From: a virus
DNA: 64,000 nt
Virus record (IMG/VR): IMGVR_UViG_3300037423_001503
Reading direction: 5' to 3' (one strand)
The notes beneath the pieces are model-generated. The model was not told where the DNA came from. It did not search any database and saw only the letters and a list, made by a program, of their open reading frames with translations. The translations under genes and the position numbers were made by a program. Below, one piece after another: positions 1 to 64,000 of this stretch. How positions within the stretch are numbered: the first letter of the stretch is position 1; the number at the start of each line of letters is the position of its first letter.

Positions 1-434
1 AGGATTCCGGTACCGGCATCGGCGACCTCTCCGTCTGGGGCACGCCGTGGGTTCCGGGTCTACCGCGATGGGCGTTCCACGGCACCGAGAGCGCGTTGGA
101 GGTACGCGCCGACTCGATCCCGCCCGACGTGGACATCCTGATCTCACACGGACCGCCCTATGGGTTATTGGACTTCGTCGCTCCGCAGTTCGGCTCTCTC
201 AATGTTGGCGATCGGACCTTGCGCGATCGGCTTGAGCGTGGTAGCCTGCGGCCCCGCGTCATGGTCTGCGGACACATCCACGAGCAGTACGGCGTCCACG
301 TCGTTCGGCATCCATCCTATGAGTTCACGACGACGATCATGAACGTATCCCACAACACTGAGAACTACGAGCCCATCAACGCCCCGATGGAGATCGTCGA
401 GTTCTCATACCTCGAACAGGAGAAAGCAGCTTGA
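1..434 (+). CDS. Calcineurin-like metallophosphoesterase, 5'-truncated by the window edge
   Basis: Frame is open from position 3 (DSGTGIGDLSVWGTPW...); contains DILISHGPPYG and VCGHIHE motifs. Confidence 0.85.
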   Translation, partial: DSGTGIGDLSVWGTPWVPGLPRWAFHGTESALEVRADSIPPDVDILISHGPPYGLLDFVAPQFGSLNVGDRTLRDRLERGSLRPRVMVCGHIHEQYGVHVVRHPSYEFTTTIMNVSHNTENYEPINAPMEIVEFSYLEQEKAA

Positions 435-874
435 CCGTCATCAAATGGTCCCCACCGATCTTCCCTAGTAACAACACGCTCACCGTCAAGCCGGCACCGA
501 ACGATGAGTGCCTCTTCGATCTCAGGGCGTCCGGACACGCCTACTCGAACCTCACCGCATCCGCAGCGGCCGAGATCATCGAGGCGCTCAACGAGGTCTT
601 CCCTGAGATCAGCGACCCCAACTACTACGTGACCCTGTACTGGCGTGACAGCCACAGGGCGGGCGTCAAGGCCGGCCAACAGGACGACATGTGCCTCGGA
701 CCCGACTATGCGTCGCATGAAGAAGCCGCGCTTGCGCGGCTGAAGCGACTCGCCTTCGTCGAGGATGGACACTTCACACGTCTCGAAGTCAAGCATCGAG
801 GACTCGTGAAGGTGTTCAATAACGTCTCGCGCCGGCCCGACTATGTCTACGCGGTCGAGGAGGTAGCAGCATGA
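431..874 (+). CDS. Hypothetical protein
   Basis: 147-aa ORF coupled by 4-nt overlaps to both neighbours; SD-like GGAGAAAG upstream. Confidence 0.6.
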   Translation: MTVIKWSPPIFPSNNTLTVKPAPNDECLFDLRASGHAYSNLTASAAAEIIEALNEVFPEISDPNYYVTLYWRDSHRAGVKAGQQDDMCLGPDYASHEEAALARLKRLAFVEDGHFTRLEVKHRGLVKVFNNVSRRPDYVYAVEEVAA

Positions 875-1323
875 GCAGCTACGACGACTGGGGTCGCAGC
901 CCCAGCCGAGACACACGGCGCGGCCTCGGCTACCTGCTCGCATGGGCTGTCGGCATCACTCTCATCGTGGGTGTGATCTCGGTCGGCGTGTGGGCGTTCG
1001 GCGTCAAGACCTCTGACATCAAGGGCCGCGGTGACGCCACCAAGATCCACAACTCGGCCACTAACCGCATCTTCGCGCAGCAGCACTTCGAGGACATGTA
1101 CGCCGAGATCAACGATCGCGACGTGCCGAACCTGAAGTCCGCTCGGGCGGCGCTGAAGCAGGCCCCTCACGATCAGGCGCGTCAGATAAACGTGACCGGC
1201 GTCCAGCAGATCTGCAACCAGGACGTCGCCGACTACAACGCCGCCGCGCGCAAGTTCCTTGAGCGCGACTTCAAGGCAGCCGATCTGCCGGCCCGCATCG
1301 ATCCCATCACCACCTGCGAGTAA
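871..1323 (+). CDS. Single-pass membrane protein
   Basis: N-terminal TM (LLAWAVGITLIVGVISVGVWAFGV) followed by a helical ectodomain; GGAGGT SD. Confidence 0.7.
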   Translation: MSSYDDWGRSPSRDTRRGLGYLLAWAVGITLIVGVISVGVWAFGVKTSDIKGRGDATKIHNSATNRIFAQQHFEDMYAEINDRDVPNLKSARAALKQAPHDQARQINVTGVQQICNQDVADYNAAARKFLERDFKAADLPARIDPITTCE

Positions 1324-1335
1324 CGAAAGGACAAT

Positions 1336-1902
1336 ATGTCTAAGATCCGCAACATCCTGAAGTACGCGACCGTCGCAGCGGTCGCCGTGCTCGTCGGCTG
1401 CGGCTTCGCCGCTGTCGCCGAGAAGCCCGGCTACCAGCAGCGCGACGAGGCGGTCTCCGACCGCATCGCCCAGGCGACCGAGTCCGCCATCCCCTACCCG
1501 GAGGCGCAGATGAAGGACTCGCTGGAGCGCCACCAGCTTCGTGACCGCCTCCTGCGCTTCAACAAGCCCGACAAGATCGGATACTTGTACGTCTTCGAGA
1601 TGGGCTCGCGTGAGCCGGTCGGCTACTACGTCGTCAAGGGCAAGATCTCGTCCGTTCAGTCTCAGATGACAAACCCGACGCAGACCTGGAACCACAATTG
1701 CTCGTCCGGTCAGGGCGCGTGCGCCTATCTGGGAGCAGCAGAGTCGATCGGTGACGACGGATCCTTCGGTCCCAACGAAGGCGGCGACCGAGGCGTCTTC
1801 TTCTTCGACTCCAAGGGCGCGCTGCACGAGACGGTCCAGGACTGGCACTACTCGGACGCCCCGATCGAGGTCTGGAAGGACGCCCCCAACCTGGGCTCGT
1901 GA
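1336..1902 (+). CDS. Secreted or lipoprotein-like protein
   Basis: Signal-like N-terminus (VAAVAVLVGC); GAAAGGA SD. Confidence 0.7.
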   Translation: MSKIRNILKYATVAAVAVLVGCGFAAVAEKPGYQQRDEAVSDRIAQATESAIPYPEAQMKDSLERHQLRDRLLRFNKPDKIGYLYVFEMGSREPVGYYVVKGKISSVQSQMTNPTQTWNHNCSSGQGACAYLGAAESIGDDGSFGPNEGGDRGVFFFDSKGALHETVQDWHYSDAPIEVWKDAPNLGS

Positions 1903-2156
1903 TGACGGAGTACAACGTCTACATCATCAACTACGCGCACGACAAGGAGTCGTTCACGCGTGTCAGACGCGTCTCCGGATCGCCATTTGAGGCCGCCCGT
2001 GACCGCTGTGACATGCTGACCTCGAACGCGAGCGGATTGAGTCATGCTGATCGATTTCCCGTGTTGGTGACATGGACCTCGGACGGCACGCCGCACGCTG
2101 AGTTGTTCGAACTCAATCGAGTCACCGAGCCCCGCTGGGAAGTCTCGTTGCCGTGA
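1899..2156 (+). CDS. Hypothetical protein
   Basis: ORF with GTGA overlap coupling. Confidence 0.55.
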   Translation: MMTEYNVYIINYAHDKESFTRVRRVSGSPFEAARDRCDMLTSNASGLSHADRFPVLVTWTSDGTPHAELFELNRVTEPRWEVSLP

Positions 2157-2551
2157 ACCACAACGACCCCTCCGCCGCCGAAGTCATGGCGGCGGAGGAA
2201 CTTCTAGAGCGTTTTTATGGGGAACCAGTTCGTCCTATCGGCGAGGTCTGTAATGTGCTCTTCGAATGGGGCCGGGTGTGCGCCGAGAACCACCAGATCC
2301 TCACTGACTACGAACTCAACTCTCAGGAGTACAGAACCGGCAGGGTCTACGCCGACCACTGGCTGCATCTGGCGTGCCACGCCGCGAAGTCCAACTTCTT
2401 GGCGCGCCGGCTCTACGGACGGGAACAACTACGAACAGTGAGATGCCCTCAGCATGCAGGAAGATGGAGCGGCCTCGATGACGGAACCTGTGAACACGGA
2501 TGTGGAAACACAGGCTGGCTACCAACAGACGGAGCACGTCCTTGCGTATGA
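2153..2551 (+). CDS. Hypothetical protein, Cys/His-rich C-terminus
   Basis: Coupled ORF; CPQH...CEHGC. Confidence 0.55.
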   Translation: MNHNDPSAAEVMAAEELLERFYGEPVRPIGEVCNVLFEWGRVCAENHQILTDYELNSQEYRTGRVYADHWLHLACHAAKSNFLARRLYGREQLRTVRCPQHAGRWSGLDDGTCEHGCGNTGWLPTDGARPCV

Positions 2552-2854
2552 GATCTTCGAGCGCTCCGGTCGGGCTGGTCTCGCCGTGTGGATCGCGTCG
2601 GCGGAGGACCCCCTGGAGCGCTCTCGGCGCAAGCACGCGGCCTTCATCTACATGTACGGATACCGAGGCGACGAATTGCGGCGGCTGTTCGCGAGACGTT
2701 TTGAGCAGTGACGTCGACTACGGCATCTGCGCCGACAATCGTGAAGTGGCTCCCACCGGCGGTCTACCCGTCCACTTGGACACGCTAACCGAGTGCTTTC
2801 ACTCATCAGTAACGTGGTTTGACAAGAACGGCGTCCAGGTCTACGGAGAACACC

Positions 2855-3079
2855 ATGTCTAATGTTGTGACCACATACGATGACAACCAGATCGAGATCG
2901 ACATTACGGCCGACGAGTGGGCGTTCGTGAACCTAGCCCGCAATCGTGACGGGTCGGTCATCATTCATGTCGACGACGGCGTGTCGGCAGACGAGGCCAG
3001 CGACGCTGAGGTCGTCGTTGACGCAAACTCTGCGCGTGCGATCGAGCGCTGGCTCAAGCAGAGCAGAAAGCAAGCATGA
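2855..3079 (+). CDS. Hypothetical protein
   Basis: GGAGAA SD then ATG at 2855 (MSNVVTTY). Confidence 0.55.
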   Translation: MSNVVTTYDDNQIEIDITADEWAFVNLARNRDGSVIIHVDDGVSADEASDAEVVVDANSARAIERWLKQSRKQA

Positions 3080-3178
3080 CCTGCCGACGCTGCCGCGTCA
3101 CTTGGCGTGCGCTCTGGCCGTGGTGTAACGGCCGTTGCCCGCAGCCTCGTCCCGGCGGTCGATGCGGCGAGGAACTTG

Positions 3179-3207
3179 TTGACAGCCACGGTAAACCCGT
3201 GTAGGCT
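3179..3207 (+). promoter_or_regulatory. SigA-type promoter, leaderless
   Basis: TTGACA-N17-TAGGCT-N6-ATG(3214). Confidence 0.7.
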
Positions 3208-3213
3208 ACCCAG

Positions 3214-3522
3214 ATGAGGCTCTGTCGAAACTGTGGTTACGAGTTCCGTCCCAGTGACTGCTTCGAGGCCGACGCCCACGACAGCCGTCTCGGACTCTGT
3301 ACGAACCAGAAGAAGTGCCGCCGCCGAGCCAGCACCGGTAAGTACAGCGGCAACCTAGAGCGACTGTTCCCTCCGACGATGGACGAGATGCTCGATTTCA
3401 TCGCCGATCGACTACGCGAAGACTGCGCAGTTGTACTCGATCACGCAGTCACCGACGAAGACCACCTCAAGACGATCTACGATCGCGCCAAGAGAGGCCG
3501 CCTTATGCGGTCCTGCTGGTGA
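3214..3522 (+). CDS. Hypothetical Zn-finger-like protein
   Basis: CRNC...CTNQKKC; leaderless start. Confidence 0.55.
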   Translation: MRLCRNCGYEFRPSDCFEADAHDSRLGLCTNQKKCRRRASTGKYSGNLERLFPPTMDEMLDFIADRLREDCAVVLDHAVTDEDHLKTIYDRAKRGRLMRSCW

Positions 3523-3890
3523 AACCGTCCCACTACTAGGAGGCAACGTCTTGCCCGCACAGCCCGGCGACACCGTCGTCGACTTCAATGCCCTGCTCTC
3601 TCTGAAGGATCAACATACCATCACCAACGCCGCCACTGAGGCCTACGCGGGCAACCACGTCGCGGCCGAGCGCCATCGTTGCTACGCCGGCTACGACATC
3701 GGGCGACTTGATGATGAGCGCATGGAGGGCCGCTGATGTTCGCTGCGATCGTTGAGCACGCCGCGCTCGGGACTGTCTTCGCCGGCACCGGCGCATGCCT
3801 GCGAGGCCAGTGTGACCACCTCCACCACAAGCTCCTGCTAGGCGCCGCCGCCGTGATCATCGAGGCCGTCGTCATGGTCTCGACGATCGG

Positions 3891-4148
3891 ATGATCAACG
3901 CGCTCAAGGGCTTCGGCTTCATTGCGGTCCTGGTCGCTGTCGTGATGCTGGTCGGCTATCTCGGATCGTTGCCGTCTCCGGCCTCAACGCCCCAGCCGCG
4001 CGAGCGTCTAAGTCAGGTTGGCGCGATTGAGGCTCTGCGGAAGATCTGCCGCCCGCATGGTGGACTTCGCTCGGTGTCCTCGTCGCCCGGCGAGGTGTCA
4101 GCCGAGTGCCGCTCCGGGTTGGTTGTCAAGCTGGGGGTTTCGCGATAG
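3891..4148 (+). CDS. Small membrane-anchored protein
   Basis: N-terminal TM; Cys pair. Confidence 0.55.
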   Translation: MINALKGFGFIAVLVAVVMLVGYLGSLPSPASTPQPRERLSQVGAIEALRKICRPHGGLRSVSSSPGEVSAECRSGLVVKLGVSR

Positions 4149-4157
4149 GATCGAGCG

Positions 4158-4385
4158 ATGGACGAGTTCGTCTTCGACGCTTGGAAATTTGAGAAAGTGT
4201 GGCTGCCGGCGTTGCTGTCGGAGGCGTTCTCGATCTCGCGCAACCAGGCACGAAAGATCATTGAGCAGCGCGGCCTGCGCATCGACGGCAAGGTGTGGGA
4301 GTTCATGGACTGCGGCGTCATCGACATCGATGGCCGCGTAGTCCAGATCGGTAAGAAGCGCTTCATCAGACCGAGGTACACATGA
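4158..4385 (+). CDS. Stand-alone S4 RNA-binding domain resembling the TyrRS C-terminal domain
   Basis: LPALLSEAFSISRNQARKIIEQRGLRIDG...VVQIGKKRF matches the TyrRS S4 pattern SxSEARRLIxQGGVxxDG...LQxGKRxF. Confidence 0.75.
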   Translation: MDEFVFDAWKFEKVWLPALLSEAFSISRNQARKIIEQRGLRIDGKVWEFMDCGVIDIDGRVVQIGKKRFIRPRYT

Positions 4386-4750
4386 ACCAGAACAACCTCA
4401 TTTGGCTGGTCTCCATCCTCATCGCTGGCGTCGCCTTGTCCTTCCGCTTCGGTCCAGACAAACCCAAGGACGTGGTCCACACCAAGACCGTTACGGTGAC
4501 GACTGTCCGTCAGTCGCCGCCTGAGCCCTCGCTGAGGGACTGTGTTGGCTGTATGACCGCGTTGGAGTTTGACACCATCCACGCCGGTATGACGTGGGAC
4601 GCACTGGATGCCCAGTTCGGCGATCCGACCGGCAACATCCTGAACGACCACAAGGAGTTCTACCCGGCCGTTGGCGGCGGTACCTATTGGGTGTTCTTGG
4701 ACAAGAACGATCACGTAACCGGTAAGGAGTTCAAGGGTGCTGACTCCTGA
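4382..4750 (+). CDS. Membrane-anchored SmpA/BamE/BLIP-like domain protein
   Basis: TM segment, then EFDTIHAGMTWDALDAQFGDP motif. Confidence 0.55.
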   Translation: MNQNNLIWLVSILIAGVALSFRFGPDKPKDVVHTKTVTVTTVRQSPPEPSLRDCVGCMTALEFDTIHAGMTWDALDAQFGDPTGNILNDHKEFYPAVGGGTYWVFLDKNDHVTGKEFKGADS

Positions 4751-4811
4751 ACCAAGGATCGAAGACTTCATCGAGTTTGACATCGACGATCTCATCGACT
4801 AGGCTCGCAGT

Positions 4812-5024
4812 GTGCCGAACTACTACCGAACCCGTGACGAGGCCCGCAGAGAAGCGGCGCGCCGTAACGCCCGTGCAGCGGCCGATATGCTGCTGAGGTT
4901 CGCTCCGGTCCCGAATCCGGGCGAGACCGCAGTCGATCTCGCTCATCGCGCCAGAGGCGAGAACTGGAAGCTCATTGCGCTCCGTCCGACGCGGCAGCTT
5001 CCCAGAGGCTTGCGGCCGTCGTGA
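4812..5024 (+). CDS. Hypothetical basic protein
   Basis: ORF in the co-oriented gene string. Confidence 0.45.
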   Translation: MPNYYRTRDEARREAARRNARAAADMLLRFAPVPNPGETAVDLAHRARGENWKLIALRPTRQLPRGLRPS

Positions 5025-5172
5025 GGACCATCAGGTTAGGGCCGCTCGTCCTAGGAGCAGCCGCCGAGCCACGTAACTGGCAGTGCTTCAACTGCGGCCG
5101 GCGGTGGACGTTTTCAGAACTCACAGAGCGCGGCCTCAGCCCCTGCTGTGTCTACATCGCCAAGAGGAACCC

Positions 5173-5823
5173 ATGAAGGCCAACGAGGTCGACAACTACA
5201 TCAACTCATCGACACCGGTCTCGGTGTGGATCAAGCCGACCGCGTGGAGCACGACGAAGCGCGAGATCAAGGCCATCCCCTTGGCGCGTGACGGCCGACG
5301 CGTCCATGTGCGGCTCGTTGAACAGGAGATCCCCAACGATCTCCACAGCGGCAAGACCGCAACGCTCATAGAGCGTGAGGAGTGGGTGTCGACGAACGCC
5401 GTCTGGTCTGATTGGGCGTCGGTGGAGGAGAACCGCGCACGCAAGGCCGTAGAACGCGAGGAAGAGCGTCAGCGCTGGCTTGTCGAGTACGCGGCCGAGA
5501 AGGCAGCCAAGCGCGCCCGCGTGGAGGAGTGGTCACGTCCGCTCCGCGGCATCGAGGTCACCAAGGATGTCGACACTCCGAACTGGCCGAGCCGCCGCTG
5601 GGATGACTTCACCTGTGATCTCGCCGAGTTGCTCGTCGACTGCTTCGAGGACTCCAAGACCATCACTGTCCGCGAGCCGCTGCTGGAGAAGATCGCCAAC
5701 GTGGTCGGTGCGTTTCGTGATGAGATTGAGGAACTCAACGATCGAGCGCTTGATCTCCAGCAGGCCGCCAATCGCGCCGCGATCGATGCGCAGTTCTGGG
5801 CCGACGAGGCGTGCGGAGAGTGA
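5173..5823 (+). CDS. Hypothetical protein with a coiled coil
   Basis: GAGGAA SD then ATG at 5173 (MKANEVD). Confidence 0.65.
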   Translation: MKANEVDNYINSSTPVSVWIKPTAWSTTKREIKAIPLARDGRRVHVRLVEQEIPNDLHSGKTATLIEREEWVSTNAVWSDWASVEENRARKAVEREEERQRWLVEYAAEKAAKRARVEEWSRPLRGIEVTKDVDTPNWPSRRWDDFTCDLAELLVDCFEDSKTITVREPLLEKIANVVGAFRDEIEELNDRALDLQQAANRAAIDAQFWADEACGE

Positions 5824-6024
5824 GACTCGACCACGTCGCGCAGGCTTTGGAGCGCGCGTTCTCGATCTATGACGAGTACATCGAGCGCGGCTCGTCGCGC
5901 TCCAGCGCAGCAACCCTAACAGCCCAGCGGATCAACGTCGACCGCTACAAGCTGGTCGCGTTGTTGAACGATCGTGACGCAGGCATCATTGGAGGTTCAG
6001 GTAGTCAGATCACACGGTGCGTTG

Positions 6025-6053
6025 TTGACGCTCGCGCCGCTGCTTGATACGCT
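6025..6053 (+). promoter_or_regulatory. SigA-type promoter, leaderless
   Basis: TTGACG-N17-TACGCT-N6-GTG(6060). Confidence 0.6.
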
Positions 6054-6059
6054 CAACGT

Positions 6060-6242
6060 GTGAAGCGACCGCCGCGCCGCAATCGTGAGCTTGATGACTA
6101 TCGGAGTCCCTCCGAGGTCACGCTGCGCGCGCTTCAACATCCAGGGGCTGGCCGGCATCGTCGTTCTCGTGAGGATGAGAATCGACGCCGTGGCCGCCTC
6201 AGCGGCGCTGAGAGACGCCGCATCATGTCCGACCTAGACTGA
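6060..6242 (+). CDS. Small Arg-rich protein
   Basis: Leaderless start behind the 6025 promoter. Confidence 0.5.
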   Translation: MKRPPRRNRELDDYRSPSEVTLRALQHPGAGRHRRSREDENRRRGRLSGAERRRIMSDLD

Positions 6243-6255
6243 AAGGATCGCCTAG

Positions 6256-6495
6256 ATGGCGAACGTAATCGTGATCACGGCCAGTGATGGCGACGTGAGA
6301 ATCGAGAAGATGCCGGAATCCACACTGCTGTCGCGCCTCGAAGAGCAGCACTACGGGGCGTATCCTATCTTCCTCGATGAGGTCAACGCAGCCTCCGACC
6401 CCAACTACTGGTCGGAGGGATCGGTTCTCGTCATCAAGGGTGACATCGCGAAGCCGCGCGCGATTCAGCACGTGACGAGGTACTCGCTCTCGTGA
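6256..6495 (+). CDS. Hypothetical protein
   Basis: GAAAGGA SD. Confidence 0.6.
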   Translation: MANVIVITASDGDVRIEKMPESTLLSRLEEQHYGAYPIFLDEVNAASDPNYWSEGSVLVIKGDIAKPRAIQHVTRYSLS

Positions 6496-6728
6496 GCGAC
6501 GCACCTAAGGGTCTGCGTTTTGAGGTATTCGGCGAGTACTACGACGCGCCGCCGAAGAACGCCCGTAACATTGGCTTCGGCTTCCGTTGGCGTCTCGTCG
6601 GCGCTGACGGCGAGGTCGCTGTCTCGCCTGAGCACTTCACGACCGTCGAGGAGGCACGTTCTCATATCGCAGCCAACCGAGGCCGCCTGAAGGCTGCTTC
6701 GCGCTCGAAGGTCTACGACGTTGCCTGA
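6492..6728 (+). CDS. DUF1508/YegP-like protein
   Basis: FRWRLVGADGEVAVSPEHFTTVEEARSHI fits the YegP-like WRLxxxNGExxxxSExY pattern. Confidence 0.6.
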   Translation: MSDAPKGLRFEVFGEYYDAPPKNARNIGFGFRWRLVGADGEVAVSPEHFTTVEEARSHIAANRGRLKAASRSKVYDVA

Positions 6729-7179
6729 GTTCAAGGGAACCCTCGGCGACGCCATCGCGATTGCCGCAGAAGTTCATCGCGATCAACTCGATAAGGCCGA
6801 TGAGGTATACATCCTACACCCACTCGAAGTGATGCGCGCCGTCGCACCAGACCGCGACGCCATGATCGTAGCGGTCATGCACGACGTGCTCGAAGACTGC
6901 GCTGCGGCGAAGCTCCTCGGCGTGCGCTACATCATCACGCGTCTGTTTCCTCCGCACATCTTGGAGGCACTTGAGGCGCTGACGAAGCAGCCTGGCGAAA
7001 CCTACGAAGAGGCGATCGAACGCGCAGCAGCCAACTACCTGGCCCGCAAGGTCAAGATCTCCGACCTAACCCACAATCTCGACCCGCGCCGCATTCCGGC
7101 GTATCAGATCGTGGACAAGGACTTCGTACGGTGGGATAAATATCGCCGTGCTTTGATCCGATTGGAGCGCGAGCACTGA
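6721..7179 (+). CDS. HD-domain hydrolase, RelA/SpoT small alarmone hydrolase-like
   Basis: AIAIAAEVHRDQLDK...YILHPLEV...AVMHDVLED...VKISDLTHN. Confidence 0.8.
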   Translation: MPEFKGTLGDAIAIAAEVHRDQLDKADEVYILHPLEVMRAVAPDRDAMIVAVMHDVLEDCAAAKLLGVRYIITRLFPPHILEALEALTKQPGETYEEAIERAAANYLARKVKISDLTHNLDPRRIPAYQIVDKDFVRWDKYRRALIRLEREH

Positions 7180-7370
7180 TGGACTTCTCGGACATGGAGA
7201 AGATGAAGCATTCCAGGAACCCCAACACGTGCGCGTTGTGGTTGGCGTTGACGGCCCTGGAGGAGATTGCCGACGAGCTTCCCGGCCGCGAGCCGGGTAG
7301 TCACGCACGTAAGACGGTCGATCAGATCACCCGTTACCTCGATCAACACCGACAGGCCTTCGAGGCCTAA
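7179..7370 (+). CDS. Hypothetical protein
   Basis: TGATG coupling. Confidence 0.5.
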   Translation: MDFSDMEKMKHSRNPNTCALWLALTALEEIADELPGREPGSHARKTVDQITRYLDQHRQAFEA

Positions 7371-7384
7371 GAAAGGACTTAGTT

Positions 7385-7996
7385 ATGGGTTCTGCTCTTA
7401 TCGTCGTTGACGCACAGTACGACTTCCTTCCTGGAGGCGCGCTTGGTGTCGAGGGCGGCTTCGACATCATCGAGCCGATCATCGAGTTCGGTCACAGCGA
7501 ACTCGTCGACCTTGTCGTCTTCACCAAGGACTGGCACAGCCCCAACCACATCGGTCATCGACGCGCCGCAGGAGGAGCAGAGCCTACCTTCACTGATGGT
7601 GATTGGCCCGTGCACTGCGTGGCTGGACTACAGGGATCTCTGATCGCCGACGAGCTACTCCTAGCGTTCAACGACGCGCCGATCTTCTACAAGGGCACCG
7701 ACGACGACGTAGAGGAGTACTCGGCCTTCGCCGGCCGGCTCGATCAAGGGGGCGTCAAGCTCGACCGCTACCTCAGCAGCGAAGGCATCAACAATCTCTA
7801 CGTTGCTGGGCTCGCGTTCGATTTCTGCGTCGGTGAGACCGCCTTTGATGCCTTCGGCCTCGGCTACGAGACGACGGTGCTGGCTGACGCGACCCGTGCC
7901 GTGTCATTCGTCGGTGGGATCGAGACGGCGGCCAAGATGGGCCGCTACCAAGGTAACGGTCTGGAGGTCGACACAGTTGACCGTCTTTTGGCTTGA
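7385..7996 (+). CDS. pncA: Nicotinamidase (isochorismatase family)
   Basis: ALIVVDAQYDF, DWH, WPVHCV, KG..., GLAFDFCV: D-K-C catalytic triad plus metal ligands. Confidence 0.9.
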   Translation: MGSALIVVDAQYDFLPGGALGVEGGFDIIEPIIEFGHSELVDLVVFTKDWHSPNHIGHRRAAGGAEPTFTDGDWPVHCVAGLQGSLIADELLLAFNDAPIFYKGTDDDVEEYSAFAGRLDQGGVKLDRYLSSEGINNLYVAGLAFDFCVGETAFDAFGLGYETTVLADATRAVSFVGGIETAAKMGRYQGNGLEVDTVDRLLA

Positions 7997-8020
7997 CATC
8001 TAGGCAGTCTTCGCTAGACT
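7993..8020 (+). promoter_or_regulatory. SigA-type promoter
   Basis: TTGACA-N16-TAGACT. Confidence 0.55.
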
Positions 8021-8848
8021 TCTAGATGGTTGACAGCCCGCGACGAACGGCCGCGACCTCCAGGTAAGGAGCGAGGGGAGCGCGACATGGGACCAATTGA
8101 GCAGCACATCCCTAGCGCGGAGAAAAACACAACCTGCTCGCCGTCGTCGTTGTAGAAAGGAACCCCAGTGATCGACACATCCAAGCTGACCAACCGCGAG
8201 CGGATCTGCCTGATCGACAAGTTGGCCGCTGAGATCGAATGGACGCTACCGCCGGGCGGCATCTTCACGACTCGTACGATCTCTGATGAGAAGGTCTCTC
8301 AGGCCATGTTCAACATTCGCCATAGCGCAGGCGAGGCGCTGAGCCGCATCTGATGGCTGCCCAAGAGCACCCAGCGGCACGCGCCGCCCGTCTTGAGGAG
8401 GCCCTGCGCTCGATCAGAGACATCCAAGAGGCGCTACCTACGTGGGTGCGGGTCAAGGAACTCAACAACTCCAACTCTGCTATCGCACGAATCGTCAATC
8501 GGGCTTTGCTCGACACGAGCGGCGGCTCCGATGCGTAGATGGCTCGCCGGCTGCCTCGCGGCGCTGTTCCTGCGTCCTGCATCGACGGTTCCGCTTGACG
8601 TGATCGAGCACGGCGACGAAGACGTTGACGAGATGTGGCGTCGTGCGCTAATTCGTGGGCGCCTCCAGCCGGAGGCCTCACCGGTGGATCCGGAGGCCAA
8701 TCGCGAGGCCTTGATCGCCGTCGCGCCGGAAGAGTTCTGGCGTGATATTGAGCGCTCAGTACGGTGACCGAGCTACGAAAGTATACGACTTTGCCCTCCG
8801 TTGAGGGGTAAAGTCCACCAATTTACATCACCACGCGGAAAGGAATCC

Positions 8849-9133
8849 ATGTCGTTGACCGACAAGGCAGCCCGTGAGCTTGCCACACAGGTTGTGAAGG
8901 ACAACAGGAGCGCCCGGGTCAAGTTCGGCCGCACCAACGGGGAGGCGCGCCTGCATGTCATCGTCCCGGCCTCGGAGGCCCCGGAGGGTGAGCCCACACT
9001 GGCCTCATTCACTCTGCGCAGCGCCGCCGATTGGTCTGCGTGTCCGTTGAATCAGCGCTTTACGCGCAACAAGGACTTCGCCGAGCAGCAGCCCACCGAG
9101 GCCTTGATGGCCGCGAACGGACGTAAGCGCTAA
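8849..9133 (+). CDS. Hypothetical protein
   Basis: GAAAGGA SD, ATG at 8849. Confidence 0.6.
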   Translation: MSLTDKAARELATQVVKDNRSARVKFGRTNGEARLHVIVPASEAPEGEPTLASFTLRSAADWSACPLNQRFTRNKDFAEQQPTEALMAANGRKR

Positions 9134-9351
9134 TGGCCGAGGCCTGCGTCGCGCTCGAACTTGATCATGATGAGGCCGTCGCGGTTGCGTCAGTGCTTGG
9201 CCGCGTCGGCTACGACGCGCTTGTCGAGGAGGCCGGCGAAACCGAGGCTGCCATCTATGCCGCCTACACGGCCTTGCGCGCTGTGACGCCAGATCCTCAG
9301 CGTTCGCTGACGCGACGTAACATCCCCCGGCTGACTAACGCGTTCGACTGA
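9133..9351 (+). CDS. Hypothetical protein
   Basis: TAATG coupling. Confidence 0.55.
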   Translation: MAEACVALELDHDEAVAVASVLGRVGYDALVEEAGETEAAIYAAYTALRAVTPDPQRSLTRRNIPRLTNAFD

Positions 9352-9630
9352 TGCGCCACAGAATCATCCAGATCATTGCTGTTCTGATCATGGTGGCGGC
9401 CTTCCTCATCGTCGCCGGAACCGGCGTCTACACCGCAATCCACTAAGTATGACTGAGTACGTCGAGTACTCGTCAGCGGACGTAAACCTCACCGCCGCCC
9501 TGAGCGTAGCCCTACACGGCGATCCGCGAGACGAACAACGTCTGCGCCGTCCGTCGGTGCGCCTTTGGCGGTGCTGGTTCTGTAAGAGCAACAGAGACGG
9601 CCACGTGCGATGTGGCTGTCTACCCGATTG

Positions 9631-9726
9631 CTAGCTTACTAGCGCTGCAAGTGCTTCAAGAGCGCACACGACGGCCAAGTAGATGGCTAGCGGCCGATGG
9701 CTCTTGAGGTAGCTCTTCTTGATCAT
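9631..9726 (-). CDS. 31-aa single-TM peptide
   Basis: MIKKSYLKSHRPLAIYLAVVCALEALAALVS; ATGA overlap with the 9723-9893 ORF. Confidence 0.45.
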   Translation of the reverse strand: MIKKSYLKSHRPLAIYLAVVCALEALAALVS

Positions 9727-9893
9727 TCGTCGTCCCCATCGCCGGGCGGCTTCAAGAAAACCGGCAACCCCATCATTGCCCCGAACAGAAGAATCAGTGT
9801 CGGTCGTTCCTGGCCCGAGAATGTCTCGTGCATGAATCCCGTCATTCCGCCCAGGAACAGCATCACGTCTCGCAGCACTGGCCATCTGTTCAT
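9723..9893 (-). CDS. 56-aa two-TM membrane protein (not in the ORF track)
   Basis: Hand translation: MNRWPVLRDVMLFLGGMTGFMHETFSGQERPTLILLFGAMMGLPVFLKPPGDGDDE. Confidence 0.6.
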   Translation of the reverse strand: MNRWPVLRDVMLFLGGMTGFMHETFSGQERPTLILLFGAMMGLPVFLKPPGDGDDE

Positions 9894-10004
9894 GTCTCAT
9901 AGGTCGCGTATTCGGCGGGTCGGTCGAGGTCCGTCACAAGGCCTAAATAGTATCAGCGAGGTCGGCACCAAGACCTTCGGTCCAGTAATTAGGAAAGGAA
10001 TCCA

Positions 10005-10358
10005 ATGGCAGCAAGTTCGTCGACGCGTCCGTCCACGATCACGTACACCTATCACGACCCTTCGCGCACCTTCGACGGTACGCCTTACGAGGCCGCCGGT
10101 CTGGCGATCGACCAGGCCAGTGCGGTCGCAAAGCTCTTCCAACGAGCGCTTCGCGACACAGCAATCCAGGTCCGCAACGCGCATCTACAGCGCGATCTCG
10201 ACCTTGGTGACGCGCCTAACGCAGAGGCTTGGGAGACATCAGCACAGAAGCGGCTCTTGGACTCGTTCTCCTCTCAGACCTCTGAGATCCAAGCGCGGAT
10301 GAAGCTTCTCCGCCGCGCCGCCGCCTACGACCCAAAGAATCCGCCGAAGGAGTTGTGA
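10005..10358 (+). CDS. Hypothetical protein
   Basis: GAAAGGA SD. Confidence 0.65.
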   Translation: MAASSSTRPSTITYTYHDPSRTFDGTPYEAAGLAIDQASAVAKLFQRALRDTAIQVRNAHLQRDLDLGDAPNAEAWETSAQKRLLDSFSSQTSEIQARMKLLRRAAAYDPKNPPKEL

Positions 10359-10514
10359 TGGAACACCGCGATACCGTAAAGACCGAGATCTACAACGCCA
10401 GCAGAGAGATCTACGACGGTAACGATTCGGCCGGCGCGGGCTACGGGCTCGTAGCGCTCGCCTACGCCGTCTATGGTGGAGCGCGAGTGATTGCCGACGC
10501 CCTGAGGGAGCGCC

Positions 10515-10808
10515 ATGGGGTGGCTGAGCGATAACGCACCGCGGCTTGCGCGAGCGCACGATGAGTTCTCTCGACTCTACGATGCCGAATATCGAGAGCG
10601 ACTACAACTCATCGACTCCATTCAGCGACTTGAAGCGCTGGTCGCGCATCGTGACCTAGAGCTTCTTCGCGCTGGAGCGCGACGCCATAAGTCGCCTAAG
10701 GACGCTGCCCGCCATCTCTCTCGTAGACAGGCAAAGCTCGACAGCGCTTCTAGCGCGCTGAAGCGGCACAACAAGCGCTTGAAGGAACTCGACGCTTGGA
10801 GACGCTGA
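10515..10808 (+). CDS. Hypothetical coiled-coil protein
   Basis: GAGGGAG SD. Confidence 0.55.
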   Translation: MGWLSDNAPRLARAHDEFSRLYDAEYRERLQLIDSIQRLEALVAHRDLELLRAGARRHKSPKDAARHLSRRQAKLDSASSALKRHNKRLKELDAWRR

Positions 10809-11125
10809 ACTACGCCGGCATCCCAATCGTGACGAGCCGCCTTGTCGAGCCAGGCAAGATGATGCTCTTCAACGGGCGTGTCGTCATGCGCCCAGTTGAC
10901 TGGCTGTACGTTCTGCATCCGTACTCGCCTGTGTGGTGCGCACGCACGCTTGGGCATCGCGAGATGGATCGCGATCGTCGCCTCCGACGTCGGGGTTGAC
11001 TATCTGCTAGTCTTGTGGTAGGCCGCTGACCGAGGCAAAGGTCGGGTTGGGGGACATTGACCCTTCGGGCGTCCCGTGTAGGTACGGCGGCCAATCACAT
11101 CCGAACTACCAGGGAGACAAACCCT

Positions 11126-11461
11126 TTGACACCTGTACTATCGGAGTTGACCCGCGGTCAGCGCTCCGTACTCCGCGCCTTCTACGAATTCGGTCCCATG
11201 GACGACACGGCGCTCACAGTGTATGTACATCACGTCGCCGAGCAGTCGATGTCGAGTTCTGGCATCCGCACTCGCCGAGCAGAACTAACGCGCACAACGC
11301 CGCCGCTGCTTCAGGCTGTTGATACGAAGCGCCTCAAGAGCGGCCGTCGGGCGGCGATTCATGCGCTGACTCCGACCGGCCAGATTCTTGCGTCGCAGTC
11401 ATTGTCCGGCGACAGCATCGGCCCGGCACCGGTTCGTCATCTGCGCCTCGTAGTTGCATGA
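11126..11461 (+). CDS. Winged-helix DNA-binding protein
   Basis: LTRGQRSVL...MSSSGIRTRRAEL...SGRRAAIHALTPTG; start placed at TTG after GGGAG. Confidence 0.6.
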   Translation: MTPVLSELTRGQRSVLRAFYEFGPMDDTALTVYVHHVAEQSMSSSGIRTRRAELTRTTPPLLQAVDTKRLKSGRRAAIHALTPTGQILASQSLSGDSIGPAPVRHLRLVVA

Positions 11462-11656
11462 TGAATCTGCTCATCTACCCGGCCGACGAAGCGCCGGAAG
11501 CTCCTATTGAGATCATGAACGTTGACCGCGTCTCATTGATCGACAACCAGTCGCATGGCGCTGGATCTACGTTCGGGATCAACAACAGCCTCACGGGGCG
11601 ACTTGTGTGGATCTCGTCGCCGAACGTCGCCGCTGTCGTTGTAGACGTCGTCTAGG

Positions 11657-12127
11657 TTGTCTGCCAACAACGGTGAACTCGTTCGCGAGTTCCACCGCTA
11701 TTTCGGACTGCCTGTGCGCGATGAGTTCACGGAGATCTCGTCCGACGAGATCGACTTCCGATTGAATCTGCTCACCGAGGAGTACCTCGAAGTGATGGAG
11801 GCCTTTGGTCGACCAGTGACAGTCGAGCGCGCGCCGTACGACACTGATCCAGACTTCGTTGAGGGTTACAAGGAACTCTCCGATCTCGAATACGTCCTGC
11901 ACGGCTTCGATATGCACCTCGGTCAAAAGCTCGACGAGGTCTTCGCTGAAACGCATCGCTCTAACATGAGCAAGCTCTGGAAGTGCGAGTGTGGTGTCGA
12001 GGACAGCACTTGTCAGCAGTGTAACGGAACAGGCGAGTATGTCAAGCGACGTGAGGACGGGAAGGTACTAAAGCCTCCGACGTATTCACGCGCTCATATC
12101 GCACCAATCCTCTCCAAGGAATCTTAG
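11657..12127 (+). CDS. MazG/HisE-like NTP pyrophosphohydrolase with a Cys-rich insert
   Basis: LVREFH...LLTEEYLE...KELSDLEYV...HRSNMSK...REDGKVLKP; CEC...CQQC insert. Confidence 0.8.
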   Translation: MSANNGELVREFHRYFGLPVRDEFTEISSDEIDFRLNLLTEEYLEVMEAFGRPVTVERAPYDTDPDFVEGYKELSDLEYVLHGFDMHLGQKLDEVFAETHRSNMSKLWKCECGVEDSTCQQCNGTGEYVKRREDGKVLKPPTYSRAHIAPILSKES

Positions 12128-12574
12128 ATGGGACGAATCAAGAAGATCTTCATGCAGGGCGGCGACAACGAGGGCGAGGAGCGTGAACTCGACCTGGACG
12201 AGTTCTACACCTCTGCCTGGAACGCGGTACCTGAAGACCTCAAGGCCGAAGGCATCGCTGTCTTGCGCCGAGAGATCAAGGACCCAACGTTCTTTCACTC
12301 GATCAGCGAGGGCGTCCGCAAGTACGGCCTCCATGAATGGGACCGACACCCTCCGTTCTCTGTACCGGTCGACGTCGGTAACGGCGAGACCATCACGTAC
12401 CCGTGGCACATGAGCGGCGGTATGGGTATCCGCAATCTGCTCCGCCAGGGCGGCGTCACCGACGACCGGCTGCCCGACAACGCAACCGACTCCTACTACG
12501 GCGAGGGCACGAACGTCAAGAACCTCGACGACTACTACATCCAGTGGCTTGAGGCCGCCGTGGGGGCTCGATGA
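12128..12574 (+). CDS. Hypothetical protein
   Basis: AAGGA SD; 148 aa. Confidence 0.6.
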   Translation: MGRIKKIFMQGGDNEGEERELDLDEFYTSAWNAVPEDLKAEGIAVLRREIKDPTFFHSISEGVRKYGLHEWDRHPPFSVPVDVGNGETITYPWHMSGGMGIRNLLRQGGVTDDRLPDNATDSYYGEGTNVKNLDDYYIQWLEAAVGAR

Positions 12575-13203
12575 GGAGAGAGGAAGCAGAGCGCCTGAAG
12601 GATCAACTCCTACGCGACATGCGCCGCCCAAGTGGCACACTACGCGTCGGCTTCCACGCCGGCCCCGGCACCGGCAAGTCGACTACATCTGCGCTCGTCT
12701 TCGGCGCGCTCAAGCAGCGCGGGCGCAACGTCGAGATGTCACACGAGTACGCGAAGGACTTGACGTGGGAGCAGCGCTCAGCAGCGCTCTCCTATCAGCC
12801 CTACATTGTGGCGAAGCAGATGTGGCGAGAGCGCCGACTAGATGGCCAGGTTGAGGCGATCCTCACCGACACCTCGACGCTGTACTCGTTCATCTACGGC
12901 ACAGAAGAGAACGGCGTTACGCCTGCGTTCAAGTCCTGGGTGCTAAGCGAGTACTTCAATGTGCCGCGGCTGGACTTCTTCCTGCTTCGCGACCACGAGC
13001 GCCCCTACAACGAGAAGGGGCGCAACCAGACTCGCGAAGAGGCCGAGGCTTTGGATAAGCCGTTGCGCGACGTGCTCATCGACAACGGCGTCGTCCACGA
13101 TCTAGTTGCCGTCGATGCGAAGGGCAACTCGCATATCGACTACATCGTCGGGCGCATCGAGACAGCGCTGGCGCTTCAACAGGAACCGACAGCGCATGCC
13201 TAA
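12571..13203 (+). CDS. NadR-like P-loop kinase/ATPase (AAA_28)
   Basis: GPGTGKST, EYAKDLTWE, ILTDTS, GRNQT. Confidence 0.75.
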   Translation: MRREEAERLKDQLLRDMRRPSGTLRVGFHAGPGTGKSTTSALVFGALKQRGRNVEMSHEYAKDLTWEQRSAALSYQPYIVAKQMWRERRLDGQVEAILTDTSTLYSFIYGTEENGVTPAFKSWVLSEYFNVPRLDFFLLRDHERPYNEKGRNQTREEAEALDKPLRDVLIDNGVVHDLVAVDAKGNSHIDYIVGRIETALALQQEPTAHA

Positions 13204-15166
13204 GCTCTCGCACGGCGAGGACCAACTAGAACTCTCCCTGACCGGCGCAGAGGATTTCCAGGCCGCGCTGGCCGCGGTCAAGGCCATCCCGGGCCGCCGC
13301 TTTGACGGCGACCGCAAGCTGTGGTGCTTCCCTGAGGATCCGGCGATTGCTGAGCGCCTCATGGTGACGGTGAAGCCAGAGCTTTCGCCTGACCTCTTGG
13401 GCTGGATCAAGGCGTCCAAGAAGAACAGCCAGAAGGAACTCGTCACCCCACTGCCCGACGATGCCGATCTCATCGTCCCCTGGGCGAAGCAGCGCGTGCA
13501 CTGGCAGCCCGAGTTCGTCGGCCCGAAGTCCGATCCTGTCGAGTTCAAGGGTCTCTACGCCTTCCAGCGCGCCTTCGCCGACTTCGCGGCCGGTAAGACC
13601 GGCAACGACGCCGCGCTCCTGTTGGCTGACGACATGGGGCTAGGCAAGTGCGGCCAGTCATCGTCGGCGATCGTCGAGTGGATGATGCGCAGCGCTGGAC
13701 TCTACGACATGCTCGCCAACAACCCCAACGGCGTTCCCGTCGAAGGCCTCTCATGCGCGGCGGATATGTTGAAGTGGGCCGCGGTCGAGGACGGACCGAA
13801 GCTCATCATCTCGCCGGCCTCGGTGAAGGGAACCTGGGGCCGCGAGCTTCGCATGTGGCTCGGTCAGGCTGAGCCCATTTTCGTCATCGACGGCGCGGCG
13901 ACGCCAAAGCGCCGCAACGCGCAGCTTCTCGACGCCATCAACAACTCCGGTTGGGCGGTCATCAACTGGGAACAGCTTCGAGTCAAGCGTGAGATCCGTA
14001 AGGTCCGCACTCGCATGATGCACGCCATCACGGGCGAGTTCTTGGGCTGGAAGGAAAAGGACAAGGAGGTCACGGTTCTCCGTGAGCCGCTGTTTGAGGA
14101 GACTCCTTGGGTAGCGGCCGTCGCCGACGAGGCGCACCGGGCGAAGAACCGTAAGGCGCTTACAACGCAGGGACTGTGGCGTGTCAGCGCTGGCTTCAAG
14201 ATGGCCTTGACGGGAACTCCGCTGATGAATTCGCCGGACGAGTTGTGGTCGATCCTGCGCTGGCTGTATCCGGAGGAGTACACCTCGTACTGGCGATTCT
14301 TCGATCAGTACGTTGACTTCTACGAGGGCCAGTACGGGAAGATCATCACTGGCGTCAAGAACGCCGACGCGTTGCGGTTCGAGCTTTCGACTCGCTTGGT
14401 CCGCCGCACCAAGGATGAGGTGCTGGATCAGCTTCCCGAGAAGACGCGTGAGTTCGTTCCGATCACGCTCAATAAGAAGCAGCGCAAGCTCTACGACGAG
14501 GCCGAGAAGCAGCTTTGGTTTGAGGTCGAGCAGGCAATCAAGGACGGTGATCGATCTGCGCTGAAGTTCGCTAAGGAGGTCTCAGCGAACCCGGCCGCCG
14601 TCTATACGGTTCCGAATGGTGCGGCGCGTATCGTGCGGCTGCGCCAGATTGCTTCCACGCCGGCCCTGTTGGGCGGCGAGGATGACTCGGCCAAGCTCGA
14701 CGCTGCTGTCGAGACCATCACCGACAACATCGGCTCGCAGTTCGTGGTATTCTCAGAGTTCGTCGATACCTGCCACATCCTTGTCGAGCGTCTACGTCGG
14801 CTGGGTGTCTCAGCAGAGGCCTTTACTGGTCAGTCTGATTCCGAGGATCGAACTCGGATGGAGAACGACTTCCAGGCGGGCGAGATCGACGTCCTCGTCG
14901 GAACGATCGGCGCGATGAAGGAGGGCATTACCCTCACCGCGGCCAGCAACATGATCTTCCTTGAGCGTCATTGGACGCCGGCTGTGAACGAACAGTGCGA
15001 GGATCGTTGCCACCGTAACGGCCAGAAGAATGCCGTGACGATCCTGATCTTCGAGGCCGAGGACACGGTCGATGCTCAGAAGATCTCACCAACAAACGCA
15101 ATCAAGTCGCTCATCGTTTCCTCGGTCATCGCCAAGGACGACGTCGCAGAGCGGAGGAGGAAGTAA
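13196..15166 (+). CDS. SNF2-family helicase with an N-terminal HARP-like domain
   Basis: LADDMGLGK, DEAH, LTGTP, EGITLT, QCEDRCHRNGQ; start moved to ATG 13196. Confidence 0.9.
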   Translation: MPKLSHGEDQLELSLTGAEDFQAALAAVKAIPGRRFDGDRKLWCFPEDPAIAERLMVTVKPELSPDLLGWIKASKKNSQKELVTPLPDDADLIVPWAKQRVHWQPEFVGPKSDPVEFKGLYAFQRAFADFAAGKTGNDAALLLADDMGLGKCGQSSSAIVEWMMRSAGLYDMLANNPNGVPVEGLSCAADMLKWAAVEDGPKLIISPASVKGTWGRELRMWLGQAEPIFVIDGAATPKRRNAQLLDAINNSGWAVINWEQLRVKREIRKVRTRMMHAITGEFLGWKEKDKEVTVLREPLFEETPWVAAVADEAHRAKNRKALTTQGLWRVSAGFKMALTGTPLMNSPDELWSILRWLYPEEYTSYWRFFDQYVDFYEGQYGKIITGVKNADALRFELSTRLVRRTKDEVLDQLPEKTREFVPITLNKKQRKLYDEAEKQLWFEVEQAIKDGDRSALKFAKEVSANPAAVYTVPNGAARIVRLRQIASTPALLGGEDDSAKLDAAVETITDNIGSQFVVFSEFVDTCHILVERLRRLGVSAEAFTGQSDSEDRTRMENDFQAGEIDVLVGTIGAMKEGITLTAASNMIFLERHWTPAVNEQCEDRCHRNGQKNAVTILIFEAEDTVDAQKISPTNAIKSLIVSSVIAKDDVAERRRK

Positions 15167-15405
15167 TGTCGTTCTTTGACGACGAAGATCACGACGAGGG
15201 CCTTGACGAGCCAGCGCCGGGAACTGGCGCAGCGTGGGCGGCTGCACTCTTCATGATGACGAACCTTGCGCTAAGCCTATTGGGTGGGCTCGTCTTCTCA
15301 GTGACCGTAAACGCACTACCGACGGGACTTGACCATGTGTCGTTCCGCCAGGCCACCGCGGCGGCGATTTTCCTGCGGATGGCCGCAATCGTCGTTCGGG
15401 CATAG
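15166..15405 (+). CDS. Membrane protein
   Basis: Acidic N-terminus and two hydrophobic segments. Confidence 0.55.
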   Translation: MSFFDDEDHDEGLDEPAPGTGAAWAAALFMMTNLALSLLGGLVFSVTVNALPTGLDHVSFRQATAAAIFLRMAAIVVRA

Positions 15406-15413
15406 GAGTATGG

Positions 15414-15833
15414 ATGTCTGACCTATCAGCACTAGAGAGCAAGTTTCGCCGACTCGCAGAGCTTCGCGAGCAGCGCGACATCGATAAGAAGACCGCCGAG
15501 AACTCCGAGTCCGAGTATCGAACCTACGAGGCTGAGTTGTTTGAGGCGATCGAAGAGTCTGCCCTCAGGGGGACGGTTGAATTCGATTTCGGCGGCGACC
15601 TCGGAAAGATTCGCTTCCAGCCGCGCCGCACAATCTACGGACGAGTCATCGATAAGGCAGCGGCGTTGGAGGCCTTCGAGGCCGACGCCATCGCCGAGGA
15701 GATGACGTCACCGAAGATCGAAGCCAGACGGCTCAACGAATACGTTCGTGATCGCATCGAGAACGGCCAGAATCTGCCTGACGGTGTCGACTACTACGAA
15801 CGCCGATTCTTCACAATCTCGCGAAAGGGATAA
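15414..15833 (+). CDS. Replication-module protein, coiled-coil N-terminus
   Basis: AGGAG SD; LPDGV C-terminal motif; lies next to the SSB-like gene. Confidence 0.6.
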   Translation: MSDLSALESKFRRLAELREQRDIDKKTAENSESEYRTYEAELFEAIEESALRGTVEFDFGGDLGKIRFQPRRTIYGRVIDKAAALEAFEADAIAEEMTSPKIEARRLNEYVRDRIENGQNLPDGVDYYERRFFTISRKG

Positions 15834-15932
15834 GTACCACTTCACAGGCATATGACGCGCACATCGTCAGCATTTGACAGCCCTTTCTGATACACTTCAT
15901 CTACTAACCCAACGAGGAGTTTTTACAACCGC

Positions 15933-16724
15933 ATGGCAACAAAGTCGCAGGAACTAGAGGTAATCGAGGAGTCCGCGGAGCTAGACGTGATCTCCGATGA
16001 TGAAGCGGCACTCATCGCGGCCAACCAGGCCGACGTCGATGCCTCTGAGTTCGTCATCCCGATCGTCAAGCTCGCGCAGCCGCTGACCGACGAGGTCACC
16101 TCTGGTAACGCCAAGGCCGGCGAGTTCATCCTCGGCCTTACCGGTGAGTCGTTCGCAGCGCCGGTCGAGTTCGTCGTCGCCGGCAAGGGCAAGGGCCGGT
16201 TCAAGCCGGGCCGAGACGGTGAGCGCACGCTCGTCGCCTACGACACCCCAACCGTGCCTTGGAAGGATGACCCCTTCTACGGACAGCCGTTCACTGAGCA
16301 CCCCGACGCCGAGGAGAAGTTCAAGGCTCGCGTCGACGCCGGTGAGATCGAGTGGGGTCACGGCCCGACGATCCAGACGACGTTCAACTACACCGGCTAC
16401 ATCGTCGGCTCTGACGTACCTGTGCGTCTCAGCCTCCGCCGCACCTCTGCTCCGGCAGCGCGTAAGTGGAACACGCTCCTCGACGCGGTCCTCCGTGGCC
16501 GTTACTGGGATCAGGTCTTCACGGTCGGCTCTGAGCAGCAGAAGAACAACAAGGGCGCGTACTACGTCGTGACGGTTCAGCCGTCGCGCAAGACCTCGCC
16601 CGAGGAGAAGAAGGCCGCCATTCAGTTGGCGACCGCGCTGCGCAACCAGTCCGTCACCACGGTTGGCGAGACCGACGACGCACCTACGTCCGCGCCGGAC
16701 GCTAACGGCGGCATCGAGCTTTAG
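15933..16724 (+). CDS. Putative single-stranded DNA-binding protein
   Basis: IPIVKLAQ...AKAGEF N-terminus, NNKGAYYV, acidic tail; sits between helicase and primase. Confidence 0.6.
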   Translation: MATKSQELEVIEESAELDVISDDEAALIAANQADVDASEFVIPIVKLAQPLTDEVTSGNAKAGEFILGLTGESFAAPVEFVVAGKGKGRFKPGRDGERTLVAYDTPTVPWKDDPFYGQPFTEHPDAEEKFKARVDAGEIEWGHGPTIQTTFNYTGYIVGSDVPVRLSLRRTSAPAARKWNTLLDAVLRGRYWDQVFTVGSEQQKNNKGAYYVVTVQPSRKTSPEEKKAAIQLATALRNQSVTTVGETDDAPTSAPDANGGIEL

Positions 16725-16750
16725 CTCGAACACAGCACCCCACGCTGTCC

Positions 16751-16793
16751 TCCCGCGACCCGGACCGAGCCAAGCGCTCGGCCGGGATCGCGG
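16751..16793 (+). terminator. GC-rich hairpin, probable terminator or processing site
   Basis: ccgcgacccggaccgagc / gctcggccgggatcgcgg imperfect inverted repeat. Confidence 0.45.
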
Positions 16794-16831
16794 CAAGTCT
16801 TTGAAGTACCTCCAAGAGAGGAGGATCATTG

Positions 16832-17797
16832 ATGCCTGAAGCCAATCCATTCGTCGGCCGGTTCATGAAGCTCTTCGACGGCCTCGACGACGCCTACGGC
16901 ACAGGCCGCGGCCAGTGGGTTCGCGAACAGCCTAAGCGGGCGCAGTTCTCAGAACATCTCGCCGGCCGCGGACCAGGCCTAGGAATCGGTCCGCTGCGTC
17001 GCGACGGCACGGTTGTCTTCGCCGCCGTCGATCTCGACGAGCCCGACTTCGACACCGCCCAGGCCATCGCAGCGCTGCTTCCAGGAACGCAGTTCATCGA
17101 ACGTAGCCGTTCCGGCAATGCGCACATCTTCACGTTCTTCTCGGCACCGATCGAGGGCTGGATCGCAAGAGGGTTGATGCGCGAGGCCTGCGCCGCGCTC
17201 AAGAAGAAGTTTGTTGAGGTGTTTCCGAAGCAGGATCGCCTCCGCGACGACATGCTTGGCAACTACCTCAACTTGCCCTATTACGGTAACGACCGGCCGG
17301 TAGTTGGTGTCTCAGTCGGCACTGGCGGTCATCTCGATCTTGACCATCCGTTGACGCTAGACGAGTTCATTGAACGCGCAGAGGGGACACTCAACGACCC
17401 TCAGGATTGGGTCAAGCGCGCTCGTTGGCTGGGCGTTCCATCACCTGAGGAGCGCGCCTCTGAGGGGCGCGAGTTCGGCACCTCACAGACGCTCCACATG
17501 TGCTGTGAGTATGTGATCGCCAACCGCGACGAGAACCCCATCGTCGATGGCCATCGAGCGGTTGTCTACTTCGCGCTGGCTAAGCAACTCGCTAACTGTG
17601 AGTTGTACTCAGAGGACGAGGCTGTTGACCTGTTGGTGTTGATCAACGATTCGTCACCTGATCCGGTCTCAGAATCTGAGCTTCGACACATGTATCGCAA
17701 CGCCGTGCGGGGCCAATATACGTCGACCGGCTGCGATGATCCTCTCTTCCAGCCTTACGCACATCCAGAATGCCCCATCTCAAATGGAGGAAAGTAA
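16832..17797 (+). CDS. AEP-superfamily primase with a C-terminal PriCT/PriL-like domain
   Basis: DLD, RSRSGNAH, GNYLNLPY; C-terminal Cys cluster. Confidence 0.8.
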   Translation: MPEANPFVGRFMKLFDGLDDAYGTGRGQWVREQPKRAQFSEHLAGRGPGLGIGPLRRDGTVVFAAVDLDEPDFDTAQAIAALLPGTQFIERSRSGNAHIFTFFSAPIEGWIARGLMREACAALKKKFVEVFPKQDRLRDDMLGNYLNLPYYGNDRPVVGVSVGTGGHLDLDHPLTLDEFIERAEGTLNDPQDWVKRARWLGVPSPEERASEGREFGTSQTLHMCCEYVIANRDENPIVDGHRAVVYFALAKQLANCELYSEDEAVDLLVLINDSSPDPVSESELRHMYRNAVRGQYTSTGCDDPLFQPYAHPECPISNGGK

Positions 17798-18367
17798 ATG
17801 GGCTGCTCAGCCACAGCAAAGCTTCTCTTCGGTGTGCCGCTCGACCACGAGCAGCACCCGTTCGCTCGTTATAACGATGACTACGAGACGGTCGACAATC
17901 TAGGTAATCCTCTCACTGAGGAGGAGTACGATGCGCTCACCGACGATACCGATCTAGGTGAGTACCTGGCGACGCTCGCCGGCCACAAGAATCCGTGGAA
18001 GACATACCCGCCGTACCTGGAGCGCGACGAATACGGCCCGTACGATGAGTTCAAGACGTGGCTTGCGACGACTCCTGAGGGCAAGGAGCTTGACCGACTA
18101 ACCGATGCGTGGCGCGACCTAAGGCACCAGCTTGAGAACGCAGCGCCTGTTGAGATCGTCTACGCAGGCGACCTTCAGTACGGCAGCGCGCAGTATGTGA
18201 TTGCGCTGAAGGGTTATGAGAACAGCGTCGATTGGGGCGCTGAGAAGATCGACCTACCTGAGCGGCCGTCACAGGAAGAGATCGACACAGCGGTCGAGTT
18301 CTGTCGCGCAAACGCGCTGCCTGACTTCTTGGACGCCGGCTGGGTTCTGGCCGCACAGTACGGCTGA
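17798..18367 (+). CDS. Hypothetical acidic protein
   Basis: GGAGG SD; 189 aa. Confidence 0.6.
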   Translation: MGCSATAKLLFGVPLDHEQHPFARYNDDYETVDNLGNPLTEEEYDALTDDTDLGEYLATLAGHKNPWKTYPPYLERDEYGPYDEFKTWLATTPEGKELDRLTDAWRDLRHQLENAAPVEIVYAGDLQYGSAQYVIALKGYENSVDWGAEKIDLPERPSQEEIDTAVEFCRANALPDFLDAGWVLAAQYG

Positions 18368-18720
18368 TGGACTTCAACCCCAACAACCTCAACGCGCCTG
18401 AGGCTCCGATCTGGGCGACCTATGTTCCTGAGCGGCGGCCGAAGTTCAAGAGCCACACACAGAGAAGCCACGCGCTGGGCGCGTTTCAGTACCGGCGCAA
18501 CGTCATCCTCTACAAGTTCATCGACTCTGAGTGGGTCGAGGTCTACCGCATCGAAAATGGCCATGACGATGTCATGTCCTGCGACCGATGTGGAGGACAA
18601 CCAGAGTACGGGTACTGGCGCTCTGTGTGGGAACGCGGAGAAGACGGAAAGATCAAGGAACCACTTAGACGGCTAGCGCTTTGCAGTTGGGACTGCCAGC
18701 GCGCCGAGGAAGGTAAGTAG
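18367..18720 (+). CDS. Hypothetical Zn-ribbon protein
   Basis: CDRC...CSWDC. Confidence 0.6.
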   Translation: MDFNPNNLNAPEAPIWATYVPERRPKFKSHTQRSHALGAFQYRRNVILYKFIDSEWVEVYRIENGHDDVMSCDRCGGQPEYGYWRSVWERGEDGKIKEPLRRLALCSWDCQRAEEGK

Positions 18721-19904
18721 TGACGGACGTAAGGCTGACCGAGTTCGCACAGCTTCTCGCCACAGCCGACGAAGACGCCCGCGACGCGCTGATCTCGCGC
18801 GTCAAGTTGATGGCTATGCAGGCGGCGGCCCCAGAGGCATTCGAGCCGCCGATCACGCCGCTCGGCGAATATCTTGAGCGCGACATCCCGGTTCCGCCAA
18901 TTCTGGTTGAGCCGTGTCTGCTCGTCCGCGGCGGCATCATGTGCACCGTCGGTCGTGCCGGCAAGGGCAAGACGCAGGTCAACTTGAACCGCATCCTCAA
19001 GTGGGCTGCCGGGATGCCGTTGTTCCCCGACGTGAAGACCCCAAATGGGGTTCCGGTGCTCGCCCCGACGCAGCCGCTGAAGACCCTGATCATTGAGAAT
19101 GAGGGCGCTGCGGGCATGTTCCACAAGCAGATCAAGACCATGATGTACGCGGACGGCTACCTGACGCCGCCGCAGCGCGAGTTGGTGAAGGAGAACGTCC
19201 TCATCTGGGGCGACGGCGGCTACTCGGGGCTGAAGCTCGACGACCCCAACGCCCTCAACAGCGTCCGCGCCGGCTGCGAGAAGTGGGAACCGGACGTCGT
19301 CTTCATCGAGCCCTTCCGAGGGCTTTGGTCTGGTGATGAGAACTCATCAACCGACATGGCCACCGTGGCCGACGCCTTGTCTGGGATCGCGGCCGACTTC
19401 AACTGCGGCGTCATCCTGACGCACCACGAGAAGAAGGGTGGCGCAGGAAACGACGACGACAAGATGTCTGCGGCGCGAGGGTCGACGGTGCTCGAAGGTG
19501 TCGTCGCGACGATGGAGAACTTCGAGATCGCCAAGGGCGGCGATTACCGTGAGGTCTCCTACTCGAAGATCCGCTACAGCGGCGGCGAGAAGATCCTCCC
19601 AATCCGCATGGAGTGGCAGCACAAGGACTGGTGGTACCGGCACGTTCCGCTCGACGCAATCGAGCAGGCCGTTCTCGATGTCCTCGCCGAAAACGAGGAC
19701 CCGATGACGATCGGTGAGCTTGTCGCCGAGACCGATGAGAAGGAGCACAAGATCCGTAACATCATGAAGGCGTTGGTAGACCAAGGCAAGGTCAAGGCCA
19801 TGCCGAGCATCCAGCTAGGCGGCAACGGAACGACGGGCAAGCGGTATCGACTCGCAGTGCCGACCGGCGACGACACCGGCGCTGGCGCAGGAATGAGTTT
19901 CTGA
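18720..19904 (+). CDS. RecA/RepA-like SF4 helicase (AAA_25) with a C-terminal wHTH
   Basis: GRAGKGKT, ENE, VVFIEP, LTHHEKK, ARGS. Confidence 0.85.
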   Translation: MTDVRLTEFAQLLATADEDARDALISRVKLMAMQAAAPEAFEPPITPLGEYLERDIPVPPILVEPCLLVRGGIMCTVGRAGKGKTQVNLNRILKWAAGMPLFPDVKTPNGVPVLAPTQPLKTLIIENEGAAGMFHKQIKTMMYADGYLTPPQRELVKENVLIWGDGGYSGLKLDDPNALNSVRAGCEKWEPDVVFIEPFRGLWSGDENSSTDMATVADALSGIAADFNCGVILTHHEKKGGAGNDDDKMSAARGSTVLEGVVATMENFEIAKGGDYREVSYSKIRYSGGEKILPIRMEWQHKDWWYRHVPLDAIEQAVLDVLAENEDPMTIGELVAETDEKEHKIRNIMKALVDQGKVKAMPSIQLGGNGTTGKRYRLAVPTGDDTGAGAGMSF

Positions 19905-20064
19905 TGTTTGAGGCACGTGATGTGTACGAGCTTCAGCGCGATCTCGACCGCGAGATCATGGGCCACACGACGCTTCCGAGTTGGGACGAGTTGTCCTGGT
20001 CGGAGCAGGATGCGTGGCAGGTCAAGGCCGACGAGGTCAATGATAAGAACATGGAGGTCTCTCT

Positions 20065-20535
20065 GTGGGCAGCACTGACGGACGAGTAGGCGGAGCGGAC
20101 ACGGCGGCTGAGTACTTCTACTTGGCCGGTCCGATGACCAACATCCCGGCGTTCAACTTCCCTGAGTTTCACCGCGTCGCAGGGATCCTACGCGCTCAGG
20201 GATACAACTTGGTCAACCCGGCCGAGCTTGACGAGGAGATCGAGCGCAAGGAGGCAGAGGCGTCACCCGACGGTAAGCACCGAGGCCTCAAGCACGTCAA
20301 GACCTGGGCTGATTGTCTACGCCGCGATATTGAGATCGTTGCCGACAACAACTGCGTTGGAGTGATCGTCATGGACGGCTGGGAGAACTCTCAGGGAGCG
20401 CAGTTCGAGACCTACGTGGCCTACAAGCTGCGTATGCCGATCTATCGCTTCCTGGAAACAGCGCGGGACGAGTTCACGCTCGTTGAGATTCAACGCGGTC
20501 CGTCGCTAGCAGCGGCTGGTGTCGTCGATGGCTGA
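20065..20535 (+). CDS. DUF4406 (nucleoside deoxyribosyltransferase-like) protein
   Basis: YLAGPMT...FNFPEF...VNPAE...GWENSQGAQFE. Confidence 0.8.
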   Translation: MGSTDGRVGGADTAAEYFYLAGPMTNIPAFNFPEFHRVAGILRAQGYNLVNPAELDEEIERKEAEASPDGKHRGLKHVKTWADCLRRDIEIVADNNCVGVIVMDGWENSQGAQFETYVAYKLRMPIYRFLETARDEFTLVEIQRGPSLAAAGVVDG

Positions 20536-20953
20536 AATCATCGTCGTCCACGCCGACGACTACACGGACTATTTGGATGCGTCGACTGATGAGGCATGGG
20601 CGCGCAATGCGTACGGGCTACTGAAGGAGCGCTTCCAGAGCGGCTACTTCTACCACGACCCAGGCGATGAGCCTATCTACGACGGCATGTCGGTGGCTGA
20701 GATTGGAGAGATCACCGACCCTGAGATCAAGAAGATAGCGACGACTAAGTACAACCGCTGGGTCAGGGCCAAGCGTGAATGGCAGGACGAGAAGGCAACC
20801 TATGACGCAGTCGCCGAAGAGGTCGCGAACGGACCGACATGGCGTGAGTACAAGTCAGGCCGTCGCGAGCCCACGGCGTGGGGACTTCTCGACGCCCGAT
20901 CAGACTACGAGTACGAGAGGGTCGAGTTGATGACAGTGAGGAACTATGACTGA
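20528..20953 (+). CDS. Hypothetical protein
   Basis: Coupled ORF. Confidence 0.6.
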   Translation: MAEIIVVHADDYTDYLDASTDEAWARNAYGLLKERFQSGYFYHDPGDEPIYDGMSVAEIGEITDPEIKKIATTKYNRWVRAKREWQDEKATYDAVAEEVANGPTWREYKSGRREPTAWGLLDARSDYEYERVELMTVRNYD

Positions 20954-21248
20954 CCGACCGGAAGAGATCGTCTCTGTCTACGACGACGTCAGCGGCGACT
21001 GGGAGGGACTGTACTTTGACGGCCGCCTCGTCTCACAGAACCACAGCATCGATGCGGGCGAGGTGCTCTCACTGATCGGCTATGACGTCACGTATGTGCC
21101 GGCCTCGGCCGATGAAACCGGAGGTCGATTTCCTGATAGACTTGAGGACGTCGTAACGACGAAGGAACTACACCGTCGCTCACTCCTCGCCGAAGCAGCA
21201 GAGCTTCGCGCCAAGGCTGACGCATTGGAGGCCTCGATTGAGCACTGA
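20946..21248 (+). CDS. Hypothetical protein
   Basis: GAGGA SD; DWEGLYFDG motif. Confidence 0.6.
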   Translation: MTDRPEEIVSVYDDVSGDWEGLYFDGRLVSQNHSIDAGEVLSLIGYDVTYVPASADETGGRFPDRLEDVVTTKELHRRSLLAEAAELRAKADALEASIEH

Positions 21249-21480
21249 GGTGAAGGACTTCCGTCTCTACCTGCACCGCAGCAAGGAGACCAACTACGAC
21301 GCCTGGCAGTACGACCTCGGCTGGTCAACCGAAGACCCAGGCTTCGAGAAATTCAAGTACTGCGGATACGAAGTCGAACTGATCACTCAGATCGACAGAG
21401 AGACCGGCCGCTGCTTCGCAATTGGGATCATGGACCGCGGCGAACTTGTCGATTTTGAACGAGGAGTAGAACTCACTTGA
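21238..21480 (+). CDS. Hypothetical protein
   Basis: GGAGG SD. Confidence 0.55.
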   Translation: MSTEVKDFRLYLHRSKETNYDAWQYDLGWSTEDPGFEKFKYCGYEVELITQIDRETGRCFAIGIMDRGELVDFERGVELT

Positions 21481-22211
21481 GGCTTATTGGACTACACGCA
21501 CGGCTTCACGCCGGCAAGGACACAGCGTTTGAGTTCATCGATAACTGGTCGCTGGTTCGCCGCCAGCTTGCGCAGCGTCGCGCCTTCGCTGACCCGCTGA
21601 AGATCTCTGGTATGCGCGCGCTCGGCTTCAAGTCCATCAAGCCCGATGATGCGGCCGAATCACATTGGGCTGTCCGGGTCGCCAACCAGATCAAGGAAAC
21701 CGGTCGAGTAACGGTTACCTGGGTCGACATCGACGGAGGCATGCGCAGCCAAACCATCACCGGCCGCGAACTGTGGCAGTTGTACGGCACAGAGGCGCAC
21801 CGAGCAGATGATCTCGGCTCAAGCTTCGGCGCGAACTTCTGGGTCGACAACTTGCTCCCGGCGGGAACCTCGTCGGAGCCTCTCACTCGCGCCGCTAACG
21901 GCGAGGCCACGAGCCTGACGCCACTGTGGTACAAGAACTTCGAAGACTGGCGCGGCAAGCGTCCTGACATCGCCGTCGTAACTGACGTCAGGTTCCCCAA
22001 CGAGGCCACGCGCATTCTCAAGCTGGGCGGCGAGGTGTGGAAGATCGACGCTGATCAGCGGCTTGGCCCCAACACTGACGGCCATGCTTCGGAGCAGCCG
22101 CTCGACGATGACTACATCAGTCGCGTCATCGACAACAACTCTGATCTCAACAACTTCGCCACAGGAATCGAAGCCGCGCTGGTTGGGACAACGCTCACGC
22201 CGGCCAAGTAA
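21477..22211 (+). CDS. Deoxynucleoside monophosphate kinase
   Basis: AGKDT, FADPLK, RELWQLYGTE, VTDVRFPNE, HASE. Confidence 0.9.
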   Translation: MRLIGLHARLHAGKDTAFEFIDNWSLVRRQLAQRRAFADPLKISGMRALGFKSIKPDDAAESHWAVRVANQIKETGRVTVTWVDIDGGMRSQTITGRELWQLYGTEAHRADDLGSSFGANFWVDNLLPAGTSSEPLTRAANGEATSLTPLWYKNFEDWRGKRPDIAVVTDVRFPNEATRILKLGGEVWKIDADQRLGPNTDGHASEQPLDDDYISRVIDNNSDLNNFATGIEAALVGTTLTPAK

Positions 22212-22214
22212 CGA

Positions 22215-22856
22215 ATGCTCACCATCGATGACATCAGGGACGATCGTCGGCGGTCAGGCTTTCGCGGTGTAACCGTCGACCACGGCGGTCATTCGCGGCA
22301 GGCGAAGCCTTACCGCGCCTCCAAGGGCGTCAAGGGCAGCGGCCCTAACTACGACTATTGGCGCGGGCCGCGACGCGAAACAGCCGAAGAAGCTGCGCGC
22401 GACTACTGCGATTACGTCAACGATGACTCAACAACCCCAACAACCCGACTAAACTCGGCCGGCCATTCAGCGCCGCAACGTCAGCGACTACCTCGCGATC
22501 CCGAGGTTGAGGCCGCTCTTGGGGTTCTGAGGGACGCTAGGGCTCAGCGCCAGGGCAAGCAGGGCTACGTGTACTGCATTGGCGAGACTCAGGGCGTCGC
22601 TTGGGGAGTGAAGGTCGGATATTCGGTGAACCCTGAGAAGCGCGTCACTGAACTACAAACCGGCAACCCTCGCATTCTCTCAGTGATCGGAAAGATCAAG
22701 GGAACGCCCGATGACGAGAAGCGCATTCACTCAAAGTACATGAAGTACAACTTGATCGGCGAGTGGTTCGTGCCGACGCGCGAGCTACTTAGTGAGTTTG
22801 GTCTCACATCCCTAGGAACGGTCGGCCATTCACGACTCGAAGAGGCGGCAGCGTGA
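22215..22856 (+). CDS. GIY-YIG-like (T5orf172/MUG113) protein with an AP2-like N-terminus
   Basis: SGFRGV...TAEEAARDY; GYVYCI...VKVGYS...RVTELQTGNP...EKRIH...GEWF. Confidence 0.75.
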   Translation: MLTIDDIRDDRRRSGFRGVTVDHGGHSRQAKPYRASKGVKGSGPNYDYWRGPRRETAEEAARDYCDYVNDDSTTPTTRLNSAGHSAPQRQRLPRDPEVEAALGVLRDARAQRQGKQGYVYCIGETQGVAWGVKVGYSVNPEKRVTELQTGNPRILSVIGKIKGTPDDEKRIHSKYMKYNLIGEWFVPTRELLSEFGLTSLGTVGHSRLEEAAA

Positions 22857-23044
22857 GCTACTCAGATGACTACAAGGACATGCAGCATGCGAAGTTTTTG
22901 GATCAGTGGGCTCCGGACGACAGATTGCCTGAGTTGACCGCCGAAAATCTGCGCTACAACATCGCCAGGGCCAATAAGGCCGAGTCTGAACTGCGAGAAA
23001 TTCGTATCGCAGTTTCAGATATCAAGCGTGTGCTCAATCTATGA
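22853..23044 (+). CDS. Hypothetical protein
   Basis: Coupled ORF. Confidence 0.5.
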   Translation: MSYSDDYKDMQHAKFLDQWAPDDRLPELTAENLRYNIARANKAESELREIRIAVSDIKRVLNL

Positions 23045-23226
23045 CTTACAAGATTTACGACATGGATGACTGGGAGGTCATCCGTGACGAAACCGGCAAG
23101 ACCCTGTGGTCGGGTCACCGGCCATACACGCGCGACATCTTCGAAGCGCTTGGACTCGACTATGAGATCGAGTTCGTCGAGGACGAGGAGCGCGCCATGG
23201 ACATCATCTATGAGGGCGCTGAGTGA
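23041..23226 (+). CDS. Hypothetical acidic protein
   Basis: Coupled ORF. Confidence 0.5.
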   Translation: MTYKIYDMDDWEVIRDETGKTLWSGHRPYTRDIFEALGLDYEIEFVEDEERAMDIIYEGAE

Positions 23227-23687
23227 GACGTAGGTCGAGGTTCTTCGTCGATAGCGATTTTGGTAACTGGCTCGCTGGTTTCATCGACGGCGAGGGATGC
23301 TTCTACATTACGCGAGACCGCAAGCGGTCACCTTATCGTGCTCGTTTCTCGATCGCCCTGCGCGCCGACGATAGGCCGATTCTCGAAGAGGTACGGGCAG
23401 TAACAGGAATTGGAACCATCCATGACTACACGGCGTCTAGCACGGGCAGTCGAACAACACGCTGGATGGTTCAGTCATACACGGATTGCGCAACATTGAA
23501 GTCGATCCTCGACCGTTATCCGCTGAGGGCAAAGAAGCGAAACGACTTTGATGTGTGGTCGCGCGCGTTGGTCACACAGGGCGACATCGCTACCGGGCGA
23601 CTGGCCAACAACGACGAAGTGAACTCACGAATGGCCGCGCTGAAGGAAGAGCTTGCGGTCGTAAGACGAAAGGGACTTGATGTCTGA
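23223..23687 (+). mobile_element. Free-standing single-motif LAGLIDADG homing endonuclease
   Basis: WLAGFIDGEGCF...YPLRAKKRNDF. Confidence 0.85.
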
Positions 23688-25551
23688 AGCAGACGTCATC
23701 ATCGATTTCGACGTGGAAACCACCGGCCTTCAGCCTTGGTCGCAGCGTCAGCATGCGTTCTTGTATCAGTTCTATGACGGCGAGAACCTTGAGGTTTTGC
23801 GCCCTGAGAACGACTCTGAGCGTATCCAATGGTGGTTTGACCGCGCCAAGAATTGCCGCGGCCTCCGTGCCTGGAACGGCAAGTTCGACAAGAGCTTCGC
23901 CTACGTCGGAGGCTTCGATCTGCCTGGTGACGGCAAGTGGATTGACGGCATGCTAACCGCGCACGCGATCAATGAGAACCGCTCCATCGCCCTAAAGAAC
24001 GTCGCCACTGAGGTTCTAGGCCCAGGCTCGGATGACCTTCAGAAGCAGGTCAAGGAATGGCTCACAGCGGAGCGACGACGCCGTAAGAGCGAAGCGCACA
24101 AGGCCGGCACTGAACTCATCGAGCCCACATATGCCGATGTGCCAGCAGAGCTAATGGAGACGTACGCCGCAGAGGACGTCATCCTGACTCGTAAGGTCGC
24201 TGACGCCTACGATCCCATTATCGCGAAGTCCAAGGACTTGACCGATATCGTCGCCTTCGAGCACGAAGTCTTTGATGCCTTGTGGGGGGTTGAGCGGCGC
24301 GGGTTCCCTGTCGACGACCACGGATACCACATGCTGCTGCACGAGGCGGCTGAGAACCTTGAGGCGCTTGAGGATCTCTGCGTCGCGCTCGCCGCCGAGG
24401 GCGGGGTCGAGGGGCTGAACCCGAACTCCACGGCGCAGATCATCAACGCCCTCAAGGGGCGCAAGGCCGACCTCACCTACATGGCGACAAAGAACGGAAA
24501 GCTCTCTGCTGACCGTGAGAATCTTGAGGCCGTAGATGATGAACTCGCCAAGGCGATCTTGGAATACCGGGCGGAGCGAAAGGTGCACGGCACGTACGTG
24601 CTTCCGTACATCGATCGCTCGTATGCGGCGTCGCTGCGCTCGTGGAAGGAGCCCTTCATCGCCCCTGACGGCGCGATCCACGCAAACTTCCGTCAGGTCG
24701 GAACAGTCACGGGCCGCATGTCGTGCTCTGATCCCAACCTCCAGAACCAGCCGCGAGACGACCTGCGCCTGCGTTACAACTTCCGCGCCGAGCCGGGCAA
24801 GAAGCTCGTAACCTGCGACCTCTCGAACGTCGAGATGCGCGTCTTCGCTGCCTACGCCGGTGAGGGTGCGCTGCTGCGGACGATCAAGGAAGGCGGCGAC
24901 ATTCACACGTTGACCGCCGAGATGATTGGTATCCGTGATCGTAAGCGAGCCGGCGGCGCAGTTGAGACCGCCCGTCAGCGAGGCAAGACGTTCAACTTCT
25001 CCGTCGTCTATGGCGGCGGAGTCAATACGATCATGAAGCAGCAGCGCGTCTCTAAGGACGAGGCGCGCCTCATGCTTCAGCGCTACAAGGACGCGTACCC
25101 TGAGGTGGTTCGGCTTCAGAACCGCATCGCCTATCGACTCGCAGACACCGGCTACATCAAGTCCGCGTGGGGTCGCCGGTTCCACGTTGACCCGCGAGAT
25201 TCCTACAAGGCCGTCAACTATCTCGTTCAGGGCACGTCGGCGGACCTGCTGAAGGCCGCGTTGATCAAGCTCCACAAGCAGGGCGTGCCGGTCGTTGGTT
25301 GCGTGCACGACGAGATCATCGCCCATGTTGATGAGTCCGACGCCGAGGAGTGCCGCCAGACCATCATCGAGGCGCTCACCGATCACCCGATGATCACCGA
25401 AAAGGTGCCGTTGGAGGCCGAGGGCGACATCGTCGATCGCTGGTCTGACGCTAAGCCGCTCGAAGAGCGCGACAAGGACGGCAAGAAGACCGGCCGTAAG
25501 TACTACTTCGATCCGAAGTGGACCGACGTGGAACGTAGGTACATCAAGTGA
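23680..25551 (+). CDS. polA: Family A DNA polymerase with 3'-5' exonuclease
   Basis: DVETTGL, YAAED, TGRMS...PNLQN, DLSNVEMR, KTFNFSVVYG, VHDEI. Confidence 0.95.
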   Translation: MSEADVIIDFDVETTGLQPWSQRQHAFLYQFYDGENLEVLRPENDSERIQWWFDRAKNCRGLRAWNGKFDKSFAYVGGFDLPGDGKWIDGMLTAHAINENRSIALKNVATEVLGPGSDDLQKQVKEWLTAERRRRKSEAHKAGTELIEPTYADVPAELMETYAAEDVILTRKVADAYDPIIAKSKDLTDIVAFEHEVFDALWGVERRGFPVDDHGYHMLLHEAAENLEALEDLCVALAAEGGVEGLNPNSTAQIINALKGRKADLTYMATKNGKLSADRENLEAVDDELAKAILEYRAERKVHGTYVLPYIDRSYAASLRSWKEPFIAPDGAIHANFRQVGTVTGRMSCSDPNLQNQPRDDLRLRYNFRAEPGKKLVTCDLSNVEMRVFAAYAGEGALLRTIKEGGDIHTLTAEMIGIRDRKRAGGAVETARQRGKTFNFSVVYGGGVNTIMKQQRVSKDEARLMLQRYKDAYPEVVRLQNRIAYRLADTGYIKSAWGRRFHVDPRDSYKAVNYLVQGTSADLLKAALIKLHKQGVPVVGCVHDEIIAHVDESDAEECRQTIIEALTDHPMITEKVPLEAEGDIVDRWSDAKPLEERDKDGKKTGRKYYFDPKWTDVERRYIK

Positions 25552-25775
25552 CAGAGTTCAGTTACGACGACCGCGTAGATGCCGCCGCGGTCGCTCTGTT
25601 CGAGAACCTCGCCGATGAATACGACTGCTGGGACGAAGATCCCTTGGAGCGAGGACGTCGCTGGCGCGGCATGGCAGAGCGCGCACTCGAAGCAACCAGC
25701 GAAGATCGCGTCGGCTATTGGCTCGACAGATACGAGTCCGAGTACCGCACAGACTGGAGTTCAAGGCCTCTCTAG
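25548..25775 (+). CDS. Hypothetical protein
   Basis: GTGA coupling to polA. Confidence 0.5.
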   Translation: MTEFSYDDRVDAAAVALFENLADEYDCWDEDPLERGRRWRGMAERALEATSEDRVGYWLDRYESEYRTDWSSRPL

Positions 25776-25777
25776 CG

Positions 25778-26167
25778 ATGCACACGTACTGCAACGGTAC
25801 CTACCACTACCACAGTGACGATGATGGCTTCGAACAGTGGCACGAACTCTGCCCCGGAGAGCCAACTTGTCAAAGCCCCAGAAGAAGTATCGAAGCTACG
25901 GCGGTGAGAATCCCTAACAAGATTTGGGTCGATATCAAGGCTGAGCGCGCCCGCCAGGACGCCAAGTTTGGTGTCCAGAGCCACGATAACGCAACCTGGA
26001 AGCTCATCCTCGACGAGGAGACAGGCGAGGTTGCGACTGAATGTCTCCAGGAGATCTTTGGCGACATCGCCAACGGTCACGGTAACTTGCGCGAAGAACT
26101 CATCCAGGTCGCCGCCGTGGCCGTCGCCTGGGTCGAACATCTAGATAGGAGCACAGATGCCGGTTGA
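25778..26167 (+). CDS. MazG-like NTP pyrophosphohydrolase
   Basis: ERARQDAKFG...LILDEETGEVA...LREELIQVAAVAVAW. Confidence 0.75.
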   Translation: MHTYCNGTYHYHSDDDGFEQWHELCPGEPTCQSPRRSIEATAVRIPNKIWVDIKAERARQDAKFGVQSHDNATWKLILDEETGEVATECLQEIFGDIANGHGNLREELIQVAAVAVAWVEHLDRSTDAG

Positions 26168-26967
26168 CGGCCCGTTGGACTTGTTGTACACGATGCAGGG
26201 CGAGGCGTCGATCCGCGCCGAGCGTGCGAGCAGACACGCCAATGCGCTGCGCGCCGAGGCCGACGATTACGAACGTGAGGCCTTCCGTCACTCGTCGCAG
26301 GTCCAGTGGCTACAGCAGGCAATTGACGCCATGAACACAATGCCCGAGGACACAAATGAAGCTTGAAGTCAAGCACGAGGACAATGACCTGTCGATCAGC
26401 GGTGATCGCCGTACGTTGACAGCGCTGATGGAGATCATGCGTATCGCGATGTCGAACACGCGACGCGTGGCGTACGGTTCCATCGACGATGAAGTAGAGG
26501 GGCAGGTAGGATCTGTAAAGGTGAAGGTCCTGTGATACGCCTGGAGACACGCTTCACAGTGGCGCGTAAGTCAACCTACGAAGATGCGGCGGTGGAGGCC
26601 GAGAAGCGCCTGAAGGGCACGTTTGTGATCGACTTTGTCCGTGACGGCGTCGCTGGCGCTCCCGGCGTACCGACCTATGAGGCAGCCTGATGGGACACAT
26701 GGAGTGGGATCACAACGGGCGCGCAAAGTGGCGGCAGCGGAGCACAGTTCCGTGTCCCGGGCCGCCCGGTCACGGAGGTTGCATCGGCCGGTATGAGGAC
26801 GACTACGGGTCAACGAAGTGGTGCCCGACTTGCACGTATGGTGACGGCCAGCAGGTCGTGATCACATGGACGCCGTGTCCTCGGTTCGACGCCCCGCGTC
26901 CGCCCAAGGGTTGGACTCCAGAGCGGTCAGCGGAAGAACAGATTGACGCAATCTACGGAGGCGTGTG

Positions 26968-27357
26968 ATGGCTAAGAAGAAGGCTTACAAGGTTCCGTTC
27001 GACGACTACTCTGGCGATCAGCTTCACTATGCCGACAAGTGGACAAACCTTGTCCACTTTCCAAACGGCTGGGAGGCCTACAACGACGACTGCGACAATC
27101 CTGCAAACCGAGTCGAGGCCGGCGTAGAGTGGCGCGAGCCGTACGAGTTCGAGGACACGCTCAGGTACGTTACCTACCATCGCGGCCGTAGCGCCGCGTA
27201 TTTTGAGTTCGTGTCGCTCAATGACGGTCGGCGATACACGATGTTCTTGAAGCAATTCGATCAGGCGGTGAGTCGGATGGTCATGGGCCAGTTCACGGGC
27301 CGCTTCGGTTTTGTCAAGTACGGCCACAACTACGGAGTTGCACTGCTCGATGCCTGA
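26968..27357 (+). CDS. Hypothetical protein
   Basis: GGAGG SD; RGRSAAYF...GFVKYGHNYG. Confidence 0.65.
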   Translation: MAKKKAYKVPFDDYSGDQLHYADKWTNLVHFPNGWEAYNDDCDNPANRVEAGVEWREPYEFEDTLRYVTYHRGRSAAYFEFVSLNDGRRYTMFLKQFDQAVSRMVMGQFTGRFGFVKYGHNYGVALLDA

Positions 27358-27718
27358 CGCGAACGGAAACATCAAGGGCATCGCAGTACCTGCGTCGGCG
27401 AAGTGGCCCCCAGCGAGGCCGCCAAGGACGAAGTATGTGCCGCCCGACGAAGCTCCACGCAAGAAGAAGCGCCGACCCAGATCGGTGAAGGTCGTCGAGT
27501 GCTGCGATCTCTGCGGCAACACTGTCAGCGACTTCTGCGCGACCCCTCTACATGACCAGATCTACAACCGCCCTATTGGCAACACCGACTGATGCACGAT
27601 GACGACATCATCGCGATGATCCTATTGATCATCGTCGTGATTGGTTCTCTAGCACTCGCCTGCGCCGCGTCTGCGTAACCAACAACCCAAACATTCGAAA
27701 CAAGGTACACTTCATCTA

Positions 27719-28063
27719 ATGGGCTCTGAATCCTTTTTCCCTATCGGCACACGCCTCACCCACATCGAGACCAAGGAGGTCTTGATCGTCACCGGCGGCG
27801 GCGACCAGTTGGTTGTCTCTCCGGCTGAATTCGGCCCGCCGCGCGCTCTCGGAATCGTCGAGGCGCGGCAGGACTACACCGCAGAAATCCCTGAGGGCGG
27901 TGTCGTCGACACGCCTGAGCAGCAGCGCGCGAAGCTCACCCCTGAGCAGATCTTCGCCAAGGCCGCCGCTGAGGCAGCCGCCGCTGGCGTCGAACCTACC
28001 GGTCACCGCGGACGTAGGAAGTCGCAGGGTGACGCTGAGCCGCGTCGTCAGGGCGGCGAGTAA
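27719..28063 (+). CDS. Hypothetical protein
   Basis: GG-TACACT-N7-ATG leaderless-like start. Confidence 0.6.
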   Translation: MGSESFFPIGTRLTHIETKEVLIVTGGGDQLVVSPAEFGPPRALGIVEARQDYTAEIPEGGVVDTPEQQRAKLTPEQIFAKAAAEAAAAGVEPTGHRGRRKSQGDAEPRRQGGE

Positions 28064-28356
28064 TGGCTAAGCGCTCGCTGGAATCCAAGAAGCGCGCACG
28101 CCTCGTGCGAGCGATGTCAACCACACCGACTGGTCTCATTGATCTCGTCGACTACATCAGGTTGCGCACACGCTGCACCGCTGGTCGCGCCAAGGCCGCC
28201 ATCATGGCCGGCGCGCTGACCGTCGATGGTGAGCCGATCGGCTTCGTCGAGATCGACGACAAGATCCAGAAGGACAATAAGATCAAGGTGTTCACGCAGT
28301 ACGTGCGTGCAGATCTACGCGACCGGATTGTGGTGGTGAATCCTTCTGATTCGTAA
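28063..28356 (+). CDS. S4-like RNA-binding protein
   Basis: IDLVDYIRLRTRCTAGRAKAAIMAGALTVDG; basic N-terminus. Confidence 0.5.
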   Translation: MAKRSLESKKRARLVRAMSTTPTGLIDLVDYIRLRTRCTAGRAKAAIMAGALTVDGEPIGFVEIDDKIQKDNKIKVFTQYVRADLRDRIVVVNPSDS

Positions 28357-28441
28357 CGTCGCCGCGCTCTGCACTGTAAGCACGAGGCTTCTGGATGAGG
28401 AGCCAAGGAGGACGATCGACTTCCTTGCTGGCGACGCCGCA

Positions 28442-28726
28442 ATGAGGATCGGACACCTAATCCGGGCGTGGCACGACGGAGGATGTGACGACCCAGCGCC
28501 TCAGCAGGCCGAGCGATCGTTTGTTGATCAAACCGGGTGGCTCACCGACGAGGAGCGCGCCAGGTACAACGAGCTTGGCGATCTAAGTCGCGCGAAGATC
28601 TTCAAGTTGTGTATCGAGTTTGACATGGATCGTCTTGCTGAACTCCCGCTCGCGCGGGCAGAGATGCGAGCGCGTACGCTGGCTGAGTCTAAGGCCTTGA
28701 CCTTCCTGGAAGGCGAGCTTCTGTGA
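28442..28726 (+). CDS. Hypothetical protein
   Basis: ORF coupled to the resolvase gene. Confidence 0.5.
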   Translation: MRIGHLIRAWHDGGCDDPAPQQAERSFVDQTGWLTDEERARYNELGDLSRAKIFKLCIEFDMDRLAELPLARAEMRARTLAESKALTFLEGELL

Positions 28727-29223
28727 GGTGGCTTTCCGTCGATCCCGGCGAGGACACAGGCTGGGCTCTTTGGGAGGACGGCGACCTCATCGACGCCGGC
28801 ACCGACAAGCTGTGGCAGTTCGGTGAGGCCGTCTACGCGGCTACCCACGAGGACTCCGAGAGCCTCGAACTCGTCGGTGATGACCTGGCGTTGAAGTTCA
28901 TCGGCGTCGAACGCATCGTCTGTGAGGACTGGCGCATCTACCCCTGGGAGGCCAAGAAGGGCACCCTGAACTGGGACCAGTGTCGCACAGCGCGGCTCAT
29001 TGGTGGCCTAACCTTGGTGGCGAAGATGAAGGGCATGGAGTTTGTCCTTCAGGGCGCGAAGATCAAGGAGCGCGCCGAGGCCGCCGGTGCTGAGGCGTTG
29101 TTCATGTCGCCGCTGGTGGAGAACCGCCACGCCAACGACGCCATCCGTCACGGCGTCTACTACTTGGCGATCGAGCGCGGCGCGCGGCCGGTCGAAATGG
29201 AGGGTGATGGTGCTAATGCGTAG
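28723..29223 (+). CDS. RuvC-like Holliday junction resolvase
   Basis: LSVDPGEDTGWA, IVCEDW, HANDAIRH. Confidence 0.8.
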   Translation: MRWLSVDPGEDTGWALWEDGDLIDAGTDKLWQFGEAVYAATHEDSESLELVGDDLALKFIGVERIVCEDWRIYPWEAKKGTLNWDQCRTARLIGGLTLVAKMKGMEFVLQGAKIKERAEAAGAEALFMSPLVENRHANDAIRHGVYYLAIERGARPVEMEGDGANA

Positions 29224-29937
29224 AGAGCACAGAAACCTCTACAGGCTGTGCCGCCCGCTGTCGTACGTCATGCCAGAGGCGGCGCTGCGCTGGCTGCATC
29301 GCCATTGGAAGCTGGCCTCGGACGACACCGATGACTGGAGTTTCTGGCTCGACGTCAGCTACGAACGCTACTGGAGAAGGAGTATCGAGCGGTGACTGAG
29401 TTTAGGTTGTGCTGGTCAGCGAGCAGCAACATCACCTTCCGCGGCGAGACCGACTGGGAAGAGTGGGATAACGAGGACGAATCTCCAGAGATGTACTTCT
29501 ACTCTCTTGAGAGTCCTGGGCTTACCAACATGGCTGTCGGTCTCAGCGAAGTCTTGGAGGCCAGCGGTTTCGATTGGTGGGTAGAGACCAGATGATCTCC
29601 GGTAAGGTGCGCGGCGAATGCATTCACTTCGACTGCGCCACCGACGAAGAGATGACACTGACATGGATGGCATTCTTCACCGAGGAGGCCGCCAAGGACC
29701 TCGACTGCGATCGATGCGGACGACCGCTCAACGAAGTTCCCGATCCGTGACCGCAACGACAAGTAATTCACGCGTCAATCCAGAGCGTAACCGCTGCCCG
29801 AACTTCGAGGAGTGCGGTATGTCGTGTTCGCACGATCCGGAGTACATGGGTTGGCCGCAGACCGGGCTCCGATATCCTGAGCGCGCATGCAGCCGCGAGT
29901 GCGTTCGTGCGCTGCTGATGAAGCGGGCGCTGTCGGT

Positions 29938-30252
29938 ATGATCTTCCAAGAGAACCTAGGATACGAGCGAGTGCCGCGCGACGATGAGTTCGTCGATGCG
30001 GCATTTCGTCTTTGTGGTGAGGAACCGCCGCGATCCTACTCGATCTATACTTTGATGCGCGTCATCCCTCGCGACGTCGCCCGTCAGGAACTCGCTGGTG
30101 ACATCATGCTAGCCAAGATGAAGTCGCTGGCCGCCGAGCTAGACAGCGCACAGCCGCCCGCAGATGGACTGATTACCTGTGACTGTGCTTGTCATAGGCC
30201 GCCGTATTACGACCGCACCGGCGGCTGCGTCCACTGCATTCTGATTGGTTAG
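29938..30252 (+). CDS. Hypothetical protein with a Cys-rich C-terminus
   Basis: CDCACH...CVHC. Confidence 0.5.
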
Positions 30253-30325
30253 TCAACACGACTGACCAAATCGTGTTACACTTCCTTCACCCCATGCCGA
30301 TCGACCTCAACAAGGAGTCGTCGGT

Positions 30326-30616
30326 ATTTCACGCCGAAGGAAGGGAGCAGAACCAGAGCCTCGGGTTTTGACCGAGGACGTGCAGGTAATTCTCCGTCGA
30401 GTAGTTCGCCCAGATCAAGACGATGAGGGCGCGTCGGTTGCGACGATTGCGGAGAAGGCAGACACATCAACACGGACCGTCTATCGCGTCTTGGCCGGCA
30501 CAACCAAGACGCTGTCGTTGAGCCTGGCGGACCGACTGTGCATCGCCGCGGACGCGCATCTCTCCGAGTGCCGCCTCTCGTGGCCCGACGGTAGGGTCGA
30601 GCCCTACTTGTGGTAA
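30326..30616 (+). CDS. HTH transcriptional regulator (start is ATT 30326 or TTG 30368)
   Basis: SVATIAEKADTSTRTVYRVL...LADRLC. Confidence 0.75.
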   Translation: MSRRRKGAEPEPRVLTEDVQVILRRVVRPDQDDEGASVATIAEKADTSTRTVYRVLAGTTKTLSLSLADRLCIAADAHLSECRLSWPDGRVEPYLW

Positions 30617-30697
30617 TCGCGGTACCGACCTTTCCGAACCAACACGGACCTCGGTAACACCGCTCCATAGGTGAGATCTACGGCCCAATAGGGCCTT

Positions 30698-30720
30698 TTT
30701 GTCAATCTGGTCGGTAGATT
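30698..30720 (+). promoter_or_regulatory. Putative late promoter for terS, leaderless
   Basis: TTTGTCA-N10-TAGATT-N7-ATG, directly after the terminator hairpin ggccc-aata-gggcc-ttttt. Confidence 0.6.
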
Positions 30721-30727
30721 ACGGTCT

Positions 30728-31177
30728 ATGGCTCGCATCTCAAAGCTCGCTAACCCAGACTTCGCAAAGGCCGTCGCCGAGGCATACGTGAACGGTATGT
30801 CTCGTGAAGAGATGGCTGATGAGTTCGCCTGCCATAAGGACACCATCACGATCTGGACACGTGACCCGCGCGTTCAGGCACACGTCTCTCGTCTCGCGCA
30901 GGAGCGCGTCAATCGCATCACGCGCAAGATTGATAAGGAGATCGAAGGCCGTCTCCAGGACGCAGAGGAGATGGACACCGAGGTCTTGCTGAAGATCCGC
31001 AAGGAGTTCCTCGGCAACGTCATCAAGCCAATCGAGGGTGCCGGCGCTGACCGTGCCGAGACCGTATCTGAGACCATCAAGGCTGTCGAGGAATCGCCGG
31101 ACCTTGCCGATGCGCTACAGCAGCTACTCCTGGGCGGCGGGCACAACGCTACGCGCGAGCCCAACGCGGACGAGTAA
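30728..31177 (+). CDS. terS: Terminase small subunit (HTH)
   Basis: N-terminal HTH (GMSREEMADEFACHKDTITIW); upstream of terL. Confidence 0.65.
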   Translation: MARISKLANPDFAKAVAEAYVNGMSREEMADEFACHKDTITIWTRDPRVQAHVSRLAQERVNRITRKIDKEIEGRLQDAEEMDTEVLLKIRKEFLGNVIKPIEGAGADRAETVSETIKAVEESPDLADALQQLLLGGGHNATREPNADE

Positions 31178-31304
31178 TGCACTTCAAGAAGTGCTCAAGA
31201 TGTGATGATCATTACACGTTGACTGTCGGTCGGCTTGTTCTGGCAACCCGAACCATCAATGAGCGGCGGGCGTTCCTCATCGGCTCTAGGATGTTGATGT
31301 TCTA

Positions 31305-32867
31305 GTGATCTCTGACGAGGGCCGTCAGAACATCATCGACGCGCACAAGGAGCGCACCACCGATTCACGGCGCGAGAATGACGCGCGCATGGATCGTCTG
31401 CTCGCGCTGGCGCAGGCAGATCCGCAGGCTTTCCAGAGCCTTGTCCAGAAGGTCATGGGCAAGATGCTGGTCCCTCACTCCGAAGGCCAGAAGGAAGTAC
31501 TCACCGCTGAAGAACGCTTCCTCGTCCTTTGTGCAGGTCGCCGGTGGGGAAAGTCGCAAATCGGGGCGGCGAAGGCGCTTCGCACGGCTCGCAAGCCGCG
31601 CCAAATCGTATGGTGGGTCGCGCCGACCTACAAGGTCGTCAAGCGTGGCTACGAGGCCGTAGTCAAGCAGTGCCCGGACGAGCTTCTCCAGAAGCCCGCG
31701 CCGCCATCGTCTGGCTTTGACGCCGGCCGTGCGATTCGCTTGAACTTCAAGAACGGAACCATCATGGAGTTCTACTCCGCCGAGCGCCCAGAGGGCATGC
31801 TGGGCGGTAGCTGCGACTTCATGATTCTCGACGAGGCCGCGACGATGCCTGAGCACGTCTGGACTCAGATCATTCGAGCAACCCTTGCAGACCGCAAGGG
31901 CAAGGCATTGTTCATCTCCACTCCACGCGGTAAGAACTGGTTCTACCGCATGTGGATGAACGGCCAGGATCCCCAACAGCCGGAGTATCGCTCGTGGCGG
32001 TTCCCGAGCCGGACGAACCCAACCATCGATCCGGCCGAGTTCGACGGCATGGAGGCCGAGCTTCCGCTTGCCGTCTACGAGCAGGAGATCCTCGCCGAGT
32101 TCATCTCCAACGCCGCCAGCGTCTTTAGGTTCCCGAGGGCTCGCGATCCCGAGACCGGCGAGGAATCCAACGATCTACGCAGCCCTGCGATCGTCGAGAT
32201 GGTGCAGCCGCGCGGCCATGTAATCCTCGGCATCGACCTCGCCAAGCACAACGACTTCTCGGTCCTCTTCGGAGTCCGGGCCGGCGATCGACAGCCGTGC
32301 TGGCACGATCGATTCAATCAAGTTTCGTGGCCGAAGCAGCGGGCACTCATCAACGAAGCCGTCGATGAGATCCTCAGGACCGCTGACGGCGTTACGCTCG
32401 TCGTGGACTCCACCGGCGTCGGTGACGTCATCTACGACGACCTCGCCGAGGCCGGCTATGACGTCGTCGGCATCAAGTTCTCGCCTCAGTGGAAGACGTC
32501 GGCGGTTCAGCTTCTGTCGGCAGATCTTGAGCGCGGTCACGCCTTCATCATCGAGGAGATGCTGCCTGAGTTCGAGTCCTACTCGTACTCGATCAGCGAA
32601 AGCGGACGGTGGAAGTACGAGGCAGCCACGGGGCATGACGATGAGGTCTCCGCGGCACTCCTCGCGCATTGGGGAGTCGTCCACTCCGGCGTCCCCAACA
32701 TCCAAACGCTTCACGGGGGTGGGGACTCGATCGTCGGCGAGTCAAGCGACGAGTTCCTCGTTTGGGAAGATGAAGCCGAGATCGTCGACACCGGCGTCGC
32801 TCAGGTCCGCACCGTCGCGGTTCCGACGATCGCTGACCTGATGAACAACCCCAACTCCTGGGGCTAG
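31305..32867 (+). CDS. terL: Terminase large subunit
   Basis: AGRRWGKS, ILDEAA, ISTPRG, GIDLA, HDDEV. Confidence 0.95.
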   Translation: MISDEGRQNIIDAHKERTTDSRRENDARMDRLLALAQADPQAFQSLVQKVMGKMLVPHSEGQKEVLTAEERFLVLCAGRRWGKSQIGAAKALRTARKPRQIVWWVAPTYKVVKRGYEAVVKQCPDELLQKPAPPSSGFDAGRAIRLNFKNGTIMEFYSAERPEGMLGGSCDFMILDEAATMPEHVWTQIIRATLADRKGKALFISTPRGKNWFYRMWMNGQDPQQPEYRSWRFPSRTNPTIDPAEFDGMEAELPLAVYEQEILAEFISNAASVFRFPRARDPETGEESNDLRSPAIVEMVQPRGHVILGIDLAKHNDFSVLFGVRAGDRQPCWHDRFNQVSWPKQRALINEAVDEILRTADGVTLVVDSTGVGDVIYDDLAEAGYDVVGIKFSPQWKTSAVQLLSADLERGHAFIIEEMLPEFESYSYSISESGRWKYEAATGHDDEVSAALLAHWGVVHSGVPNIQTLHGGGDSIVGESSDEFLVWEDEAEIVDTGVAQVRTVAVPTIADLMNNPNSWG

Positions 32868-33143
32868 AAAAGATCTCACACATCTAGTCTACTGCGTGGT
32901 ACGCTACCGCGCATGGACGAACCTGATGCCCTCTTCCCAGCGCCGCCCGCGGGCTGGCAGTATGGTGTCGTCATGGCCGACGGGACCGTTTGGGGCTGTG
33001 GGACGAGCGAGCACGGGCGCTGGCTTCAGCGCCGACGCCTCAGCTACTCCAACGTCTCTGGCCCGTGTCTGTTGCCAGGCTCGGCGGATCTGAATCAGCG
33101 GCACCGTCGCCTCGCCCTCGGCTCTTGACAGCCGAACGCGGAC

Positions 33144-33172
33144 TTGACTCGGAGTGGCCGCGCTGCTAGCCT
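33144..33172 (+). promoter_or_regulatory. SigA-type promoter, leaderless
   Basis: TTGACT-N17-TAGCCT with TG extension, N8 to GTG 33181. Confidence 0.6.
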
Positions 33173-33180
33173 TCTCGGCC

Positions 33181-33501
33181 GTGAACGAGAACCCCTGCAC
33201 CGACTGGCTTACCGGTCCATTCAGCGCCTACCCAGGCGACCGTGAACTTCTCGACCGCCTCGGTCTCAAGACCTACGGCTACCCATTCTCAGAGTTGATG
33301 AAGCTGGGTCAGGTGGTCTTCGACAACGAGGCCAAGGTTGACGTCTTCGTACTTGCGCTGCCGGCGCAGTCATGGAACTTCGTCATCACGCGTCCGGACG
33401 AGGAGAGCTTCAAGCTCTCGACCGGGACTGGTAAGTTCACGGAGTTCTGGCCGATGGCTGCGATGCTGGCCACCAACTGCGTCTCCGTGAGTAGGTTGTG
33501 A
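33181..33501 (+). CDS. Hypothetical protein
   Basis: Start lies behind the 33144 promoter. Confidence 0.55.
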   Translation: MNENPCTDWLTGPFSAYPGDRELLDRLGLKTYGYPFSELMKLGQVVFDNEAKVDVFVLALPAQSWNFVITRPDEESFKLSTGTGKFTEFWPMAAMLATNCVSVSRL

Positions 33502-33502
33502 C

Positions 33503-33805
33503 GTGCGTTTGACGGATGAGCATCTTCACGCGCTCGTTGCCAATAACCCCAACGACGAGGATCTTCTCCAGGAGCTACGCCAACGCGTGCGCTGGGCAGC
33601 GATCCGGGCGATCCCTGCGCGACGGGGCTACTGTAGCGCCGGCAAGCGAGTCGTGCTCGACGAGAAGGGCGCGTACTCGTCCGGGTACCCAATGCATTAC
33701 GAGGAGGAGTTCACGACGTGTATGCACACAGGCAGAATCGTGTTTGACGAGCCCAACGCGCGCACTCTGCGACTCCAGGCGCTGATCGAGGAGTTGAGAC
33801 CATGA
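33503..33805 (+). CDS. Hypothetical protein
   Basis: Coupled ORF. Confidence 0.5.
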   Translation: MRLTDEHLHALVANNPNDEDLLQELRQRVRWAAIRAIPARRGYCSAGKRVVLDEKGAYSSGYPMHYEEEFTTCMHTGRIVFDEPNARTLRLQALIEELRP

Positions 33806-34053
33806 AGCATCCACTGGAGGGCGCGACCGTCGCCCGCGTCGTGTTCGATGCGCGGGTCGAGACACACTACTCATGGCTAACGCCCGAAGATGACCTGCAT
33901 GATCGCCTATTTGTCCGCGACGGCCAGGTCTACGGTGAGCACGACGTGGAGCTTGCCATCGAGACCATCGACGGGCGCGTCTTCACGGCCAATACGTGTG
34001 GTTGTTGCTGCGGCATCGGCGGCGAACTCGGCGACGCCGATCGGATTCTCTGA
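33802..34053 (+). CDS. Hypothetical protein
   Basis: GAGGAG SD; CGCCC motif. Confidence 0.5.
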   Translation: MKHPLEGATVARVVFDARVETHYSWLTPEDDLHDRLFVRDGQVYGEHDVELAIETIDGRVFTANTCGCCCGIGGELGDADRIL

Positions 34054-34240
34054 TGGCAGCCTTGACCGCCGATGAGGCCGGCGAGATCGTCGGTCTGCTA
34101 AGTTCTGTGAGGAAGATGGACAAGGTTCGCCCTGATCCGATCCTGCTCTACGACTCAAACGGCGAGTACGTCGGACAGATCAAGTACGACACCCACAACG
34201 GTTACATGTACTACCTGCCGGGCGATCTTGGGGTGGACGA

Positions 34241-34558
34241 GTGAAGGGAACCTGCGGGTCGCAGGACTGGGCTTACACTGATAATGGAAACGTCATCATC
34301 TACGGTACCTGCGAGCGAGAGCCTTTTCACGAAGGACGCCACGTCGAGCACCGAGATGGAAAGCTCTGGGCCGAGTGGTCCGACCTCTCCTGGCGGCGCG
34401 CGCCCACTGAGTGGGAGACCCGCGCCGCAGAACTAGCACAAGCCCTGCTCGACATCGCTGAGATCGCGATGCCAGATACGTACTTTGAGACCGATTCGCG
34501 CTGCCAGATGGCGCGTCAGACACTGGAGGCGTTGGGCTATGCCGACGATGAGGAATGA
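34241..34558 (+). CDS. Hypothetical protein
   Basis: Coupled ORF. Confidence 0.5.
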   Translation: MKGTCGSQDWAYTDNGNVIIYGTCEREPFHEGRHVEHRDGKLWAEWSDLSWRRAPTEWETRAAELAQALLDIAEIAMPDTYFETDSRCQMARQTLEALGYADDEE

Positions 34559-35057
34559 AATCATCGAAGGCGCGCTAGAGATTCTGCGCGACCCAAAAAG
34601 CTGCACGAGTGGCGGTATGAGCCGACGCAGCGAGGGCCGTTACTGTGCGGCCGGCGCGCTGCTGAAGTCCGCGAGAGATCTCGGCGTCGACCTCAAGGAT
34701 CATGTCGACCGCCCTACGATCAGCCGCGCCGTGCTGGCCTTCATGGATGGCAACCGCGAGCGCACAGTCGAGATCCTTGAGCAGGCGCGAGCGTAGTGGG
34801 CTGCGTCTACTGTGATAGTCTGCTCTGCCGCTGCCCGCAACCACCTCCGCCGGATCCTGATCTCGTCGCCTGGGCGTCGGTTGGGCGCACGGGTATGTGT
34901 GTGCATTCCAGAAGAACCGAGGGCTGCGCGGGCTGTGAACTCCGACGTCTACGAGCGGCGCTGCGGCAGACCGCCCAAGACCTGATCGAGATCTCACACG
35001 CGTACTACGTCACAGATCCGCGCCGACGCCGAGCGCAGCTAATCCTAGAGGAACTCA

Positions 35058-36197
35058 ATGACCAGAACTGATCCCGCAGTCTTCAACCTACCCGTCGACA
35101 AGCTCCGCGAGGGCTACTACGCCGACGCGTACTTCAACCGCGCCCGTGAACTCCTGATCGCCAACGGGCGTCATCCTCGCGTCGTGATGCAGGTCTTCCA
35201 GCGAGAGCACAGCTTCGCTGGTGGTGTCGATGAGGCCATCGCGATGCTGAAGCTCGGCGCGGGCGGCTACTACACGTGGAACTCGGCCGGCGACACCATG
35301 GTGAGGGCTCCCGGACCTGGGCGTCCCATCGGTGGCTACTGGAAGGACGGCTTCGAAGACCTCGTCGTCAAGGCGCTTCCCGAGGGCGCAGAGATCTCGC
35401 CGTGGGAGCCGGTGCTTCAGATCGAGGGCGACTACACGCTGTTTGCGCATCTTGAGACCACCATGCTGGGTGTGATGGCGCGCCGCAGCCTCGTCATGCG
35501 TAACGTCAAGGAAGCGATCGCGGCAGCGAACGGTAAGCCGATTTGGTTCTTCCCGGCTCGCCACGACCACTGGGCGGTTCAGACCGGTGACGGAATCGCC
35601 GCGCATCAGGCGGGCATTGAGGGCGTCTCCACTGACGCCGGTGCCTCGTGGTGGGGCGGACGAGGGATGGGGACGATCCCACACGCGCTGATCGCCGCCT
35701 ATGGCGGTGACACCGTCACTGCGGCGCGAGAGTTCGCCCAGCGCTACAAGGACTCCATGAACGTGACCGTGTTGGTGGACTTCCACAACGACTCCGTCCA
35801 TACGGCACTTCAGGTGGCTGAGGAACTTGGCGACGACCTGTGGGGCGTCCGACTCGACACGTCCGGCAATCTCGTCGACTACGAGATCCAGCGCGATCTC
35901 AACTACGGCGAGTACGCACCGACTGGCGTGAACCCAAGGCTCGTTGAGCTTGTCCGGAGAAGGCTTGACGATAACGGGCACGAGAACGTGAAGATCGTCG
36001 TCTCTGGCGGCTTCAAGGCCGCCAAGATCCGCGAGTTCGAGCGCCTCCATGTCCCGGTTGATGCCTATGGTGTGGGAAGCTCACTGATTCGCGGATCCAA
36101 CGACTACACCGCCGACATCGTACGCACCAACGACGCGCAGTGCGCGAAGGTCGGACGATGGGAACGCGACGACTCACGGCTGGAAGTCGTTCGATGA
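35058..36197 (+). CDS. pncB: Nicotinate phosphoribosyltransferase (type II PRTase, NAPRTase/QAPRTase family)
   Basis: YYADAYF, FPARH, GTIPHA, LVDF, GVRLDTS, KIVVSGG, YGVGS. Confidence 0.85.
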   Translation: MTRTDPAVFNLPVDKLREGYYADAYFNRARELLIANGRHPRVVMQVFQREHSFAGGVDEAIAMLKLGAGGYYTWNSAGDTMVRAPGPGRPIGGYWKDGFEDLVVKALPEGAEISPWEPVLQIEGDYTLFAHLETTMLGVMARRSLVMRNVKEAIAAANGKPIWFFPARHDHWAVQTGDGIAAHQAGIEGVSTDAGASWWGGRGMGTIPHALIAAYGGDTVTAAREFAQRYKDSMNVTVLVDFHNDSVHTALQVAEELGDDLWGVRLDTSGNLVDYEIQRDLNYGEYAPTGVNPRLVELVRRRLDDNGHENVKIVVSGGFKAAKIREFERLHVPVDAYGVGSSLIRGSNDYTADIVRTNDAQCAKVGRWERDDSRLEVVR

Positions 36198-36376
36198 AGG
36201 TCATCTCCGTAGACGGCGACGACCGCGCCGTGATCATCACATCGCTGGGCGACGCAGAACTCGATGCCGTCAAGATCTGCATGGACGCACTACGCGACCT
36301 CGACCGAAAGGCCGCGGCCCGAGCGGCGGCCTACGTTGCTGAGCGCTACAAGCTCGGCATTTTGGAGGATCTCTAG

Positions 36377-37159
36377 ATGGGTCGAGTTGAGCGCGACCGC
36401 CTTGGCGCGCGCATGAAGGAGTACGAGGCGCAGTGCAGGTTCGTGCTGCCACGCCGCACCTACACGATCCTGCGTCTCGACGGGCGCGCGTTCCACTCCT
36501 GGACCAAGGGTCTCAATCGTCCCTACGACGAAACCATGCTGACCGCGATGGCTGCGACGTCGAAGAAGCTTTGCTCGGAGATCTCGGGCGCTGTGTTCGC
36601 GTACACGCAGAGCGACGAGATCAGCATCCTCGTTCAGGACTTCGCATCGCCGGATACGCAGCCCTGGTTTGGCGGCGTGGTGCAGAAGCTGGCTAGCGTC
36701 TCAGCGTCGGTCGCTACGGCCGAGTTCAACTCCTACTGGGAACGCCCGCCGGCCTATTTCGACGCGCGCTGCTTCACCATCGAACAGGCCGTTGAGGTTG
36801 CCAACTACTTCGTGTGGCGGCAGAAGGACGCGCGCCGCAACGCCATCAGCATGATCGCCGAGCAGCACTGGTCGGCGAACGAGCTTCACGGACGCCCAAC
36901 TTCGGCGCGCCGCGAGATGCTCGAAGCTCAAGGCCTGGACCTTGATCGAGAGGACCAGCGCTTCATGATGGGCCAGGTCGTGTACCCGGTTACGGTTTTC
37001 GAGTCGGTCGTCTACACCGACAAGCGCACCGGTGAGGAGTGCCGAACGCCTATGGTCGAACGACGCGTGCTCGATACGATCCCAGCGCCTGAGTTCCGCG
37101 CCGACCAGGGCTGGCTTGTCGAGCAGATCCACAACATTCCCGACGCTGTGGCTGCGTAA
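36377..37159 (+). CDS. thg1: tRNA(His) guanylyltransferase / Thg1-like 3'-5' polymerase
   Basis: RMKEYE, RLDGRAFH, YTQSDEIS, FDAR, YFVWRQKDA.RN. Confidence 0.92.
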   Translation: MGRVERDRLGARMKEYEAQCRFVLPRRTYTILRLDGRAFHSWTKGLNRPYDETMLTAMAATSKKLCSEISGAVFAYTQSDEISILVQDFASPDTQPWFGGVVQKLASVSASVATAEFNSYWERPPAYFDARCFTIEQAVEVANYFVWRQKDARRNAISMIAEQHWSANELHGRPTSARREMLEAQGLDLDREDQRFMMGQVVYPVTVFESVVYTDKRTGEECRTPMVERRVLDTIPAPEFRADQGWLVEQIHNIPDAVAA

Positions 37160-37423
37160 TGGAAATCCAGGCGCTACTAACGATCGTACTTATTGTGCTT
37201 GCCTACCGAGCCGGACGACGCGACGAACGAGAGGGACGATGAGGTACCCGATCAAGCTCAACGACGGCTACACCTGCCAGGGCTACGACGCCGACGGACG
37301 ATACATCGTGTTCGACGACTTGCTCGGCGAGGGCGAACGTGTAGGACCGTCTGACGGCGAAGGCAACGTACACGTGAATGCATACGTCGTGCGACGCGAG
37401 GACGGCCTGTGGGTGGAGGCGCT

Positions 37424-37831
37424 GTGAGCTTCACGGTGATGATCGCAGTGCATCGCGACGTACTGCCGCCCGTTCTGGGTATGCGTCACCTAGTTGGTAT
37501 CAACCTGCGCGGCGGTTACGACGCCGTTCTGGAGTTCGACAATCCGGTCTCCTTCGAGGGCACGGTCGATGAGGTTCGCCAAAGGACACGTAGTCACGTG
37601 TTTAGCGCGGCGCACTCGCACAACGGGTTCCGTGACGCCGCCATGCTGCGGTACACACCGTTCAAGACCGGCACCGAGTGGGGACAAGCTCGCGTCGCAG
37701 CGATACCAGAGGACCGACGCTGCGAGAAGTGCGCCGGTACAGGCAATGATGTCATTCTGGCCTCCAACGGTGGCGTCGGTGAAGTCGTAATCTGTTGGCC
37801 ATGTGAAGGCACTGGAAGGAAGAAGGCATGA
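37424..37831 (+). CDS. Hypothetical protein with a DnaJ-like Zn finger
   Basis: CEKCAGTG...CWPCEGTG. Confidence 0.55.
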   Translation: MSFTVMIAVHRDVLPPVLGMRHLVGINLRGGYDAVLEFDNPVSFEGTVDEVRQRTRSHVFSAAHSHNGFRDAAMLRYTPFKTGTEWGQARVAAIPEDRRCEKCAGTGNDVILASNGGVGEVVICWPCEGTGRKKA

Positions 37832-38091
37832 CTCTCTACGAGGCGATGCAGGTGTTGGTGCGATTCCATTCTTGGGATTTCGGTGACCGCGGACACGGCT
37901 TGTGCGATCAGACGTTGCGCGCCGAGCTTGCTCAACTAATCGACGCGGCAGACCTCGCCGACGTGCGCGTGACGCTCGGACGGTTCGTTCGCGAAGAGTT
38001 CCTGAGCGAAGATGCTCTCGACGCAGGCTACGGGCCTGAGGACGCGCTGGATTTCCTGAATTGGTTCTGCGCAGGAGATTTCCGACCGTGA
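37828..38091 (+). CDS. Hypothetical protein
   Basis: ATGA coupling. Confidence 0.5.
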   Translation: MTLYEAMQVLVRFHSWDFGDRGHGLCDQTLRAELAQLIDAADLADVRVTLGRFVREEFLSEDALDAGYGPEDALDFLNWFCAGDFRP

Positions 38092-39230
38092 GCATTTCTC
38101 ATCAGGAGACACTCGACGAGATCAAGTACAACGACCCCCTGATCGAGATCAACCAGAGGTGGTCTATCTGCGACGACGCCGGCTTACCCTACAGGGTCAT
38201 CAGGGTGCTATGTCGACACCCAGATGATGGTAATGACGGACAGCGTCGTTGGGTTTGCGAAGAGCAGCCTGCACACTTGGGGTTCAAGGGAATCGGCGTC
38301 TGGGACGAGTACCAGATCAGAAGGGTGTTCAGGCCGCATGGTTAGCAGGGCTCTGGTGGTGTTGCTTTTTCTGTTTGAGGCCATTGTGCTGGTCGCGACG
38401 GGCTACGTTGCGTTCAATGCTTGGGTCTTCGGAGGCGTCGGGCCTGGTATAGCCGCCACGAGCATCGTCGTTGTCGTGGCTGTTGTGCTCGGCTGGGGGC
38501 TGTGGGAGATTTGGACGAGCTAGGCTCCTGGTACCCAGGGAAGCGTTGCCCGCGCGAGGCCGAGCTTCCCTTGGATCTCATGGTGAGAATGTTGATGGAC
38601 GACCGGCGCATCGTTGCCGGTCGTGTCATGTACACGCCGCTTCAGGTCGCAGCGATCTATGCGAACTACAACCACAAGTACGTCAAGGATGAGGACACGA
38701 GAGACTTGATCCGTCGCCTACTTCAGATCCACGGCCGAGCCGTCGACCGAAACGAACCACTACCAGAGGAGATGGAGCTTTGAAGCTCTTCATCGCTAGA
38801 ACCGTCGTGTATGCGTTCTTCGTCTCAACAGTACTATTCCTGGTCATCGCCCCGATCATCAACCCGCAGGTCCTGATCTGCTACGGGATTGTCGCCTTGC
38901 TGGCCCTGGTTATTTGGGCGCTCGTTACAGTCGAGGACAACGACCGATGAACATCAACGATTGGATCGGACACATCGACGGCCTGCGACGCGAGGACGAA
39001 CTTCTAGCTGTCGGCGAATGGCACGGCTACCTAAGGGAGTTCGGTAGCGGTGGGCCGCTGCGCGGCAACTACGTGCTCGTTCGGTGGCGCACTCCTACCG
39101 TGTTGGTCTCGCACGACGACCCCGACGAGTGCGTCAAGCTGGCGCGGCGCATCGAGCGCGCAGCGATGTGGAAGTACATCGACAACGAGGAGCGCCCCGC
39201 GGTGTGGGCGCAGGAGGCCGAGGATCAGTC

Positions 39231-39668
39231 GTGACCGACTACAGCGACGCCCTCGCGGTTGTCGATGATCTGATCGCGGAGGAGGCCGCGCTGGCCAACA
39301 AGATTTGTGCCGCCGATCCCATAGGCTGGACGCGCCTCGGACTGGGTACGTCGTCTGGGGCTCGACTCCATGCATTTCAGGAGGTCAAGCGGCGGCTCAT
39401 CAGTCACGGCGTCCGCGACCGTGAAGAGGCCTGCATCATCGTCCAGTGGGACGAGGGCTACGGCGAGTGGTTCGCCTATTGCCGCAAGTGCGGCAAGCGA
39501 GTCAGCAACGCCTACGCGCTGCGACACGAAGTCGACGACATGGGTCGCGTCGTCGATTGTGGCGTTGAGTTCAAGCACGTAACCACGCCCTACATTGGCG
39601 CGCTCCGCGAGGAGGTCAAGTCGCTACGCGACGACCTTACCTTCATTGATGTAGACTTTGCATCATGA
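39231..39668 (+). CDS. Hypothetical protein
   Basis: GAGGA SD, GTGA coupling; CRKC. Confidence 0.5.
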   Translation: MTDYSDALAVVDDLIAEEAALANKICAADPIGWTRLGLGTSSGARLHAFQEVKRRLISHGVRDREEACIIVQWDEGYGEWFAYCRKCGKRVSNAYALRHEVDDMGRVVDCGVEFKHVTTPYIGALREEVKSLRDDLTFIDVDFAS

Positions 39669-39824
39669 GCCTCAATCAGCCGCAAGACGACCAGAAGGTG
39701 TGCCCGACCTGTAACGGCACAGGCATGGCGTCGAAGTACGACATGGGTTGGCGCACGCTCATGCACAGCGACGAGTTCGCGCGCAAGGTCACCTGCGTGC
39801 CCTGCGCCGGCACGGGCGTCGTCT

Positions 39825-40151
39825 ATGCGTGAACGAGTCCTCCATCTGACGCGCGATGACTTCAAGTGGGACTATTACCGCGCTAGCGGTAATGGCGGCC
39901 AGAACCGCAACAAGCGCGACACCGCCGTACGGTGCACACATGCGCCCTCTGGTGCGGTCGGCAACGCAGCCGACGAGCGCACACAGGGCAAGAACCGTAA
40001 GCTCGCCTTCAAGCGCTGCACCGACGACCCGAAGTTCCGTCGTTGGCTGGCCATCGAGCACGCCAGAACCCTAGTTGGCCGCGATCGATGGGTCGACCAG
40101 CAGATGCGGCCCGAGAATCTCTTGATCGAGTACGGCCCATTCGATCGTTAG
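39825..40151 (+). CDS. RF-1 domain (GGQ) peptidyl-tRNA hydrolase, ArfB/PrfH-like
   Basis: YRASGNGGQNRNKRDTAVRCTH.PSG...ERTQGKNRKLAFKR. Confidence 0.9.
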   Translation: MRERVLHLTRDDFKWDYYRASGNGGQNRNKRDTAVRCTHAPSGAVGNAADERTQGKNRKLAFKRCTDDPKFRRWLAIEHARTLVGRDRWVDQQMRPENLLIEYGPFDR

Positions 40152-40182
40152 AGCCTCGTCCGCGCACCTCATTTAGGACACA

Positions 40183-40219
40183 AAGAAGCCCTGAAGGCAA
40201 CCACCTTCAGGGCTTTCTT
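40183..40219. terminator. Bidirectional terminator where the two transcription arms converge
   Basis: aagaagccctgaagg-N6-ccttcagggctttctt with A/T-rich flanks on both sides. Confidence 0.8.
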
Positions 40220-40242
40220 ATTGTTGTCTTTTGTTGCCGGCC

Positions 40243-40653
40243 TTAGCCCACGATGAGCTTGCCGATCTGTTCGAGGCTCGTGACCTGCGTGTAGTTCATC
40301 AGCCCCGGCGTGCGCGACGCCTCCATCACGATGTCCTCCGAGTTGCCGTAGGCGTAGCGTACGCGAAACTCGATACCGTCGATGACGAACACGGCCTGGC
40401 GCTTGAGCTTGTTGCCGCCCATGGGCTCATGCCGAAACTTGATGTCGTTGACCTCCGCCGCCGACATGCCTAGCTGCGACTGGAGAAACGTCAGTGCGAA
40501 GTCAACGAGTTCTACGTCCTGACGCTCAAGCTCGCTCTGCTGCAACGTGACCTGTTCCTCGCGCGCGGCGATTGCTCGATCTCGAAGCGAGCGCTTCGCT
40601 CCAATGATCTGGTCGGGCGTGATGTTGGAGAAGTCGAATTCGTCAACGCTCAC
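40243..40653 (-). CDS. Hypothetical protein
   Basis: GAGGA SD then GTG at 40653. Confidence 0.55.
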   Translation of the reverse strand: MSVDEFDFSNITPDQIIGAKRSLRDRAIAAREEQVTLQQSELERQDVELVDFALTFLQSQLGMSAAEVNDIKFRHEPMGGNKLKRQAVFVIDGIEFRVRYAYGNSEDIVMEASRTPGLMNYTQVTSLEQIGKLIVG

Positions 40654-40933
40654 GATGAAGTCCTCGTAGGTCGAAGATCGCAGATTGTGCGATCGTCTGC
40701 TCAGAAAGTCCGATATGCGCGTACTCGCGGTACCCAGCGTCAGCGCAGTTCCAGCAGCGAGGCCCCAACAGAGTCTTCGGGTAGAGCTTACCCCAGAAGA
40801 TGAAATCTGCCGGCGCTGAACAGAAGCGCTTGTTGTATTCAAAGGTTGTCTCCTTTTCGGCGCGACATGTCTCACGCAATGGGACGTACACGACAGCCTT
40901 GGCCGTCACCGCATCGGGAGCAAAACTAGCCAA
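40643..40933 (-). CDS. Hypothetical Cys-containing protein
   Basis: Coupled ORF; FWGKL...GPRCWNC. Confidence 0.5.
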   Translation of the reverse strand: MASFAPDAVTAKAVVYVPLRETCRAEKETTFEYNKRFCSAPADFIFWGKLYPKTLLGPRCWNCADAGYREYAHIGLSEQTIAQSAIFDLRGLHRER

Positions 40934-41225
40934 GTCGAACCCTCTCCTTCCGGCGCCCACACGAACACTTACCAGGGCTTTCCGTGAGCGAGCCCCAACA
41001 ATCCTCGCCTGCTTCGTCGCTGTCCCAGTCAGGGCAGCGAAAGCCATCAACGGGAACCCAGTGCTGGTTCAGGATGTCGAGCATGCGCTTATAGAGGATC
41101 TCCACGACGTTGTGGTCGACGTCATCGTAGTCGATGTCAAGATGTAGATCGCCAGGTCCAGAGATCGCGAAGCTCTTACCGAAATAGCCGCGTCCCGGCA
41201 CATCGAGCAGCTTGAACGCCGCCAT
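40926..41225 (-). CDS. Hypothetical protein
   Basis: TGATG coupling; IDYDDVDH. Confidence 0.55.
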   Translation of the reverse strand: MAAFKLLDVPGRGYFGKSFAISGPGDLHLDIDYDDVDHNVVEILYKRMLDILNQHWVPVDGFRCPDWDSDEAGEDCWGSLTESPGKCSCGRRKERVRLG

Positions 41226-41406
41226 CAGTTGTCCTGTGAGCGTTCGGTCGGGTAGGCGCGCTCGATGATCTCGTGAATCGTGTGGTCGACCTTCGTGTCG
41301 TAGTTGTCGAACAGCCGCTTCGACCGAGGCACCGTATCGTTCTGGTGCTTGATCTCAGCGACCGCCTTACGCACTGTGTCTCCGTCTGGCGTGAAGTTGA
41401 TCTTCA

Positions 41407-42135
41407 TCAGAATCCCATCCTGATTCGATAGACAAGGTGGTTGATTTTACCCATGTCGGGTTCATCGGGAAGCTTGGAGTAGGCGGCTGCGTTGTCGAGA
41501 GTGATCAACATGGCCTCGGCGATGGACTCGACCTTATCGAGATCCTTCTCGGCAACGCCCTTGAGCCACTCAACCTGAAGCGGCTGTAGACGCACCAAGA
41601 CCTCGCCGTGCTTGAGGGCGTGGACGCCGGCCATGAGCAGTCGTAGCGTGTGAAGCTTGAACTTGGTGCGCTTGTGGTGACTCGCGCCGCGAGAACCACC
41701 AGTTCCCTCACGCGCCTTACGAAGCTGCGAAACCGCGTAGCCGCCGTAGGTGTGAACGATGCGCTTCGAGAGGAAGAGCCCGCGGCTATTGATGAGTTGG
41801 CCGCCGGCCGAGTAGGCGTCAATCATCTGGTCATCGGACCACAGCATCTCTAGCGCTGTTGGGTTCGCCTTAGCGGCAAGGCGAGCGAAGTGCGCTAGCT
41901 CGTAGACGACGACGTCTGCGTCTTCGGCGATCGAGTTGAGTTCGAGCGCGTCCTTAGCGCCGCCCAGGGAGAGAACCCTGCGAAGCCCAGCCACGTAGAC
42001 GCCTCGAAAATCGTGATCCGAGTCAGGGTTGTCGGTGCCGTAGGCACGGCTGCCGGTGCGCGAGACGAGCACGAGTTCGCCGTCTGCGGCCTCTGCGTGC
42101 GGCTCGATGAGATCAAAGAAGTCCTCAGTGGTCAT
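41407..42135 (-). CDS. Pol-beta superfamily nucleotidyltransferase (RlaP/YcgL-like)
   Basis: GSRAYGTDNPDSDHDFRGVY...YELAHFARLAAKANPTALEMLWS...YGGYA. Confidence 0.85.
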   Translation of the reverse strand: MTTEDFFDLIEPHAEAADGELVLVSRTGSRAYGTDNPDSDHDFRGVYVAGLRRVLSLGGAKDALELNSIAEDADVVVYELAHFARLAAKANPTALEMLWSDDQMIDAYSAGGQLINSRGLFLSKRIVHTYGGYAVSQLRKAREGTGGSRGASHHKRTKFKLHTLRLLMAGVHALKHGEVLVRLQPLQVEWLKGVAEKDLDKVESIAEAMLITLDNAAAYSKLPDEPDMGKINHLVYRIRMGF

Positions 42136-42781
42136 AGTTCCTTGTAGGTCGTTGGCTGATCAAGCCAGCGTTGATGATCTTCGAGCGCGAGCATACGATC
42201 GCGTAGATTCTGCTCAGCCTCGCCGCGCGTGTAGCCCCAGCCGTAGTAGAGATCGGTTGGCTCGCGTCGCCAGAAGAACAGACCCTTGGTCTCCAGCCAG
42301 GCGTTGTAGCCATGTCCCGTCGCGGGCTCGATGGTGATCCTCTGCATCAGTACTTCCAAAGATCACAGCGGCCCGTCACGAACGTCGCGGCGAACCAGGC
42401 GATGACGTCGCGGCGCTGGCTTACGCGGCTGTAGATCCTGTTCGGCGAGATGCCGCCGAACGGGTACGGCTCGATCTGGTAACGCTCGCCGTCGATGTCT
42501 TCGAAGTAGCGCGAATATTCGTCGAGGCCGTAGCGATTGGGGTTGAAACGCGCTAGCGTTGATCGCAGTCTACGCATCGAATACGAAGCTCGACTCGGTG
42601 ATGATGTCAACTACGACGTCGGCGAGTTGACCTTCGAGGCCCAGGTAGACCTCGTTGCGGAAGGTTTGCGATCCGAAGCTCTGCTCGTCCATAGCCTGCC
42701 CGATCATCTGTGCCGCGCCATAGGCGGCGTCGCGGATGATGTTGTGGAGGCTGTTGGGGATTTCGACTGGCGGCGTCATTA

Positions 42782-43072
42782 TCAGAATCCCATTTCGTCT
42801 AGTGATGGTCTCGGATCCGAGAGCGAGACGATCTCGTCGCCGCTACAGCCCCAGGGTTCGGCGCAGGGCACGTGATGTGGGCATGAGCGAGCAACGCGCT
42901 TCTTGCCTTGTGCCTTGAGCAGCTTGGCCCGCATAGGAGTTTTGCGCGGCTCCATGAAGAGATCGAAGTCGCGCTTACAGTCTGGGCAGAAGTCGCGCTC
43001 GTCTACCTCGTACGATTCGCCTTTGATCTCACGACCGCAACGGTCACACTCAGTGACGTGACGAGTTGCCAT
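42782..43072 (-). CDS. Zn-finger hypothetical protein
   Basis: CDRC...DFCPDC; ATG just after the rtcB stop. Confidence 0.55.
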   Translation of the reverse strand: MATRHVTECDRCGREIKGESYEVDERDFCPDCKRDFDLFMEPRKTPMRAKLLKAQGKKRVARSCPHHVPCAEPWGCSGDEIVSLSDPRPSLDEMGF

Positions 43073-43073
43073 G

Positions 43074-44423
43074 TCAGTCCTTGTACTTGTCGACAACGCC
43101 GCTACCGGCCATGGCGACGCCAATCGGGCGGAGCGAGTGCTTGACTTCGACGTAGTCGGCGTGGGCGGCCAGCACTTCAGGCAATCGCTTGTAGGCCTCG
43201 GGAGCCTCGTCAGCGTCGCCGCCGCGAAGTTCGATGCCCTGTCGGCGCAGGCGCTTCTGGACAGCCTTCCAGTCGACTCGGCCCTCGCGCTCCTGAACCC
43301 ACGTCTTGGACACGTCACCATGCATACACTCGGGGCAGATCGTGAACGACGGCTCGCCGCGTCCCTGTGTGTGCCCGCAGTTGTTACACGTGACGCGCTT
43401 GCGCTGTCGACCCTTGGCCTCTGTGCGCGACATCACACGTCCCGCGCCATGCGGGGCCGACCAGATGGCCTCCTGGCCGGCGGCCCAAGCGAGCAGCCTC
43501 TTACCGGTCGTTACGAGTCCACCATCGCCGAAGCCCTCGATGATGACCGCATTCTCGCCCATCGAGCCGCCAACGAAGCCCTGCTGTCCCGGGTAGAGTG
43601 GCGTCGAGCCCTTGCGGACCACCCAACAATCCACACCATTCACGTTTTCCAACCACGAGAAGTTGTGGTGGTTGTGAACTTCGTGCACAACGGCCGGCGA
43701 TCCCAGGATCTCCAGGACCTTGTCGACCACGACGTCGCGGCCCGCGTACGCGTAGTCGCCTGCGAGGTTCATGGCCTCGATGTAGGTGTAGCCGAGCGGA
43801 GAATCCTTGTGCAGCAGCACGGGCGGCGAGTGCATCTCACCGCCGTCGGCGTGGTCGGCGAACTCCTTGCCTTGTGCGAGCGCGAGGAAGCCGGAAGCGA
43901 TCTTGTGGCCGAAGCCACGCGAGCCGAAGTGGACGCCGATCCAGATGCGATCGGTGCCTTCTTCGGCGAAGAGATCGACGTAGTGGTTGCCGGAGCCGAC
44001 GGTGCCTAGCTGAGCCCGAGCGGTGCCGATGAGATCTCGAACGCCACGCATCGGAGCTTCACGATTGATGCGATCGAAGATCTCGTGGTCGACGGGCTCG
44101 TTGTTCGGACGCCCCATGCCGAAGCTGATGCGGCGCGAGATCTCGTCCATGATCTTCGGTAGATCGGCGCGGATATCGCCGAGGAAGAGGTTTGTCGAGA
44201 CGGCCTTGTTGCCGCAGCCAATGTCGTAGCCCACAGAGGACGGCGAGACGTAGTCCTCATAGGCGATGACACCTCCGATGGGAGCAGAGTAGCCGAGGTG
44301 GTGATCTGCGCAGAGAACGCCAGCGACGGCGTCACCCGCGACCATGCAGGTCTCCATCTGGCGAACCGCGCCCTCATCGGGAGACATCCCATCGGGCGTG
44401 AAGATGGTTAGATTGTCAGACAT
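43074..44423 (-). CDS. rtcB: RtcB RNA ligase with a Zn-ribbon insert
   Basis: DHHLGY, VGYDIGCG, GSGNHY, HFGSRG, NHHN, RKG, HGAGR, DEAPEAYK. Confidence 0.95.
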   Translation of the reverse strand: MSDNLTIFTPDGMSPDEGAVRQMETCMVAGDAVAGVLCADHHLGYSAPIGGVIAYEDYVSPSSVGYDIGCGNKAVSTNLFLGDIRADLPKIMDEISRRISFGMGRPNNEPVDHEIFDRINREAPMRGVRDLIGTARAQLGTVGSGNHYVDLFAEEGTDRIWIGVHFGSRGFGHKIASGFLALAQGKEFADHADGGEMHSPPVLLHKDSPLGYTYIEAMNLAGDYAYAGRDVVVDKVLEILGSPAVVHEVHNHHNFSWLENVNGVDCWVVRKGSTPLYPGQQGFVGGSMGENAVIIEGFGDGGLVTTGKRLLAWAAGQEAIWSAPHGAGRVMSRTEAKGRQRKRVTCNNCGHTQGRGEPSFTICPECMHGDVSKTWVQEREGRVDWKAVQKRLRRQGIELRGGDADEAPEAYKRLPEVLAAHADYVEVKHSLRPIGVAMAGSGVVDKYKD

Positions 44424-44460
44424 CGTGGCCTCCGAGTTGCGTTTCGAGGTTGATGAAGCT

Positions 44461-44633
44461 GTGCCGGTTCAGGGAGAACTCGTTGTGCGCCCGTACGCTC
44501 TTCCCCGCATTACCGCGCCTACGACCAGCGTAACGATGCCTTGGCCAGGCAGGATGCGCGTTGTGGGAGTGGCTCGTGTCCCACGGCCTCCGCGGCGGCC
44601 ATTGTGGGCTCGACGAGTTCTCTGCACCGCCAC
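44461..44633 (-). ncRNA. Candidate ~170-nt structured RNA upstream of rtcB
   Basis: Long closing helix incl. GAGAACTCGT/ACGAGTTCTC enclosing several hairpins; no convincing ORF. Confidence 0.5.
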
Positions 44634-44676
44634 TATCCGACTCGTGATCAGCGAGTCAGCCAAACTTTGAAGATTG

Positions 44677-44801
44677 TTCCGTCGGAGGGGATCGAACCCT
44701 CTACCCTAGCAGCCGCTAGCAGGCTGATCGTCGGGTTATCGGCCCACTACTCGACACCCGGGTTCGCGACCCGCAGACGCCTTTCGCTTCCGATCGACGG
44801 C
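44677..44801 (-). ncRNA. Candidate ~125-nt tRNA-like RNA (acceptor stem + T-arm, expanded interior)
   Basis: (G)CCGTCG...CGACGG(A)ACAA ends; T-arm GAGGG-TTCGATC-CCCTC; predicted TSS coincides with the 5' end. Confidence 0.6.
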
Positions 44802-44807
44802 CTGAGA

Positions 44808-44837
44808 AGCTTAGCAGCTACTCGTCGTCTTCGTCAA
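44808..44837 (-). promoter_or_regulatory. SigA-type promoter for the tRNA-like RNA / rtcB unit
   Basis: TTGACG-N18-TAAGCT with TG extension; +1 at about 44801. Confidence 0.65.
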
Positions 44838-45192
44838 CCGGAAGCGAGGCGATGCGCTCAACATAGCGTTCCTGCTCGGCGATGAGGCCGTCTCGGAACC
44901 CGACCAAGGCGTCGATCATCGTGTTGACCTTGTAGAGGTCGTTGGCGCGTGCGTCAGCGTCGGCAATATCGAAGTCGAACGAGACGCTGCGCGTGCAGTC
45001 GGCGATCTGGAGCACCATGTGTGGTCGGGCGTTCCAGCGTTCGAGCTTCTCGTCCTCGGCGTTCTTGCCGGCCTTCCAGCGAGAGGTGTCTTCGATTTCG
45101 GCGACGATCGCGCCTGTCGAGTGGTGGCCGGGCAGGTTGAGCATTGCGCGCCCGCCGTGGTAGCGGCGGCGCTGTCGTGGGCGTCGAGCCAT
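44818..45192 (-). CDS. Hypothetical protein
   Basis: Extended -10 TGcTACTCT-N6-ATG; LQIADCTRSV motif. Confidence 0.65.
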   Translation of the reverse strand: MARRPRQRRRYHGGRAMLNLPGHHSTGAIVAEIEDTSRWKAGKNAEDEKLERWNARPHMVLQIADCTRSVSFDFDIADADARANDLYKVNTMIDALVGFRDGLIAEQERYVERIASLPVDEDDE

Positions 45193-45217
45193 CGACGAAG
45201 AGTAGCAGAACGACAAA

Positions 45218-45236
45218 GGCCGCCTCGTGGGCGGCC
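45218..45236 (-). terminator. Terminator ending the lysis operon
   Basis: GGCCGCC-cacga-GGCGGCC-TTTGT. Confidence 0.6.
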
Positions 45237-45349
45237 GATGCCGAGATTTGGGATCACCTCCAGCTAGGAACGACCACGGCGGCGTCGGTCTTCCGTCACT
45301 GGCATCACCTCCTCCCGAAGGCGTCCGGGCGCTGCCCGGCGTGGGTGGC

Positions 45350-45616
45350 CTAGGACTCTACGTGAGGTACGCCCTTCTTGGCGATACCTCGGGAGAGCAC
45401 GTACGCCACCACGGCGGCGATGGATGAGACGTCGCCATACTTCGAGGGGAGGTGGAGAACCTGAAGCTGGGACGCGATGACCCAGGCAACGGTAAGCCAG
45501 AACTCAGTTGTGCGGTAGCCGGCCTTGGCCTCCTTGAACACCTGAGGTGCCTCGGCGATAACCTGCTCGATGGCTGAGACGTCTGGGGTGTCTGGTGTTG
45601 CTGCTGAATCAGGCAT
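45350..45616 (-). CDS. Holin
   Basis: GYRTTEFWL motif, two TM segments, YVLSRG.AK; follows the lysin genes. Confidence 0.7.
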   Translation of the reverse strand: MPDSAATPDTPDVSAIEQVIAEAPQVFKEAKAGYRTTEFWLTVAWVIASQLQVLHLPSKYGDVSSIAAVVAYVLSRGIAKKGVPHVES

Positions 45617-45665
45617 AACTGCTCCTAGGTGAAATGACTAGAACTTGATTCTATCGAACCAAGTG

Positions 45666-46154
45666 CTAGATTCGGCCGCTGTTGAGGTACTTGGTTGCCG
45701 CGGCGTAGCCCTGAACGATGACCAGGCGCTCGGCGCGACGACGTCGCGTCAGGCCTGCTAGCGGATGACCGCCGGCCTTGTCCCAGGCCAGGATCGCCGT
45801 CGCAGCCATGCCCCAATGGCCGCCGCGGAGAAGCTTGCCGACGCTGGTCGACGAACTCAGCGCGCCCGGACCGACGTTGTAGACGAAGCTCGTGAATCCA
45901 TCGATCTGCCGCTGTGTTAGGTGTGGATTCGCAGCCAGCACTGCCGGTAGGTAGTCACGATTGAGTCGAGCGCGAAGCTGACGAAGCGCTTGGACTCTAC
46001 TGACAGGCTTCGTGTGCGGGCCGACGTTCTTGGTCTCGCCGAAGCCGATCGTCCACACTCCAACCGAGTCCTGGTAAGGACGAGCGGAGAATCCCTCAAA
46101 GTGCGAAACCAGTAGGACGCCTCTCCACGAGACGCGAGGACGGCGCTTGATCAC
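45666..46154 (-). CDS. Endolysin, GH24 lysozyme
   Basis: FEG...YQDSVGVWTIGFGET, SFVYNVG, GLTRRRRAE. Confidence 0.92.
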   Translation of the reverse strand: MIKRRPRVSWRGVLLVSHFEGFSARPYQDSVGVWTIGFGETKNVGPHTKPVSRVQALRQLRARLNRDYLPAVLAANPHLTQRQIDGFTSFVYNVGPGALSSSTSVGKLLRGGHWGMAATAILAWDKAGGHPLAGLTRRRRAERLVIVQGYAAATKYLNSGRI

Positions 46155-46684
46155 TTGAACCTCCGGAGGTAGGCGCGCGTCAAGGCGACGCGTGTTCGTG
46201 TTAGATGCTTGCCGTCGGCGCGCGGCTGGCGGTGAAATCCCCAGTGGTGGTATTCGACGACCGAGTCGTAGGGGAAGTAGATCTCTAGGCCATAATGCTG
46301 CGCGGCGCGACGTAGTTGCTGGCGCGTGATGTCGTTGTTGACACCCGAGTCAACCCCAACCTCCCACTCTTCGAGGTGCCGCCCCACGGGTCCCCGCTTG
46401 GCGACGCCATCCGAGCGTAGCTCGTGCATCGAACGACCTGCCGGATTCGGTGTGCCGGTGATGCCCCACTCGGCTCGCTGCGCGGGGGACGCGTTCTCCA
46501 TCTCGCGCTGCGTGTGCTTGCCGTGGCGGTGAAGGATCGGCCGAGCGGCGGGGTCGTCGCCGCGGTAGATACTCGAAGCTGACTGTCCGGCGCGCCTCAA
46601 GATGAGGTAGATGTAGGGGGCGACATCGTACGGCGCTGGGCAGCCGTCGATGACGAGCCACTTCGGTCGGCGTAGTCGCCTCAT
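46151..46684 (-). CDS. Putative M15/LAS-type cell-wall peptidase
   Basis: SIYR...NPAGRSMHE...GVD...EYHH; start at ATG 46684. Confidence 0.55.
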   Translation of the reverse strand: MRRLRRPKWLVIDGCPAPYDVAPYIYLILRRAGQSASSIYRGDDPAARPILHRHGKHTQREMENASPAQRAEWGITGTPNPAGRSMHELRSDGVAKRGPVGRHLEEWEVGVDSGVNNDITRQQLRRAAQHYGLEIYFPYDSVVEYHHWGFHRQPRADGKHLTRTRVALTRAYLRRFK

Positions 46685-46917
46685 GAGGAAACAGTCTCCG
46701 CGTTCGCTGTGTTGCTGATCGTGGTCGTGTAGATCGGTCCGCCCCGGTATCCGGGATACTGCCACGGGTTAGCAGGGATCGAAGGCTGGATTGGGTAAAC
46801 AGGTCGCGGATAAGCGTTGCCGCAGTGCAGACAAGCCCCGCATACGGGGCAATGCGACGGCGGCAGGGTGCTCATCCAGACGAAAGAGTGCGAACACATA
46901 TAAGTGCTAGTTTACCA

Positions 46918-49173
46918 CTAGTAGCGCGTTCGCGCCTGGGTCACTGCGGCCAAGCGAGCCAGGAGCGCCTCGAAATCGTTGCGCGTATTGTCGATCGACA
47001 CTGAGGCGGAGCGGTCATCGTGAGAGTAGGAGACGGTGTCGATGACTCCGTCTCGTCCAACGCCGCCAGTGTCGGGATCGATGATGTTCAGGAAACGCAC
47101 AAGCTCAGTCGTCTCCAGCAACATCTCCGCCGGGTGACGAGGCGCGCCGTCGCCGGCCGAGCGTACTCGTCCGTCGCCCTGGACCTTCCACGAACCCCTG
47201 AACGGGGTACGCGACTTCAACGACAAGAACACGTCGCCAAGCTGCTTCGCGGCTTCGGTGGTGAGCGGCGAATTGATCGCAAGGGTGGCTGTTCGCGAGC
47301 GACCGAGGCGATCAAGCAGTGTTGGGATCGGCGTGTAGATGGTGAAGTCGTCGTACCAGTAGTTGACGCCGGTTGGCGATGAGATCCTCGGCTGGATCGC
47401 GAAGTACACGTCGCTGCCGTCGTAGGTCTCGGGCGCGGTCCAGCGGATCTCAAACTGCTCCCACTGGTTGGCAGTCGAGATGTGGTCTGTTTCAAGTCCA
47501 GACGTGAGGTTGAAGATCGTCATCGCGGGATCAAGACCCGTTAGACCGGTCTTCGTGGTTCCCCACTTAGTGAAGATCGCTGTAGCGGAGCCCGACGGCG
47601 GCATCGCAACGTCGCCAATTGTGATGTAGATATCTGAGGCCGCCGATAGCGGGCTTCCGGTGATGGTGCTCTGTCGAGCCCAGAAACGGAATACGTAGGT
47701 CCTGTCCTTCAGGAACGTGTCACCGGAGAAGGTTGCGTAGAGGATGCCATTGGAGTTGTCGGCGGTGGCCTTCAAAGAACCGCCAGGGCTGTGGTAGATG
47801 GTGTTGTCCCACGCCCACGTTCCGCTACCGCTGCCCCCAGCGCCCGGGAGGTGGACGGCGGTCCAGCCAGAGATGTTTGAGTTGAAGACGTCGTTGGCGA
47901 AGCTTGGGCTCAGCGGCGCAACCAACTGCGTAGCCAGCGCGCTTTGCTGCGTCGTGCGGGTCACCATCAGTGAGTTGCCGTCTGGTCCTGTGCCGGTCAC
48001 GTAGACCTTGTTGAACAACTCCTCGGCGACGTTAGCCGACGCGTCGGCGAATTCAGATCCGGGCTCGTCGGACGCCTCAAGCGCAGGCGCTGACGGCTGC
48101 GGCGCGAACTTGAGCTTCGAGCCGGGCACAATCTTCGTCCGGTAGGCATGGAAGGCGTTGGCGGCTTCGATGACCTCGCGCACCGTCTTAGGTTCTGTGA
48201 CGGTGAAGTCAGGGATCGCAAAGGTGGTCGCTTCGATGTCGGTTGTGCTCTGCGAGATCACATCCTGGTACGTCAGAGCGTCCTTGACGATCTGATCAGC
48301 ATGAAGCACGCTGTCACCGCTCGACACATAGGACGAGTCGCTGAATGCGCGCACAGACTTGATCATCATCAACGTGTCGGCGGCGGCTGTGTAGTCTGCG
48401 GCGGCGTTGTAGAGGAAGATCGATACGTAGCGTCTAGGAGTCGCAATAGACCCGGTTAGCGTGTCAAAACCGGTTGCCTGATCCTGAAGCGTCGACGCTG
48501 CGGTGCCGGAGATGAAGTCACCGAACGTTCCAGCAGCGCCGAGGATGAGGTCGGAGATGTCGTCGGCTGCTCTGACGTAGATATCGCCGCCCGCGGAGAA
48601 GCTGCCGACGCGTGCCACCTCAATGGCGATGTCTGTGATCCACGACTTTGGGTTCTCGCCGAAATCAGCGACAACACCAACAGCGTCTGCGTTTGGCCAC
48701 ACGCTGTCCTTGGCTGCGCCGATGCTGATTGTGCCGTCGCCTGAGGAGACGGTCAGCGCCTGCGGAAACCGAGACAGCGTCGCCGTCGGTGCTGAGCGCA
48801 CGTCAGACCAGATACCAAGGTCGGTCTGAGCGTACACACGCGAGTAAGGGAAATCGTCAAGTGCGTACTGTTCGCCGCGGGCGGTGACTGAGACCGACAC
48901 CGCGCCAGGAGCGACGTTGGTCGGTGTCTCCCACAGGTAGCCCTCCCAGACCACGACACCGGCGACCTCAAGCTCGATCGGAGCGAAAGCGTTGAGCCGG
49001 AATGCGCCGCCCACCCTGGGATCGCGCTTGATCGTGAAGGAGAGCGTGTCCGAGCCCCACTTATTGGAAGTGGCTGTGATCCCCTCAGGCCAGAAGCCGG
49101 CCCAAGAACCTGTGCCGATCTGCTCCCACTGATCGTCGATGGACTGGATGCGCACGATGGCGTCGTCAGCCAT
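46918..49173 (-). CDS. Minor tail protein (hub/tip) with a carbohydrate-binding-like domain
   Basis: Position after the Dit-like gene; FNSNISGW...YVFRFWAR...QWEQF...YDDF CBM-like segment. Confidence 0.75.
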   Translation of the reverse strand: MADDAIVRIQSIDDQWEQIGTGSWAGFWPEGITATSNKWGSDTLSFTIKRDPRVGGAFRLNAFAPIELEVAGVVVWEGYLWETPTNVAPGAVSVSVTARGEQYALDDFPYSRVYAQTDLGIWSDVRSAPTATLSRFPQALTVSSGDGTISIGAAKDSVWPNADAVGVVADFGENPKSWITDIAIEVARVGSFSAGGDIYVRAADDISDLILGAAGTFGDFISGTAASTLQDQATGFDTLTGSIATPRRYVSIFLYNAAADYTAAADTLMMIKSVRAFSDSSYVSSGDSVLHADQIVKDALTYQDVISQSTTDIEATTFAIPDFTVTEPKTVREVIEAANAFHAYRTKIVPGSKLKFAPQPSAPALEASDEPGSEFADASANVAEELFNKVYVTGTGPDGNSLMVTRTTQQSALATQLVAPLSPSFANDVFNSNISGWTAVHLPGAGGSGSGTWAWDNTIYHSPGGSLKATADNSNGILYATFSGDTFLKDRTYVFRFWARQSTITGSPLSAASDIYITIGDVAMPPSGSATAIFTKWGTTKTGLTGLDPAMTIFNLTSGLETDHISTANQWEQFEIRWTAPETYDGSDVYFAIQPRISSPTGVNYWYDDFTIYTPIPTLLDRLGRSRTATLAINSPLTTEAAKQLGDVFLSLKSRTPFRGSWKVQGDGRVRSAGDGAPRHPAEMLLETTELVRFLNIIDPDTGGVGRDGVIDTVSYSHDDRSASVSIDNTRNDFEALLARLAAVTQARTRY

Positions 49174-51389
49174 TACGTTCCTCGCGCTAGGTGATAGCGT
49201 GGCTGTACGTGCATCGACACATACATAGGCTGATTGGTCATCGTTGTGTTTTCGCCTGACGGAAGCGACGGATCGTCAGGTACCTGATCTGAAGTCAACA
49301 CCAACACCTGCGGGCGAGCGCCGCCATTGATGATGAGAGGCGCGCCACTCATGCCTCGTGTCATCGAATACCAGTTAGGCGGCGCGTTCTCTCCGCCGGA
49401 AGCGCCGGTGAGGTCAGAGTAGATGCGTCGGGTGGCGACATTGCCAACTCCGCCTGGGATGAACTTCGGGTATGAGGCGTCCTGGACCTTGCTCGTCGGC
49501 AGCACCGCCCGTGAGCGCACCGGAACCCCAGCAAGCCAATCGAGGCCAAACGTGCCACTCGATCCATTGCCTGCGATGAGGCGTAGAACAATCAGCCACG
49601 GTGAGCGTGCGTGCTTATCCACGGGCAGCGAGATGATGCCGAGACGGTGGACTCTCCAGCCGGCCGCAGTCGGCACCAGGCGTCCCGAAGATCCCCACTC
49701 AGAGGTGTATCGGAAGGCAAGCTCGCCAGCGCCGAACGGCAGCGCCGACGCCGTCGCGGTCAGCGACGTAAGGCCTCCACTCTGATAGACACGTGCCCAC
49801 AACTCGACCTTCACCTCGTTGGTGAACTCGTCGGGCTCAACGACGCTCGGATCGACCATCACGTGGAACTGCCAGTAGTCGGGTGATCCAACCGACGAAT
49901 CCCACAACAGGTTCCCGCCCGATGCTGCGATGTTGGCCGAGGTTGAGGTGAACCCGATCGGGTCGATTCCAAACCATGTCGGGTATGTCGTGGTGTCGGC
50001 GTCCCAGAAACCAAACGGAGGCGATGCCTGGGCGATGCCGTTTGATCCAGCGTCGATCGCAGTTGGTGTCAACGTAGGGCGATCCCACCACGACAGCAAC
50101 GACCAACCGAGAGAGCCGCTGGACGTCACGGTAGTAGACACGTCAACGGTTACATCGACATCAAGCAGGGCCGGCGCTGTGCCAGGAATGAGACCGAAGC
50201 TGTTCTCGCCGGGAACAAATGACGCCGAGGGCTGTGAACCGTTGTAGTTGAAGCCCGCCGTGTAGGGCTCAAATCGCCAGCGTACGACCTTCTGTGTGCC
50301 AAGGTCACCGACTGGGTCGATAGCGAATCCGTAGCTGCCGGTCGCGGCAATCGCCGCGTCACCGGTTGTCAACGTTGTGCTGACGCGAGCCGAGGACGAA
50401 GCTCCGATGGCTGTGCGGTTAGGGAACCAGAGTTCAGGGTCGTTGTCGGCGGGAAGCGGGAAGAGGTCGGCGCGCACAACGGTGCTGCCGGTCGAGCCGT
50501 TGATGATCCTTGAGGCGCGGAACGTGTACGTACCGGCCGCCAACGTGCTCGTCGATGCGGTAGCGATCTGCGTGTCAACGCCGCTGACCTTCTTACGGAT
50601 CTCAACGTTCTGTGTGGCATAGTTCCAGCGAGCGTAGATCACGTCGCCGCTGGCGGTCTGACCAAGGATCAACCGACTAGACCCCGTCGCAGAGGCACCA
50701 ATGGTTACGGTGAGCGCGCTCTCGCCCTGCTCGTACTGGTAGCCACGGCCCGTGAAGAGCAACGTCTTGAGTCCGCCAGTCGTGAACACGAGGCGCTGGT
50801 TTGCGTCTACGTAGACCGCTGGTGGCACATGGCCGGGGTCAGTTACAGTGTACTCGTCGAGGCCTGCGTTGCTGACGCCTGGTGTGCCGACGCGGTCGGG
50901 ACGAGCCCAATCCTCGTAGATCCATGTCTGGTCACCGACAGCGAGCGGCGCGATCTGAACCTGTACCGCCATATGTAGTCGCTTGGTTCCGCTCCACTCG
51001 ACCCAGCGGTACTTCAAGGCCGGCGGCTGCGCGCACCGAATCTCGGAGTAGCGAGAATGCGAAGCGCCGTCGGGACGCCATTCGATGAAGTAGTTTCCGC
51101 CAGTGTCTGCGAATTCTGCTGAGATCGCCTCTGCGATGTCGATGGCGGCGTCGCTCGACGTACCGTCGCCGACGTAGAACTCGCACTCAAAGACGCCGTT
51201 ATCGCGTGTCTCCGACACAACCTCAGCGCCTTCCCAGCGTCGGCCGCTTGCAGATGTCTGAGTGTTCGATTGGCCGGGAACGAAGCTCAACGAGTCGCGG
51301 ATGACTGCTACATTCGCGCCGTCGTTGAGGTCGCGCACAGTTACGGGCCGGCCGTTAGCTCCGAAGTAGATGAGTCTTAGTCGATCCAT
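49173..51389 (-). CDS. Minor tail protein (extended distal-tail-like)
   Basis: Immediately follows the tape measure; beta-rich, 738 aa. Confidence 0.7.
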   Translation of the reverse strand: MDRLRLIYFGANGRPVTVRDLNDGANVAVIRDSLSFVPGQSNTQTSASGRRWEGAEVVSETRDNGVFECEFYVGDGTSSDAAIDIAEAISAEFADTGGNYFIEWRPDGASHSRYSEIRCAQPPALKYRWVEWSGTKRLHMAVQVQIAPLAVGDQTWIYEDWARPDRVGTPGVSNAGLDEYTVTDPGHVPPAVYVDANQRLVFTTGGLKTLLFTGRGYQYEQGESALTVTIGASATGSSRLILGQTASGDVIYARWNYATQNVEIRKKVSGVDTQIATASTSTLAAGTYTFRASRIINGSTGSTVVRADLFPLPADNDPELWFPNRTAIGASSSARVSTTLTTGDAAIAATGSYGFAIDPVGDLGTQKVVRWRFEPYTAGFNYNGSQPSASFVPGENSFGLIPGTAPALLDVDVTVDVSTTVTSSGSLGWSLLSWWDRPTLTPTAIDAGSNGIAQASPPFGFWDADTTTYPTWFGIDPIGFTSTSANIAASGGNLLWDSSVGSPDYWQFHVMVDPSVVEPDEFTNEVKVELWARVYQSGGLTSLTATASALPFGAGELAFRYTSEWGSSGRLVPTAAGWRVHRLGIISLPVDKHARSPWLIVLRLIAGNGSSGTFGLDWLAGVPVRSRAVLPTSKVQDASYPKFIPGGVGNVATRRIYSDLTGASGGENAPPNWYSMTRGMSGAPLIINGGARPQVLVLTSDQVPDDPSLPSGENTTMTNQPMYVSMHVQPRYHLARGT

Positions 51390-54300
51390 TTAGTAGCCAG
51401 TCCCAAAACGCGTTGTTGGTCGGTATCCCTGAAGCGACTGTCCGGCAGTGGCTGCTCGTCCGATTGCGTCAAGCGTGCGTGTGTCGCCCGGGTGAAGAGT
51501 GTTCACAATGATAGTGTTTCCGCCGAGCGCCTGTGCGAGAGGGTTGCCGAACGGTGATCCGCCAGGCGTTGACAGTCCCGCTCCGTTGAAGAGCGCACCG
51601 AGCGCTGTGTAACCGCCACGGCCGAGATCTCCAGACCCAGTGAACACGGCCAGCATCGACTCAGCGATCTTCTGAGCGCGGGCCGCTGTTGCGGCGTTGG
51701 TAGTAGCCTGCGTGACCAGCGCCTGCGCGTCCGGTGACGTCGATCCGTCTGCCGATCCGCCCTGAAGGGCAGCAATCGCGTTCGTTGCGTCAGTGATTCC
51801 TGACGTTGCCTCGGCGATCATGTTGTACGCCTGCTCGTCATTGCCGGGCAGGCTGTCGTTGAGTAGCGCGTTAGCTGCGTTGATCTCGTCCTTGAATCCA
51901 GAGATCTTGTCGTTGTAGCCCTGGATCTGTAGGGCAGTATCGCCGTTCAGGATGCCCTGGCCGATCTCCGCGTCGCCCTTTGCGATGCTGAGCGATCCAG
52001 GTGTGCCATCTCCTCCGCCGACTCCACCGGTGCCCCCGCCGCCCGAGCCGCCGACCGCGGTCCCGTCGCTGCCGACTTCAGAAGAAGCCTTACCGGTAAC
52101 ACTGTCGATGTCGGCCTGGGTGTCGGAGATGTCCTGGCCGACCGAACGGTAATCGAAACCGGCTTCCTTCTGTCGGCCCTTGAAGTTGTTGAAGTCCTCG
52201 ACAGACCCGTCGTGGATCTTGGTTTCGCGCGAGACCTCGCCCTTGATGGCCTTGAGCCGCTTATTCCAGGCGTTGATCTTGCTGTGGTCGGGCTTCTTCT
52301 TGTTGCGCTCGTTCTCGATCGCCTTCTCAAGTCGCGTCTGTTCCTTCGCCAGGGCGTGGAGATTGAACGACGAGTCCTTGCGCGCCTTCGTCAACTCGGC
52401 CAACGCCAACGGCAGGTACTTGACCTCCTCGGAGATCGTGTCCTGGAGGTTCTGCTGCCATGACTTGAGCGTCTTCAGCTTGTCGGTGTAGGACTTGACA
52501 AGATCGTTGTCGACGACGTAGATGTCGTTGCCGAGGCCGTCCTTCTGGCCGCTCTTCTTGAGGAACGTGTCGGGCTCCTTGATCGAGCGCTCCTGAAGGT
52601 CAATCTCATGGCCGAGATCCTCTTCCTTGGTCTGAAGCTGCTTGACGTAGATGGCCTTCGGCGACTCAGTGTTGAGCTTGAGGCCCTTACCAAATCCAGC
52701 ACCCTTGATGTTGTGCTTACGCCGGCCGCTCGTGTAGGAGCCAGGCTTACGCGGCGTGAACATCGTCGGGTAGAAGCCTGGGCCTGCGATGCCGTCACGG
52801 TTGTGTGGCCGATGGAAGCCCGCCTTGCCCTTCTGGAACATCGGGATACCCATCGAGCGAGCGAAGTCCTTGAAGAACGCTAGTCCGCGCGAGCGGTAGC
52901 GAGGCTCGGTCGGGATGACGGACTCACTGCGCTTGACGTCCATCAATGTCGGCTGACGAACAACACGCACTGCGCCGGTGGCGTGGTCGGCGACAAGCTC
53001 AGGTCCGCGGCCCTCGCCGACGAGGGCTGTCTCTGGCCCGATCGGTCCACGTCCACGGGCGCGCGAGTTCTTCACAGACTTGATGACGTTCTGCACCGTC
53101 GTCAAGGTGATGGACTTGTTGTGAAGGCTATTGAGGAGCGCGTAAGCCTGCTGAAGCGGGCCGAGGTTGGCGCGCGCGTTCAACGTAACTGTCTTGTTAG
53201 GGATCTGCTTGATCGCCTGTGTTGCTGCGCGAGCCTTACCGGTGATGAGATCGCGAGCGATCAGACGTGCTTCCTTGTTAGGCACATGCAGAATGCTGCT
53301 GATGATGTGAGCGATCTTCGATGTCGCCTCATCGACGGCCTTGATCTTAGTCTTACCATCGGGCAGCGAGTTGACTCGGCTAACGATGTGAGCGATCCTA
53401 GCTGACGCCTGGTCGTCAAGACCAAGCTTGACAGAAGCGCGGCGGGCGGTCGCTGCCCTGACCTGCGCTCCGAGGCGACGGATCGCTTCCTCGGCCGACT
53501 TCGAGTCGATGATGATCTTCTGCACGATGCTCGACTTGACGCCGCTCTTCAGTGCCGAGCTTGCCTTACCCGCTACTGCGCCCGCATCCTTAGGATCAGC
53601 GAACTTCAACGCCACGCGCTTGGCAAGGCTCTGCGACCGGCGATAGAGATTGGCGAGCGCAGTGTTGGCAGAGCCGCTAGCAGCGACCAGGCCGTGAAGC
53701 TCACGCTGGTAGTTGAGGGCGTCGGCTGCGGCCTGACGGGCAGCATGGCCCTGCGCAACAAGCGTCGAGTGGTACTTCTCCTCTGCCTGCGCGGCTAGCT
53801 TGGTCGCATCTGCGAGCTTCTTACGCTTGTCCTCAATGACATTAGCGCCCTCGCCGTCCTTGAGCGCGCGGTCGAGGTCCTTCTGCGCGCTGGTGGCGCG
53901 CTGTGTGGCCTTTTGCCAGTTGTCGAGGCTCTTGCGCTGCTCGTTGCGAGAGTCAATGATCTTCTGATCGGCGTTGGCCTTCAACTGGGCAGCCTTTCGG
54001 ACGCCGTCCTCGTAGCCCTGTCGTTGCTTGAGTGCCTCGTTTAGTTCGTTGAGCTTGTCCTTGTATTCGATGGTGCCGGACTTACCTGCTGCGTCGAGCT
54101 TGTTTAGCTGCTTCTTGAGAGCAGCAACCTTGCCCAGCGACTGCTGGTACCCATATTGCGCCTGACCAGCGATCAGCGTCGCCTCGGACGACTGCGCGAT
54201 GTTCGAGTTGAAGTCCTTGTTGACCTTGTCTGTGTTCTTGATCGAGTCCTTCAGCTTCTGAAGACCGGTCTTCATCGTCGCGATCTTGTAGGCTGCGAAG

Positions 54301-57014
54301 CCGCCAATTGCGGCAAGCCCAGCCAGGCCACCGGTCAAGGCGATGCTAGCGCCGCTGAGTTCGCCGATTGCGACCCCAGAACCGACCGCTGCGCCTCGCA
54401 GCAAGTTGAGTTCCTTGGTCGACTTACCTGCGACCTTCTCAATCGTCGACAGCCCCTTAGCGCCCGCCGCACCCTCGCCGACATTCAAGGCTAGCTGCTC
54501 GGCGGCCCCAGCGGCTGCCTTGCCCTTACGGAAACGACCTGCAACATTACCGGCCGCGCCGCCGGTGAGGAAGTCGATGGCCGCGCCGCCGACCTTGAGC
54601 GCGCCGAGCGCCTTGATCGCCGCCCCAAGCTCCTTGACCGCGTCGACCACCGACAGCACCTTCGACGCTAGCGTTCCGGCCAGGAAGATTCCGAACGCAC
54701 CTACCAGAAGGTCACGGACGCCCTTGAAGCGTGCCATATCTGCGATCCAGCGGCCGAAGGTCGCCGACACATTCAAGATGATGTCGGAGAACGGACGCAT
54801 GATCGTCGCCCACTCGATGAATACTTGGGCGAGCGGCTTCAGGACCTGGTAGAGGTCTTGTGTGGTCTTGATGGAGTCCTTGAAGAAGGAGCCCAGTCCG
54901 CCTGGGTTCGCACGGATGTTGTCCGAGATGCGATCCATTCCGTCAGCGATCGAGTTGAGGAAGTCGATTCCTCCGCCGCGGCCGGCGGCAACTCCGAAGA
55001 ACGTCGCCAGCAGGCGTGTCGCTGACGCAGTGATGTGGATGAGCGCCTTGAATCCGTCCACCATCGTGCGGACTGCGTTCTTGGCTCCGACGGACTTGGA
55101 CGCGCGGTTGACGTTGTCGGCCCAGTCAGCGAAGCCCTTCGACAGCCCAGGGAGGAAGTTCGAGAAGTCAGACGCGATGTGGCCGAAGGCCGCACCCAAC
55201 GAGGTCAGTCCGTGCAGGAGCGGCGTCAGTGAGCGATTTGCGTTCTCAAGGATATTGTTGAGGGTGTCCCGCCCGCCCTTACTGCGCAGGCGCTGGAACG
55301 CCTCGGAAATGCCGTTTGCGGCGCGATCCATGAAGCCGCGCGTGCGAGCAGCAAAGGACGGCAAGAGCTTGTCAGCAGTCTTGATGCCCTCGCTGAATAC
55401 CTTGCCGAAGTCGCGGTTCGCGGCTGGCTTGGTCGCGTCCTGGAAGGACTTCTTCAGCCTCTCTAGGCCCTTGAAGGCCTCGGCGGTCTGCTTCGGCATG
55501 TGCGCGAAGACAGAGTTCAACTGATCCTGGGCGGTCTTCGCCTGCTTGGACTTGCTGCCGTACTTGGAGACCGCGTCGTTGTACTTCTTCTGGGACGCGA
55601 ACGCAGCCTTCAGGTTCTGAGCCACCGGTAGCAACGCGACGGCGGTTCCGCCGATGAGCGGAACGAAGCCAGCCAATGCGGCCGAGCCGAGGCCGATGCC
55701 TCCAGCGAGACCAGCGCCGATCGCGCCGCCCAACGACAACACGGCCCCGGCGACGCCAACGACGACAGGACCGAGCAGCGTTAGTGCTCTAATCGCACCA
55801 CCGATTGTTGAGGTAAATGGACCAAGTCGGACCGTCGTATCAGATAGCGCTGCCGCCCAACGCGACAACGCCTTGGTTCCGCGCTCATCGACGTCGAAGG
55901 AGATCTTTGGCGGGGGATGACCCAATCGGTGTAGTCGCTCTTCGAGACGATCAATCTCCTCGGTGTGGGCGTCGATCTTGAGATCGATCTTGTCGCGCTG
56001 GCGCTTATCAATGAAGACTCGATTGCGCTTGTCGACGAGCTTCTGGCGGCGCTCAAGCAGGTCAAGGTAGCGAACCGTGTCGCGCTTGACCGTCGATAGC
56101 TCACGCGCGCGTAGAGCCTCAGCGTCACTGGTGGCCTTCTCGGAGATGCGGGAAGCGCGGACAGCGGCTCGGACTCGCGCCTCTTCTGCCTTGACCTCTG
56201 CGCGTCGTGCCTTCTCGGATTCGCGCGCCCGGCGGGCCGACGCCTGCTCGGCAGCGCGCTGAGCCTTGACCTCAGCATCTCGGATCGCCTTGGCGGTCTT
56301 CTCGCGTTGTGCGATCTCGGCGCGGGCAGCCTTTTCACGCTCGGCGGCTTCGGCCTTCTCTGCCTTCTCGCGCGCCGCCGCCTCAGCGCGGGCAGCCTTC
56401 TCGGCCTCAGCTACGCGCTTGCGCTCTGCCTTTTCGGCCTCAAGCGCGCGCTTCTTCTCGGCGGCAACTGCGGCCCGGACCTTGTCTTCCTCAGCCTTGA
56501 CCTCGGCGGCGCGCGCCTTTTCACCGGCGGCGGCTCGCTTCTTAGCTGCTTCCTCGGCAGCCTTGACCGCTTCCTGCTCAGCCTTCTTGATCGCGTCGGC
56601 GGTCTTCTTAGCCTGTGCGGCGCGAACCTGAGCGATCTTCTTTTCGTTGCGTTCTACAGCAAGAGCGCGATCTTCGTCAAGTTGCTGGACGCGGTTGTAG
56701 AGCTTGACGTTTTCAGCCTCATACTGCTTGAGGCGTCGCGTCGCGTTCGCAAAACCAGCGTTGGCCTTACGCGCATCAACGTCGAGCGTCGCAGTGGCAC
56801 GCTCGTGCTCCCAGCGCTCCTTATCGGCCTGAGCCTTGCGCAGCTTGGCGTAGAACTCAGAAGTGTCGGCACCCAGACGTAGCTCGGCTTCCTTGCGGTC
56901 CAGCTTCGCCATCGTTCGGTCGAACTGAGCTTCGACCTCCTTGAGTTCACGGCCAACATTGCTGTCAACTTCGACAACAATCTTACCGTGTCCTAGGATT
57001 TCCTCGCCTGCCAT
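51390..57014 (-). CDS. Tape measure protein
   Basis: 1874 aa, Ala/Lys-rich helices, hydrophobic Gly/Ala blocks, ALVGEGRGPELV; follows the tail chaperones. Confidence 0.92.
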   Translation of the reverse strand: MAGEEILGHGKIVVEVDSNVGRELKEVEAQFDRTMAKLDRKEAELRLGADTSEFYAKLRKAQADKERWEHERATATLDVDARKANAGFANATRRLKQYEAENVKLYNRVQQLDEDRALAVERNEKKIAQVRAAQAKKTADAIKKAEQEAVKAAEEAAKKRAAAGEKARAAEVKAEEDKVRAAVAAEKKRALEAEKAERKRVAEAEKAARAEAAAREKAEKAEAAEREKAARAEIAQREKTAKAIRDAEVKAQRAAEQASARRARESEKARRAEVKAEEARVRAAVRASRISEKATSDAEALRARELSTVKRDTVRYLDLLERRQKLVDKRNRVFIDKRQRDKIDLKIDAHTEEIDRLEERLHRLGHPPPKISFDVDERGTKALSRWAAALSDTTVRLGPFTSTIGGAIRALTLLGPVVVGVAGAVLSLGGAIGAGLAGGIGLGSAALAGFVPLIGGTAVALLPVAQNLKAAFASQKKYNDAVSKYGSKSKQAKTAQDQLNSVFAHMPKQTAEAFKGLERLKKSFQDATKPAANRDFGKVFSEGIKTADKLLPSFAARTRGFMDRAANGISEAFQRLRSKGGRDTLNNILENANRSLTPLLHGLTSLGAAFGHIASDFSNFLPGLSKGFADWADNVNRASKSVGAKNAVRTMVDGFKALIHITASATRLLATFFGVAAGRGGGIDFLNSIADGMDRISDNIRANPGGLGSFFKDSIKTTQDLYQVLKPLAQVFIEWATIMRPFSDIILNVSATFGRWIADMARFKGVRDLLVGAFGIFLAGTLASKVLSVVDAVKELGAAIKALGALKVGGAAIDFLTGGAAGNVAGRFRKGKAAAGAAEQLALNVGEGAAGAKGLSTIEKVAGKSTKELNLLRGAAVGSGVAIGELSGASIALTGGLAGLAAIGGFAAYKIATMKTGLQKLKDSIKNTDKVNKDFNSNIAQSSEATLIAGQAQYGYQQSLGKVAALKKQLNKLDAAGKSGTIEYKDKLNELNEALKQRQGYEDGVRKAAQLKANADQKIIDSRNEQRKSLDNWQKATQRATSAQKDLDRALKDGEGANVIEDKRKKLADATKLAAQAEEKYHSTLVAQGHAARQAAADALNYQRELHGLVAASGSANTALANLYRRSQSLAKRVALKFADPKDAGAVAGKASSALKSGVKSSIVQKIIIDSKSAEEAIRRLGAQVRAATARRASVKLGLDDQASARIAHIVSRVNSLPDGKTKIKAVDEATSKIAHIISSILHVPNKEARLIARDLITGKARAATQAIKQIPNKTVTLNARANLGPLQQAYALLNSLHNKSITLTTVQNVIKSVKNSRARGRGPIGPETALVGEGRGPELVADHATGAVRVVRQPTLMDVKRSESVIPTEPRYRSRGLAFFKDFARSMGIPMFQKGKAGFHRPHNRDGIAGPGFYPTMFTPRKPGSYTSGRRKHNIKGAGFGKGLKLNTESPKAIYVKQLQTKEEDLGHEIDLQERSIKEPDTFLKKSGQKDGLGNDIYVVDNDLVKSYTDKLKTLKSWQQNLQDTISEEVKYLPLALAELTKARKDSSFNLHALAKEQTRLEKAIENERNKKKPDHSKINAWNKRLKAIKGEVSRETKIHDGSVEDFNNFKGRQKEAGFDYRSVGQDISDTQADIDSVTGKASSEVGSDGTAVGGSGGGGTGGVGGGDGTPGSLSIAKGDAEIGQGILNGDTALQIQGYNDKISGFKDEINAANALLNDSLPGNDEQAYNMIAEATSGITDATNAIAALQGGSADGSTSPDAQALVTQATTNAATAARAQKIAESMLAVFTGSGDLGRGGYTALGALFNGAGLSTPGGSPFGNPLAQALGGNTIIVNTLHPGDTRTLDAIGRAATAGQSLQGYRPTTRFGTGY

Positions 57015-57034
57015 CTGGGTGCTCTCACCTCCTC

Positions 57035-57256
57035 CTAACTAGCCGCGGCGCGCAGTCTTGCTAGACCGTCACCGTCGTTCTGCCATTCCTTTCTCTTGCG
57101 TTCCTTCTCGGCGTCGCGTTCCTCCTTGGCCTGCTTCACCGACAACGCCTCCATGATCATGTAGTCAATGACGTCGTCGGAATCCATCTGCGGCCAAGGA
57201 CGGCCCGCTTCCTTATAGGTTCTCCAGAGCCTAGTCGCCGTAGTCGAGGCCACGAA
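57035..57256 (-). CDS. Tail assembly chaperone, frameshift extension (GT-like)
   Basis: +1 frame ORF overlapping the chaperone end at TTT-CGT. Confidence 0.65.
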   Translation of the reverse strand, partial: FVASTTATRLWRTYKEAGRPWPQMDSDDVIDYMIMEALSVKQAKEERDAEKERKRKEWQNDGDGLARLRAAAS

Positions 57257-57665
57257 ATCGCCGCCACTCTGCCGAACGGTGGAGGCCGGAGATGTGGTTG
57301 CCGAGTGCGTCGAGGTCACGCTGACGTGTGCCGATCTCTACGAGAAGCTCGATGTCCTCGTAGGGGAGTTCGGTAACGTCGGCTGCGTCAATGGCCGGCT
57401 CAACCACCATCGTCGTAACGAGCAGGGAGAAGAAGTCAGCCTGCTCTGCGATTAGCTCGCGAGTGATGGTCTCCTTCTGGATCGCGCCGATTGCGGCGTC
57501 GAGGAGGTTGTTGGGGATCGACCCGTTCTTCACCATCTCGGGAAGGTTGGGGATCTTGATCGTGACGAGCGCGCCGCTTGGCAGAGCTACGTCGTGGACT
57601 CCGGCCTTCTTCCAGGCCGATACGTCCTTAGGCTTCCGTACTACCGTCGCGTCGCTTGTGCTCAT
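57231..57665 (-). CDS. Tail assembly chaperone (G-like)
   Basis: Between tail tube and TMP; VALPSG...VVEP. Confidence 0.8.
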   Translation of the reverse strand: MSTSDATVVRKPKDVSAWKKAGVHDVALPSGALVTIKIPNLPEMVKNGSIPNNLLDAAIGAIQKETITRELIAEQADFFSLLVTTMVVEPAIDAADVTELPYEDIELLVEIGTRQRDLDALGNHISGLHRSAEWRRFRGLDYGD

Positions 57666-57792
57666 CCTGTGCCTCCTGGGCTGTGGTTTCTGAGTCCCGC
57701 ATTCTTGCGAGTGACTGGACTAGCAAGCGGGACTCCCGCTGTACTCGCTTCGCTTGCGCCAGAGCTAGCTCAAGCCGTGCGTCGTTGTCCAT
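57628..57792 (-). CDS. Small hypothetical protein
   Basis: Leaderless ATG at 57792 behind a late-type promoter. Confidence 0.4.
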   Translation of the reverse strand: MDNDARLELALAQAKRVQRESRLLVQSLARMRDSETTAQEAQDEHKRRDGSTEA

Positions 57793-57829
57793 GTAATAGA
57801 AGAATACAGAAACGAGAGGCAATAAATGA

Positions 57830-57854
57830 AGAAGGCCGCCAAGTGGCGGCCTTC
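57830..57854 (-). terminator. Terminator after the tail tube gene
   Basis: GAAGGCCGCC-N4-GGCGGCCTTC-TTCATTT. Confidence 0.7.
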
Positions 57855-57883
57855 AGGTCCAGGCGGTAGCGAAGCGCCTAGGC

Positions 57884-58852
57884 TTAGTAGCTAGCGGTCT
57901 GGTTCTTCAGTGTCGCCGTTAGCAGGTCGGTAACGCCGGTGGCCTTCTGGGCGACGGCGCGAACCGAGGAAATGATCGGACCACCAGACGGATCTGGCTC
58001 AGCCGGGAACTCCTCGTATGCGATCGACGGGAAGTCGAAGGCGATCTCGTTATTGGCGTCGATGGTGAACGTGAAGTTCGCGGCCGTGGTGAAGATGTTC
58101 GGCTGAACGGAGGTGCCGGCAGCGCCGCCGTAGTAGAACTTGTTGTACTCCTGTAGGTCCTGGAAGAGCAGGTCGAACGAAAGGCTGATCTCGCGCTGGC
58201 CGGCAGCGATGTCGTACGGAACGATGTCGTCGGTCTGCTGACGCTCTAGGTTGTTCTCAACAGTAACGCTGAACGAACGAATCAGGCGAGTCGAAGATCC
58301 GCCGAGCGTGATGGCCGCGTTGTTGAAGTTGAACGGAACGTCGGAGTCCAGCGTGACCGAACCCAGCGGGTCGCTCGTCAGGCGCGTCGGGATCAGACCC
58401 TGAACGCCAATCGTGGCGGTCAGCGGCTGACCGGCTTCAGCGGCGATCGTGATCGATCCTGCCTGGCAGTCCTGGAAGCGCTCGAACAGCGCGCCTGCGC
58501 CGCCGATGTTGCGCCACAGGGTGTACCAAGGCAGCGACTGGCCCGGCTTGATCACGTGGGTGTAGTTGGTGGTTCCCGACGAGGCGATGCTGCCTAGTGC
58601 GCCGTAGAGCCAGAAGCCTAGCGACTCAGGGCGAACGTAGAGTTCAGGCGAGCCTTCGACGCCAGAGGTGGTGAGGTAGGCCGCGGCCTGGTCGCGAGAC
58701 GAGTCGGTCTCAGCGAGACGATCGGTCTGAAGAACCGGAGCGATGTTGCCGCCGGAGAATGCGTTGGCGAACGCAGGCGCTGACGCTACAGTGCCCTTAG
58801 CGCTCTGCTTTGCTCCTGCGATCCATGCGGACTTACCAGAAAATCCTGCCAT
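57884..58852 (-). CDS. Major tail (tube) protein
   Basis: 322 aa; YTHVI...PWYTL...FSVTVENNL...GQREIS; gene position. Confidence 0.85.
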   Translation of the reverse strand: MAGFSGKSAWIAGAKQSAKGTVASAPAFANAFSGGNIAPVLQTDRLAETDSSRDQAAAYLTTSGVEGSPELYVRPESLGFWLYGALGSIASSGTTNYTHVIKPGQSLPWYTLWRNIGGAGALFERFQDCQAGSITIAAEAGQPLTATIGVQGLIPTRLTSDPLGSVTLDSDVPFNFNNAAITLGGSSTRLIRSFSVTVENNLERQQTDDIVPYDIAAGQREISLSFDLLFQDLQEYNKFYYGGAAGTSVQPNIFTTAANFTFTIDANNEIAFDFPSIAYEEFPAEPDPSGGPIISSVRAVAQKATGVTDLLTATLKNQTASY

Positions 58853-58855
58853 TGG

Positions 58856-59101
58856 TTACTCCTTCCAGTCCGCTGCTGGGGTCTTAGGGTCGTCTACCGG
58901 ATCAGAGGTCGGTGCAGGCGGCGCTACTGGAGCGTCGTCTTCAACAACAGTGAAGAGATCCGAGTATGAGTTCTTGATGGCCTCGACGACCTCGCGGTCG
59001 TCAGTCACGTACGGCGATGCGTCGACCGTGAACGAAACCGATCCGATCGAAACGTTGATAGCACCGCTAGGCGCGCCGGCAGCCTTTGAGATCTTCGCCA
59101 T
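58856..59101 (-). CDS. Small virion-associated hypothetical protein
   Basis: Leaderless start; precedes the tube gene. Confidence 0.6.
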   Translation of the reverse strand: MAKISKAAGAPSGAINVSIGSVSFTVDASPYVTDDREVVEAIKNSYSDLFTVVEDDAPVAPPAPTSDPVDDPKTPAADWKE

Positions 59102-59139
59102 GATCACAAAAGATACCCGACGGCTCGCCAGAAACCTTA

Positions 59140-59592
59140 TTAGCCAGTCGTCTCCACCAGTGCAGAATTGTTGCCGCGTGACTGGACCGTCATCTCAAAA
59201 CGAGACTTGTTGCCGGTCGCGTCATTGGTGTAGCGAGTCATGGTCACATCGAAATACCAGACGCCGGCAGCGCCAGTGATGCGAGCCTTAGCCAGCGCGC
59301 GTCTCAGGCGCTCGGCCTTATTGGCGATGACGCGGGGATCGACAATCTGCTGCGGGTCGATGTCAGCCTTGTAGGGGTCGAAGAACTGGATCGTGACCTG
59401 CCCGACAAGCTCGATGCCGCGGGTCTCTTCGACGTCTGGGTAGATGCCGACGTAGTTACGTCCGTCAGCGCCCAGTGAGGCGTGAAGGCGATCGTGGCGG
59501 ATCGTCAAGAACGGAAGATCGCTGAACTCTGTCTCGATGACTACTTCGAGTGCGTTAGCGAGAATCGTGTATGGGTCAGTTACAACTGTCAT
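59140..59592 (-). CDS. Putative tail terminator
   Basis: Synteny and size. Confidence 0.6.
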   Translation of the reverse strand: MTVVTDPYTILANALEVVIETEFSDLPFLTIRHDRLHASLGADGRNYVGIYPDVEETRGIELVGQVTIQFFDPYKADIDPQQIVDPRVIANKAERLRRALAKARITGAAGVWYFDVTMTRYTNDATGNKSRFEMTVQSRGNNSALVETTG

Positions 59593-60098
59593 CAGCCCGG
59601 ATACTCCTCCTTGGCGATCTGCATCATTCGGTGGCGCGCTACCTGGTCATACGAAGGCCGTAGGAAGGGCTGTGCGCGCGTTCCCGGGTGACGAACCCAC
59701 GCGCCGCTTTCATCCCAGTTCTCATAGCCCTTACCGCTACCGACGGGACCGAAGTGCGGGTTGTTCCACACGAACTCGCCGCCCCTCCAGAAGAAGTGCA
59801 GCTTTCCCTTGATGATGTGTGGGCTGGTGCCTAGTTCAACATATAGCGCGTGCTGAGAGATAGAGTACCAGTATCCGCGCGTCCCCTCGGCGGAGCTACG
59901 CATTGAGGCCTTGAGTGGAATATCGCCGGGCTTGCGGCCGCTGGCCTTTCCGACCGGAGCTAGGGCGCGAGCAGCCTCTTCGCCTTCCTTGACCGTGCGT
60001 GCGACTGTCGCGACGGCTGCCTCATCGCAGCGAGCAGCAAAGCGACCAAAGTTGTCGCGTGCAATCACAACCCTCGACTTGGCTGTGATCTCACCCAC
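59592..60098 (-). CDS. HK97 gp10-like tail completion protein
   Basis: ARALAPV...YVELGT.PH.I...VRHPGTRAQPFLRP. Confidence 0.85.
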   Translation of the reverse strand: MGEITAKSRVVIARDNFGRFAARCDEAAVATVARTVKEGEEAARALAPVGKASGRKPGDIPLKASMRSSAEGTRGYWYSISQHALYVELGTSPHIIKGKLHFFWRGGEFVWNNPHFGPVGSGKGYENWDESGAWVRHPGTRAQPFLRPSYDQVARHRMMQIAKEEYPG

Positions 60099-60101
60099 AG
60101 C

Positions 60102-60755
60102 TTAGACGCGAGGAACGATGTAGTTCTGGAGGATGGCCTGAGCGCGAAGCGGTAGCGGCTCTTCGAGATCGGACGCGCCTCGTGTGCGCGAGTAGTTCTC
60201 GATCGATTCCTGAGTATATGGTCGGTTGCCCTCAGACATCGCCTCGGCGGTGATGATCGTTGCCTGCTTGACATCGTCGGGAATCGCCGGCCAGCCCCAC
60301 GAGGCCGTAACGATGACGATGTTGGGCCGCGAAGGAAGCTTGTAGGCCAACGTGTCCAGGTTGTACGTGAATCCCATCTCTGGGCTGCCAACACCGTAGG
60401 CGTTCGGTGCCAGCCTCAGCCACTGACGTACAGGACCGTTCAACGGATACGCTGACCACTCATTCACGGTCAGCGATGTTGTGGTCGTGGTGTCGCCGAT
60501 GTAGCCCGATTGAACAGCGACGGCGGTTACTTCCTGACACTCATCGATATCAAGGAATCCGCAACCATCGTACTCGTAGCTGCGGTCCTCTGCGAAGGCG
60601 TACTCGTCGGTGACGAGGAACTCAAGACCGGTGTAGTTCCTGACCAGCGCCGACGCCGAGGCGATGTGCCACGAGAGCTTACCGTCGCTTGGGTCGGTCT
60701 GGATCGGCAACCCTAGCGCTGTCTTGAACTCAGTGAGAGTAATCAAATCGGCCAT
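60102..60755 (-). CDS. Head-tail adaptor
   Basis: LITLTEFK...VRNYTG...WGWPAIPDDVKQA...ESIENYS. Confidence 0.85.
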   Translation of the reverse strand: MADLITLTEFKTALGLPIQTDPSDGKLSWHIASASALVRNYTGLEFLVTDEYAFAEDRSYEYDGCGFLDIDECQEVTAVAVQSGYIGDTTTTTSLTVNEWSAYPLNGPVRQWLRLAPNAYGVGSPEMGFTYNLDTLAYKLPSRPNIVIVTASWGWPAIPDDVKQATIITAEAMSEGNRPYTQESIENYSRTRGASDLEEPLPLRAQAILQNYIVPRV

Positions 60756-60787
60756 AAGGTAAGGCTACTCCTCGTGCGGACACGAAA

Positions 60788-60812
60788 AGGGCCGCCCCGA
60801 GAGGCGGCCCTG
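60788..60812 (-). terminator. Terminator after the capsid unit
   Basis: AGGGCCGCC-N6-GGCGGCCCT-TTT. Confidence 0.7.
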
Positions 60813-60835
60813 TGGAATTTCGATTCGCTCCGAAC

Positions 60836-61174
60836 CTACGAGAGGTCTGGAACGTGCTCCTCTCCGGACTCCGCACCGACAGCGCGGACGTGGTCCGAGT
60901 CGCTGCCGTCGCCGGCCTCGGAAGAGACAGGGATCGGAGCGGCAGTGGTGCCGAACTTGGCCTCGACGACGCCGGTTGCGAGAGCCTCGCCGAGCGGTAC
61001 GGCGATGCGGTCGCGCCTTGCGTCTGCGTCCTCAGGAATCTGAACCGCCAGCGGCGAGTTCGGATCGAGGATTACCTCGTCTGCGCGGAAGGAGGTCTCG
61101 TGGACGTGCAGTTCTCCGCCGCCCTGAGCCTCGCGAACCTCGCGGACTACTGTGTATCGGTCTTCAGTTGCCAT
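60836..61174 (-). CDS. Acidic hypothetical protein after the MCP
   Basis: AGGAG SD. Confidence 0.6.
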   Translation of the reverse strand: MATEDRYTVVREVREAQGGGELHVHETSFRADEVILDPNSPLAVQIPEDADARRDRIAVPLGEALATGVVEAKFGTTAAPIPVSSEAGDGSDSDHVRAVGAESGEEHVPDLS

Positions 61175-61193
61175 TCTCAAGTACTCCTACGGC

Positions 61194-62504
61194 TTAGCCG
61201 TTGACGAGGCCGACGCCGCCGATGACGTTGAAGGCCACCGGTGCGCGGGCGGCGGTGAAGCCGACACGCTGCTCAGCGCGGAAGATCGTCTGGTTGCTGG
61301 TGAAGAGGACGTGCGGCGACTCGTCGACCGTGATGCCCTGGCGGTCGAGGATCAGAGCCTCGGAGAAGTCTCCGACGATGACGCGCGACTCGTTCGTGCC
61401 CGTACCGAGGTTGGTCGGGATGCGGTTGCTGGTGACGACCTTGAAGCCGAACAGTGACTTGTTGGCTGCGCGCCCCTGCTGGACCGAGTCCGGACCGACG
61501 AGGTACAGACCGGCTGCGTCCTTAGCCTTCAGGATGCGCGTCCAGGTGCGTGGGTGCATGACGATCGCGTTAGGCTCGCCGTGGTTGTTCTGGACGTCAG
61601 CGATGGCGTCCAGGATCGCGTCGAGCAGTCCGCCGTCGTCGGTGACGGTCGTGTTGGTCAGCGTGGTAGCGCCGAGACCAGGCGTGTTGAGCAGGCCGAG
61701 AGGCTGGCCTGAGCCGGAACCGTTGAGGAATGCTGTCTCCTCAAGGGCGACGAGGCGCTTTGCCAGGTCGGCGGTGACCAGACGGTCGACGGCCGGGTTC
61801 GAGTCAGCGAGTAGCTGGTTCGAGATCGTGGCCAGGCCGGCTGCGGTGAAGACCGAAGCCGAGACCGTGGTCTTGCTCATGCTGGTCGACTCAGGCTTGG
61901 TCGCAAGCTCCGCGACCCATCCAGCCGACGTACCCAGCGTTAGCTGATCAAGCTGTAGCTCGTTCGTGGTGATGTTGAGCTTCGAGCAGAGTGCGCGGAG
62001 TACGTTGTCCGACTCGCGTACCTCTACGATCTGGCGCTCGATCTGCTTCTCGACGAGGTAGCCGCCCTGGTTGGACGTACCCTCGGTCATCGCCTTTCCG
62101 CCAGCGGCGGCCATGAGGCGCTCGCGCGCCGCGCCGTCACCCTTGGAGGCGATGCGGATGTCGTTGAAGAAGGAATACTCGCCCGAGTCGTAAGGTGTCT
62201 CCTCGTCGGAGACTGCCTTGCCGTCAGTGCGGCCGATAGCGAACGGGCCGATCGGCTTCTTGAGATCCTCGATGACCTCGTCGAGGGTCGTGACCTTGGC
62301 GCGGAGCGCCTTGACCTCTTCCTCGCGCTCACGCTCGGCGCGCTCGGCCTTCAAGCGCTCGATCTCCGGCGTGATCTCGGTCTGGACCTGCTCGATGAAG
62401 GACTTGACGTCTTCTGCTGGTGCGCCGCTCTCAGCCTTGGAGAGAAGCTCGCTTGCACGGCTCTCTAGGGCCTCAATCTTGGCAACGATTTCCTGAAGTT
62501 CCAT
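61194..62504 (-). CDS. HK97-fold major capsid protein with an N-terminal coiled-coil (delta) domain
   Basis: GGYLV, WVAE, ISNQLLADS, AFLNGSGSGQPLGL, GDFS, FRAEQR. Confidence 0.95.
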   Translation of the reverse strand: MELQEIVAKIEALESRASELLSKAESGAPAEDVKSFIEQVQTEITPEIERLKAERAEREREEEVKALRAKVTTLDEVIEDLKKPIGPFAIGRTDGKAVSDEETPYDSGEYSFFNDIRIASKGDGAARERLMAAAGGKAMTEGTSNQGGYLVEKQIERQIVEVRESDNVLRALCSKLNITTNELQLDQLTLGTSAGWVAELATKPESTSMSKTTVSASVFTAAGLATISNQLLADSNPAVDRLVTADLAKRLVALEETAFLNGSGSGQPLGLLNTPGLGATTLTNTTVTDDGGLLDAILDAIADVQNNHGEPNAIVMHPRTWTRILKAKDAAGLYLVGPDSVQQGRAANKSLFGFKVVTSNRIPTNLGTGTNESRVIVGDFSEALILDRQGITVDESPHVLFTSNQTIFRAEQRVGFTAARAPVAFNVIGGVGLVNG

Positions 62505-62604
62505 AACTAGTGATAAATCCTAGAGGGCCGTCCGACATTCAGTGACGTCGGTGATTGGTTCGACTTCACAAAACGTACAGAACGCTCTGACAAATCGAGT
62601 ACCA

Positions 62605-63567
62605 CTAGTAGACATGGACACCGTCAGCACCCTCAGTGTTGTCCTGAACTTCCTTGAGGCCTACGTGTTCGATGACCTGGCCGAGCTTTCCGACAAGCGC
62701 GTCAACGCGCGCAGCGACCTCCTCGGGAGACATACCAACCGTCTCCTTGAGTTCGCTGAATCGTGAACGGAGTTCATCAGATAGGTGCTCTGTGTTGATC
62801 GAGCCGTTGGCGATGTGCTCGGCTGTGATCGACCCTGGTTCTACCGCGGGCACGACTGGCTCGTCTTCAGCGTCGGGCTCGTCGGCCTCTGGCTCAGCGA
62901 CTTCAGGCTCGTCAGGTGCCGGTGTTTCCGTCTCCGGAGCTTCCTCTACCTCCGGCTCGACGACCGGATCATCGACGACCTCGACGGCCGGAACATCCTC
63001 ATCCTCGGCCTTACCCTCAAGCGCAGGAGCAGTCTCGAAGGCCTTACCCGCAACTACCGCAAAGGTCGTGCGAGGATTGACCGGGAACGGCGTGACGCTG
63101 ATCTCACCGAGGTCGACGTCGTAGATTCGCGGTCCGGCCTTAGTCATACGGCGCTTGAAGATGCCGCCAACTGAGAACGCCTTGATGGTGCCGCGCTTGA
63201 TCTTGTTGAAGATGTCCTCGGCCCACGAGCCGGCGGCCGGACGGTCAACGCGGCCTCGCACCCACAGCCCGTGCTCGTCCACCTTGGCGTCGGTGAACAC
63301 ACCTAGCGCCTTGTCGTACTGGTGGTGGTAGAGCATGATTGGGTTGATCGCGAGGAAGCTCTTCAGGCCACGCTCGAACGAGCCTGGCTCGAATGCCTCT
63401 TCCTGTCGGTCAATTCCCCAGTCGGAGGCGTAGCCCTCGATCCATAGGTCACCGTTCTCATCCTCGGTGACCTCGTAGGCCTTCTGGTCGAGGAAGAAGT
63501 CGTAGCGGAACTCCGCCTGCTGCGTTCCGTCTGTCTGAGTGGTGACTGCCTTAGTGCCGAATGACAT
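62605..63567 (-). CDS. HK97 prohead protease with an acidic C-terminal extension
   Basis: IEGYAS, MLYHH, GLWVRG, AFSVGG, EISVTPFPVNP. Confidence 0.92.
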   Translation of the reverse strand: MSFGTKAVTTQTDGTQQAEFRYDFFLDQKAYEVTEDENGDLWIEGYASDWGIDRQEEAFEPGSFERGLKSFLAINPIMLYHHQYDKALGVFTDAKVDEHGLWVRGRVDRPAAGSWAEDIFNKIKRGTIKAFSVGGIFKRRMTKAGPRIYDVDLGEISVTPFPVNPRTTFAVVAGKAFETAPALEGKAEDEDVPAVEVVDDPVVEPEVEEAPETETPAPDEPEVAEPEADEPDAEDEPVVPAVEPGSITAEHIANGSINTEHLSDELRSRFSELKETVGMSPEEVAARVDALVGKLGQVIEHVGLKEVQDNTEGADGVHVY

Positions 63568-63604
63568 AGGGAAAATCGTACGTATCGGCTCGCCAGAAAC
63601 ACGA

Positions 63605-63629
63605 AGGGCCAGGTCGACGACCTGGCCCT
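63605..63629 (-). terminator. Hairpin terminator
   Basis: AGGGCCAGGTCG...CGACCTGGCCCT inverted repeat. Confidence 0.6.
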
Positions 63630-63654
63630 AAAGAAGCTATGTAGTAGTAGTCGA

Positions 63655-63861
63655 CTACTTGTAGTCGGCTACGGTGTCCTTGTAGACACGCTTACCGGTC
63701 CCGCGGCCGGCGGTTCCGGACTTACCAGCGACGTGGTAGTCGGGTGCCTTCTGATTCGCGAGGTTGGTGAAGGTCTTGGCCGGCTTCGAAGCGTTGTTGC
63801 CCTGGGCTGGGCGTGCGACGGAGCGAGCGCGATTAGCGGTGGGCATAGTCTTTCGAGCCAT
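63655..63861 (-). CDS. Small basic protein
   Basis: Leaderless ATG 63861 behind a late-type promoter. Confidence 0.6.
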   Translation of the reverse strand: MARKTMPTANRARSVARPAQGNNASKPAKTFTNLANQKAPDYHVAGKSGTAGRGTGKRVYKDTVADYK

Positions 63862-63886
63862 GCTGGTTATATTAGACCCCACAACG

Positions 63887-63914
63887 ACAAGAGCCGCCCT
63901 CGGGCGGCTCTTGT
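63887..63914. terminator. Hairpin terminator
   Basis: ACAAGAGCCGCCC-TC-GGGCGGCTCTTGT. Confidence 0.65.
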
Positions 63915-64000
63915 GACCAACGAACTACTTGAGTTTATCAGATTTCGCACGCGCCTGCTACGCAAGCAAGCTCCTGAGAGCCCTCGGTCATGTCGTCAGA

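Follow-up and report, generated by a model that had tools for sequence, protein, structure and literature searches.

SIR2- and TIR-type defences cleave NAD+, releasing nicotinamide and ADP-ribose. Phage routes to NAD+ are known in several forms. NARP1 is composed of Adps and Namat and needs a Prs-like ADPR pyrophosphokinase and a Nampt-like transferase. NARP2 is composed of Nampt and Nmnat, such as NadV/NatV of Vibrio phage KVP40 (bioRxiv 10.1101/2024.02.11.579819). NARP3 is composed of PnuC and a bifunctional NadR-like protein, Bas30_86 (Sci Adv 2026, PMC13464706). In addition, the "NAD-jumbo phages," for example Kuafu_71, carry Preiss-Handler clusters of pncB-nadD-nadE for which a counter-defence function has been hypothesized (Microbiome 2024, PMC11662467). 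The initial annotation of the locus described here considered NARP1 and NARP2 to be the described phage routes and held that no phage route deamidates nicotinamide. Both statements are outdated, the former by NARP3 and the latter by the Preiss-Handler clusters.

The locus is located in a stretch of 64,000 nucleotides, hereafter the window, from IMG/VR virus record IMGVR_UViG_3300037423_001503. The virus is an actinobacterial soil phage with a genome of ~140 kb. The record covers 79 kb, and a sister phage is complete at 139,911 bp. Judged only by protein similarity, the likely host class is Thermoleophilia. A search of INPHARED phages for near-identical DNA found none. The sequence is carried by 11 soil/rhizosphere DNA sequencing runs, and no RNA run is among those listed, which has no bearing on expression. 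The word GAGCTATCC is not present in the window and is located in the part of the genome that precedes it. The three open reading frames that the initial annotation assigned to NAD+ salvage were confirmed at their coordinates and are listed with the two genes upstream of pncA:

6721..7179, + strand: HD_4 / RelA-SpoT-hydrolase-like phosphohydrolase (phrog_990, 1.6e-41; 74% in the sister phage)
7179..7370, + strand: 63-aa ORF that separates pncA from the HD gene (sister-phage counterpart 57% identical)
7385..7996, + strand: pncA, nicotinamidase (isochorismatase-like cysteine hydrolase), 203 aa, from Pfam, NCBIfam and PDB matches
12571..13203, + strand: stand-alone AAA_28 P-loop kinase-fold protein, 210 aa, single domain (Pfam AAA_28, phrog_2107)
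35058..36197, + strand: archaeal-type (PRK07188/PRK08662-like) nicotinate phosphoribosyltransferase (NAPRTase), 379 aa, by family and fold; hereafter the PRTase

With a probability of roughly 0.6, PncA and the PRTase are two NAD+-salvage enzymes that act in series and, with the host finishing the pathway, sustain or rebuild NAD+ in infection. PncA would deamidate nicotinamide to nicotinate, and the host-derived archaeal-type NAPRTase would then combine nicotinate and PRPP into nicotinate mononucleotide (NaMN). Host NadD and NadE would take NaMN on to NAD+. The phage would probably gain an NAD+ pool that is kept or rebuilt in infection, including under SIR2- or TIR-type defences.

The complete sister phage retains the pncA, PRTase and AAA_28 genes, and sequence comparison of the two phages indicates that all three are held under purifying selection. 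The dN/dS is 0.14 for the PRTase and 0.19 for PncA, compared to 0.14 for the DNA polymerase. pncA and the PRTase gene are separated by about 27 kb here and by about 28 kb in the sister phage, in agreement with their earlier description as dispersed rather than organized in an operon. The HD_4 gene is two genes upstream of pncA in one co-directional array. Promoter and terminator scans around pncA and the PRTase gene found nothing over chance and no shared regulatory signal. A phage-borne defence system was also considered and rejected: the pncA, PRTase and AAA_28 genes match no PADLOC defence-system model.

The absence of an adenylyltransferase and an NAD synthetase from the window, reported initially, holds and extends to the entire 79-kb record and the complete sister phage. 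Neither the 79-kb record nor the sister phage has a family match to NadD/NMNAT (PF01467), NadE, Prs (PF13793), Nampt (PF04095), PnuC (PF04973) or the NAD-dependent ligase LigA. Without NadD/NMNAT and NadE, the phage would make NaMN only, and completing NAD+ falls to the NadD and NadE of the host. Among five likely host genomes, NadD is present in four and NadE in all five.

These absences separate the locus from the described systems. Similar to NARP2, the proposed route would begin with nicotinamide, which NADases release, and would employ a type II PRTase together with PRPP. However, NARP2 is non-deamidating, proceeds via NMN and is self-sufficient, whereas the route here would proceed via nicotinate and NaMN and needs the host. 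The Nampt and NMN adenylyltransferase on which NARP2 depends are absent from both phage records, as are the PF13793 and PF04095 families needed for NARP1. NARP3 shares with the locus an AAA_28-type kinase domain, the source of the "NadR-like" label, but it has PnuC and a bifunctional kinase/adenylyltransferase in place of a stand-alone protein of 210 aa. The closest parallel is found in the NAD-jumbo phages (PMC11662467), with which the phage has in common enzymes from the deamidated branch of NAD+ synthesis, a suggested role against NAD+ depletion, and complementarity to the host pathway. In contrast to their clustered pncB, nadD and nadE, the phage here encodes only PncA and a PncB analogue, 27 kb apart. 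Moreover, the PRTase is of the short archaeal type and not PF04095, the genome of about 140 kb is not jumbo, and the inferred host is a soil actinobacterium and not a member of Bacteroidota. The pair is a minimal, dispersed variant of the published phage Preiss-Handler idea.

PncA is a predicted nicotinamidase by family, and its catalytic residues are intact. An AAAGGA ribosome-binding site lies 8 nt 5' of the gene. The protein matches Pfam Isochorismatase (1.8e-16, 61.2 bits, above the cutoff of 27), the NCBIfam nicotinamidase PRK11609 (4e-29, 101.9 bits, under the 174-bit equivalog cutoff) and solved nicotinamidases in the PDB (E 2e-27 to 6e-19). Nicotinamidases are its sole matches that are not weak. 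The catalytic triad D9/K103/C148 is invariant in the alignment with relatives and aligns to the solved nicotinamidases. The metal ligands D49/H51/H77 are also invariant, and H55 is almost so, which bears out the intact motifs described in the initial annotation. H55 is missing from L102, an unrelated isochorismatase of another viral contig. The PncA copy in the sister phage is 67% identical. A tblastn search of phages returned 14 records, several of which are probably bacterial fragments. A protein search gave no close PncA in related phage contigs that bear the PRTase and AAA_28 gene. Among IMG/VR contigs with relatives of the PRTase (42-47% identical), an isochorismatase-family gene is found only in G008, and its product is without nicotinamidase hallmarks.

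The PRTase has a type II PRTase fold and is nearer to NAPRTases than to QPRT or Nampt. Among NCBIfam models, it matches the NAPRTases PRK07188 (1e-95, 320.7 bits) and PRK08662 (1e-65, 221.7 bits) without reaching their cutoffs of 378 and 243, and no NAMPT model is among the matches. Its PDB matches include 2i14 (4.5e-34) and 1ytd (1.2e-16). A profile search of the PDB finds the NAPRTase-type chains 2i14 (1.8e-43), 1ytd (1.2e-21), 2f7f (3.4e-17) and 4yub (0.023) but no NAMPT or Namat chain, and QPRT at E 0.54 only. The Foldseek ranking is led by 2i14, 1ytd and 2f7f, and the QPRTs are next. The nicotinate-type assignment made initially is upheld at the family level, and the enzyme may be specific for nicotinate. 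The best sequence and fold matches are archaeal NAPRTases (Thermoplasma acidophilum Ta1145, PDB 1ytd/1ytk; Pyrococcus furiosus 2i14). These enzymes are of similar length (about 380-395 aa) and have the G-V-S and G-T-x-P-H-A-L motifs in common with the PRTase, but they are only about 24-29% identical to it. An invariant S-T-D-A motif is peculiar to the phage/Thermoleophilia family, and the phage clade carries an N-terminal insertion of 20-30 aa at about residues 70-95. The invariant D193 within S-T-D-A is in a loop equivalent to the pyridine-binding G-T-D/G-T-S region, and residues 190-200 are modelled there at a pLDDT of <50. PHROGs contains no family that matches the PRTase, and tblastn in phages returned 14 records only, each at <=28% identity. 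The closest cellular relatives are Thermoleophilia proteins at ~64% identity. The PRTase is considered host-derived.

In a survey of 121 Thermoleophilia genomes, a PRTase of the phage type is found in 59 and classical PncB in 20, with zero overlap. All five genomes with the phage-type PRTase that were checked have a separate NadC, and none has a PF04095 enzyme. The exclusion of PncB and the separate NadC indicate a PncB-like role, and the family seems to stand in for classical PncB across an entire bacterial class. This short archaeal-type family is widespread among soil Thermoleophilia. PncA is present in 16/20 genomes with classical PncB and is not detectable in 50/59 with the phage-type PRTase; the other nine encode PncA, and no salvage PRTase other than the phage-type one was found in them. 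Of 80 cellular loci, 12 have a PncA at a distance of ~0.7-1.2 kb from the PRTase, and 14 have one inside the 8-kb flank. Defence-type SIR2_2 proteins are encoded by 17 of the 121 genomes.

The initial annotation had included the AAA_28 protein in the route as a NadR-like kinase. The protein scores 33.8 bits against Pfam AAA_28 (27-bit cutoff), the family of the NadR kinase domain, and its AF2 model has a pLDDT of 93. It is very doubtful that this protein is a ribosylnicotinamide kinase that provides a second, NadR-like entry into NAD+. Its top Foldseek TM-score goes to NadR 8x7f (TMq 0.63), and a homologue in Myxococcus phage Mx1 is 1.3 kb from a true Nampt. However, the profile reaches NadR 1lw7 at only E 0.17, over the full length. 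Thymidylate (0.5-0.6), adenylate and deoxynucleoside kinases match as weakly as NadR, with E about 1e-4 for NadR and the thymidylate kinases alike, and the phage has neither PnuC nor an NMN adenylyltransferase to use the product. The family is widespread in phages in varied contexts, with an NAD gene nearby in only one of the five annotated phage neighbourhoods that were read. Homologues in other phages adjoin tRNA arrays or nucleotide-metabolism genes, and the neighbours here are a MazG-like pyrophosphohydrolase and an SNF2 helicase. Because NadR likeness is not demonstrable and there is no consistent link to NAD genes, the AAA_28 protein is dropped from the route and is probably outside it; the two steps of PncA and the PRTase remain coherent as a host-completed path from nicotinamide to NaMN. 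A second alternative, in which the PRTase uses nicotinamide (or is promiscuous) and forms NMN as a non-orthologous stand-in for Nampt, with PncA independent of it, is improbable. With no PncA detectable in most genomes that have this PRTase, the enzyme in cells mostly operates unaccompanied by a nicotinamidase and might take nicotinamide as a substrate. The family-specific D193 near the pyridine-site loop and the scores under the NAPRTase equivalog cutoffs point in the same direction. Nevertheless, the PRTase resembles Nampt/Namat in sequence or fold only at the superfamily level, its G-V-S motif agrees with 2i14 and 1ytd, PncA would compete for the same substrate, and no NMN adenylyltransferase is encoded by the phage.

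A plain metabolic role is possible, though unlikely: the pair would lift Preiss-Handler flux in slow-growing soil hosts to maintain sufficient NAD+ for replication of the phage, unrelated to NADase immunity. Large phages often carry genes for NAD synthesis, and these have been interpreted as general metabolic reprogramming (PMC11662467; PMC9503650). Both genes lie within early and replication gene arrays of an ordinary kind, and no NADase-sensing or inhibitor gene is seen near the pair. Yet the phage has no NAD-dependent ligase or other recognised NAD-consuming enzyme, and nicotinamide is specifically the NADase product. The phage also encodes other counter-defence-like functions, namely RtcB, RlaP, a Thg1-like protein and an HD alarmone-hydrolase-like protein. 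Taken alone, a counter-defence purpose of the pair is a tentative proposal at somewhat under even odds. As most of the PRTase-bearing Thermoleophilia sampled are without nicotinamidase, phage PncA may supply the host's one missing step. A fuller form of this proposal, itself rather unlikely, is that NADase-released nicotinamide is a dead end for most of these hosts and that the phage completes the pathway of which they are incapable. PncA and an extra host-type NAPRTase would turn this nicotinamide into NaMN by a minimal, host-dependent, deamidating route distinct from NARP1, NARP2 and NARP3.

The preferred reading remains that of two salvage enzymes in series with a host-completed end. For jumbo phages, the general idea is already in print, and the gain is incremental. 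Should the pair prove to restore NAD+ during an NADase attack, the deamidating (Preiss-Handler) branch would also serve as phage counter-defence, and two genes would suffice given host NadD and NadE. Such an outcome would also mean that phages captured the short archaeal-type NAPRTase family of soil Thermoleophilia. The locus also flags an uncharacterised PRTase family as an apparent replacement of classical PncB in a bacterial class.

The DNA is part of a phage genome that encodes a putative nicotinamidase and a short nicotinate-type phosphoribosyltransferase (PRTase). The initial annotation combined these two with a NadR-like kinase in a deamidating route, in which nicotinamide is converted to nicotinate, then to NaMN, and finally to NAD+ by NadD and NadE of the host or encoded outside the window. 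All three ORFs are present:

7385-7996: PncA, putative nicotinamidase, 203 aa
12571-13203: AAA_28 protein, P-loop kinase fold, 210 aa
35058-36197: PRTase, short archaeal-type NAPRTase, 379 aa

The proposed route is supported in part for PncA and the PRTase, and is not supported for the kinase.

The window spans positions 3984-67983 of a linear IMG/VR virus record of 79,110 bp (56% complete by CheckV) and has a G+C content of 61%. Its phage identity is clear from an HK97-type capsid, prohead protease, tail tube, lysozyme, terminase, and replication genes (family A DNA polymerase, primase-like AEP, and SNF2 helicase). The replication module includes an AEP-TOTE-type archaeo-eukaryotic primase domain protein (16829-17797, +) and a Pam3_Gp34-like protein (15933-16724, +). 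A sister phage, G001 (IMGVR_UViG_3300037313_001223; 139,911 bp, 100% complete by CheckV), is colinear with the parent record over its bases 1-78,000. The same DNA was found in 11 metagenome runs from soil or rhizosphere. The part of G001 absent from the window's record encodes a CCA-adding / poly(A) polymerase-HD enzyme (L013:16597-18069, -) and a 177-aa NUDIX protein (L012:14379-14912, +), for which ADP-ribose or NAD(H) could be conceivable substrates.

PncA matches the Pfam Isochorismatase family and the NCBIfam nicotinamidase model, the latter at 101.9 bits, below the equivalog cutoff of 174. Its closest solved structures are all nicotinamidases (29iv, 2wt9, 1im5, 2h0r, and 3pl1; E 2e-27 to 2e-20), as are its nearest named database relatives, and identity to database proteins outside its own cluster is at most 44%. 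When PncA is aligned with its G001 copy and a diverse set of named nicotinamidases, no variation is seen in the triad D9/K103/C148 or in the ligands D49/H51/H77, and H55 is almost invariant. The G001 copy of PncA is 67% identical (dN/dS 0.19) and that of the PRTase 85-88% identical across alignments (dN/dS 0.14); the DNA polymerase, for comparison, has a dN/dS of 0.14. Two genes upstream of pncA, and kept in G001, is a 152-aa HD_4 / RelA-SpoT-hydrolase-like phosphohydrolase (6721-7179, +; phrog_990, 1.6e-41). It may be a small alarmone hydrolase, and could form a small counter-defence cluster with pncA.

The PRTase is most similar to the NAPRTase models PRK07188 (1e-95; 320.7 bits, cutoff 378) and PRK08662 (1e-65; 221.7 bits, cutoff 243). 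The NadC model reaches only E 0.0019, and Nampt is absent among the NCBIfam matches. A profile built from 13 sequences matched only NAPRTase-type structures (2i14, 1.8e-43; 1ytd, 1.2e-21; 2f7f, 3.4e-17; human NAPRT, 0.023), with no Nampt or Namat chains among them. Foldseek with the AlphaFold model (pLDDT 82) placed 2i14, 1ytd, and 2f7f at the top, followed by QPRTases. By inspection of alignments, the family retains an N-terminal D-x-Y-F, F-P-A-R, G-V-S, G-T-x-P-H, R-L-D-T-S, and G-V-G-S, and the His of G-T-x-P-H occupies the phospho-histidine position of classical NAPRTases; the roles of these motifs would follow from what is generally known about type II PRTases and from PMC4442680. D193 (S-T-D-A) is invariant and specific to the family, and lies in a loop equivalent to the pyridine site, where the model is unreliable (pLDDT <50 at residues 190-200).

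Thousands of cellular proteins are ~60-64% identical to the phage PRTase. Of the 80 best-matching genome loci, nearly all belong to Thermoleophilia (Solirubrobacterales, Thermoleophilaceae, Miltoncostaeaceae, and Conexibacteraceae), among them the isolate Solirubrobacter deserti, and a few bear no label beyond Actinomycetota, Actinobacteria, or Actinomycetes. Thermoleophilia is thus the likely host class. The phage enzyme belongs to a clade of 24 sequences (FastTree support 0.86-0.97) on phage-sized contigs of up to 142 kb. In most members the N-terminal domain is extended by an insertion of 20-30 residues (at ~70-95) that is absent from cellular homologues. This looks like a single capture from the host class and long retention in the phage lineage.

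The cellular enzyme offers a view of what the PRTase does. All five Thermoleophilia genomes examined with this PRTase encode a bona fide NadC as a separate protein and lack a PF04095 enzyme. The PRTase is therefore not the QPRTase of these genomes and is the sole candidate pyridine-salvage PRTase in them. In an even sample of 121 Thermoleophilia genomes, the PRTase is found in 59, classical PF04095 PncB in 20, and both in none, where ~10 shared genomes are expected by chance. This suggests that the short PRK07188-like PRTase and classical PncB replace one another in a shared role. At E <= 1e-20, 33 of the 121 genomes have a PncA-like gene: 16 of these also have classical PncB, in most cases right beside it, nine have the PRTase, and eight have neither. 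PncA thus accompanies 16/20 classical PncB genes compared with 9/59 PRTases. At 14/80 cellular loci it falls inside the 8-kb PRTase flank, and at 12 of these the two are convergent and 0.7-1.2 kb apart, with a PCMT gene between them in both annotated loci (L041 and L023); these loci are related to one another, which makes this proximity weak evidence. PncA went undetected in 50 of the 59 genomes with the PRTase; in cells, this enzyme therefore mostly operates without a nicotinamidase and might accept nicotinamide.

The absence of an adenylyltransferase and NAD synthetase, noted initially for the window, was borne out in the 79,110-bp record and the complete G001, where nadD, nadE, and prs were not found. 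Control genomes gave matches for each of the six families searched.

Families searched in both phage records
NMNAT / NadD, PF01467: none
NAD synthetase, PF02540: none
Prs, PF13793: none
Nampt / classical NAPRTase, PF04095: none
PnuC, PF04973: none
NAD-dependent ligase, PF01653: none

Without an NMNAT/NadD or NAD synthetase family, phage-encoded conversion of nicotinamide would end at NaMN. Host-class genomes encode NadD (4/5) and NadE (5/5). The families missing from both records exclude NARP1, NARP2, and NARP3 for the phage, as well as a full set of Preiss-Handler genes. The pncA and PRTase genes are 27-28 kb apart, each in a long co-directional array with its own Shine-Dalgarno sequence, and promoter and terminator scans around them gave no signal above chance.

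The AAA_28 protein scores 33.8 bits against Pfam AAA_28 (cutoff 27). Its AlphaFold model (pLDDT 93) gives weak Foldseek matches (E 2e-5 to 4e-4) to thymidylate, adenylate, and deoxynucleoside kinases and NadR, with the best TM-score for NadR (0.63; others 0.5-0.6). A 36-sequence profile found no significant PDB match, NadR 1lw7 being at E 0.17. Homologues are stand-alone proteins of ~180-230 aa, almost exclusively on viral contigs, and occur in 75 INPHARED phages. Five annotated neighborhoods were compared. Myxococcus phage Mx1 has a true Nampt 1.3 kb away. In the Dolichocephalovirinae jumbo phages Bajun (Brevundimonas; L104:3998-4510) and CcrBL9 (Caulobacter; L107:4016-4522), the homologue is directly upstream of a large tRNA array, and the records differ in calling it thymidylate kinase or NadR. 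Such a context may point to a substrate related to RNA or nucleotides and away from NAD. The homologue lies amid nucleotide-metabolism genes in cyanophage S-CBWM1 and unannotated genes in Ralstonia phage RsoM2USA. In the window, the neighbors are a MazG-like pyrophosphohydrolase and the SNF2 helicase. Weak, non-discriminating structure matches and varied contexts do not support a NadR-like kinase, and the protein is best regarded as a putative phage P-loop kinase that is probably not part of the NAD route.

Osterman et al. described NARP1 and NARP2 and nowhere mention nicotinamidase or nicotinate. The survey of Iyer et al. 2022 (PMC9503650) lists NadV, NadM, and NadR as phage NAD+ enzymes and does not mention PncA. 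NARP3, which pairs PnuC with a NadR-like enzyme, appeared in 2026 (PMC13464706). Phage Preiss-Handler clusters (pncB-nadD-nadE) and phage pncA appear in PMC11662467 ('NAD-jumbo phage'), where counter-defense against NAD+ depletion is proposed without experiments. Compared with that kind, the set described here is a minimal, dispersed, and host-dependent variant. Our literature search found no paper in which a PncA from a phage, or a route that deamidates, was tested against a defense system.

The evidence that PncA and the PRTase serve counter-defense is circumstantial. Defense-type SIR2_2 domains occur in 17/121 Thermoleophilia genomes, and other phage genes have a counter-defense flavor, namely the HD RelA/SpoT-hydrolase-like protein and three genes that together form an RNA-repair set in the window:

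36377-37159, +: Thg1-like tRNA-His guanylyltransferase (Pfam 3e-29; phrog_4717, 5.5e-68)
41407-42135, -: RlaP
43074-44423, -: RtcB

The Thg1-like gene has no counterpart in G001 by blastp of called ORFs. PADLOC defense models match none of PncA, the PRTase, and the AAA_28 protein, and a general boost of NAD+ is an equally simple reading of the pair.

Two features of this phage are unusual: its PRTase is of the short archaeal type and was apparently captured from Thermoleophilia, and its PncA is divergent and has no counterpart in many candidate hosts. The short PRTase itself appears to be an uncharacterized replacement of PncB across a whole bacterial class.

Follow-up and report, generated by a model that had tools for sequence, protein, structure and literature searches.

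An uncultured, siphovirus-like soil phage of ~140 kb, rich in tRNA genes, carries four protein genes that are best explained as a modular toolkit for RNA repair and translation rescue, made up of separately acquired parts that meet where two transcription units converge. We put the probability of this reading at about 0.6. The genes encode a Thg1-like protein (TLP), a stand-alone GGQ protein, an RlaP-family nucleotidyltransferase and the RNA ligase RtcB (Table 1), and all four are intact. A role for them in counter-defence against the host is plausible; like their substrates and any cooperation among them, we infer it from the biochemistry of the enzyme families.

Table 1. Features of the locus, with positions in the window.
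Feature	Position	Strand	Evidence or remark
Promoter-like site TTGAC-N15-TGCTAGCCT	33144-33172	+	faces the + arm that ends in the GGQ gene; uncertain
Nicotinate/nicotinamide phosphoribosyltransferase-like gene (NAD salvage)	35058-36197	+	NF005529 320.7 bits, under the 378-bit cut-off; PF02749 41 bits
Thg1-like protein (TLP), bacterial type, 3'-5' nucleotidyl transferase	36377-37159	+	PF04446 102 bits (cut-off 29.2)
Stand-alone GGQ (RF-1 domain) peptidyl-tRNA hydrolase-type protein, 108 aa	39825-40151	+	PF00472 61.6 bits (cut-off 35)
Bidirectional intrinsic terminator	40185-40216		convergence point; 13-bp stem, T-rich tails on both strands
RlaP-family Pol-beta nucleotidyltransferase	41407-42135	-	PF10127 107.6 bits (cut-off 23)
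Zinc-ribbon protein, 96 aa, basic stretch	42782-43072	-	directly downstream of rtcB
RtcB 3'-phosphate/5'-hydroxyl RNA ligase	43074-44423	-	PF01139 196.4 bits (cut-off 27)
rtcB leader	44424-44817	-	394 nt, without coding periodicity
RNA candidate 2	44461-44660	-	structured part of leader; 10-15 bp closing helix (inverted repeat I3)
RNA candidate 1, tRNA-like	44677-44801	-	perfect T arm GAGGG-TTCGATC-CCCTC and 6/7 acceptor-like pairing
rtcB promoter TTGACG-N16-TGCTAAGCT	44808-44837	-	extended -10 type

The window, by which we mean the whole stretch of DNA that was analysed, is 64,000 nucleotides long; the phage under study (G000) is represented by 56% of its genome. Its nearest relative, G001, is 85% identical and has RtcB, RlaP and the GGQ protein, without Thg1. 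G000 terminates within a tRNA array, and both contigs break within a repeated tRNA-Leu.

The locus is an accessory-gene zone beside the lysis cassette. Two genes lie on each strand, in two convergent transcription units that rule out a single operon, and are separated by ~20 small ORFs of unassigned role, a layout that counts against the toolkit reading. The convergence point claimed in an earlier, sequence-only reading is borne out by the terminator hairpin, whose match to sar RNA in Rfam is weak and restricted to the hairpin. The promoter-like site facing the + arm is uncertain, since the predicted start of an ORF (33154-33501) falls within it. It is one of only two matches in the window to TTGAC-N14-20-TGCTA, against 0.37 expected, and the TTCTC.GGCCGT downstream of it resembles the initial transcribed sequence of the rtcB promoter, which is conserved in G001 and is of the same type as those ahead of rtcB in related phages. 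Elsewhere in the window, the earlier reading had listed a metallophosphoesterase, which is genuine, though it spans the window start, and two S4 domains, one of which is supported (a mini-protein at 4158-4385, + strand, 28.9 bits), whereas the other (28063-28356) reaches 12 bits, with no Pfam match at E≤0.01.

The family assignments of the four genes stand, all scores being clearly above the Pfam cut-offs and the catalytic motifs intact. Eukaryotic-type Thg1, which is specific for tRNA-His, has an anticodon-recognition motif, HINNLYN. This type was rejected for the phage protein, in which the stretch reads RRNAISM and which matches the Thg1 structures of Candida, human and others at 35-42 bits. 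Its best solved relative is the TLP of Bacillus thuringiensis (4KGK, 145.6 bits; PMC3701042), with which the RLDG and SDE carboxylate motifs align. RlaP, whose gene shares the strand of rtcB and follows it at a distance of 0.94 kb, contains the motif GSRAYG...DSDHD (Pol-beta GS and DxD) and is 92% identical in G001; a comparison with solved structures gave no sequence match at E≤0.001. In RtcB, the motifs DxH, GYDIGCG, GSGNH, HFGSRGFGH and PHGAGR align with those of Pyrococcus horikoshii RtcB (4DWR), preserving the metal ligands and the nucleophilic histidine (HGAGR), and a 49-aa Zn-ribbon insertion at about residues 340-388 contains CNNC...CPEC. The 96-aa protein encoded next to it also has a CxxC...CxxC pattern in its translation, with weak Pfam Zn-ribbon matches; it is 81% identical in G001, and the small genes that follow rtcB elsewhere in the clade are not its homologues.

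The GGQ gene is the last of the + arm. The GGQ motif is invariant in 37 homologues, and the protein is 86% identical in G001. Its AlphaFold model (pLDDT 87) comprises the GGQ domain and one long helix only, and its best Foldseek matches are domain 3 of RF2/RF1 (probability 1.00), with PrfH also matched. PrfH is a protein of ~200 aa in which a decoding-centre domain is joined to the GGQ domain. The claim that the phage factor is of this type does not survive: it is a bare GGQ domain that scores 54.8 bits against the TIGR03072 cut-off of 166.65 and matches only profile positions 102-160 of 200. ArfB, which senses a vacant mRNA channel with a basic C-terminal helix joined to its GGQ domain by a linker, was likewise rejected (NF006718 35.4 bits against 100, residues 5-36 only), and the C terminus of the phage protein (…MRPENLLIEYGPFDR) is not basic. 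Nor is the ligase the PrfH-linked RtcB2: its TIGR03073 score is 63.2 bits (cut-off 271.8), and the nearby GGQ gene is convergent and not PrfH. Because neither partner is of the required type, the PrfH-RtcB rescue-and-repair mechanism established in bacteria (PMC9304027, PMC6514570) is not simply transferable to the phage. Also, it is not evident by what route a bare GGQ domain would recognize stalled ribosomes, which counts against the toolkit reading.

Comparison with related phages gives the parts different histories. RtcB follows the lysis cassette in ~10 related lineages, and in 8 of the 10 RtcB lineages a peptidyl-tRNA hydrolase is encoded within 10 kb on the opposing arm (six have the GGQ mini-protein and two have PTH2). 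Lineages L193 and L197 keep RtcB, but there the unrelated PTH2 stands in for the GGQ protein and an RNA ligase of family PF09414 for RlaP; such a swap to an unrelated enzyme of equal activity argues that ligase and hydrolase activity is being kept. In the L194/L195 lineage, RtcB is accompanied by a giant CCA-adding-type enzyme and a P-loop kinase. RlaP is confined, among the lineages surveyed, to this phage and its nearest relative, and Thg1, found neither in G001 nor in four other RtcB phages, to this phage. Among more distant members of the RtcB clade, RlaP and the GGQ protein are each nearby in 1 of 22 loci (of at least 8 kb). By these distributions, RtcB with a peptidyl-tRNA hydrolase is old in the clade, RlaP recent and Thg1 unique to the strain. 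The repeated co-occurrence is not independent evidence, since these phages descend from a common ancestor and have kept its gene order.

Such differing depths would also be expected if the genes were chance neighbours, that is, independent accessory genes at the ends of the arms, brought close by tolerated insertion and shared synteny rather than cooperation. The small ORFs between the four genes turn over among relatives, which fits this account, as does the presence in the same zone of an unrelated NAD-salvage gene that travels with the GGQ gene clade-wide (QRPTase_N adjoins RF-1 genes in L184, L186, L196 and L198). Furthermore, the GGQ mini-family lies far from RtcB, or occurs without it, in Cluster C mycobacteriophages and three other phage contigs. 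With the differing depths and the two strands, this disposes of the earlier claim of one coordinated unit. Against chance, however, sister lineages that retain RtcB use PTH2 for GGQ and an Rnl-type ligase for RlaP, as if the activities were selected in combination, and the distribution of RlaP in phages mirrors that of RNA ligases (PMC7824862). We regard mere neighbourhood as possible, though unlikely.

The sequence-only reading had seen the pairing of the enzymes with two dedicated RNAs as the unusual part of the locus, and the leader of rtcB does contain a canonical T arm. The strand directly after it pairs at six of seven positions with the start of the leader, which places an acceptor-like pairing next to the arm where transcription is predicted to begin. 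Candidate 1 also shares a 22-nt identity with the T arm of tRNA-Asp from a Streptomyces phage. With only three spurious T-arm-like motifs in 158 kb (both strands), we estimate a chance occurrence of this combination in so short a spacer to be unlikely. The RNAs might accordingly be partners of the repair enzymes, whether as Y-RNA-like scaffolds, as decoys for anticodon nucleases or as damage sensors controlling rtcB. The rsr-yrlBA-rtcBA operon of Salmonella offers a precedent, with Y RNAs carrying tRNA-like domains upstream of rtcB (bacterial Y RNAs in this position are reportedly reviewed by Sim et al. 2020), and the phage leader likewise places two structured RNAs, one tRNA-like, directly before rtcB. 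In several relatives, too, rtcB is preceded by a long leader of unrelated sequence or by an RNA gene, and the insertion described below is, like the Thg1 gene, unique to the strain.

We nevertheless consider dedicated RNA partners very unlikely. A stretch of ~312-325 nt, including the T arm and all of candidate 2, is missing from G001 despite its RtcB, RlaP and GGQ genes, and candidate 1 shares only its first ~30-44 nt with that relative, in which the 5' strand of the acceptor-like pairing is conserved without its partner and pairs with the upstream -35 region instead. Searches of IMG/VR, GTDB genomes and the phage collection gave no homologue of the insertion, and the rtcB leaders of other relatives are absent or non-homologous. 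Rfam returned no match for the leader RNAs, Y-RNA models included (for 44677-44801 none at E≤5, RF00005 included), ARAGORN called no tRNA at default settings and gave conflicting junk in relaxed runs, and neither candidate folds with significant energy (z-scores of -0.65 for candidate 1 and -0.45 for candidate 2). In contrast to the Salmonella operon, no Ro60/TROVE gene was found in the 56% of the genome that represents G000 or in the complete relative G001, the phage structure ends in an acceptor-like rather than a Ro-binding stem, and even G001, the closest relative, does not preserve the RNAs. What remains of the two candidates is the T arm with its pairing; the long leader is, by its distribution, a recent strain-specific insertion and not a conserved component.

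If the toolkit operates in counter-defence, RtcB would reseal tRNA or rRNA bearing the 2',3'-cyclic-phosphate and 5'-OH ends that anticodon nucleases and other ribotoxins of the host leave behind. RlaP would act before ligation, refilling one or two nucleotides lost on the 3' side of the break, and the Thg1-like enzyme would rebuild missing tRNA 5' nucleotides by templated 3'-5' addition, or add G-1 to tRNA-His. The bare GGQ protein may hydrolyse peptidyl-tRNA on ribosomes, or on large subunits, stalled for want of intact or sufficient tRNA. The same enzymes might instead keep house for the phage's own tRNA supply, with the Thg1-like protein adding G-1 to a phage tRNA-His, RlaP and RtcB finishing the ends of array-derived tRNAs and the GGQ protein recycling peptidyl-tRNA during heavy late translation. 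G001 has arrays with a total of at least 26 tRNA genes, G000 ends within such an array and bacterial TLPs are able to add G-1 opposite C73. However, G001 and four other lineages live without Thg1, and most without RlaP. Moreover, the cyclic-phosphate ends on which RtcB acts arise from ribotoxins and not from normal processing by RNase P/Z. We consider housekeeping of this kind rather improbable. The mending-and-rescue toolkit agrees with published comparative genomics (PMC7824862, PMC6514570, bioRxiv 10.64898/2025.12.29.696909), and the biochemistry of the gene families fits it too; the parts of the counter-defence proposal that fall away are the coordinated unit, the PrfH type and the RNA partners.

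Several known systems resemble the locus in part. As in the bacterial PrfH-RtcB2 pair (PMC9304027, PMC9223846, PMC1586002), for which release and then ligation are proposed, genes for a GGQ protein and RtcB lie less than 3 kb apart; in the phage, however, the former has no decoding-centre domain (108 versus ~200 aa), both proteins fall under the respective TIGR cut-offs and the genes are convergent rather than in an operon. The rtcB-rlaP-rtcA operon of Pseudomonas (Carruthers, Fatma and Huang, bioRxiv 10.64898/2025.12.29.696909) likewise has rtcB followed, on one strand, by the gene for an RlaP with Pol-beta GS/DxD motifs, whereas the phage has neither RtcA nor RtcR and four small genes intervene. 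RlaP extends the 3' ends of damaged RNA by one or two NMPs and makes excessively damaged tRNA functional again, a biochemistry known for the Pseudomonas enzymes only (same source). The stand-alone 'RF-1 domain peptide chain release factor' of Cluster C mycobacteriophages (for example Catera gp202, NC_008207.1) is 46-47% identical over all 108 residues; in Catera its gene, unlike that of the phage, sits between those for DNA polymerase and UvsX in a genome without RtcB.

The closest likeness is to the RNA-repair repertoire of jumbo phages, comprising RtcB or Rnl ligases, RlaP, CCA-adding enzyme, Thg1 and peptidyl-tRNA hydrolase (Iyer et al. 2021, PMC7824862, in which a phage RNA-repair toolkit is credited to Burroughs and Aravind 2016). 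Enzyme families and tRNA-rich background are shared, as is the proposed logic of healing RNA ends, sealing them and freeing the peptide, although the phage described here is ~140 kb and siphovirus-like, its hydrolase is a bare GGQ domain rather than the PTH2 of jumbo phages and its genes lie in two convergent units beside a lysis cassette. The locus thus adds a new member to the RNA-repair toolkit already described for large phages.

The four enzymes that a sequence-only reading had assigned to RNA repair and ribosome rescue are borne out, each scoring far over its Pfam cut-off. The Thg1-like protein belongs with the bacterial TLPs, and its catalytic RLDG and SDE motifs align with those of its best solved relative, the Bacillus thuringiensis TLP (4KGK). 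RtcB retains every metal ligand and the histidine of the HGAGR motif. Between this motif and the C-terminal segment it carries a 49-residue zinc-ribbon insertion (CNNC...CPEC, residues ~340-388), over which the P. horikoshii enzyme gives no alignment; the similar lengths of clade members suggest that the insertion is clade-wide. The GS...DxD motif is present in RlaP. For the 108-residue GGQ protein, annotated in hundreds of actinophages, the AlphaFold model (37 homologues, pLDDT 87) shows a bare GGQ domain with a single long helix after it, with domain 3 of RF2/RF1 and PrfH as the top fold matches. This mini-protein scores under the equivalog cut-offs of both PrfH and ArfB, and the decoding-centre domain of the former and the basic tail of the latter are both absent. 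As a GGQ domain lacking any ribosome-sensing module, it is the most useful experimental target of the locus.

The metallophosphoesterase is genuine as well, its gene straddling the window start. Two S4 domains had also been claimed; one is a stand-alone protein of 75 residues (4158-4385, + strand; 28.9 bits), and the second is not supported. The S4-type proteins Hsp15, RqcP and MTRES1 bind large subunits bearing peptidyl-tRNA, and MTRES1 acts together with a GGQ protein. The phage S4 protein could partner the bare GGQ protein, yet the two are 35 kb apart.

The proposal of a single coordinated unit does not hold, as the four genes are not one operon but are split over two strands, with Thg1 and GGQ on the + strand, where GGQ is the terminal gene, and RtcB and RlaP on the - strand. 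The promoter type TTGAC-N16-18-TGCTAnnnT, to which the predicted rtcB promoter belongs, also precedes rtcB in the nearest relative (G001) and in three further contigs (L193, L197 and L198). The sole other match in the 64-kb window, where 0.37 would be expected by chance, lies at 33144-33172 (+) and points inwards. Its status as a promoter is uncertain because it overlaps a called ORF start; if it is real, the entire 11.7-kb zone would comprise two convergent units sharing one promoter class. At its 5' end the rtcB leader has 16 nt (44784-44799) with 88% complementarity to 44832-44847, a stretch that closes the upstream ORF and takes in the -35 hexamer; in read-through transcripts this pairing could draw the promoter into a hairpin. 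In L197 and L198, TTGAC sits in the loop of a terminator-like hairpin.

Coordinates of the principal features (window positions unless a record or contig is named; G000 is the 79-kb IMG/VR record containing the window)
Feature	Position	Strand	Remark
Thg1-like gene	36377-37159	+	
GGQ gene	39825-40151	+	
Bidirectional terminator hairpin	40185-40216	both	13-bp; meeting point of the two arms
RlaP gene	41407-42135	-	
rtcB	43074-44423	-	
RNA candidate 2	44461-44660		
RNA candidate 1	44677-44801		
rtcB promoter, TTGACG-N16-TGCTAAGCT	44837-44808	-	sequence motif
PF09414 RNA ligase	L193 11589-12224; L197 11316-11942		
PTH2	L193 15108-15533; L197 15787-16341		
tRNA-Leu contig break	G000 79065-79110; L201 893-912; L202 1-41		

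Several other reading frames occupy the convergent zone. A nicotinate/nicotinamide phosphoribosyltransferase-like gene (35058-36197, +), which is found alongside the GGQ gene in five further lineages, might, by analogy with NARP pathways (bioRxiv 10.1101/2024.02.11.579819), have a possible counter-defence role in replenishing NAD+. Two cysteine-rich ORFs lie on the same strand: one of 55 residues overlapping the GGQ start (39665-39832), with a weak PHROG match to Q-like antiterminators, and one of 140 residues (37409-37831), with a sub-threshold match to the DnaJ CXXCXGXG zinc finger. On the - strand, a 210-residue ORF (40243-40875) is replaced in the public gene call by genes of 136 and 96 residues in different frames (region 40243-40933), and GC3 periodicity favours this split. 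Neither 40243-40875 nor the ORF at 39084-39668 has a match in Pfam, PHROGs, NCBIfam or the ESM Atlas.

The source is a siphovirus-like, tRNA-rich soil phage of ~140 kb. The record itself is 79 kb in length and 56% complete (CheckV), with a GC content of 61%, and encodes a tape-measure protein, major capsid protein, prohead protease and large terminase, together with DNA polymerase A and a helicase. The larger genome size and the tRNA content follow from the finding of an identical RtcB on contigs of up to 140.6 kb and from G001, a complete IMG/VR genome of 139.9 kb whose arrays comprise at least 26 tRNA genes. Conexibacter and Solirubrobacterales supply the closest cellular RtcB homologues, and the capsid bears a distant likeness to mycobacteriophage capsids; the clade, of mid-sized, tRNA-rich soil siphoviruses, probably infects actinobacteria. 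The contigs of the window phage and of G001 share one break point, which falls within a repeated tRNA-Leu of a tRNA array, and the tRNA sets read from them are therefore incomplete. The presence of Thg1 was compared with that of a phage tRNA-His on these same broken arrays: among the 26 tRNAs of the assembled G001 arrays, incomplete at the tRNA-Leu break, there is no tRNA-His, Arg, Asp or Trp.

G001 shares RtcB (85% identity), RlaP (92%) and GGQ (86%) with the window, in addition to the NAD-salvage gene and nearly all of the small ORFs. Thg1 is missing from it, and unrelated sequence fills the slot. A search of 5.8 billion proteins returned many further RtcB relatives at 60-74% identity, and the contigs of eight clusters were read, with partner genes counted within 10 kb of RtcB. 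In every contig read that bears tail or lysis genes, RtcB comes after the lysis cassette. The GGQ mini-protein and the phosphoribosyltransferase occupy the opposing arm in six lineages (the window, G001, L184/185, L196, L186-189 and L198). In L193 and L197, PTH2 on the opposing arm and a PF09414 RNA ligase right after rtcB stand instead of GGQ and RlaP, and L194/195 has a 1094-residue CCA-adding-type enzyme and a P-loop kinase near RtcB. RlaP is found only in the window and G001 among the lineages read, and Thg1 only in the window. That PTH2 takes the place of GGQ gives the strongest case in these data for selection on the pairing of a ligase with a peptidyl-tRNA hydrolase; the lineages are, however, related and have their gene order in common, and so do not count as independent cases. 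The mini-protein family is not bound to RtcB: gp202 of Catera (46% identical) has the DNA polymerase and UvsX genes on either side, in a genome devoid of RtcB, and there is no ligase within 10 kb of the gene on three further phage contigs. Among 22 more distant RtcB-clade loci of at least 8 kb, RlaP and a GGQ domain occur once each. The GGQ ORF adjoining a 49%-identical RtcB on L143 was discounted, since at 329 residues it is not the mini-protein. A conserved small partner protein after rtcB was also rejected, the small downstream ORFs of seven lineages being non-homologous.

The rtcB leader was the part of the locus for which dedicated RNAs had been proposed. The 394 nt between ORF 44818-45216 and rtcB have no coding periodicity and include a canonical T arm (GAGGG-TTCGATC-CCCTC); the next seven nucleotides, CGACGGA, pair at 6 of 7 positions with GCCGTCG at the predicted transcript start. 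Since only three spurious T-arm-like motifs occur in 158 kb (both strands), we estimate that the element is probably tRNA-derived. These features are what stands of the two RNA candidates; Rfam, ARAGORN, folding energy and conservation lend them no support. There is no leader match in Rfam at gathering thresholds or at E<=5; ARAGORN makes no default call and under relaxed settings gives mutually inconsistent ones; and the folding energies do not stand apart from those of shuffled sequence. Exact T-arm/acceptor patterns have no match in IMG/VR or GTDB genomes (a 16-17-nt leader pattern is too unspecific in IMG/VR, with >112 chance matches), and blastn against 50,697 phage records matched nothing but 22 nt of T arm in the tRNA-Asp of a Streptomyces phage. 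More specific identities were rejected: tmRNA, an intron-containing tRNA or an embedded tRNA of normal length (by the inconsistency of the relaxed ARAGORN calls); an 82-nt sub-unit as a tRNA (it has no cloverleaf fold and matches none of the 26 tRNAs of G001); an attP-like tRNA 3' fragment (the 22-nt 3' end is in no bacterial genome); and a Y-RNA/Ro60 system (there is no TROVE gene in G000, 56% complete, or in G001, and no Rfam match).

In G001, 12 nt stand in place of about 312-325 nt of the leader, a stretch that takes in the T arm and 3' acceptor strand as well as the whole of RNA 2, and BLAST found nothing similar to it elsewhere in complete G001 or in the rest of the window phage's own 79 kb. 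In the window phage the 5' segment that is kept, supposed acceptor strand included, has its complement in the -35 region upstream of it; a similar pairing is seen by eye in G001, and this could explain the segment's conservation without a tRNA-like partner. Clade rtcB leaders range from 0 to 468 nt and are mutually unrelated; those of outgroups are either absent (0-18 nt) or long, unrelated to that of the window and, in their middle parts, to one another, and none has an Rfam match. One, in a phage with a 68%-identical RtcB, includes a ~300-nt non-coding stretch (L198 9590-9960) that appears, on reading the sequence, to carry both a TTGAC...TGCTACGAT promoter and an intrinsic terminator of its own, with another promoter after them for rtcB, and that resembles a separate RNA gene. 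The simplest account is that the leader changes fast and that its content in this strain was recently inserted. That it is instead a working cis-element in this strain, with a tRNA-shaped 5' module and a 200-nt structured RNA, we consider improbable (a chance of somewhat under one in ten). Host tRNA-processing enzymes or anticodon nucleases would then cut the two modules, coupling RtcB production to tRNA damage or freeing a decoy, and the element would have been gained in the same lineage as the Thg1-like enzyme. More widely, the hypervariable leaders of the clade would then together make up one family of regulatory or decoy RNAs that evolve fast and accompany a repair ligase.

The sequence-only reading had pictured a repair and rescue set paired with dedicated RNAs as a counter-defence against ribotoxins. 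The proteins of the set are confirmed, the RNAs are weak, and the interpretation is supported in part. In bacteria, the PrfH-RtcB pair is an established rescue-and-repair system (PMC9304027, PMC6514570), and RlaP activity has recently been demonstrated in vitro (bioRxiv 10.64898/2025.12.29.696909). The clade provides a small natural comparison set in which RtcB is kept and its partners are swapped, the peptide-releasing enzyme being a bare GGQ domain or PTH2, and the end-healing partner RlaP, an Rnl-type ligase or a CCA-adding-type enzyme. The repertoire described for jumbo phages comprises RtcB or Rnl ligases, RlaP, CCA-adding enzyme, Thg1 and peptidyl-tRNA hydrolases (Iyer et al. 2021, PMC7824862). 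The present locus differs in belonging to a smaller type of phage and in its hydrolase, a bare GGQ domain in place of the PTH2 of jumbo phages. It is a further example of a known toolkit rather than a new kind of system, and takes what has been described for jumbo and T4-like phages into a clade of soil siphoviruses that are mid-sized and rich in tRNA genes.

Follow-up and report, generated by a model that had tools for sequence, protein, structure and literature searches.

The rtcB locus and its leader

The window, the 64,000-nt stretch of DNA analyzed here, belongs to a 79-kb IMG/VR record (G000) that is 56% complete. The phage that carries the element described below is of a soil type. An rtcB gene lies on the minus strand, and genes encoding Thg1-like, RF-1-domain, and RlaP proteins are found less than 8 kb from it.

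43074-44423, minus strand: rtcB, encoding a 449-aa 3'-phosphate/5'-hydroxyl RNA ligase (Pfam RtcB, E = 1.3e-57)
41407-42135, minus strand: RlaP (Pfam, E = 1e-30)
39825-40151, plus strand: RF-1/GGQ-domain protein (Pfam, E = 9e-17)
36377-37159, plus strand: Thg1-like protein (Pfam, E = 3e-29)

By these domain matches, the three genes and rtcB constitute an RNA-repair and translation-rescue set. RtcB itself has thousands of homologs. The leader of rtcB is 378 nt long, and its GC contents at the three codon positions are 0.59, 0.62, and 0.66, compared with 0.66, 0.45, and 0.79 in rtcB. The lack of codon-position periodicity indicates that the leader is noncoding, and a coding reading of it was rejected on this ground. 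The features in and around the leader are listed in order of transcription.

44784-44847, minus strand: 16-bp inverted repeat with two G:U pairs, 44847-44832 pairing with 44799-44784; the arms span the -35 and +3 to +18
44808-44837, minus strand: promoter-like motif TTGACG-N18-TAAGCT, with TGC before the -10, predicting a +1 near 44801
44677-44801, minus strand: tRNA look-alike of 124 nt plus A73, with an acceptor (6 Watson-Crick bp plus G:A), a D-like arm, a stub, two more hairpins, and a T-arm
44477-44771, minus strand: lineage-specific segment of about 295 to 305 nt, covering the stub hairpin through the 3' acceptor strand and also a second structured region (from alignments and BLAST)
44710-44726, minus strand: anticodon-like hairpin CAGCC-TGCTAGC-GGCTG, with CUA at 34 to 36 and G at 33 (read from the sequence)
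44685-44701, minus strand: perfect T-arm GAGGG-TTCGATC-CCCTC (read from the sequence)
44461-44660, minus strand: hairpin (44659-44637) and, after it, a domain of about 170 nt whose ends pair (fold z = -1.28; inverted repeat I3)

The promoter-like motif had been proposed from the letters of the DNA, and it stands out against its background, with a single match in the window and none in 100 shuffles (0/100). Its -35 hexamer, TTGACG, sits inside the end of the upstream open reading frame (ORF). The motif is kept as TTGACG...TGCTAGGCT in the closest relatives, L001 and L002, in which RtcB is 85% identical. A close copy is present at window positions 33140 to 33175 on the plus strand, where TTGACT, a 17-nt spacer, and TAGCCT after TGC are followed by TCTCGGCCGTG, and a -10 of the form TGCTAGACT precedes the leaders of L080 (at about 2103 to 2116) and L171 (at about 1205 to 1215). 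The recurring promoter-like motif can be written as TTGACN-N17-TGCTANNCT, after which come TCTC and GCCGT-like bases. When at most two mismatches are allowed, GCTGCTARRCTTCT occurs five times in the window against an expectation of 0.9.

The motif at 44808-44837 was not called in a generic sigma-70 scan, because its -10 fits only three of the six consensus positions. In that scan, the stretch from the element to rtcB was free of terminator-like sites, and one such site is located upstream of the preceding ORF (45236-45218); from this arrangement, the element can reasonably be presumed to form the head of the rtcB transcript. The 16-bp inverted repeat brackets the promoter motif and is mostly retained in L001 and L002. 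It could serve as an operator or as a hairpin in read-through RNA. In a transcript reading through from the upstream ORF, this 16-bp helix would be expected to outcompete the 6-bp acceptor stem for the 5' strand.

A tRNA outer frame around an enlarged interior

Element bases are numbered as 44802 minus the coordinate, which makes base 1 the G at 44801. All of the helices listed in the earlier sequence-only reading are present when the minus strand is read, and the tRNA outer frame that it claimed is real and comes directly after the promoter-like motif. Bases 1 to 7 (GCCGTCG, 44801-44795) pair with bases 118 to 124 (CGACGGA, 44684-44678) through six Watson-Crick pairs plus the mismatch G1:A72. 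The 3' acceptor strand lies directly 3' of the T-arm and is followed by A73 and then by CAA; on reading the sequence, CCA is absent at the 3' end of the element. Four helices stand between the 5' acceptor strand and the T-arm: the D-like arm CGGA/TCTG (44792-44789 and 44777-44774; 4 bp including one G:U, with an 11-nt loop holding A14 and GG), the stub helix CGGGT/ACCCG (44773-44759; 5 bp with a 5-nt loop), the helix GTCG/CGAC (44755-44752 and 44733-44730), and the hairpin with a 5-bp stem and 7-nt loop. Together they carry the interior about 50 bases beyond tRNA length. The same reading had noted that U8 and U33 are absent, which agrees with the sequence; base 8 is A, and the base preceding the T-stem, at the position of Levitt partner 48, is A and not C.

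The T-arm with its adjoining acceptor strand, counting Watson-Crick pairs only, was found in none of 200 dinucleotide shuffles of the 64-kb window. Given a T-arm, 9% of shuffles contain a complement of the 3' hexamer in the 190 nt upstream, and the figure is about 16% when CCGTCG is taken at its actual frequency in the genome. The 3' acceptor strand also has a partial internal partner, TGTCG at 44756-44752, and a near-complete 79-nt unit running from there to 44678 (44756-44678) lies wholly within the lineage-specific segment. The minimum-energy fold of the element keeps the acceptor stem and the T-arm. Its folding energy is unremarkable (the element has z = -0.65 and the complete leader z = -0.18), and when the whole leader is folded, its minimum-energy structures are built from other helices.

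These whole-leader folds, together with the alternative pairings I1, I2, and I4, are what one would point to if the likeness to a tRNA had arisen by chance within an unrelated leader RNA, whose translation or stability effects on rtcB would be exerted through a different fold, for which the 16-bp hairpin across the promoter and the long-range helices in the second domain are candidates. The rtcB leaders of relatives, which range from 0 to about 470 nt and mostly have no T-arms, are also compatible with such an explanation. We nevertheless consider it quite unlikely, given the absence of the strict T-arm and acceptor combination from all 200 shuffles and the habitual position of tRNA genes beside rtcB in this clade. 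Because tRNA genes are the usual neighbors of rtcB, a tRNA origin is far likelier than coincidence, and the element very probably derives from a tRNA gene.

The claim that the element is not an ordinary tRNA held up in both ARAGORN and Rfam, neither of which matched it. ARAGORN at default settings called no tRNA or tmRNA in the window, and Rfam at gathering thresholds returned nothing relevant for the element. The models for tRNA (RF00005), tRNA-Sec (RF01852), YrlA (RF02553), and tmRNA gave no Rfam match at E <= 10 to either 601 nt or 139 nt of sequence, and RF00005 and RF01852 gave none at E <= 1 across the 79-kb record. A canonical tRNA was taken to have a covariance-model score of at least 29 bits, a T-arm with a 5-bp stem, a 7-nt TTCRANY loop, and an adjoining 3' acceptor strand pairing over 7 bp, and an anticodon arm (5-bp stem, 7-nt loop, U33, and R37) at the canonical distance from the D and T arms within a total length of 70 to 95 nt. 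The element has the T-arm so defined, joined to an acceptor of six Watson-Crick pairs plus G1:A72. Its length is 124 nt, and the sole hairpin with a 5-bp stem and 7-nt loop comes after about 47 extra bases and has G33. From its sequence, the element appears to be without a working codon-reading arm. A tmRNA was also considered and rejected: there was no default call from ARAGORN or Rfam, the acceptor has C3:G70 and not G3:U70, and the calls made at a 70% threshold were spurious.

When introns were allowed or thresholds were lowered, ARAGORN produced only badly paired or spurious solutions. Artificial internal deletions (several thousand trials) led to 17 ARAGORN calls, all of them with D-arms of 2 to 3 bp. 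At the default threshold, these included a tRNA(CUA) after removal of nucleotides 8 to 54 (47 nt), the only way in which the hairpin was accepted as an anticodon arm, and a tRNA-Arg(GCG) after removal of about 35 nt from nucleotide 43. Such calls raise the idea of a precursor to a decoding tRNA from which the insert would be excised and the halves joined, possibly by RtcB, to leave the anticodon CUA or GCG, and it fits with this idea that the 26 tRNAs of the complete related genome G002 include none for Arg. It is very unlikely, however. The 17 calls came from several thousand deletions and have poor D-arms, the loop carries G33 (C33 in the Arg solution), and no splicing endonuclease or bulge-helix-bulge motif was seen. 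Furthermore, the long ORFs make normal reading frames when TAG is taken as a stop, and the sister phages manage without the element.

A link to YrlA RNAs and Ro60 had been suggested as well, and it fell away with the lack of an Rfam YrlA match and of any TROVE or DUF2828 gene. Ro60-like genes (TROVE, PF05731) were found neither in G000 (79 kb, 56% complete) nor in the complete 140-kb G002; DUF2828 (PF11443) was likewise found in neither, which is a weak result in that the PF11443 control matched nowhere. A Pfam scan of 28 ORFs in the window gave no DUF7873 match. The motif GNCGAAN0-1G was not seen on reading the element sequence, and the layout of the element follows the normal, unpermuted order of a tRNA. 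The tRNA mimicry of YrlA RNAs and their proximity to rsr and rtcB in some bacteria and phages (PMC4201824) are what would commend a YrlA-type Y RNA partnering a Ro60-like protein. That identity is nevertheless largely refuted and is highly improbable given the missing RF02553 match (E <= 10), Ro gene, and binding motif.

An accessory segment and the tRNA neighborhood of rtcB

A near-identical 139.6-kb contig shows one difference from the window phage in 6,350 bases. The two closest relatives are represented by L001 and L002 and by the complete genome G002 (139.9 kb; 139,911 bp); they are collinear with the window phage at 70 to 92% nucleotide identity, and alignments and BLAST show that they are without window positions 44771 to 44477. 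What is missing in L001 and L002 comprises the stub, the anticodon-like arm, the T-arm, the 3' acceptor strand, and the second structured region, which lies between the look-alike and rtcB within the lineage-specific segment. What is kept comprises the upstream ORF, the promoter-like motif, element bases 1 to 30, and the ~50 bases immediately preceding the rtcB start; the D-stem and GG are weakened in their copy of the first 30 bases. The sequence-only reading had staked its case on conservation of the acceptor and T-arm in related phages, and on this point it fails, as L001 and L002 have neither the T-arm nor the 3' acceptor strand. Since the sister phages do without it, the element is dispensable, an optional extra.

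The edges of the segment share a CTG microhomology and nothing more. At the junction, L001 has ten bases that form a copy, diverged by transitions, of the ten bases ending the segment. With such edges, the change may have been a loss in the relatives or a gain in the window phage. The GC content of the segment (0.627) is like that of the genome (0.608), which indicates that it is not recent foreign junk. Homologs of the leader or segment were found neither in a phage database (searched in distant mode) nor in five related virus records, nor in about 200 loci or the phage's own genome, and 401 Actinomycetota genomes gave matches at noise level only. Pairwise alignments of the leader with those of L080, L087, L089, L171, and L172 scored no better than shuffles. 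A search with the upstream ORF returned the two known relatives only, and none of 12 contigs around RtcB homologs of 66 to 100% identity proved to be an intermediate relative with the segment.

The exact T-arm and acceptor pattern had zero matches in IMG/VR. In species-representative genomes, the T-arm/acceptor 20-mer had six matches, four of them in ordinary GC-rich sequence and one in an odd tRNA-like element, and none of the five matching sequences that were read (of the six) was a normal tRNA gene. A 78-nt tRNA-like element was seen at L015:7438-7515 on the minus strand of a Bdellovibrionota metagenome-assembled genome (JBBAUR010000009.1), where it directly follows tRNA-Tyr within a Leu-Thr-Tyr cluster. 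Its acceptor pair is GCCGTCG/CGACGGC, with the same 5' strand as the window element, and a T-loop is present. It receives no ARAGORN call and no more than 19.6 bits from the tRNA-Sec model.

The 3' half of the window element, from the anticodon-like arm to the acceptor end, is its most tRNA-like part, as would be expected if a phage attachment site were marked by the captured 3' fragment of a tRNA. This origin is barely conceivable, however, and an attP reading was rejected: no tyrosine integrase was found in G000 or G002, and none of the T-arm/acceptor 20-mer matches read in the species-representative genomes (five of six) lies in a normal tRNA gene.

The neighborhood of rtcB in other phages is rich in tRNA genes. 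Among 133 distinct viral loci, 23 have tRNAs within the 1.2- to 1.5-kb flanks of rtcB, and 10 have a same-strand tRNA ending at most 300 nt upstream of it. In relatives with RtcB identities of 43 to 60%, rtcB is very often inside or at the edge of a tRNA array, and in the cultured Tunturiibacter phage Tunturi_5, tRNAs flank rtcB on both sides. A metagenome contig carries a 92-nt tRNA-Ile(UAU) call with a long unpaired variable region (L052:19-110, plus strand) upstream of tRNA-Lys and rtcB. The known tRNAs of the window phage lie at the far end of its record, about 30 kb off. G002 has 26 tRNA genes according to ARAGORN, with none for Arg, Asp, His, or Trp, at 47-208, 125356-126547, 133269-133735, and 139286-139886, and a CCA-adding-type nucleotidyltransferase (PolyA_pol match at 137548-137964). 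Two pieces of debris also lie in its array: an isolated T-arm stub closed by a 4-bp helix (L183:917-951) and the 5' half of a truncated tRNA, which passes directly into the next tRNA gene (L183:1013-1049). The presence of these fragments indicates that tRNA pieces arise in this lineage.

It is a serious possibility, if a somewhat doubtful one, that the ~300-nt segment is itself debris of a tRNA-array rearrangement, containing a decayed tRNA gene whose pairing with the leader is fortuitous and whose RNA has no role. The sister phages lack the segment, and the 5' half and T-arm stub of the G002 array are debris of this sort. A complement to the acceptor strand is expected by chance in 9 to 16% of cases, and TGTCG (44756-44752) gives the 3' strand a partial partner inside the segment. 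The interior shows no signatures of tRNA tertiary contacts, and no covariance model matches it. In addition, a fragment whose ends happen to pair is more apt to be flagged than one whose ends do not. The element may, then, be only a relic. On the other side, all five T-stem pairs, the canonical T-loop, and six acceptor pairs are intact, the 5' strand begins at the predicted +1, and a segment with the GC content of its genome (0.627) is not recent foreign junk. Other lineages, moreover, retain intact and differently sequenced look-alikes beside rtcB.

Two such cases were identified. In the loci L080 and L081 (RtcB 74% identical), a 61-nt look-alike without an anticodon arm is located at 2223-2284 on the plus strand of each, within a 378-nt gene-free leader upstream of rtcB. 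It has a 7-bp acceptor stem with G3:U70, a 4-bp hairpin with a GG loop, a 4-bp tetraloop stub, a T-arm, and A73, and the T-arm pattern of L080 had zero matches in IMG/VR. A 113-aa antisense ORF predicted by the gene caller overlies this unit. In IMGVR_UViG_3300036894_000168 (RtcB 46% identical), a 211-nt RNA at L245:2367-2578 on the plus strand begins three bases past the rtcB stop. Seven Watson-Crick pairs close it (GCCACTT/AAGTGGC, with A73), four T-arm-like hairpins lie inside, and its fold has a z of -2.36; it has no homolog among 279 loci. ARAGORN calls none of the window, L080/L081, and L245 look-alikes, and no sequence similarity to the window element was found in the L080/L081 or L245 units. 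As far as their sequences can tell, these units are parallels, and not evident homologs, of the window element. Most other relatives, at 66 to 73% identity, have short rtcB leaders or none. L089 (1100-1470, plus strand; RtcB 68% identical) has a different gene-free unit of about 330 nt upstream of rtcB with two hairpin-plus-T-run sites at its bounds and with no T-arm or Rfam match.

A putative look-alike of the T5 RNA1 kind

We favor the reading, to which we assign a probability of roughly 45%, that the element is a tRNA-derived, non-decoding look-alike that is cotranscribed with rtcB and is of the same kind as T5 RNA1. Both end helices and the T-loop are intact, and the 5' strand starts at the predicted +1 of a promoter motif that lies directly upstream. 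The outer frame exceeds chance expectation for the window, and the leader is noncoding. Intact and unrelated look-alikes are found beside rtcB in L080/L081 and L245, T5 offers a precedent in the form of an annotated stable species, and this phage group invests heavily in tRNA handling (26 tRNAs, a CCA-adding enzyme, and Thg1-like, RlaP, and RF-1-domain proteins). Against these points, relatives with an 85% identical RtcB are without the T-arm, the 3' strand, and all that lies beyond, and the segment has no homolog. The tRNA models do not match, G1:A72 is a mismatch, and U8, U33, and the C48 Levitt partner are missing. The folding energy is ordinary, the acceptor pairing carries a chance expectation of 9 to 16% given the T-arm, and the 5' strand doubles as an arm of the conserved 16-bp inverted repeat. 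The selection effect mentioned above, by which fragments with chance-paired ends are more readily flagged, also weighs against a functional look-alike.

If the element is functional, the tRNA parts that it retains would be those read by the end-processing machinery, namely, the stacked acceptor stem and T-arm, A73, and the D-like arm, with three small hairpins replacing the codon-reading arm. The look-alike would reside in the rtcB leader on ~300 nt of accessory sequence, and its transcription would start from a conserved phage promoter motif and meet no terminator ahead of rtcB. Its folded 5' end might protect the rtcB transcript. Alternatively or additionally, enzymes of the RNase P/Z type and the CCA-adding enzyme might release and finish a small stable RNA. 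We infer that the likeliest roles would be those of a 5'-end stabilizer, of a processing mark for RNase P/Z and the CCA enzyme, or of both.

A broader hypothesis is that, in this clade, phage rtcB genes are accompanied time and again by dedicated non-decoding look-alikes that work with the RNA-repair kit (RtcB, Thg1-like protein, RlaP, and the CCA-adding enzyme). The window element, the 61-nt unit of L080/L081, and the 211-nt RNA of L245 with its four T-arms would be examples, and we regard the hypothesis as unlikely. If it were true, the look-alikes could, for example, be cut and resealed while serving as decoys or sentinels for host anticodon nucleases, and, because the window look-alike heads the rtcB mRNA, it would make rtcB expression respond to such damage. 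T5 has annotated oversized tRNA-like RNAs, and the tRNA region of T4 gives rise to small RNAs, none of them with a known function. A look-alike joined to the start of the rtcB message, along with unrelated ones beside rtcB in other phages, would tie this class of RNA to RNA repair, and the same link would extend to the conflict between phage and host over tRNA cleavage. The window phage and its 85% relatives provide a natural pair with and without the element. As an orphan without conservation, the element is therefore of value as a lead and not as a result.

Several known systems bear comparison with the element. YrlA RNAs are non-decoding tRNA mimics with T and D arms (Chen et al. [quoted passage not shown] Their layout is reversed, with a capped "acceptor" between the T and D arms and a Ro60-binding stem formed from the RNA ends (PMC4201824). 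In contrast, neither the permuted layout nor the Ro-binding stem nor an adjacent rsr is present at the window element. Phage tRNA pseudogenes and fragments are closer to hand, as truncated pieces occur in this lineage and rtcB usually neighbors tRNA genes. Unlike tRNA fragments, however, the window element has both end helices intact, is about 50 nt too long, and begins at the predicted +1.

RNAC and RNAD of phage T4 are matured like tRNAs. These two small RNAs (species 1 and 2) are made from the T4 tRNA region, and their role is unknown (PMC3014915). They belong to another phage group, have no sequence relation to the window element, and are not attached to rtcB. T5 RNA1 (NC_005859, 30501-30644; 144 nt), annotated as "tRNA-like stable RNA with unknown functions," folds into an acceptor, a D-arm, an enlarged multihairpin interior, and a T-arm. 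It differs from the window element in scoring 24 bits with RF00005, with which the window element has no match, in lying in the T5 tRNA region and not in an mRNA leader, and in being annotated as a stable RNA; the two have no sequence similarity. Both, however, are oversized and set the outer frame of a tRNA around an enlarged interior of several hairpins, and just as T5 RNA1 is followed by the stable RNAs RNAI and RNAIII, the window element precedes further structured RNA.
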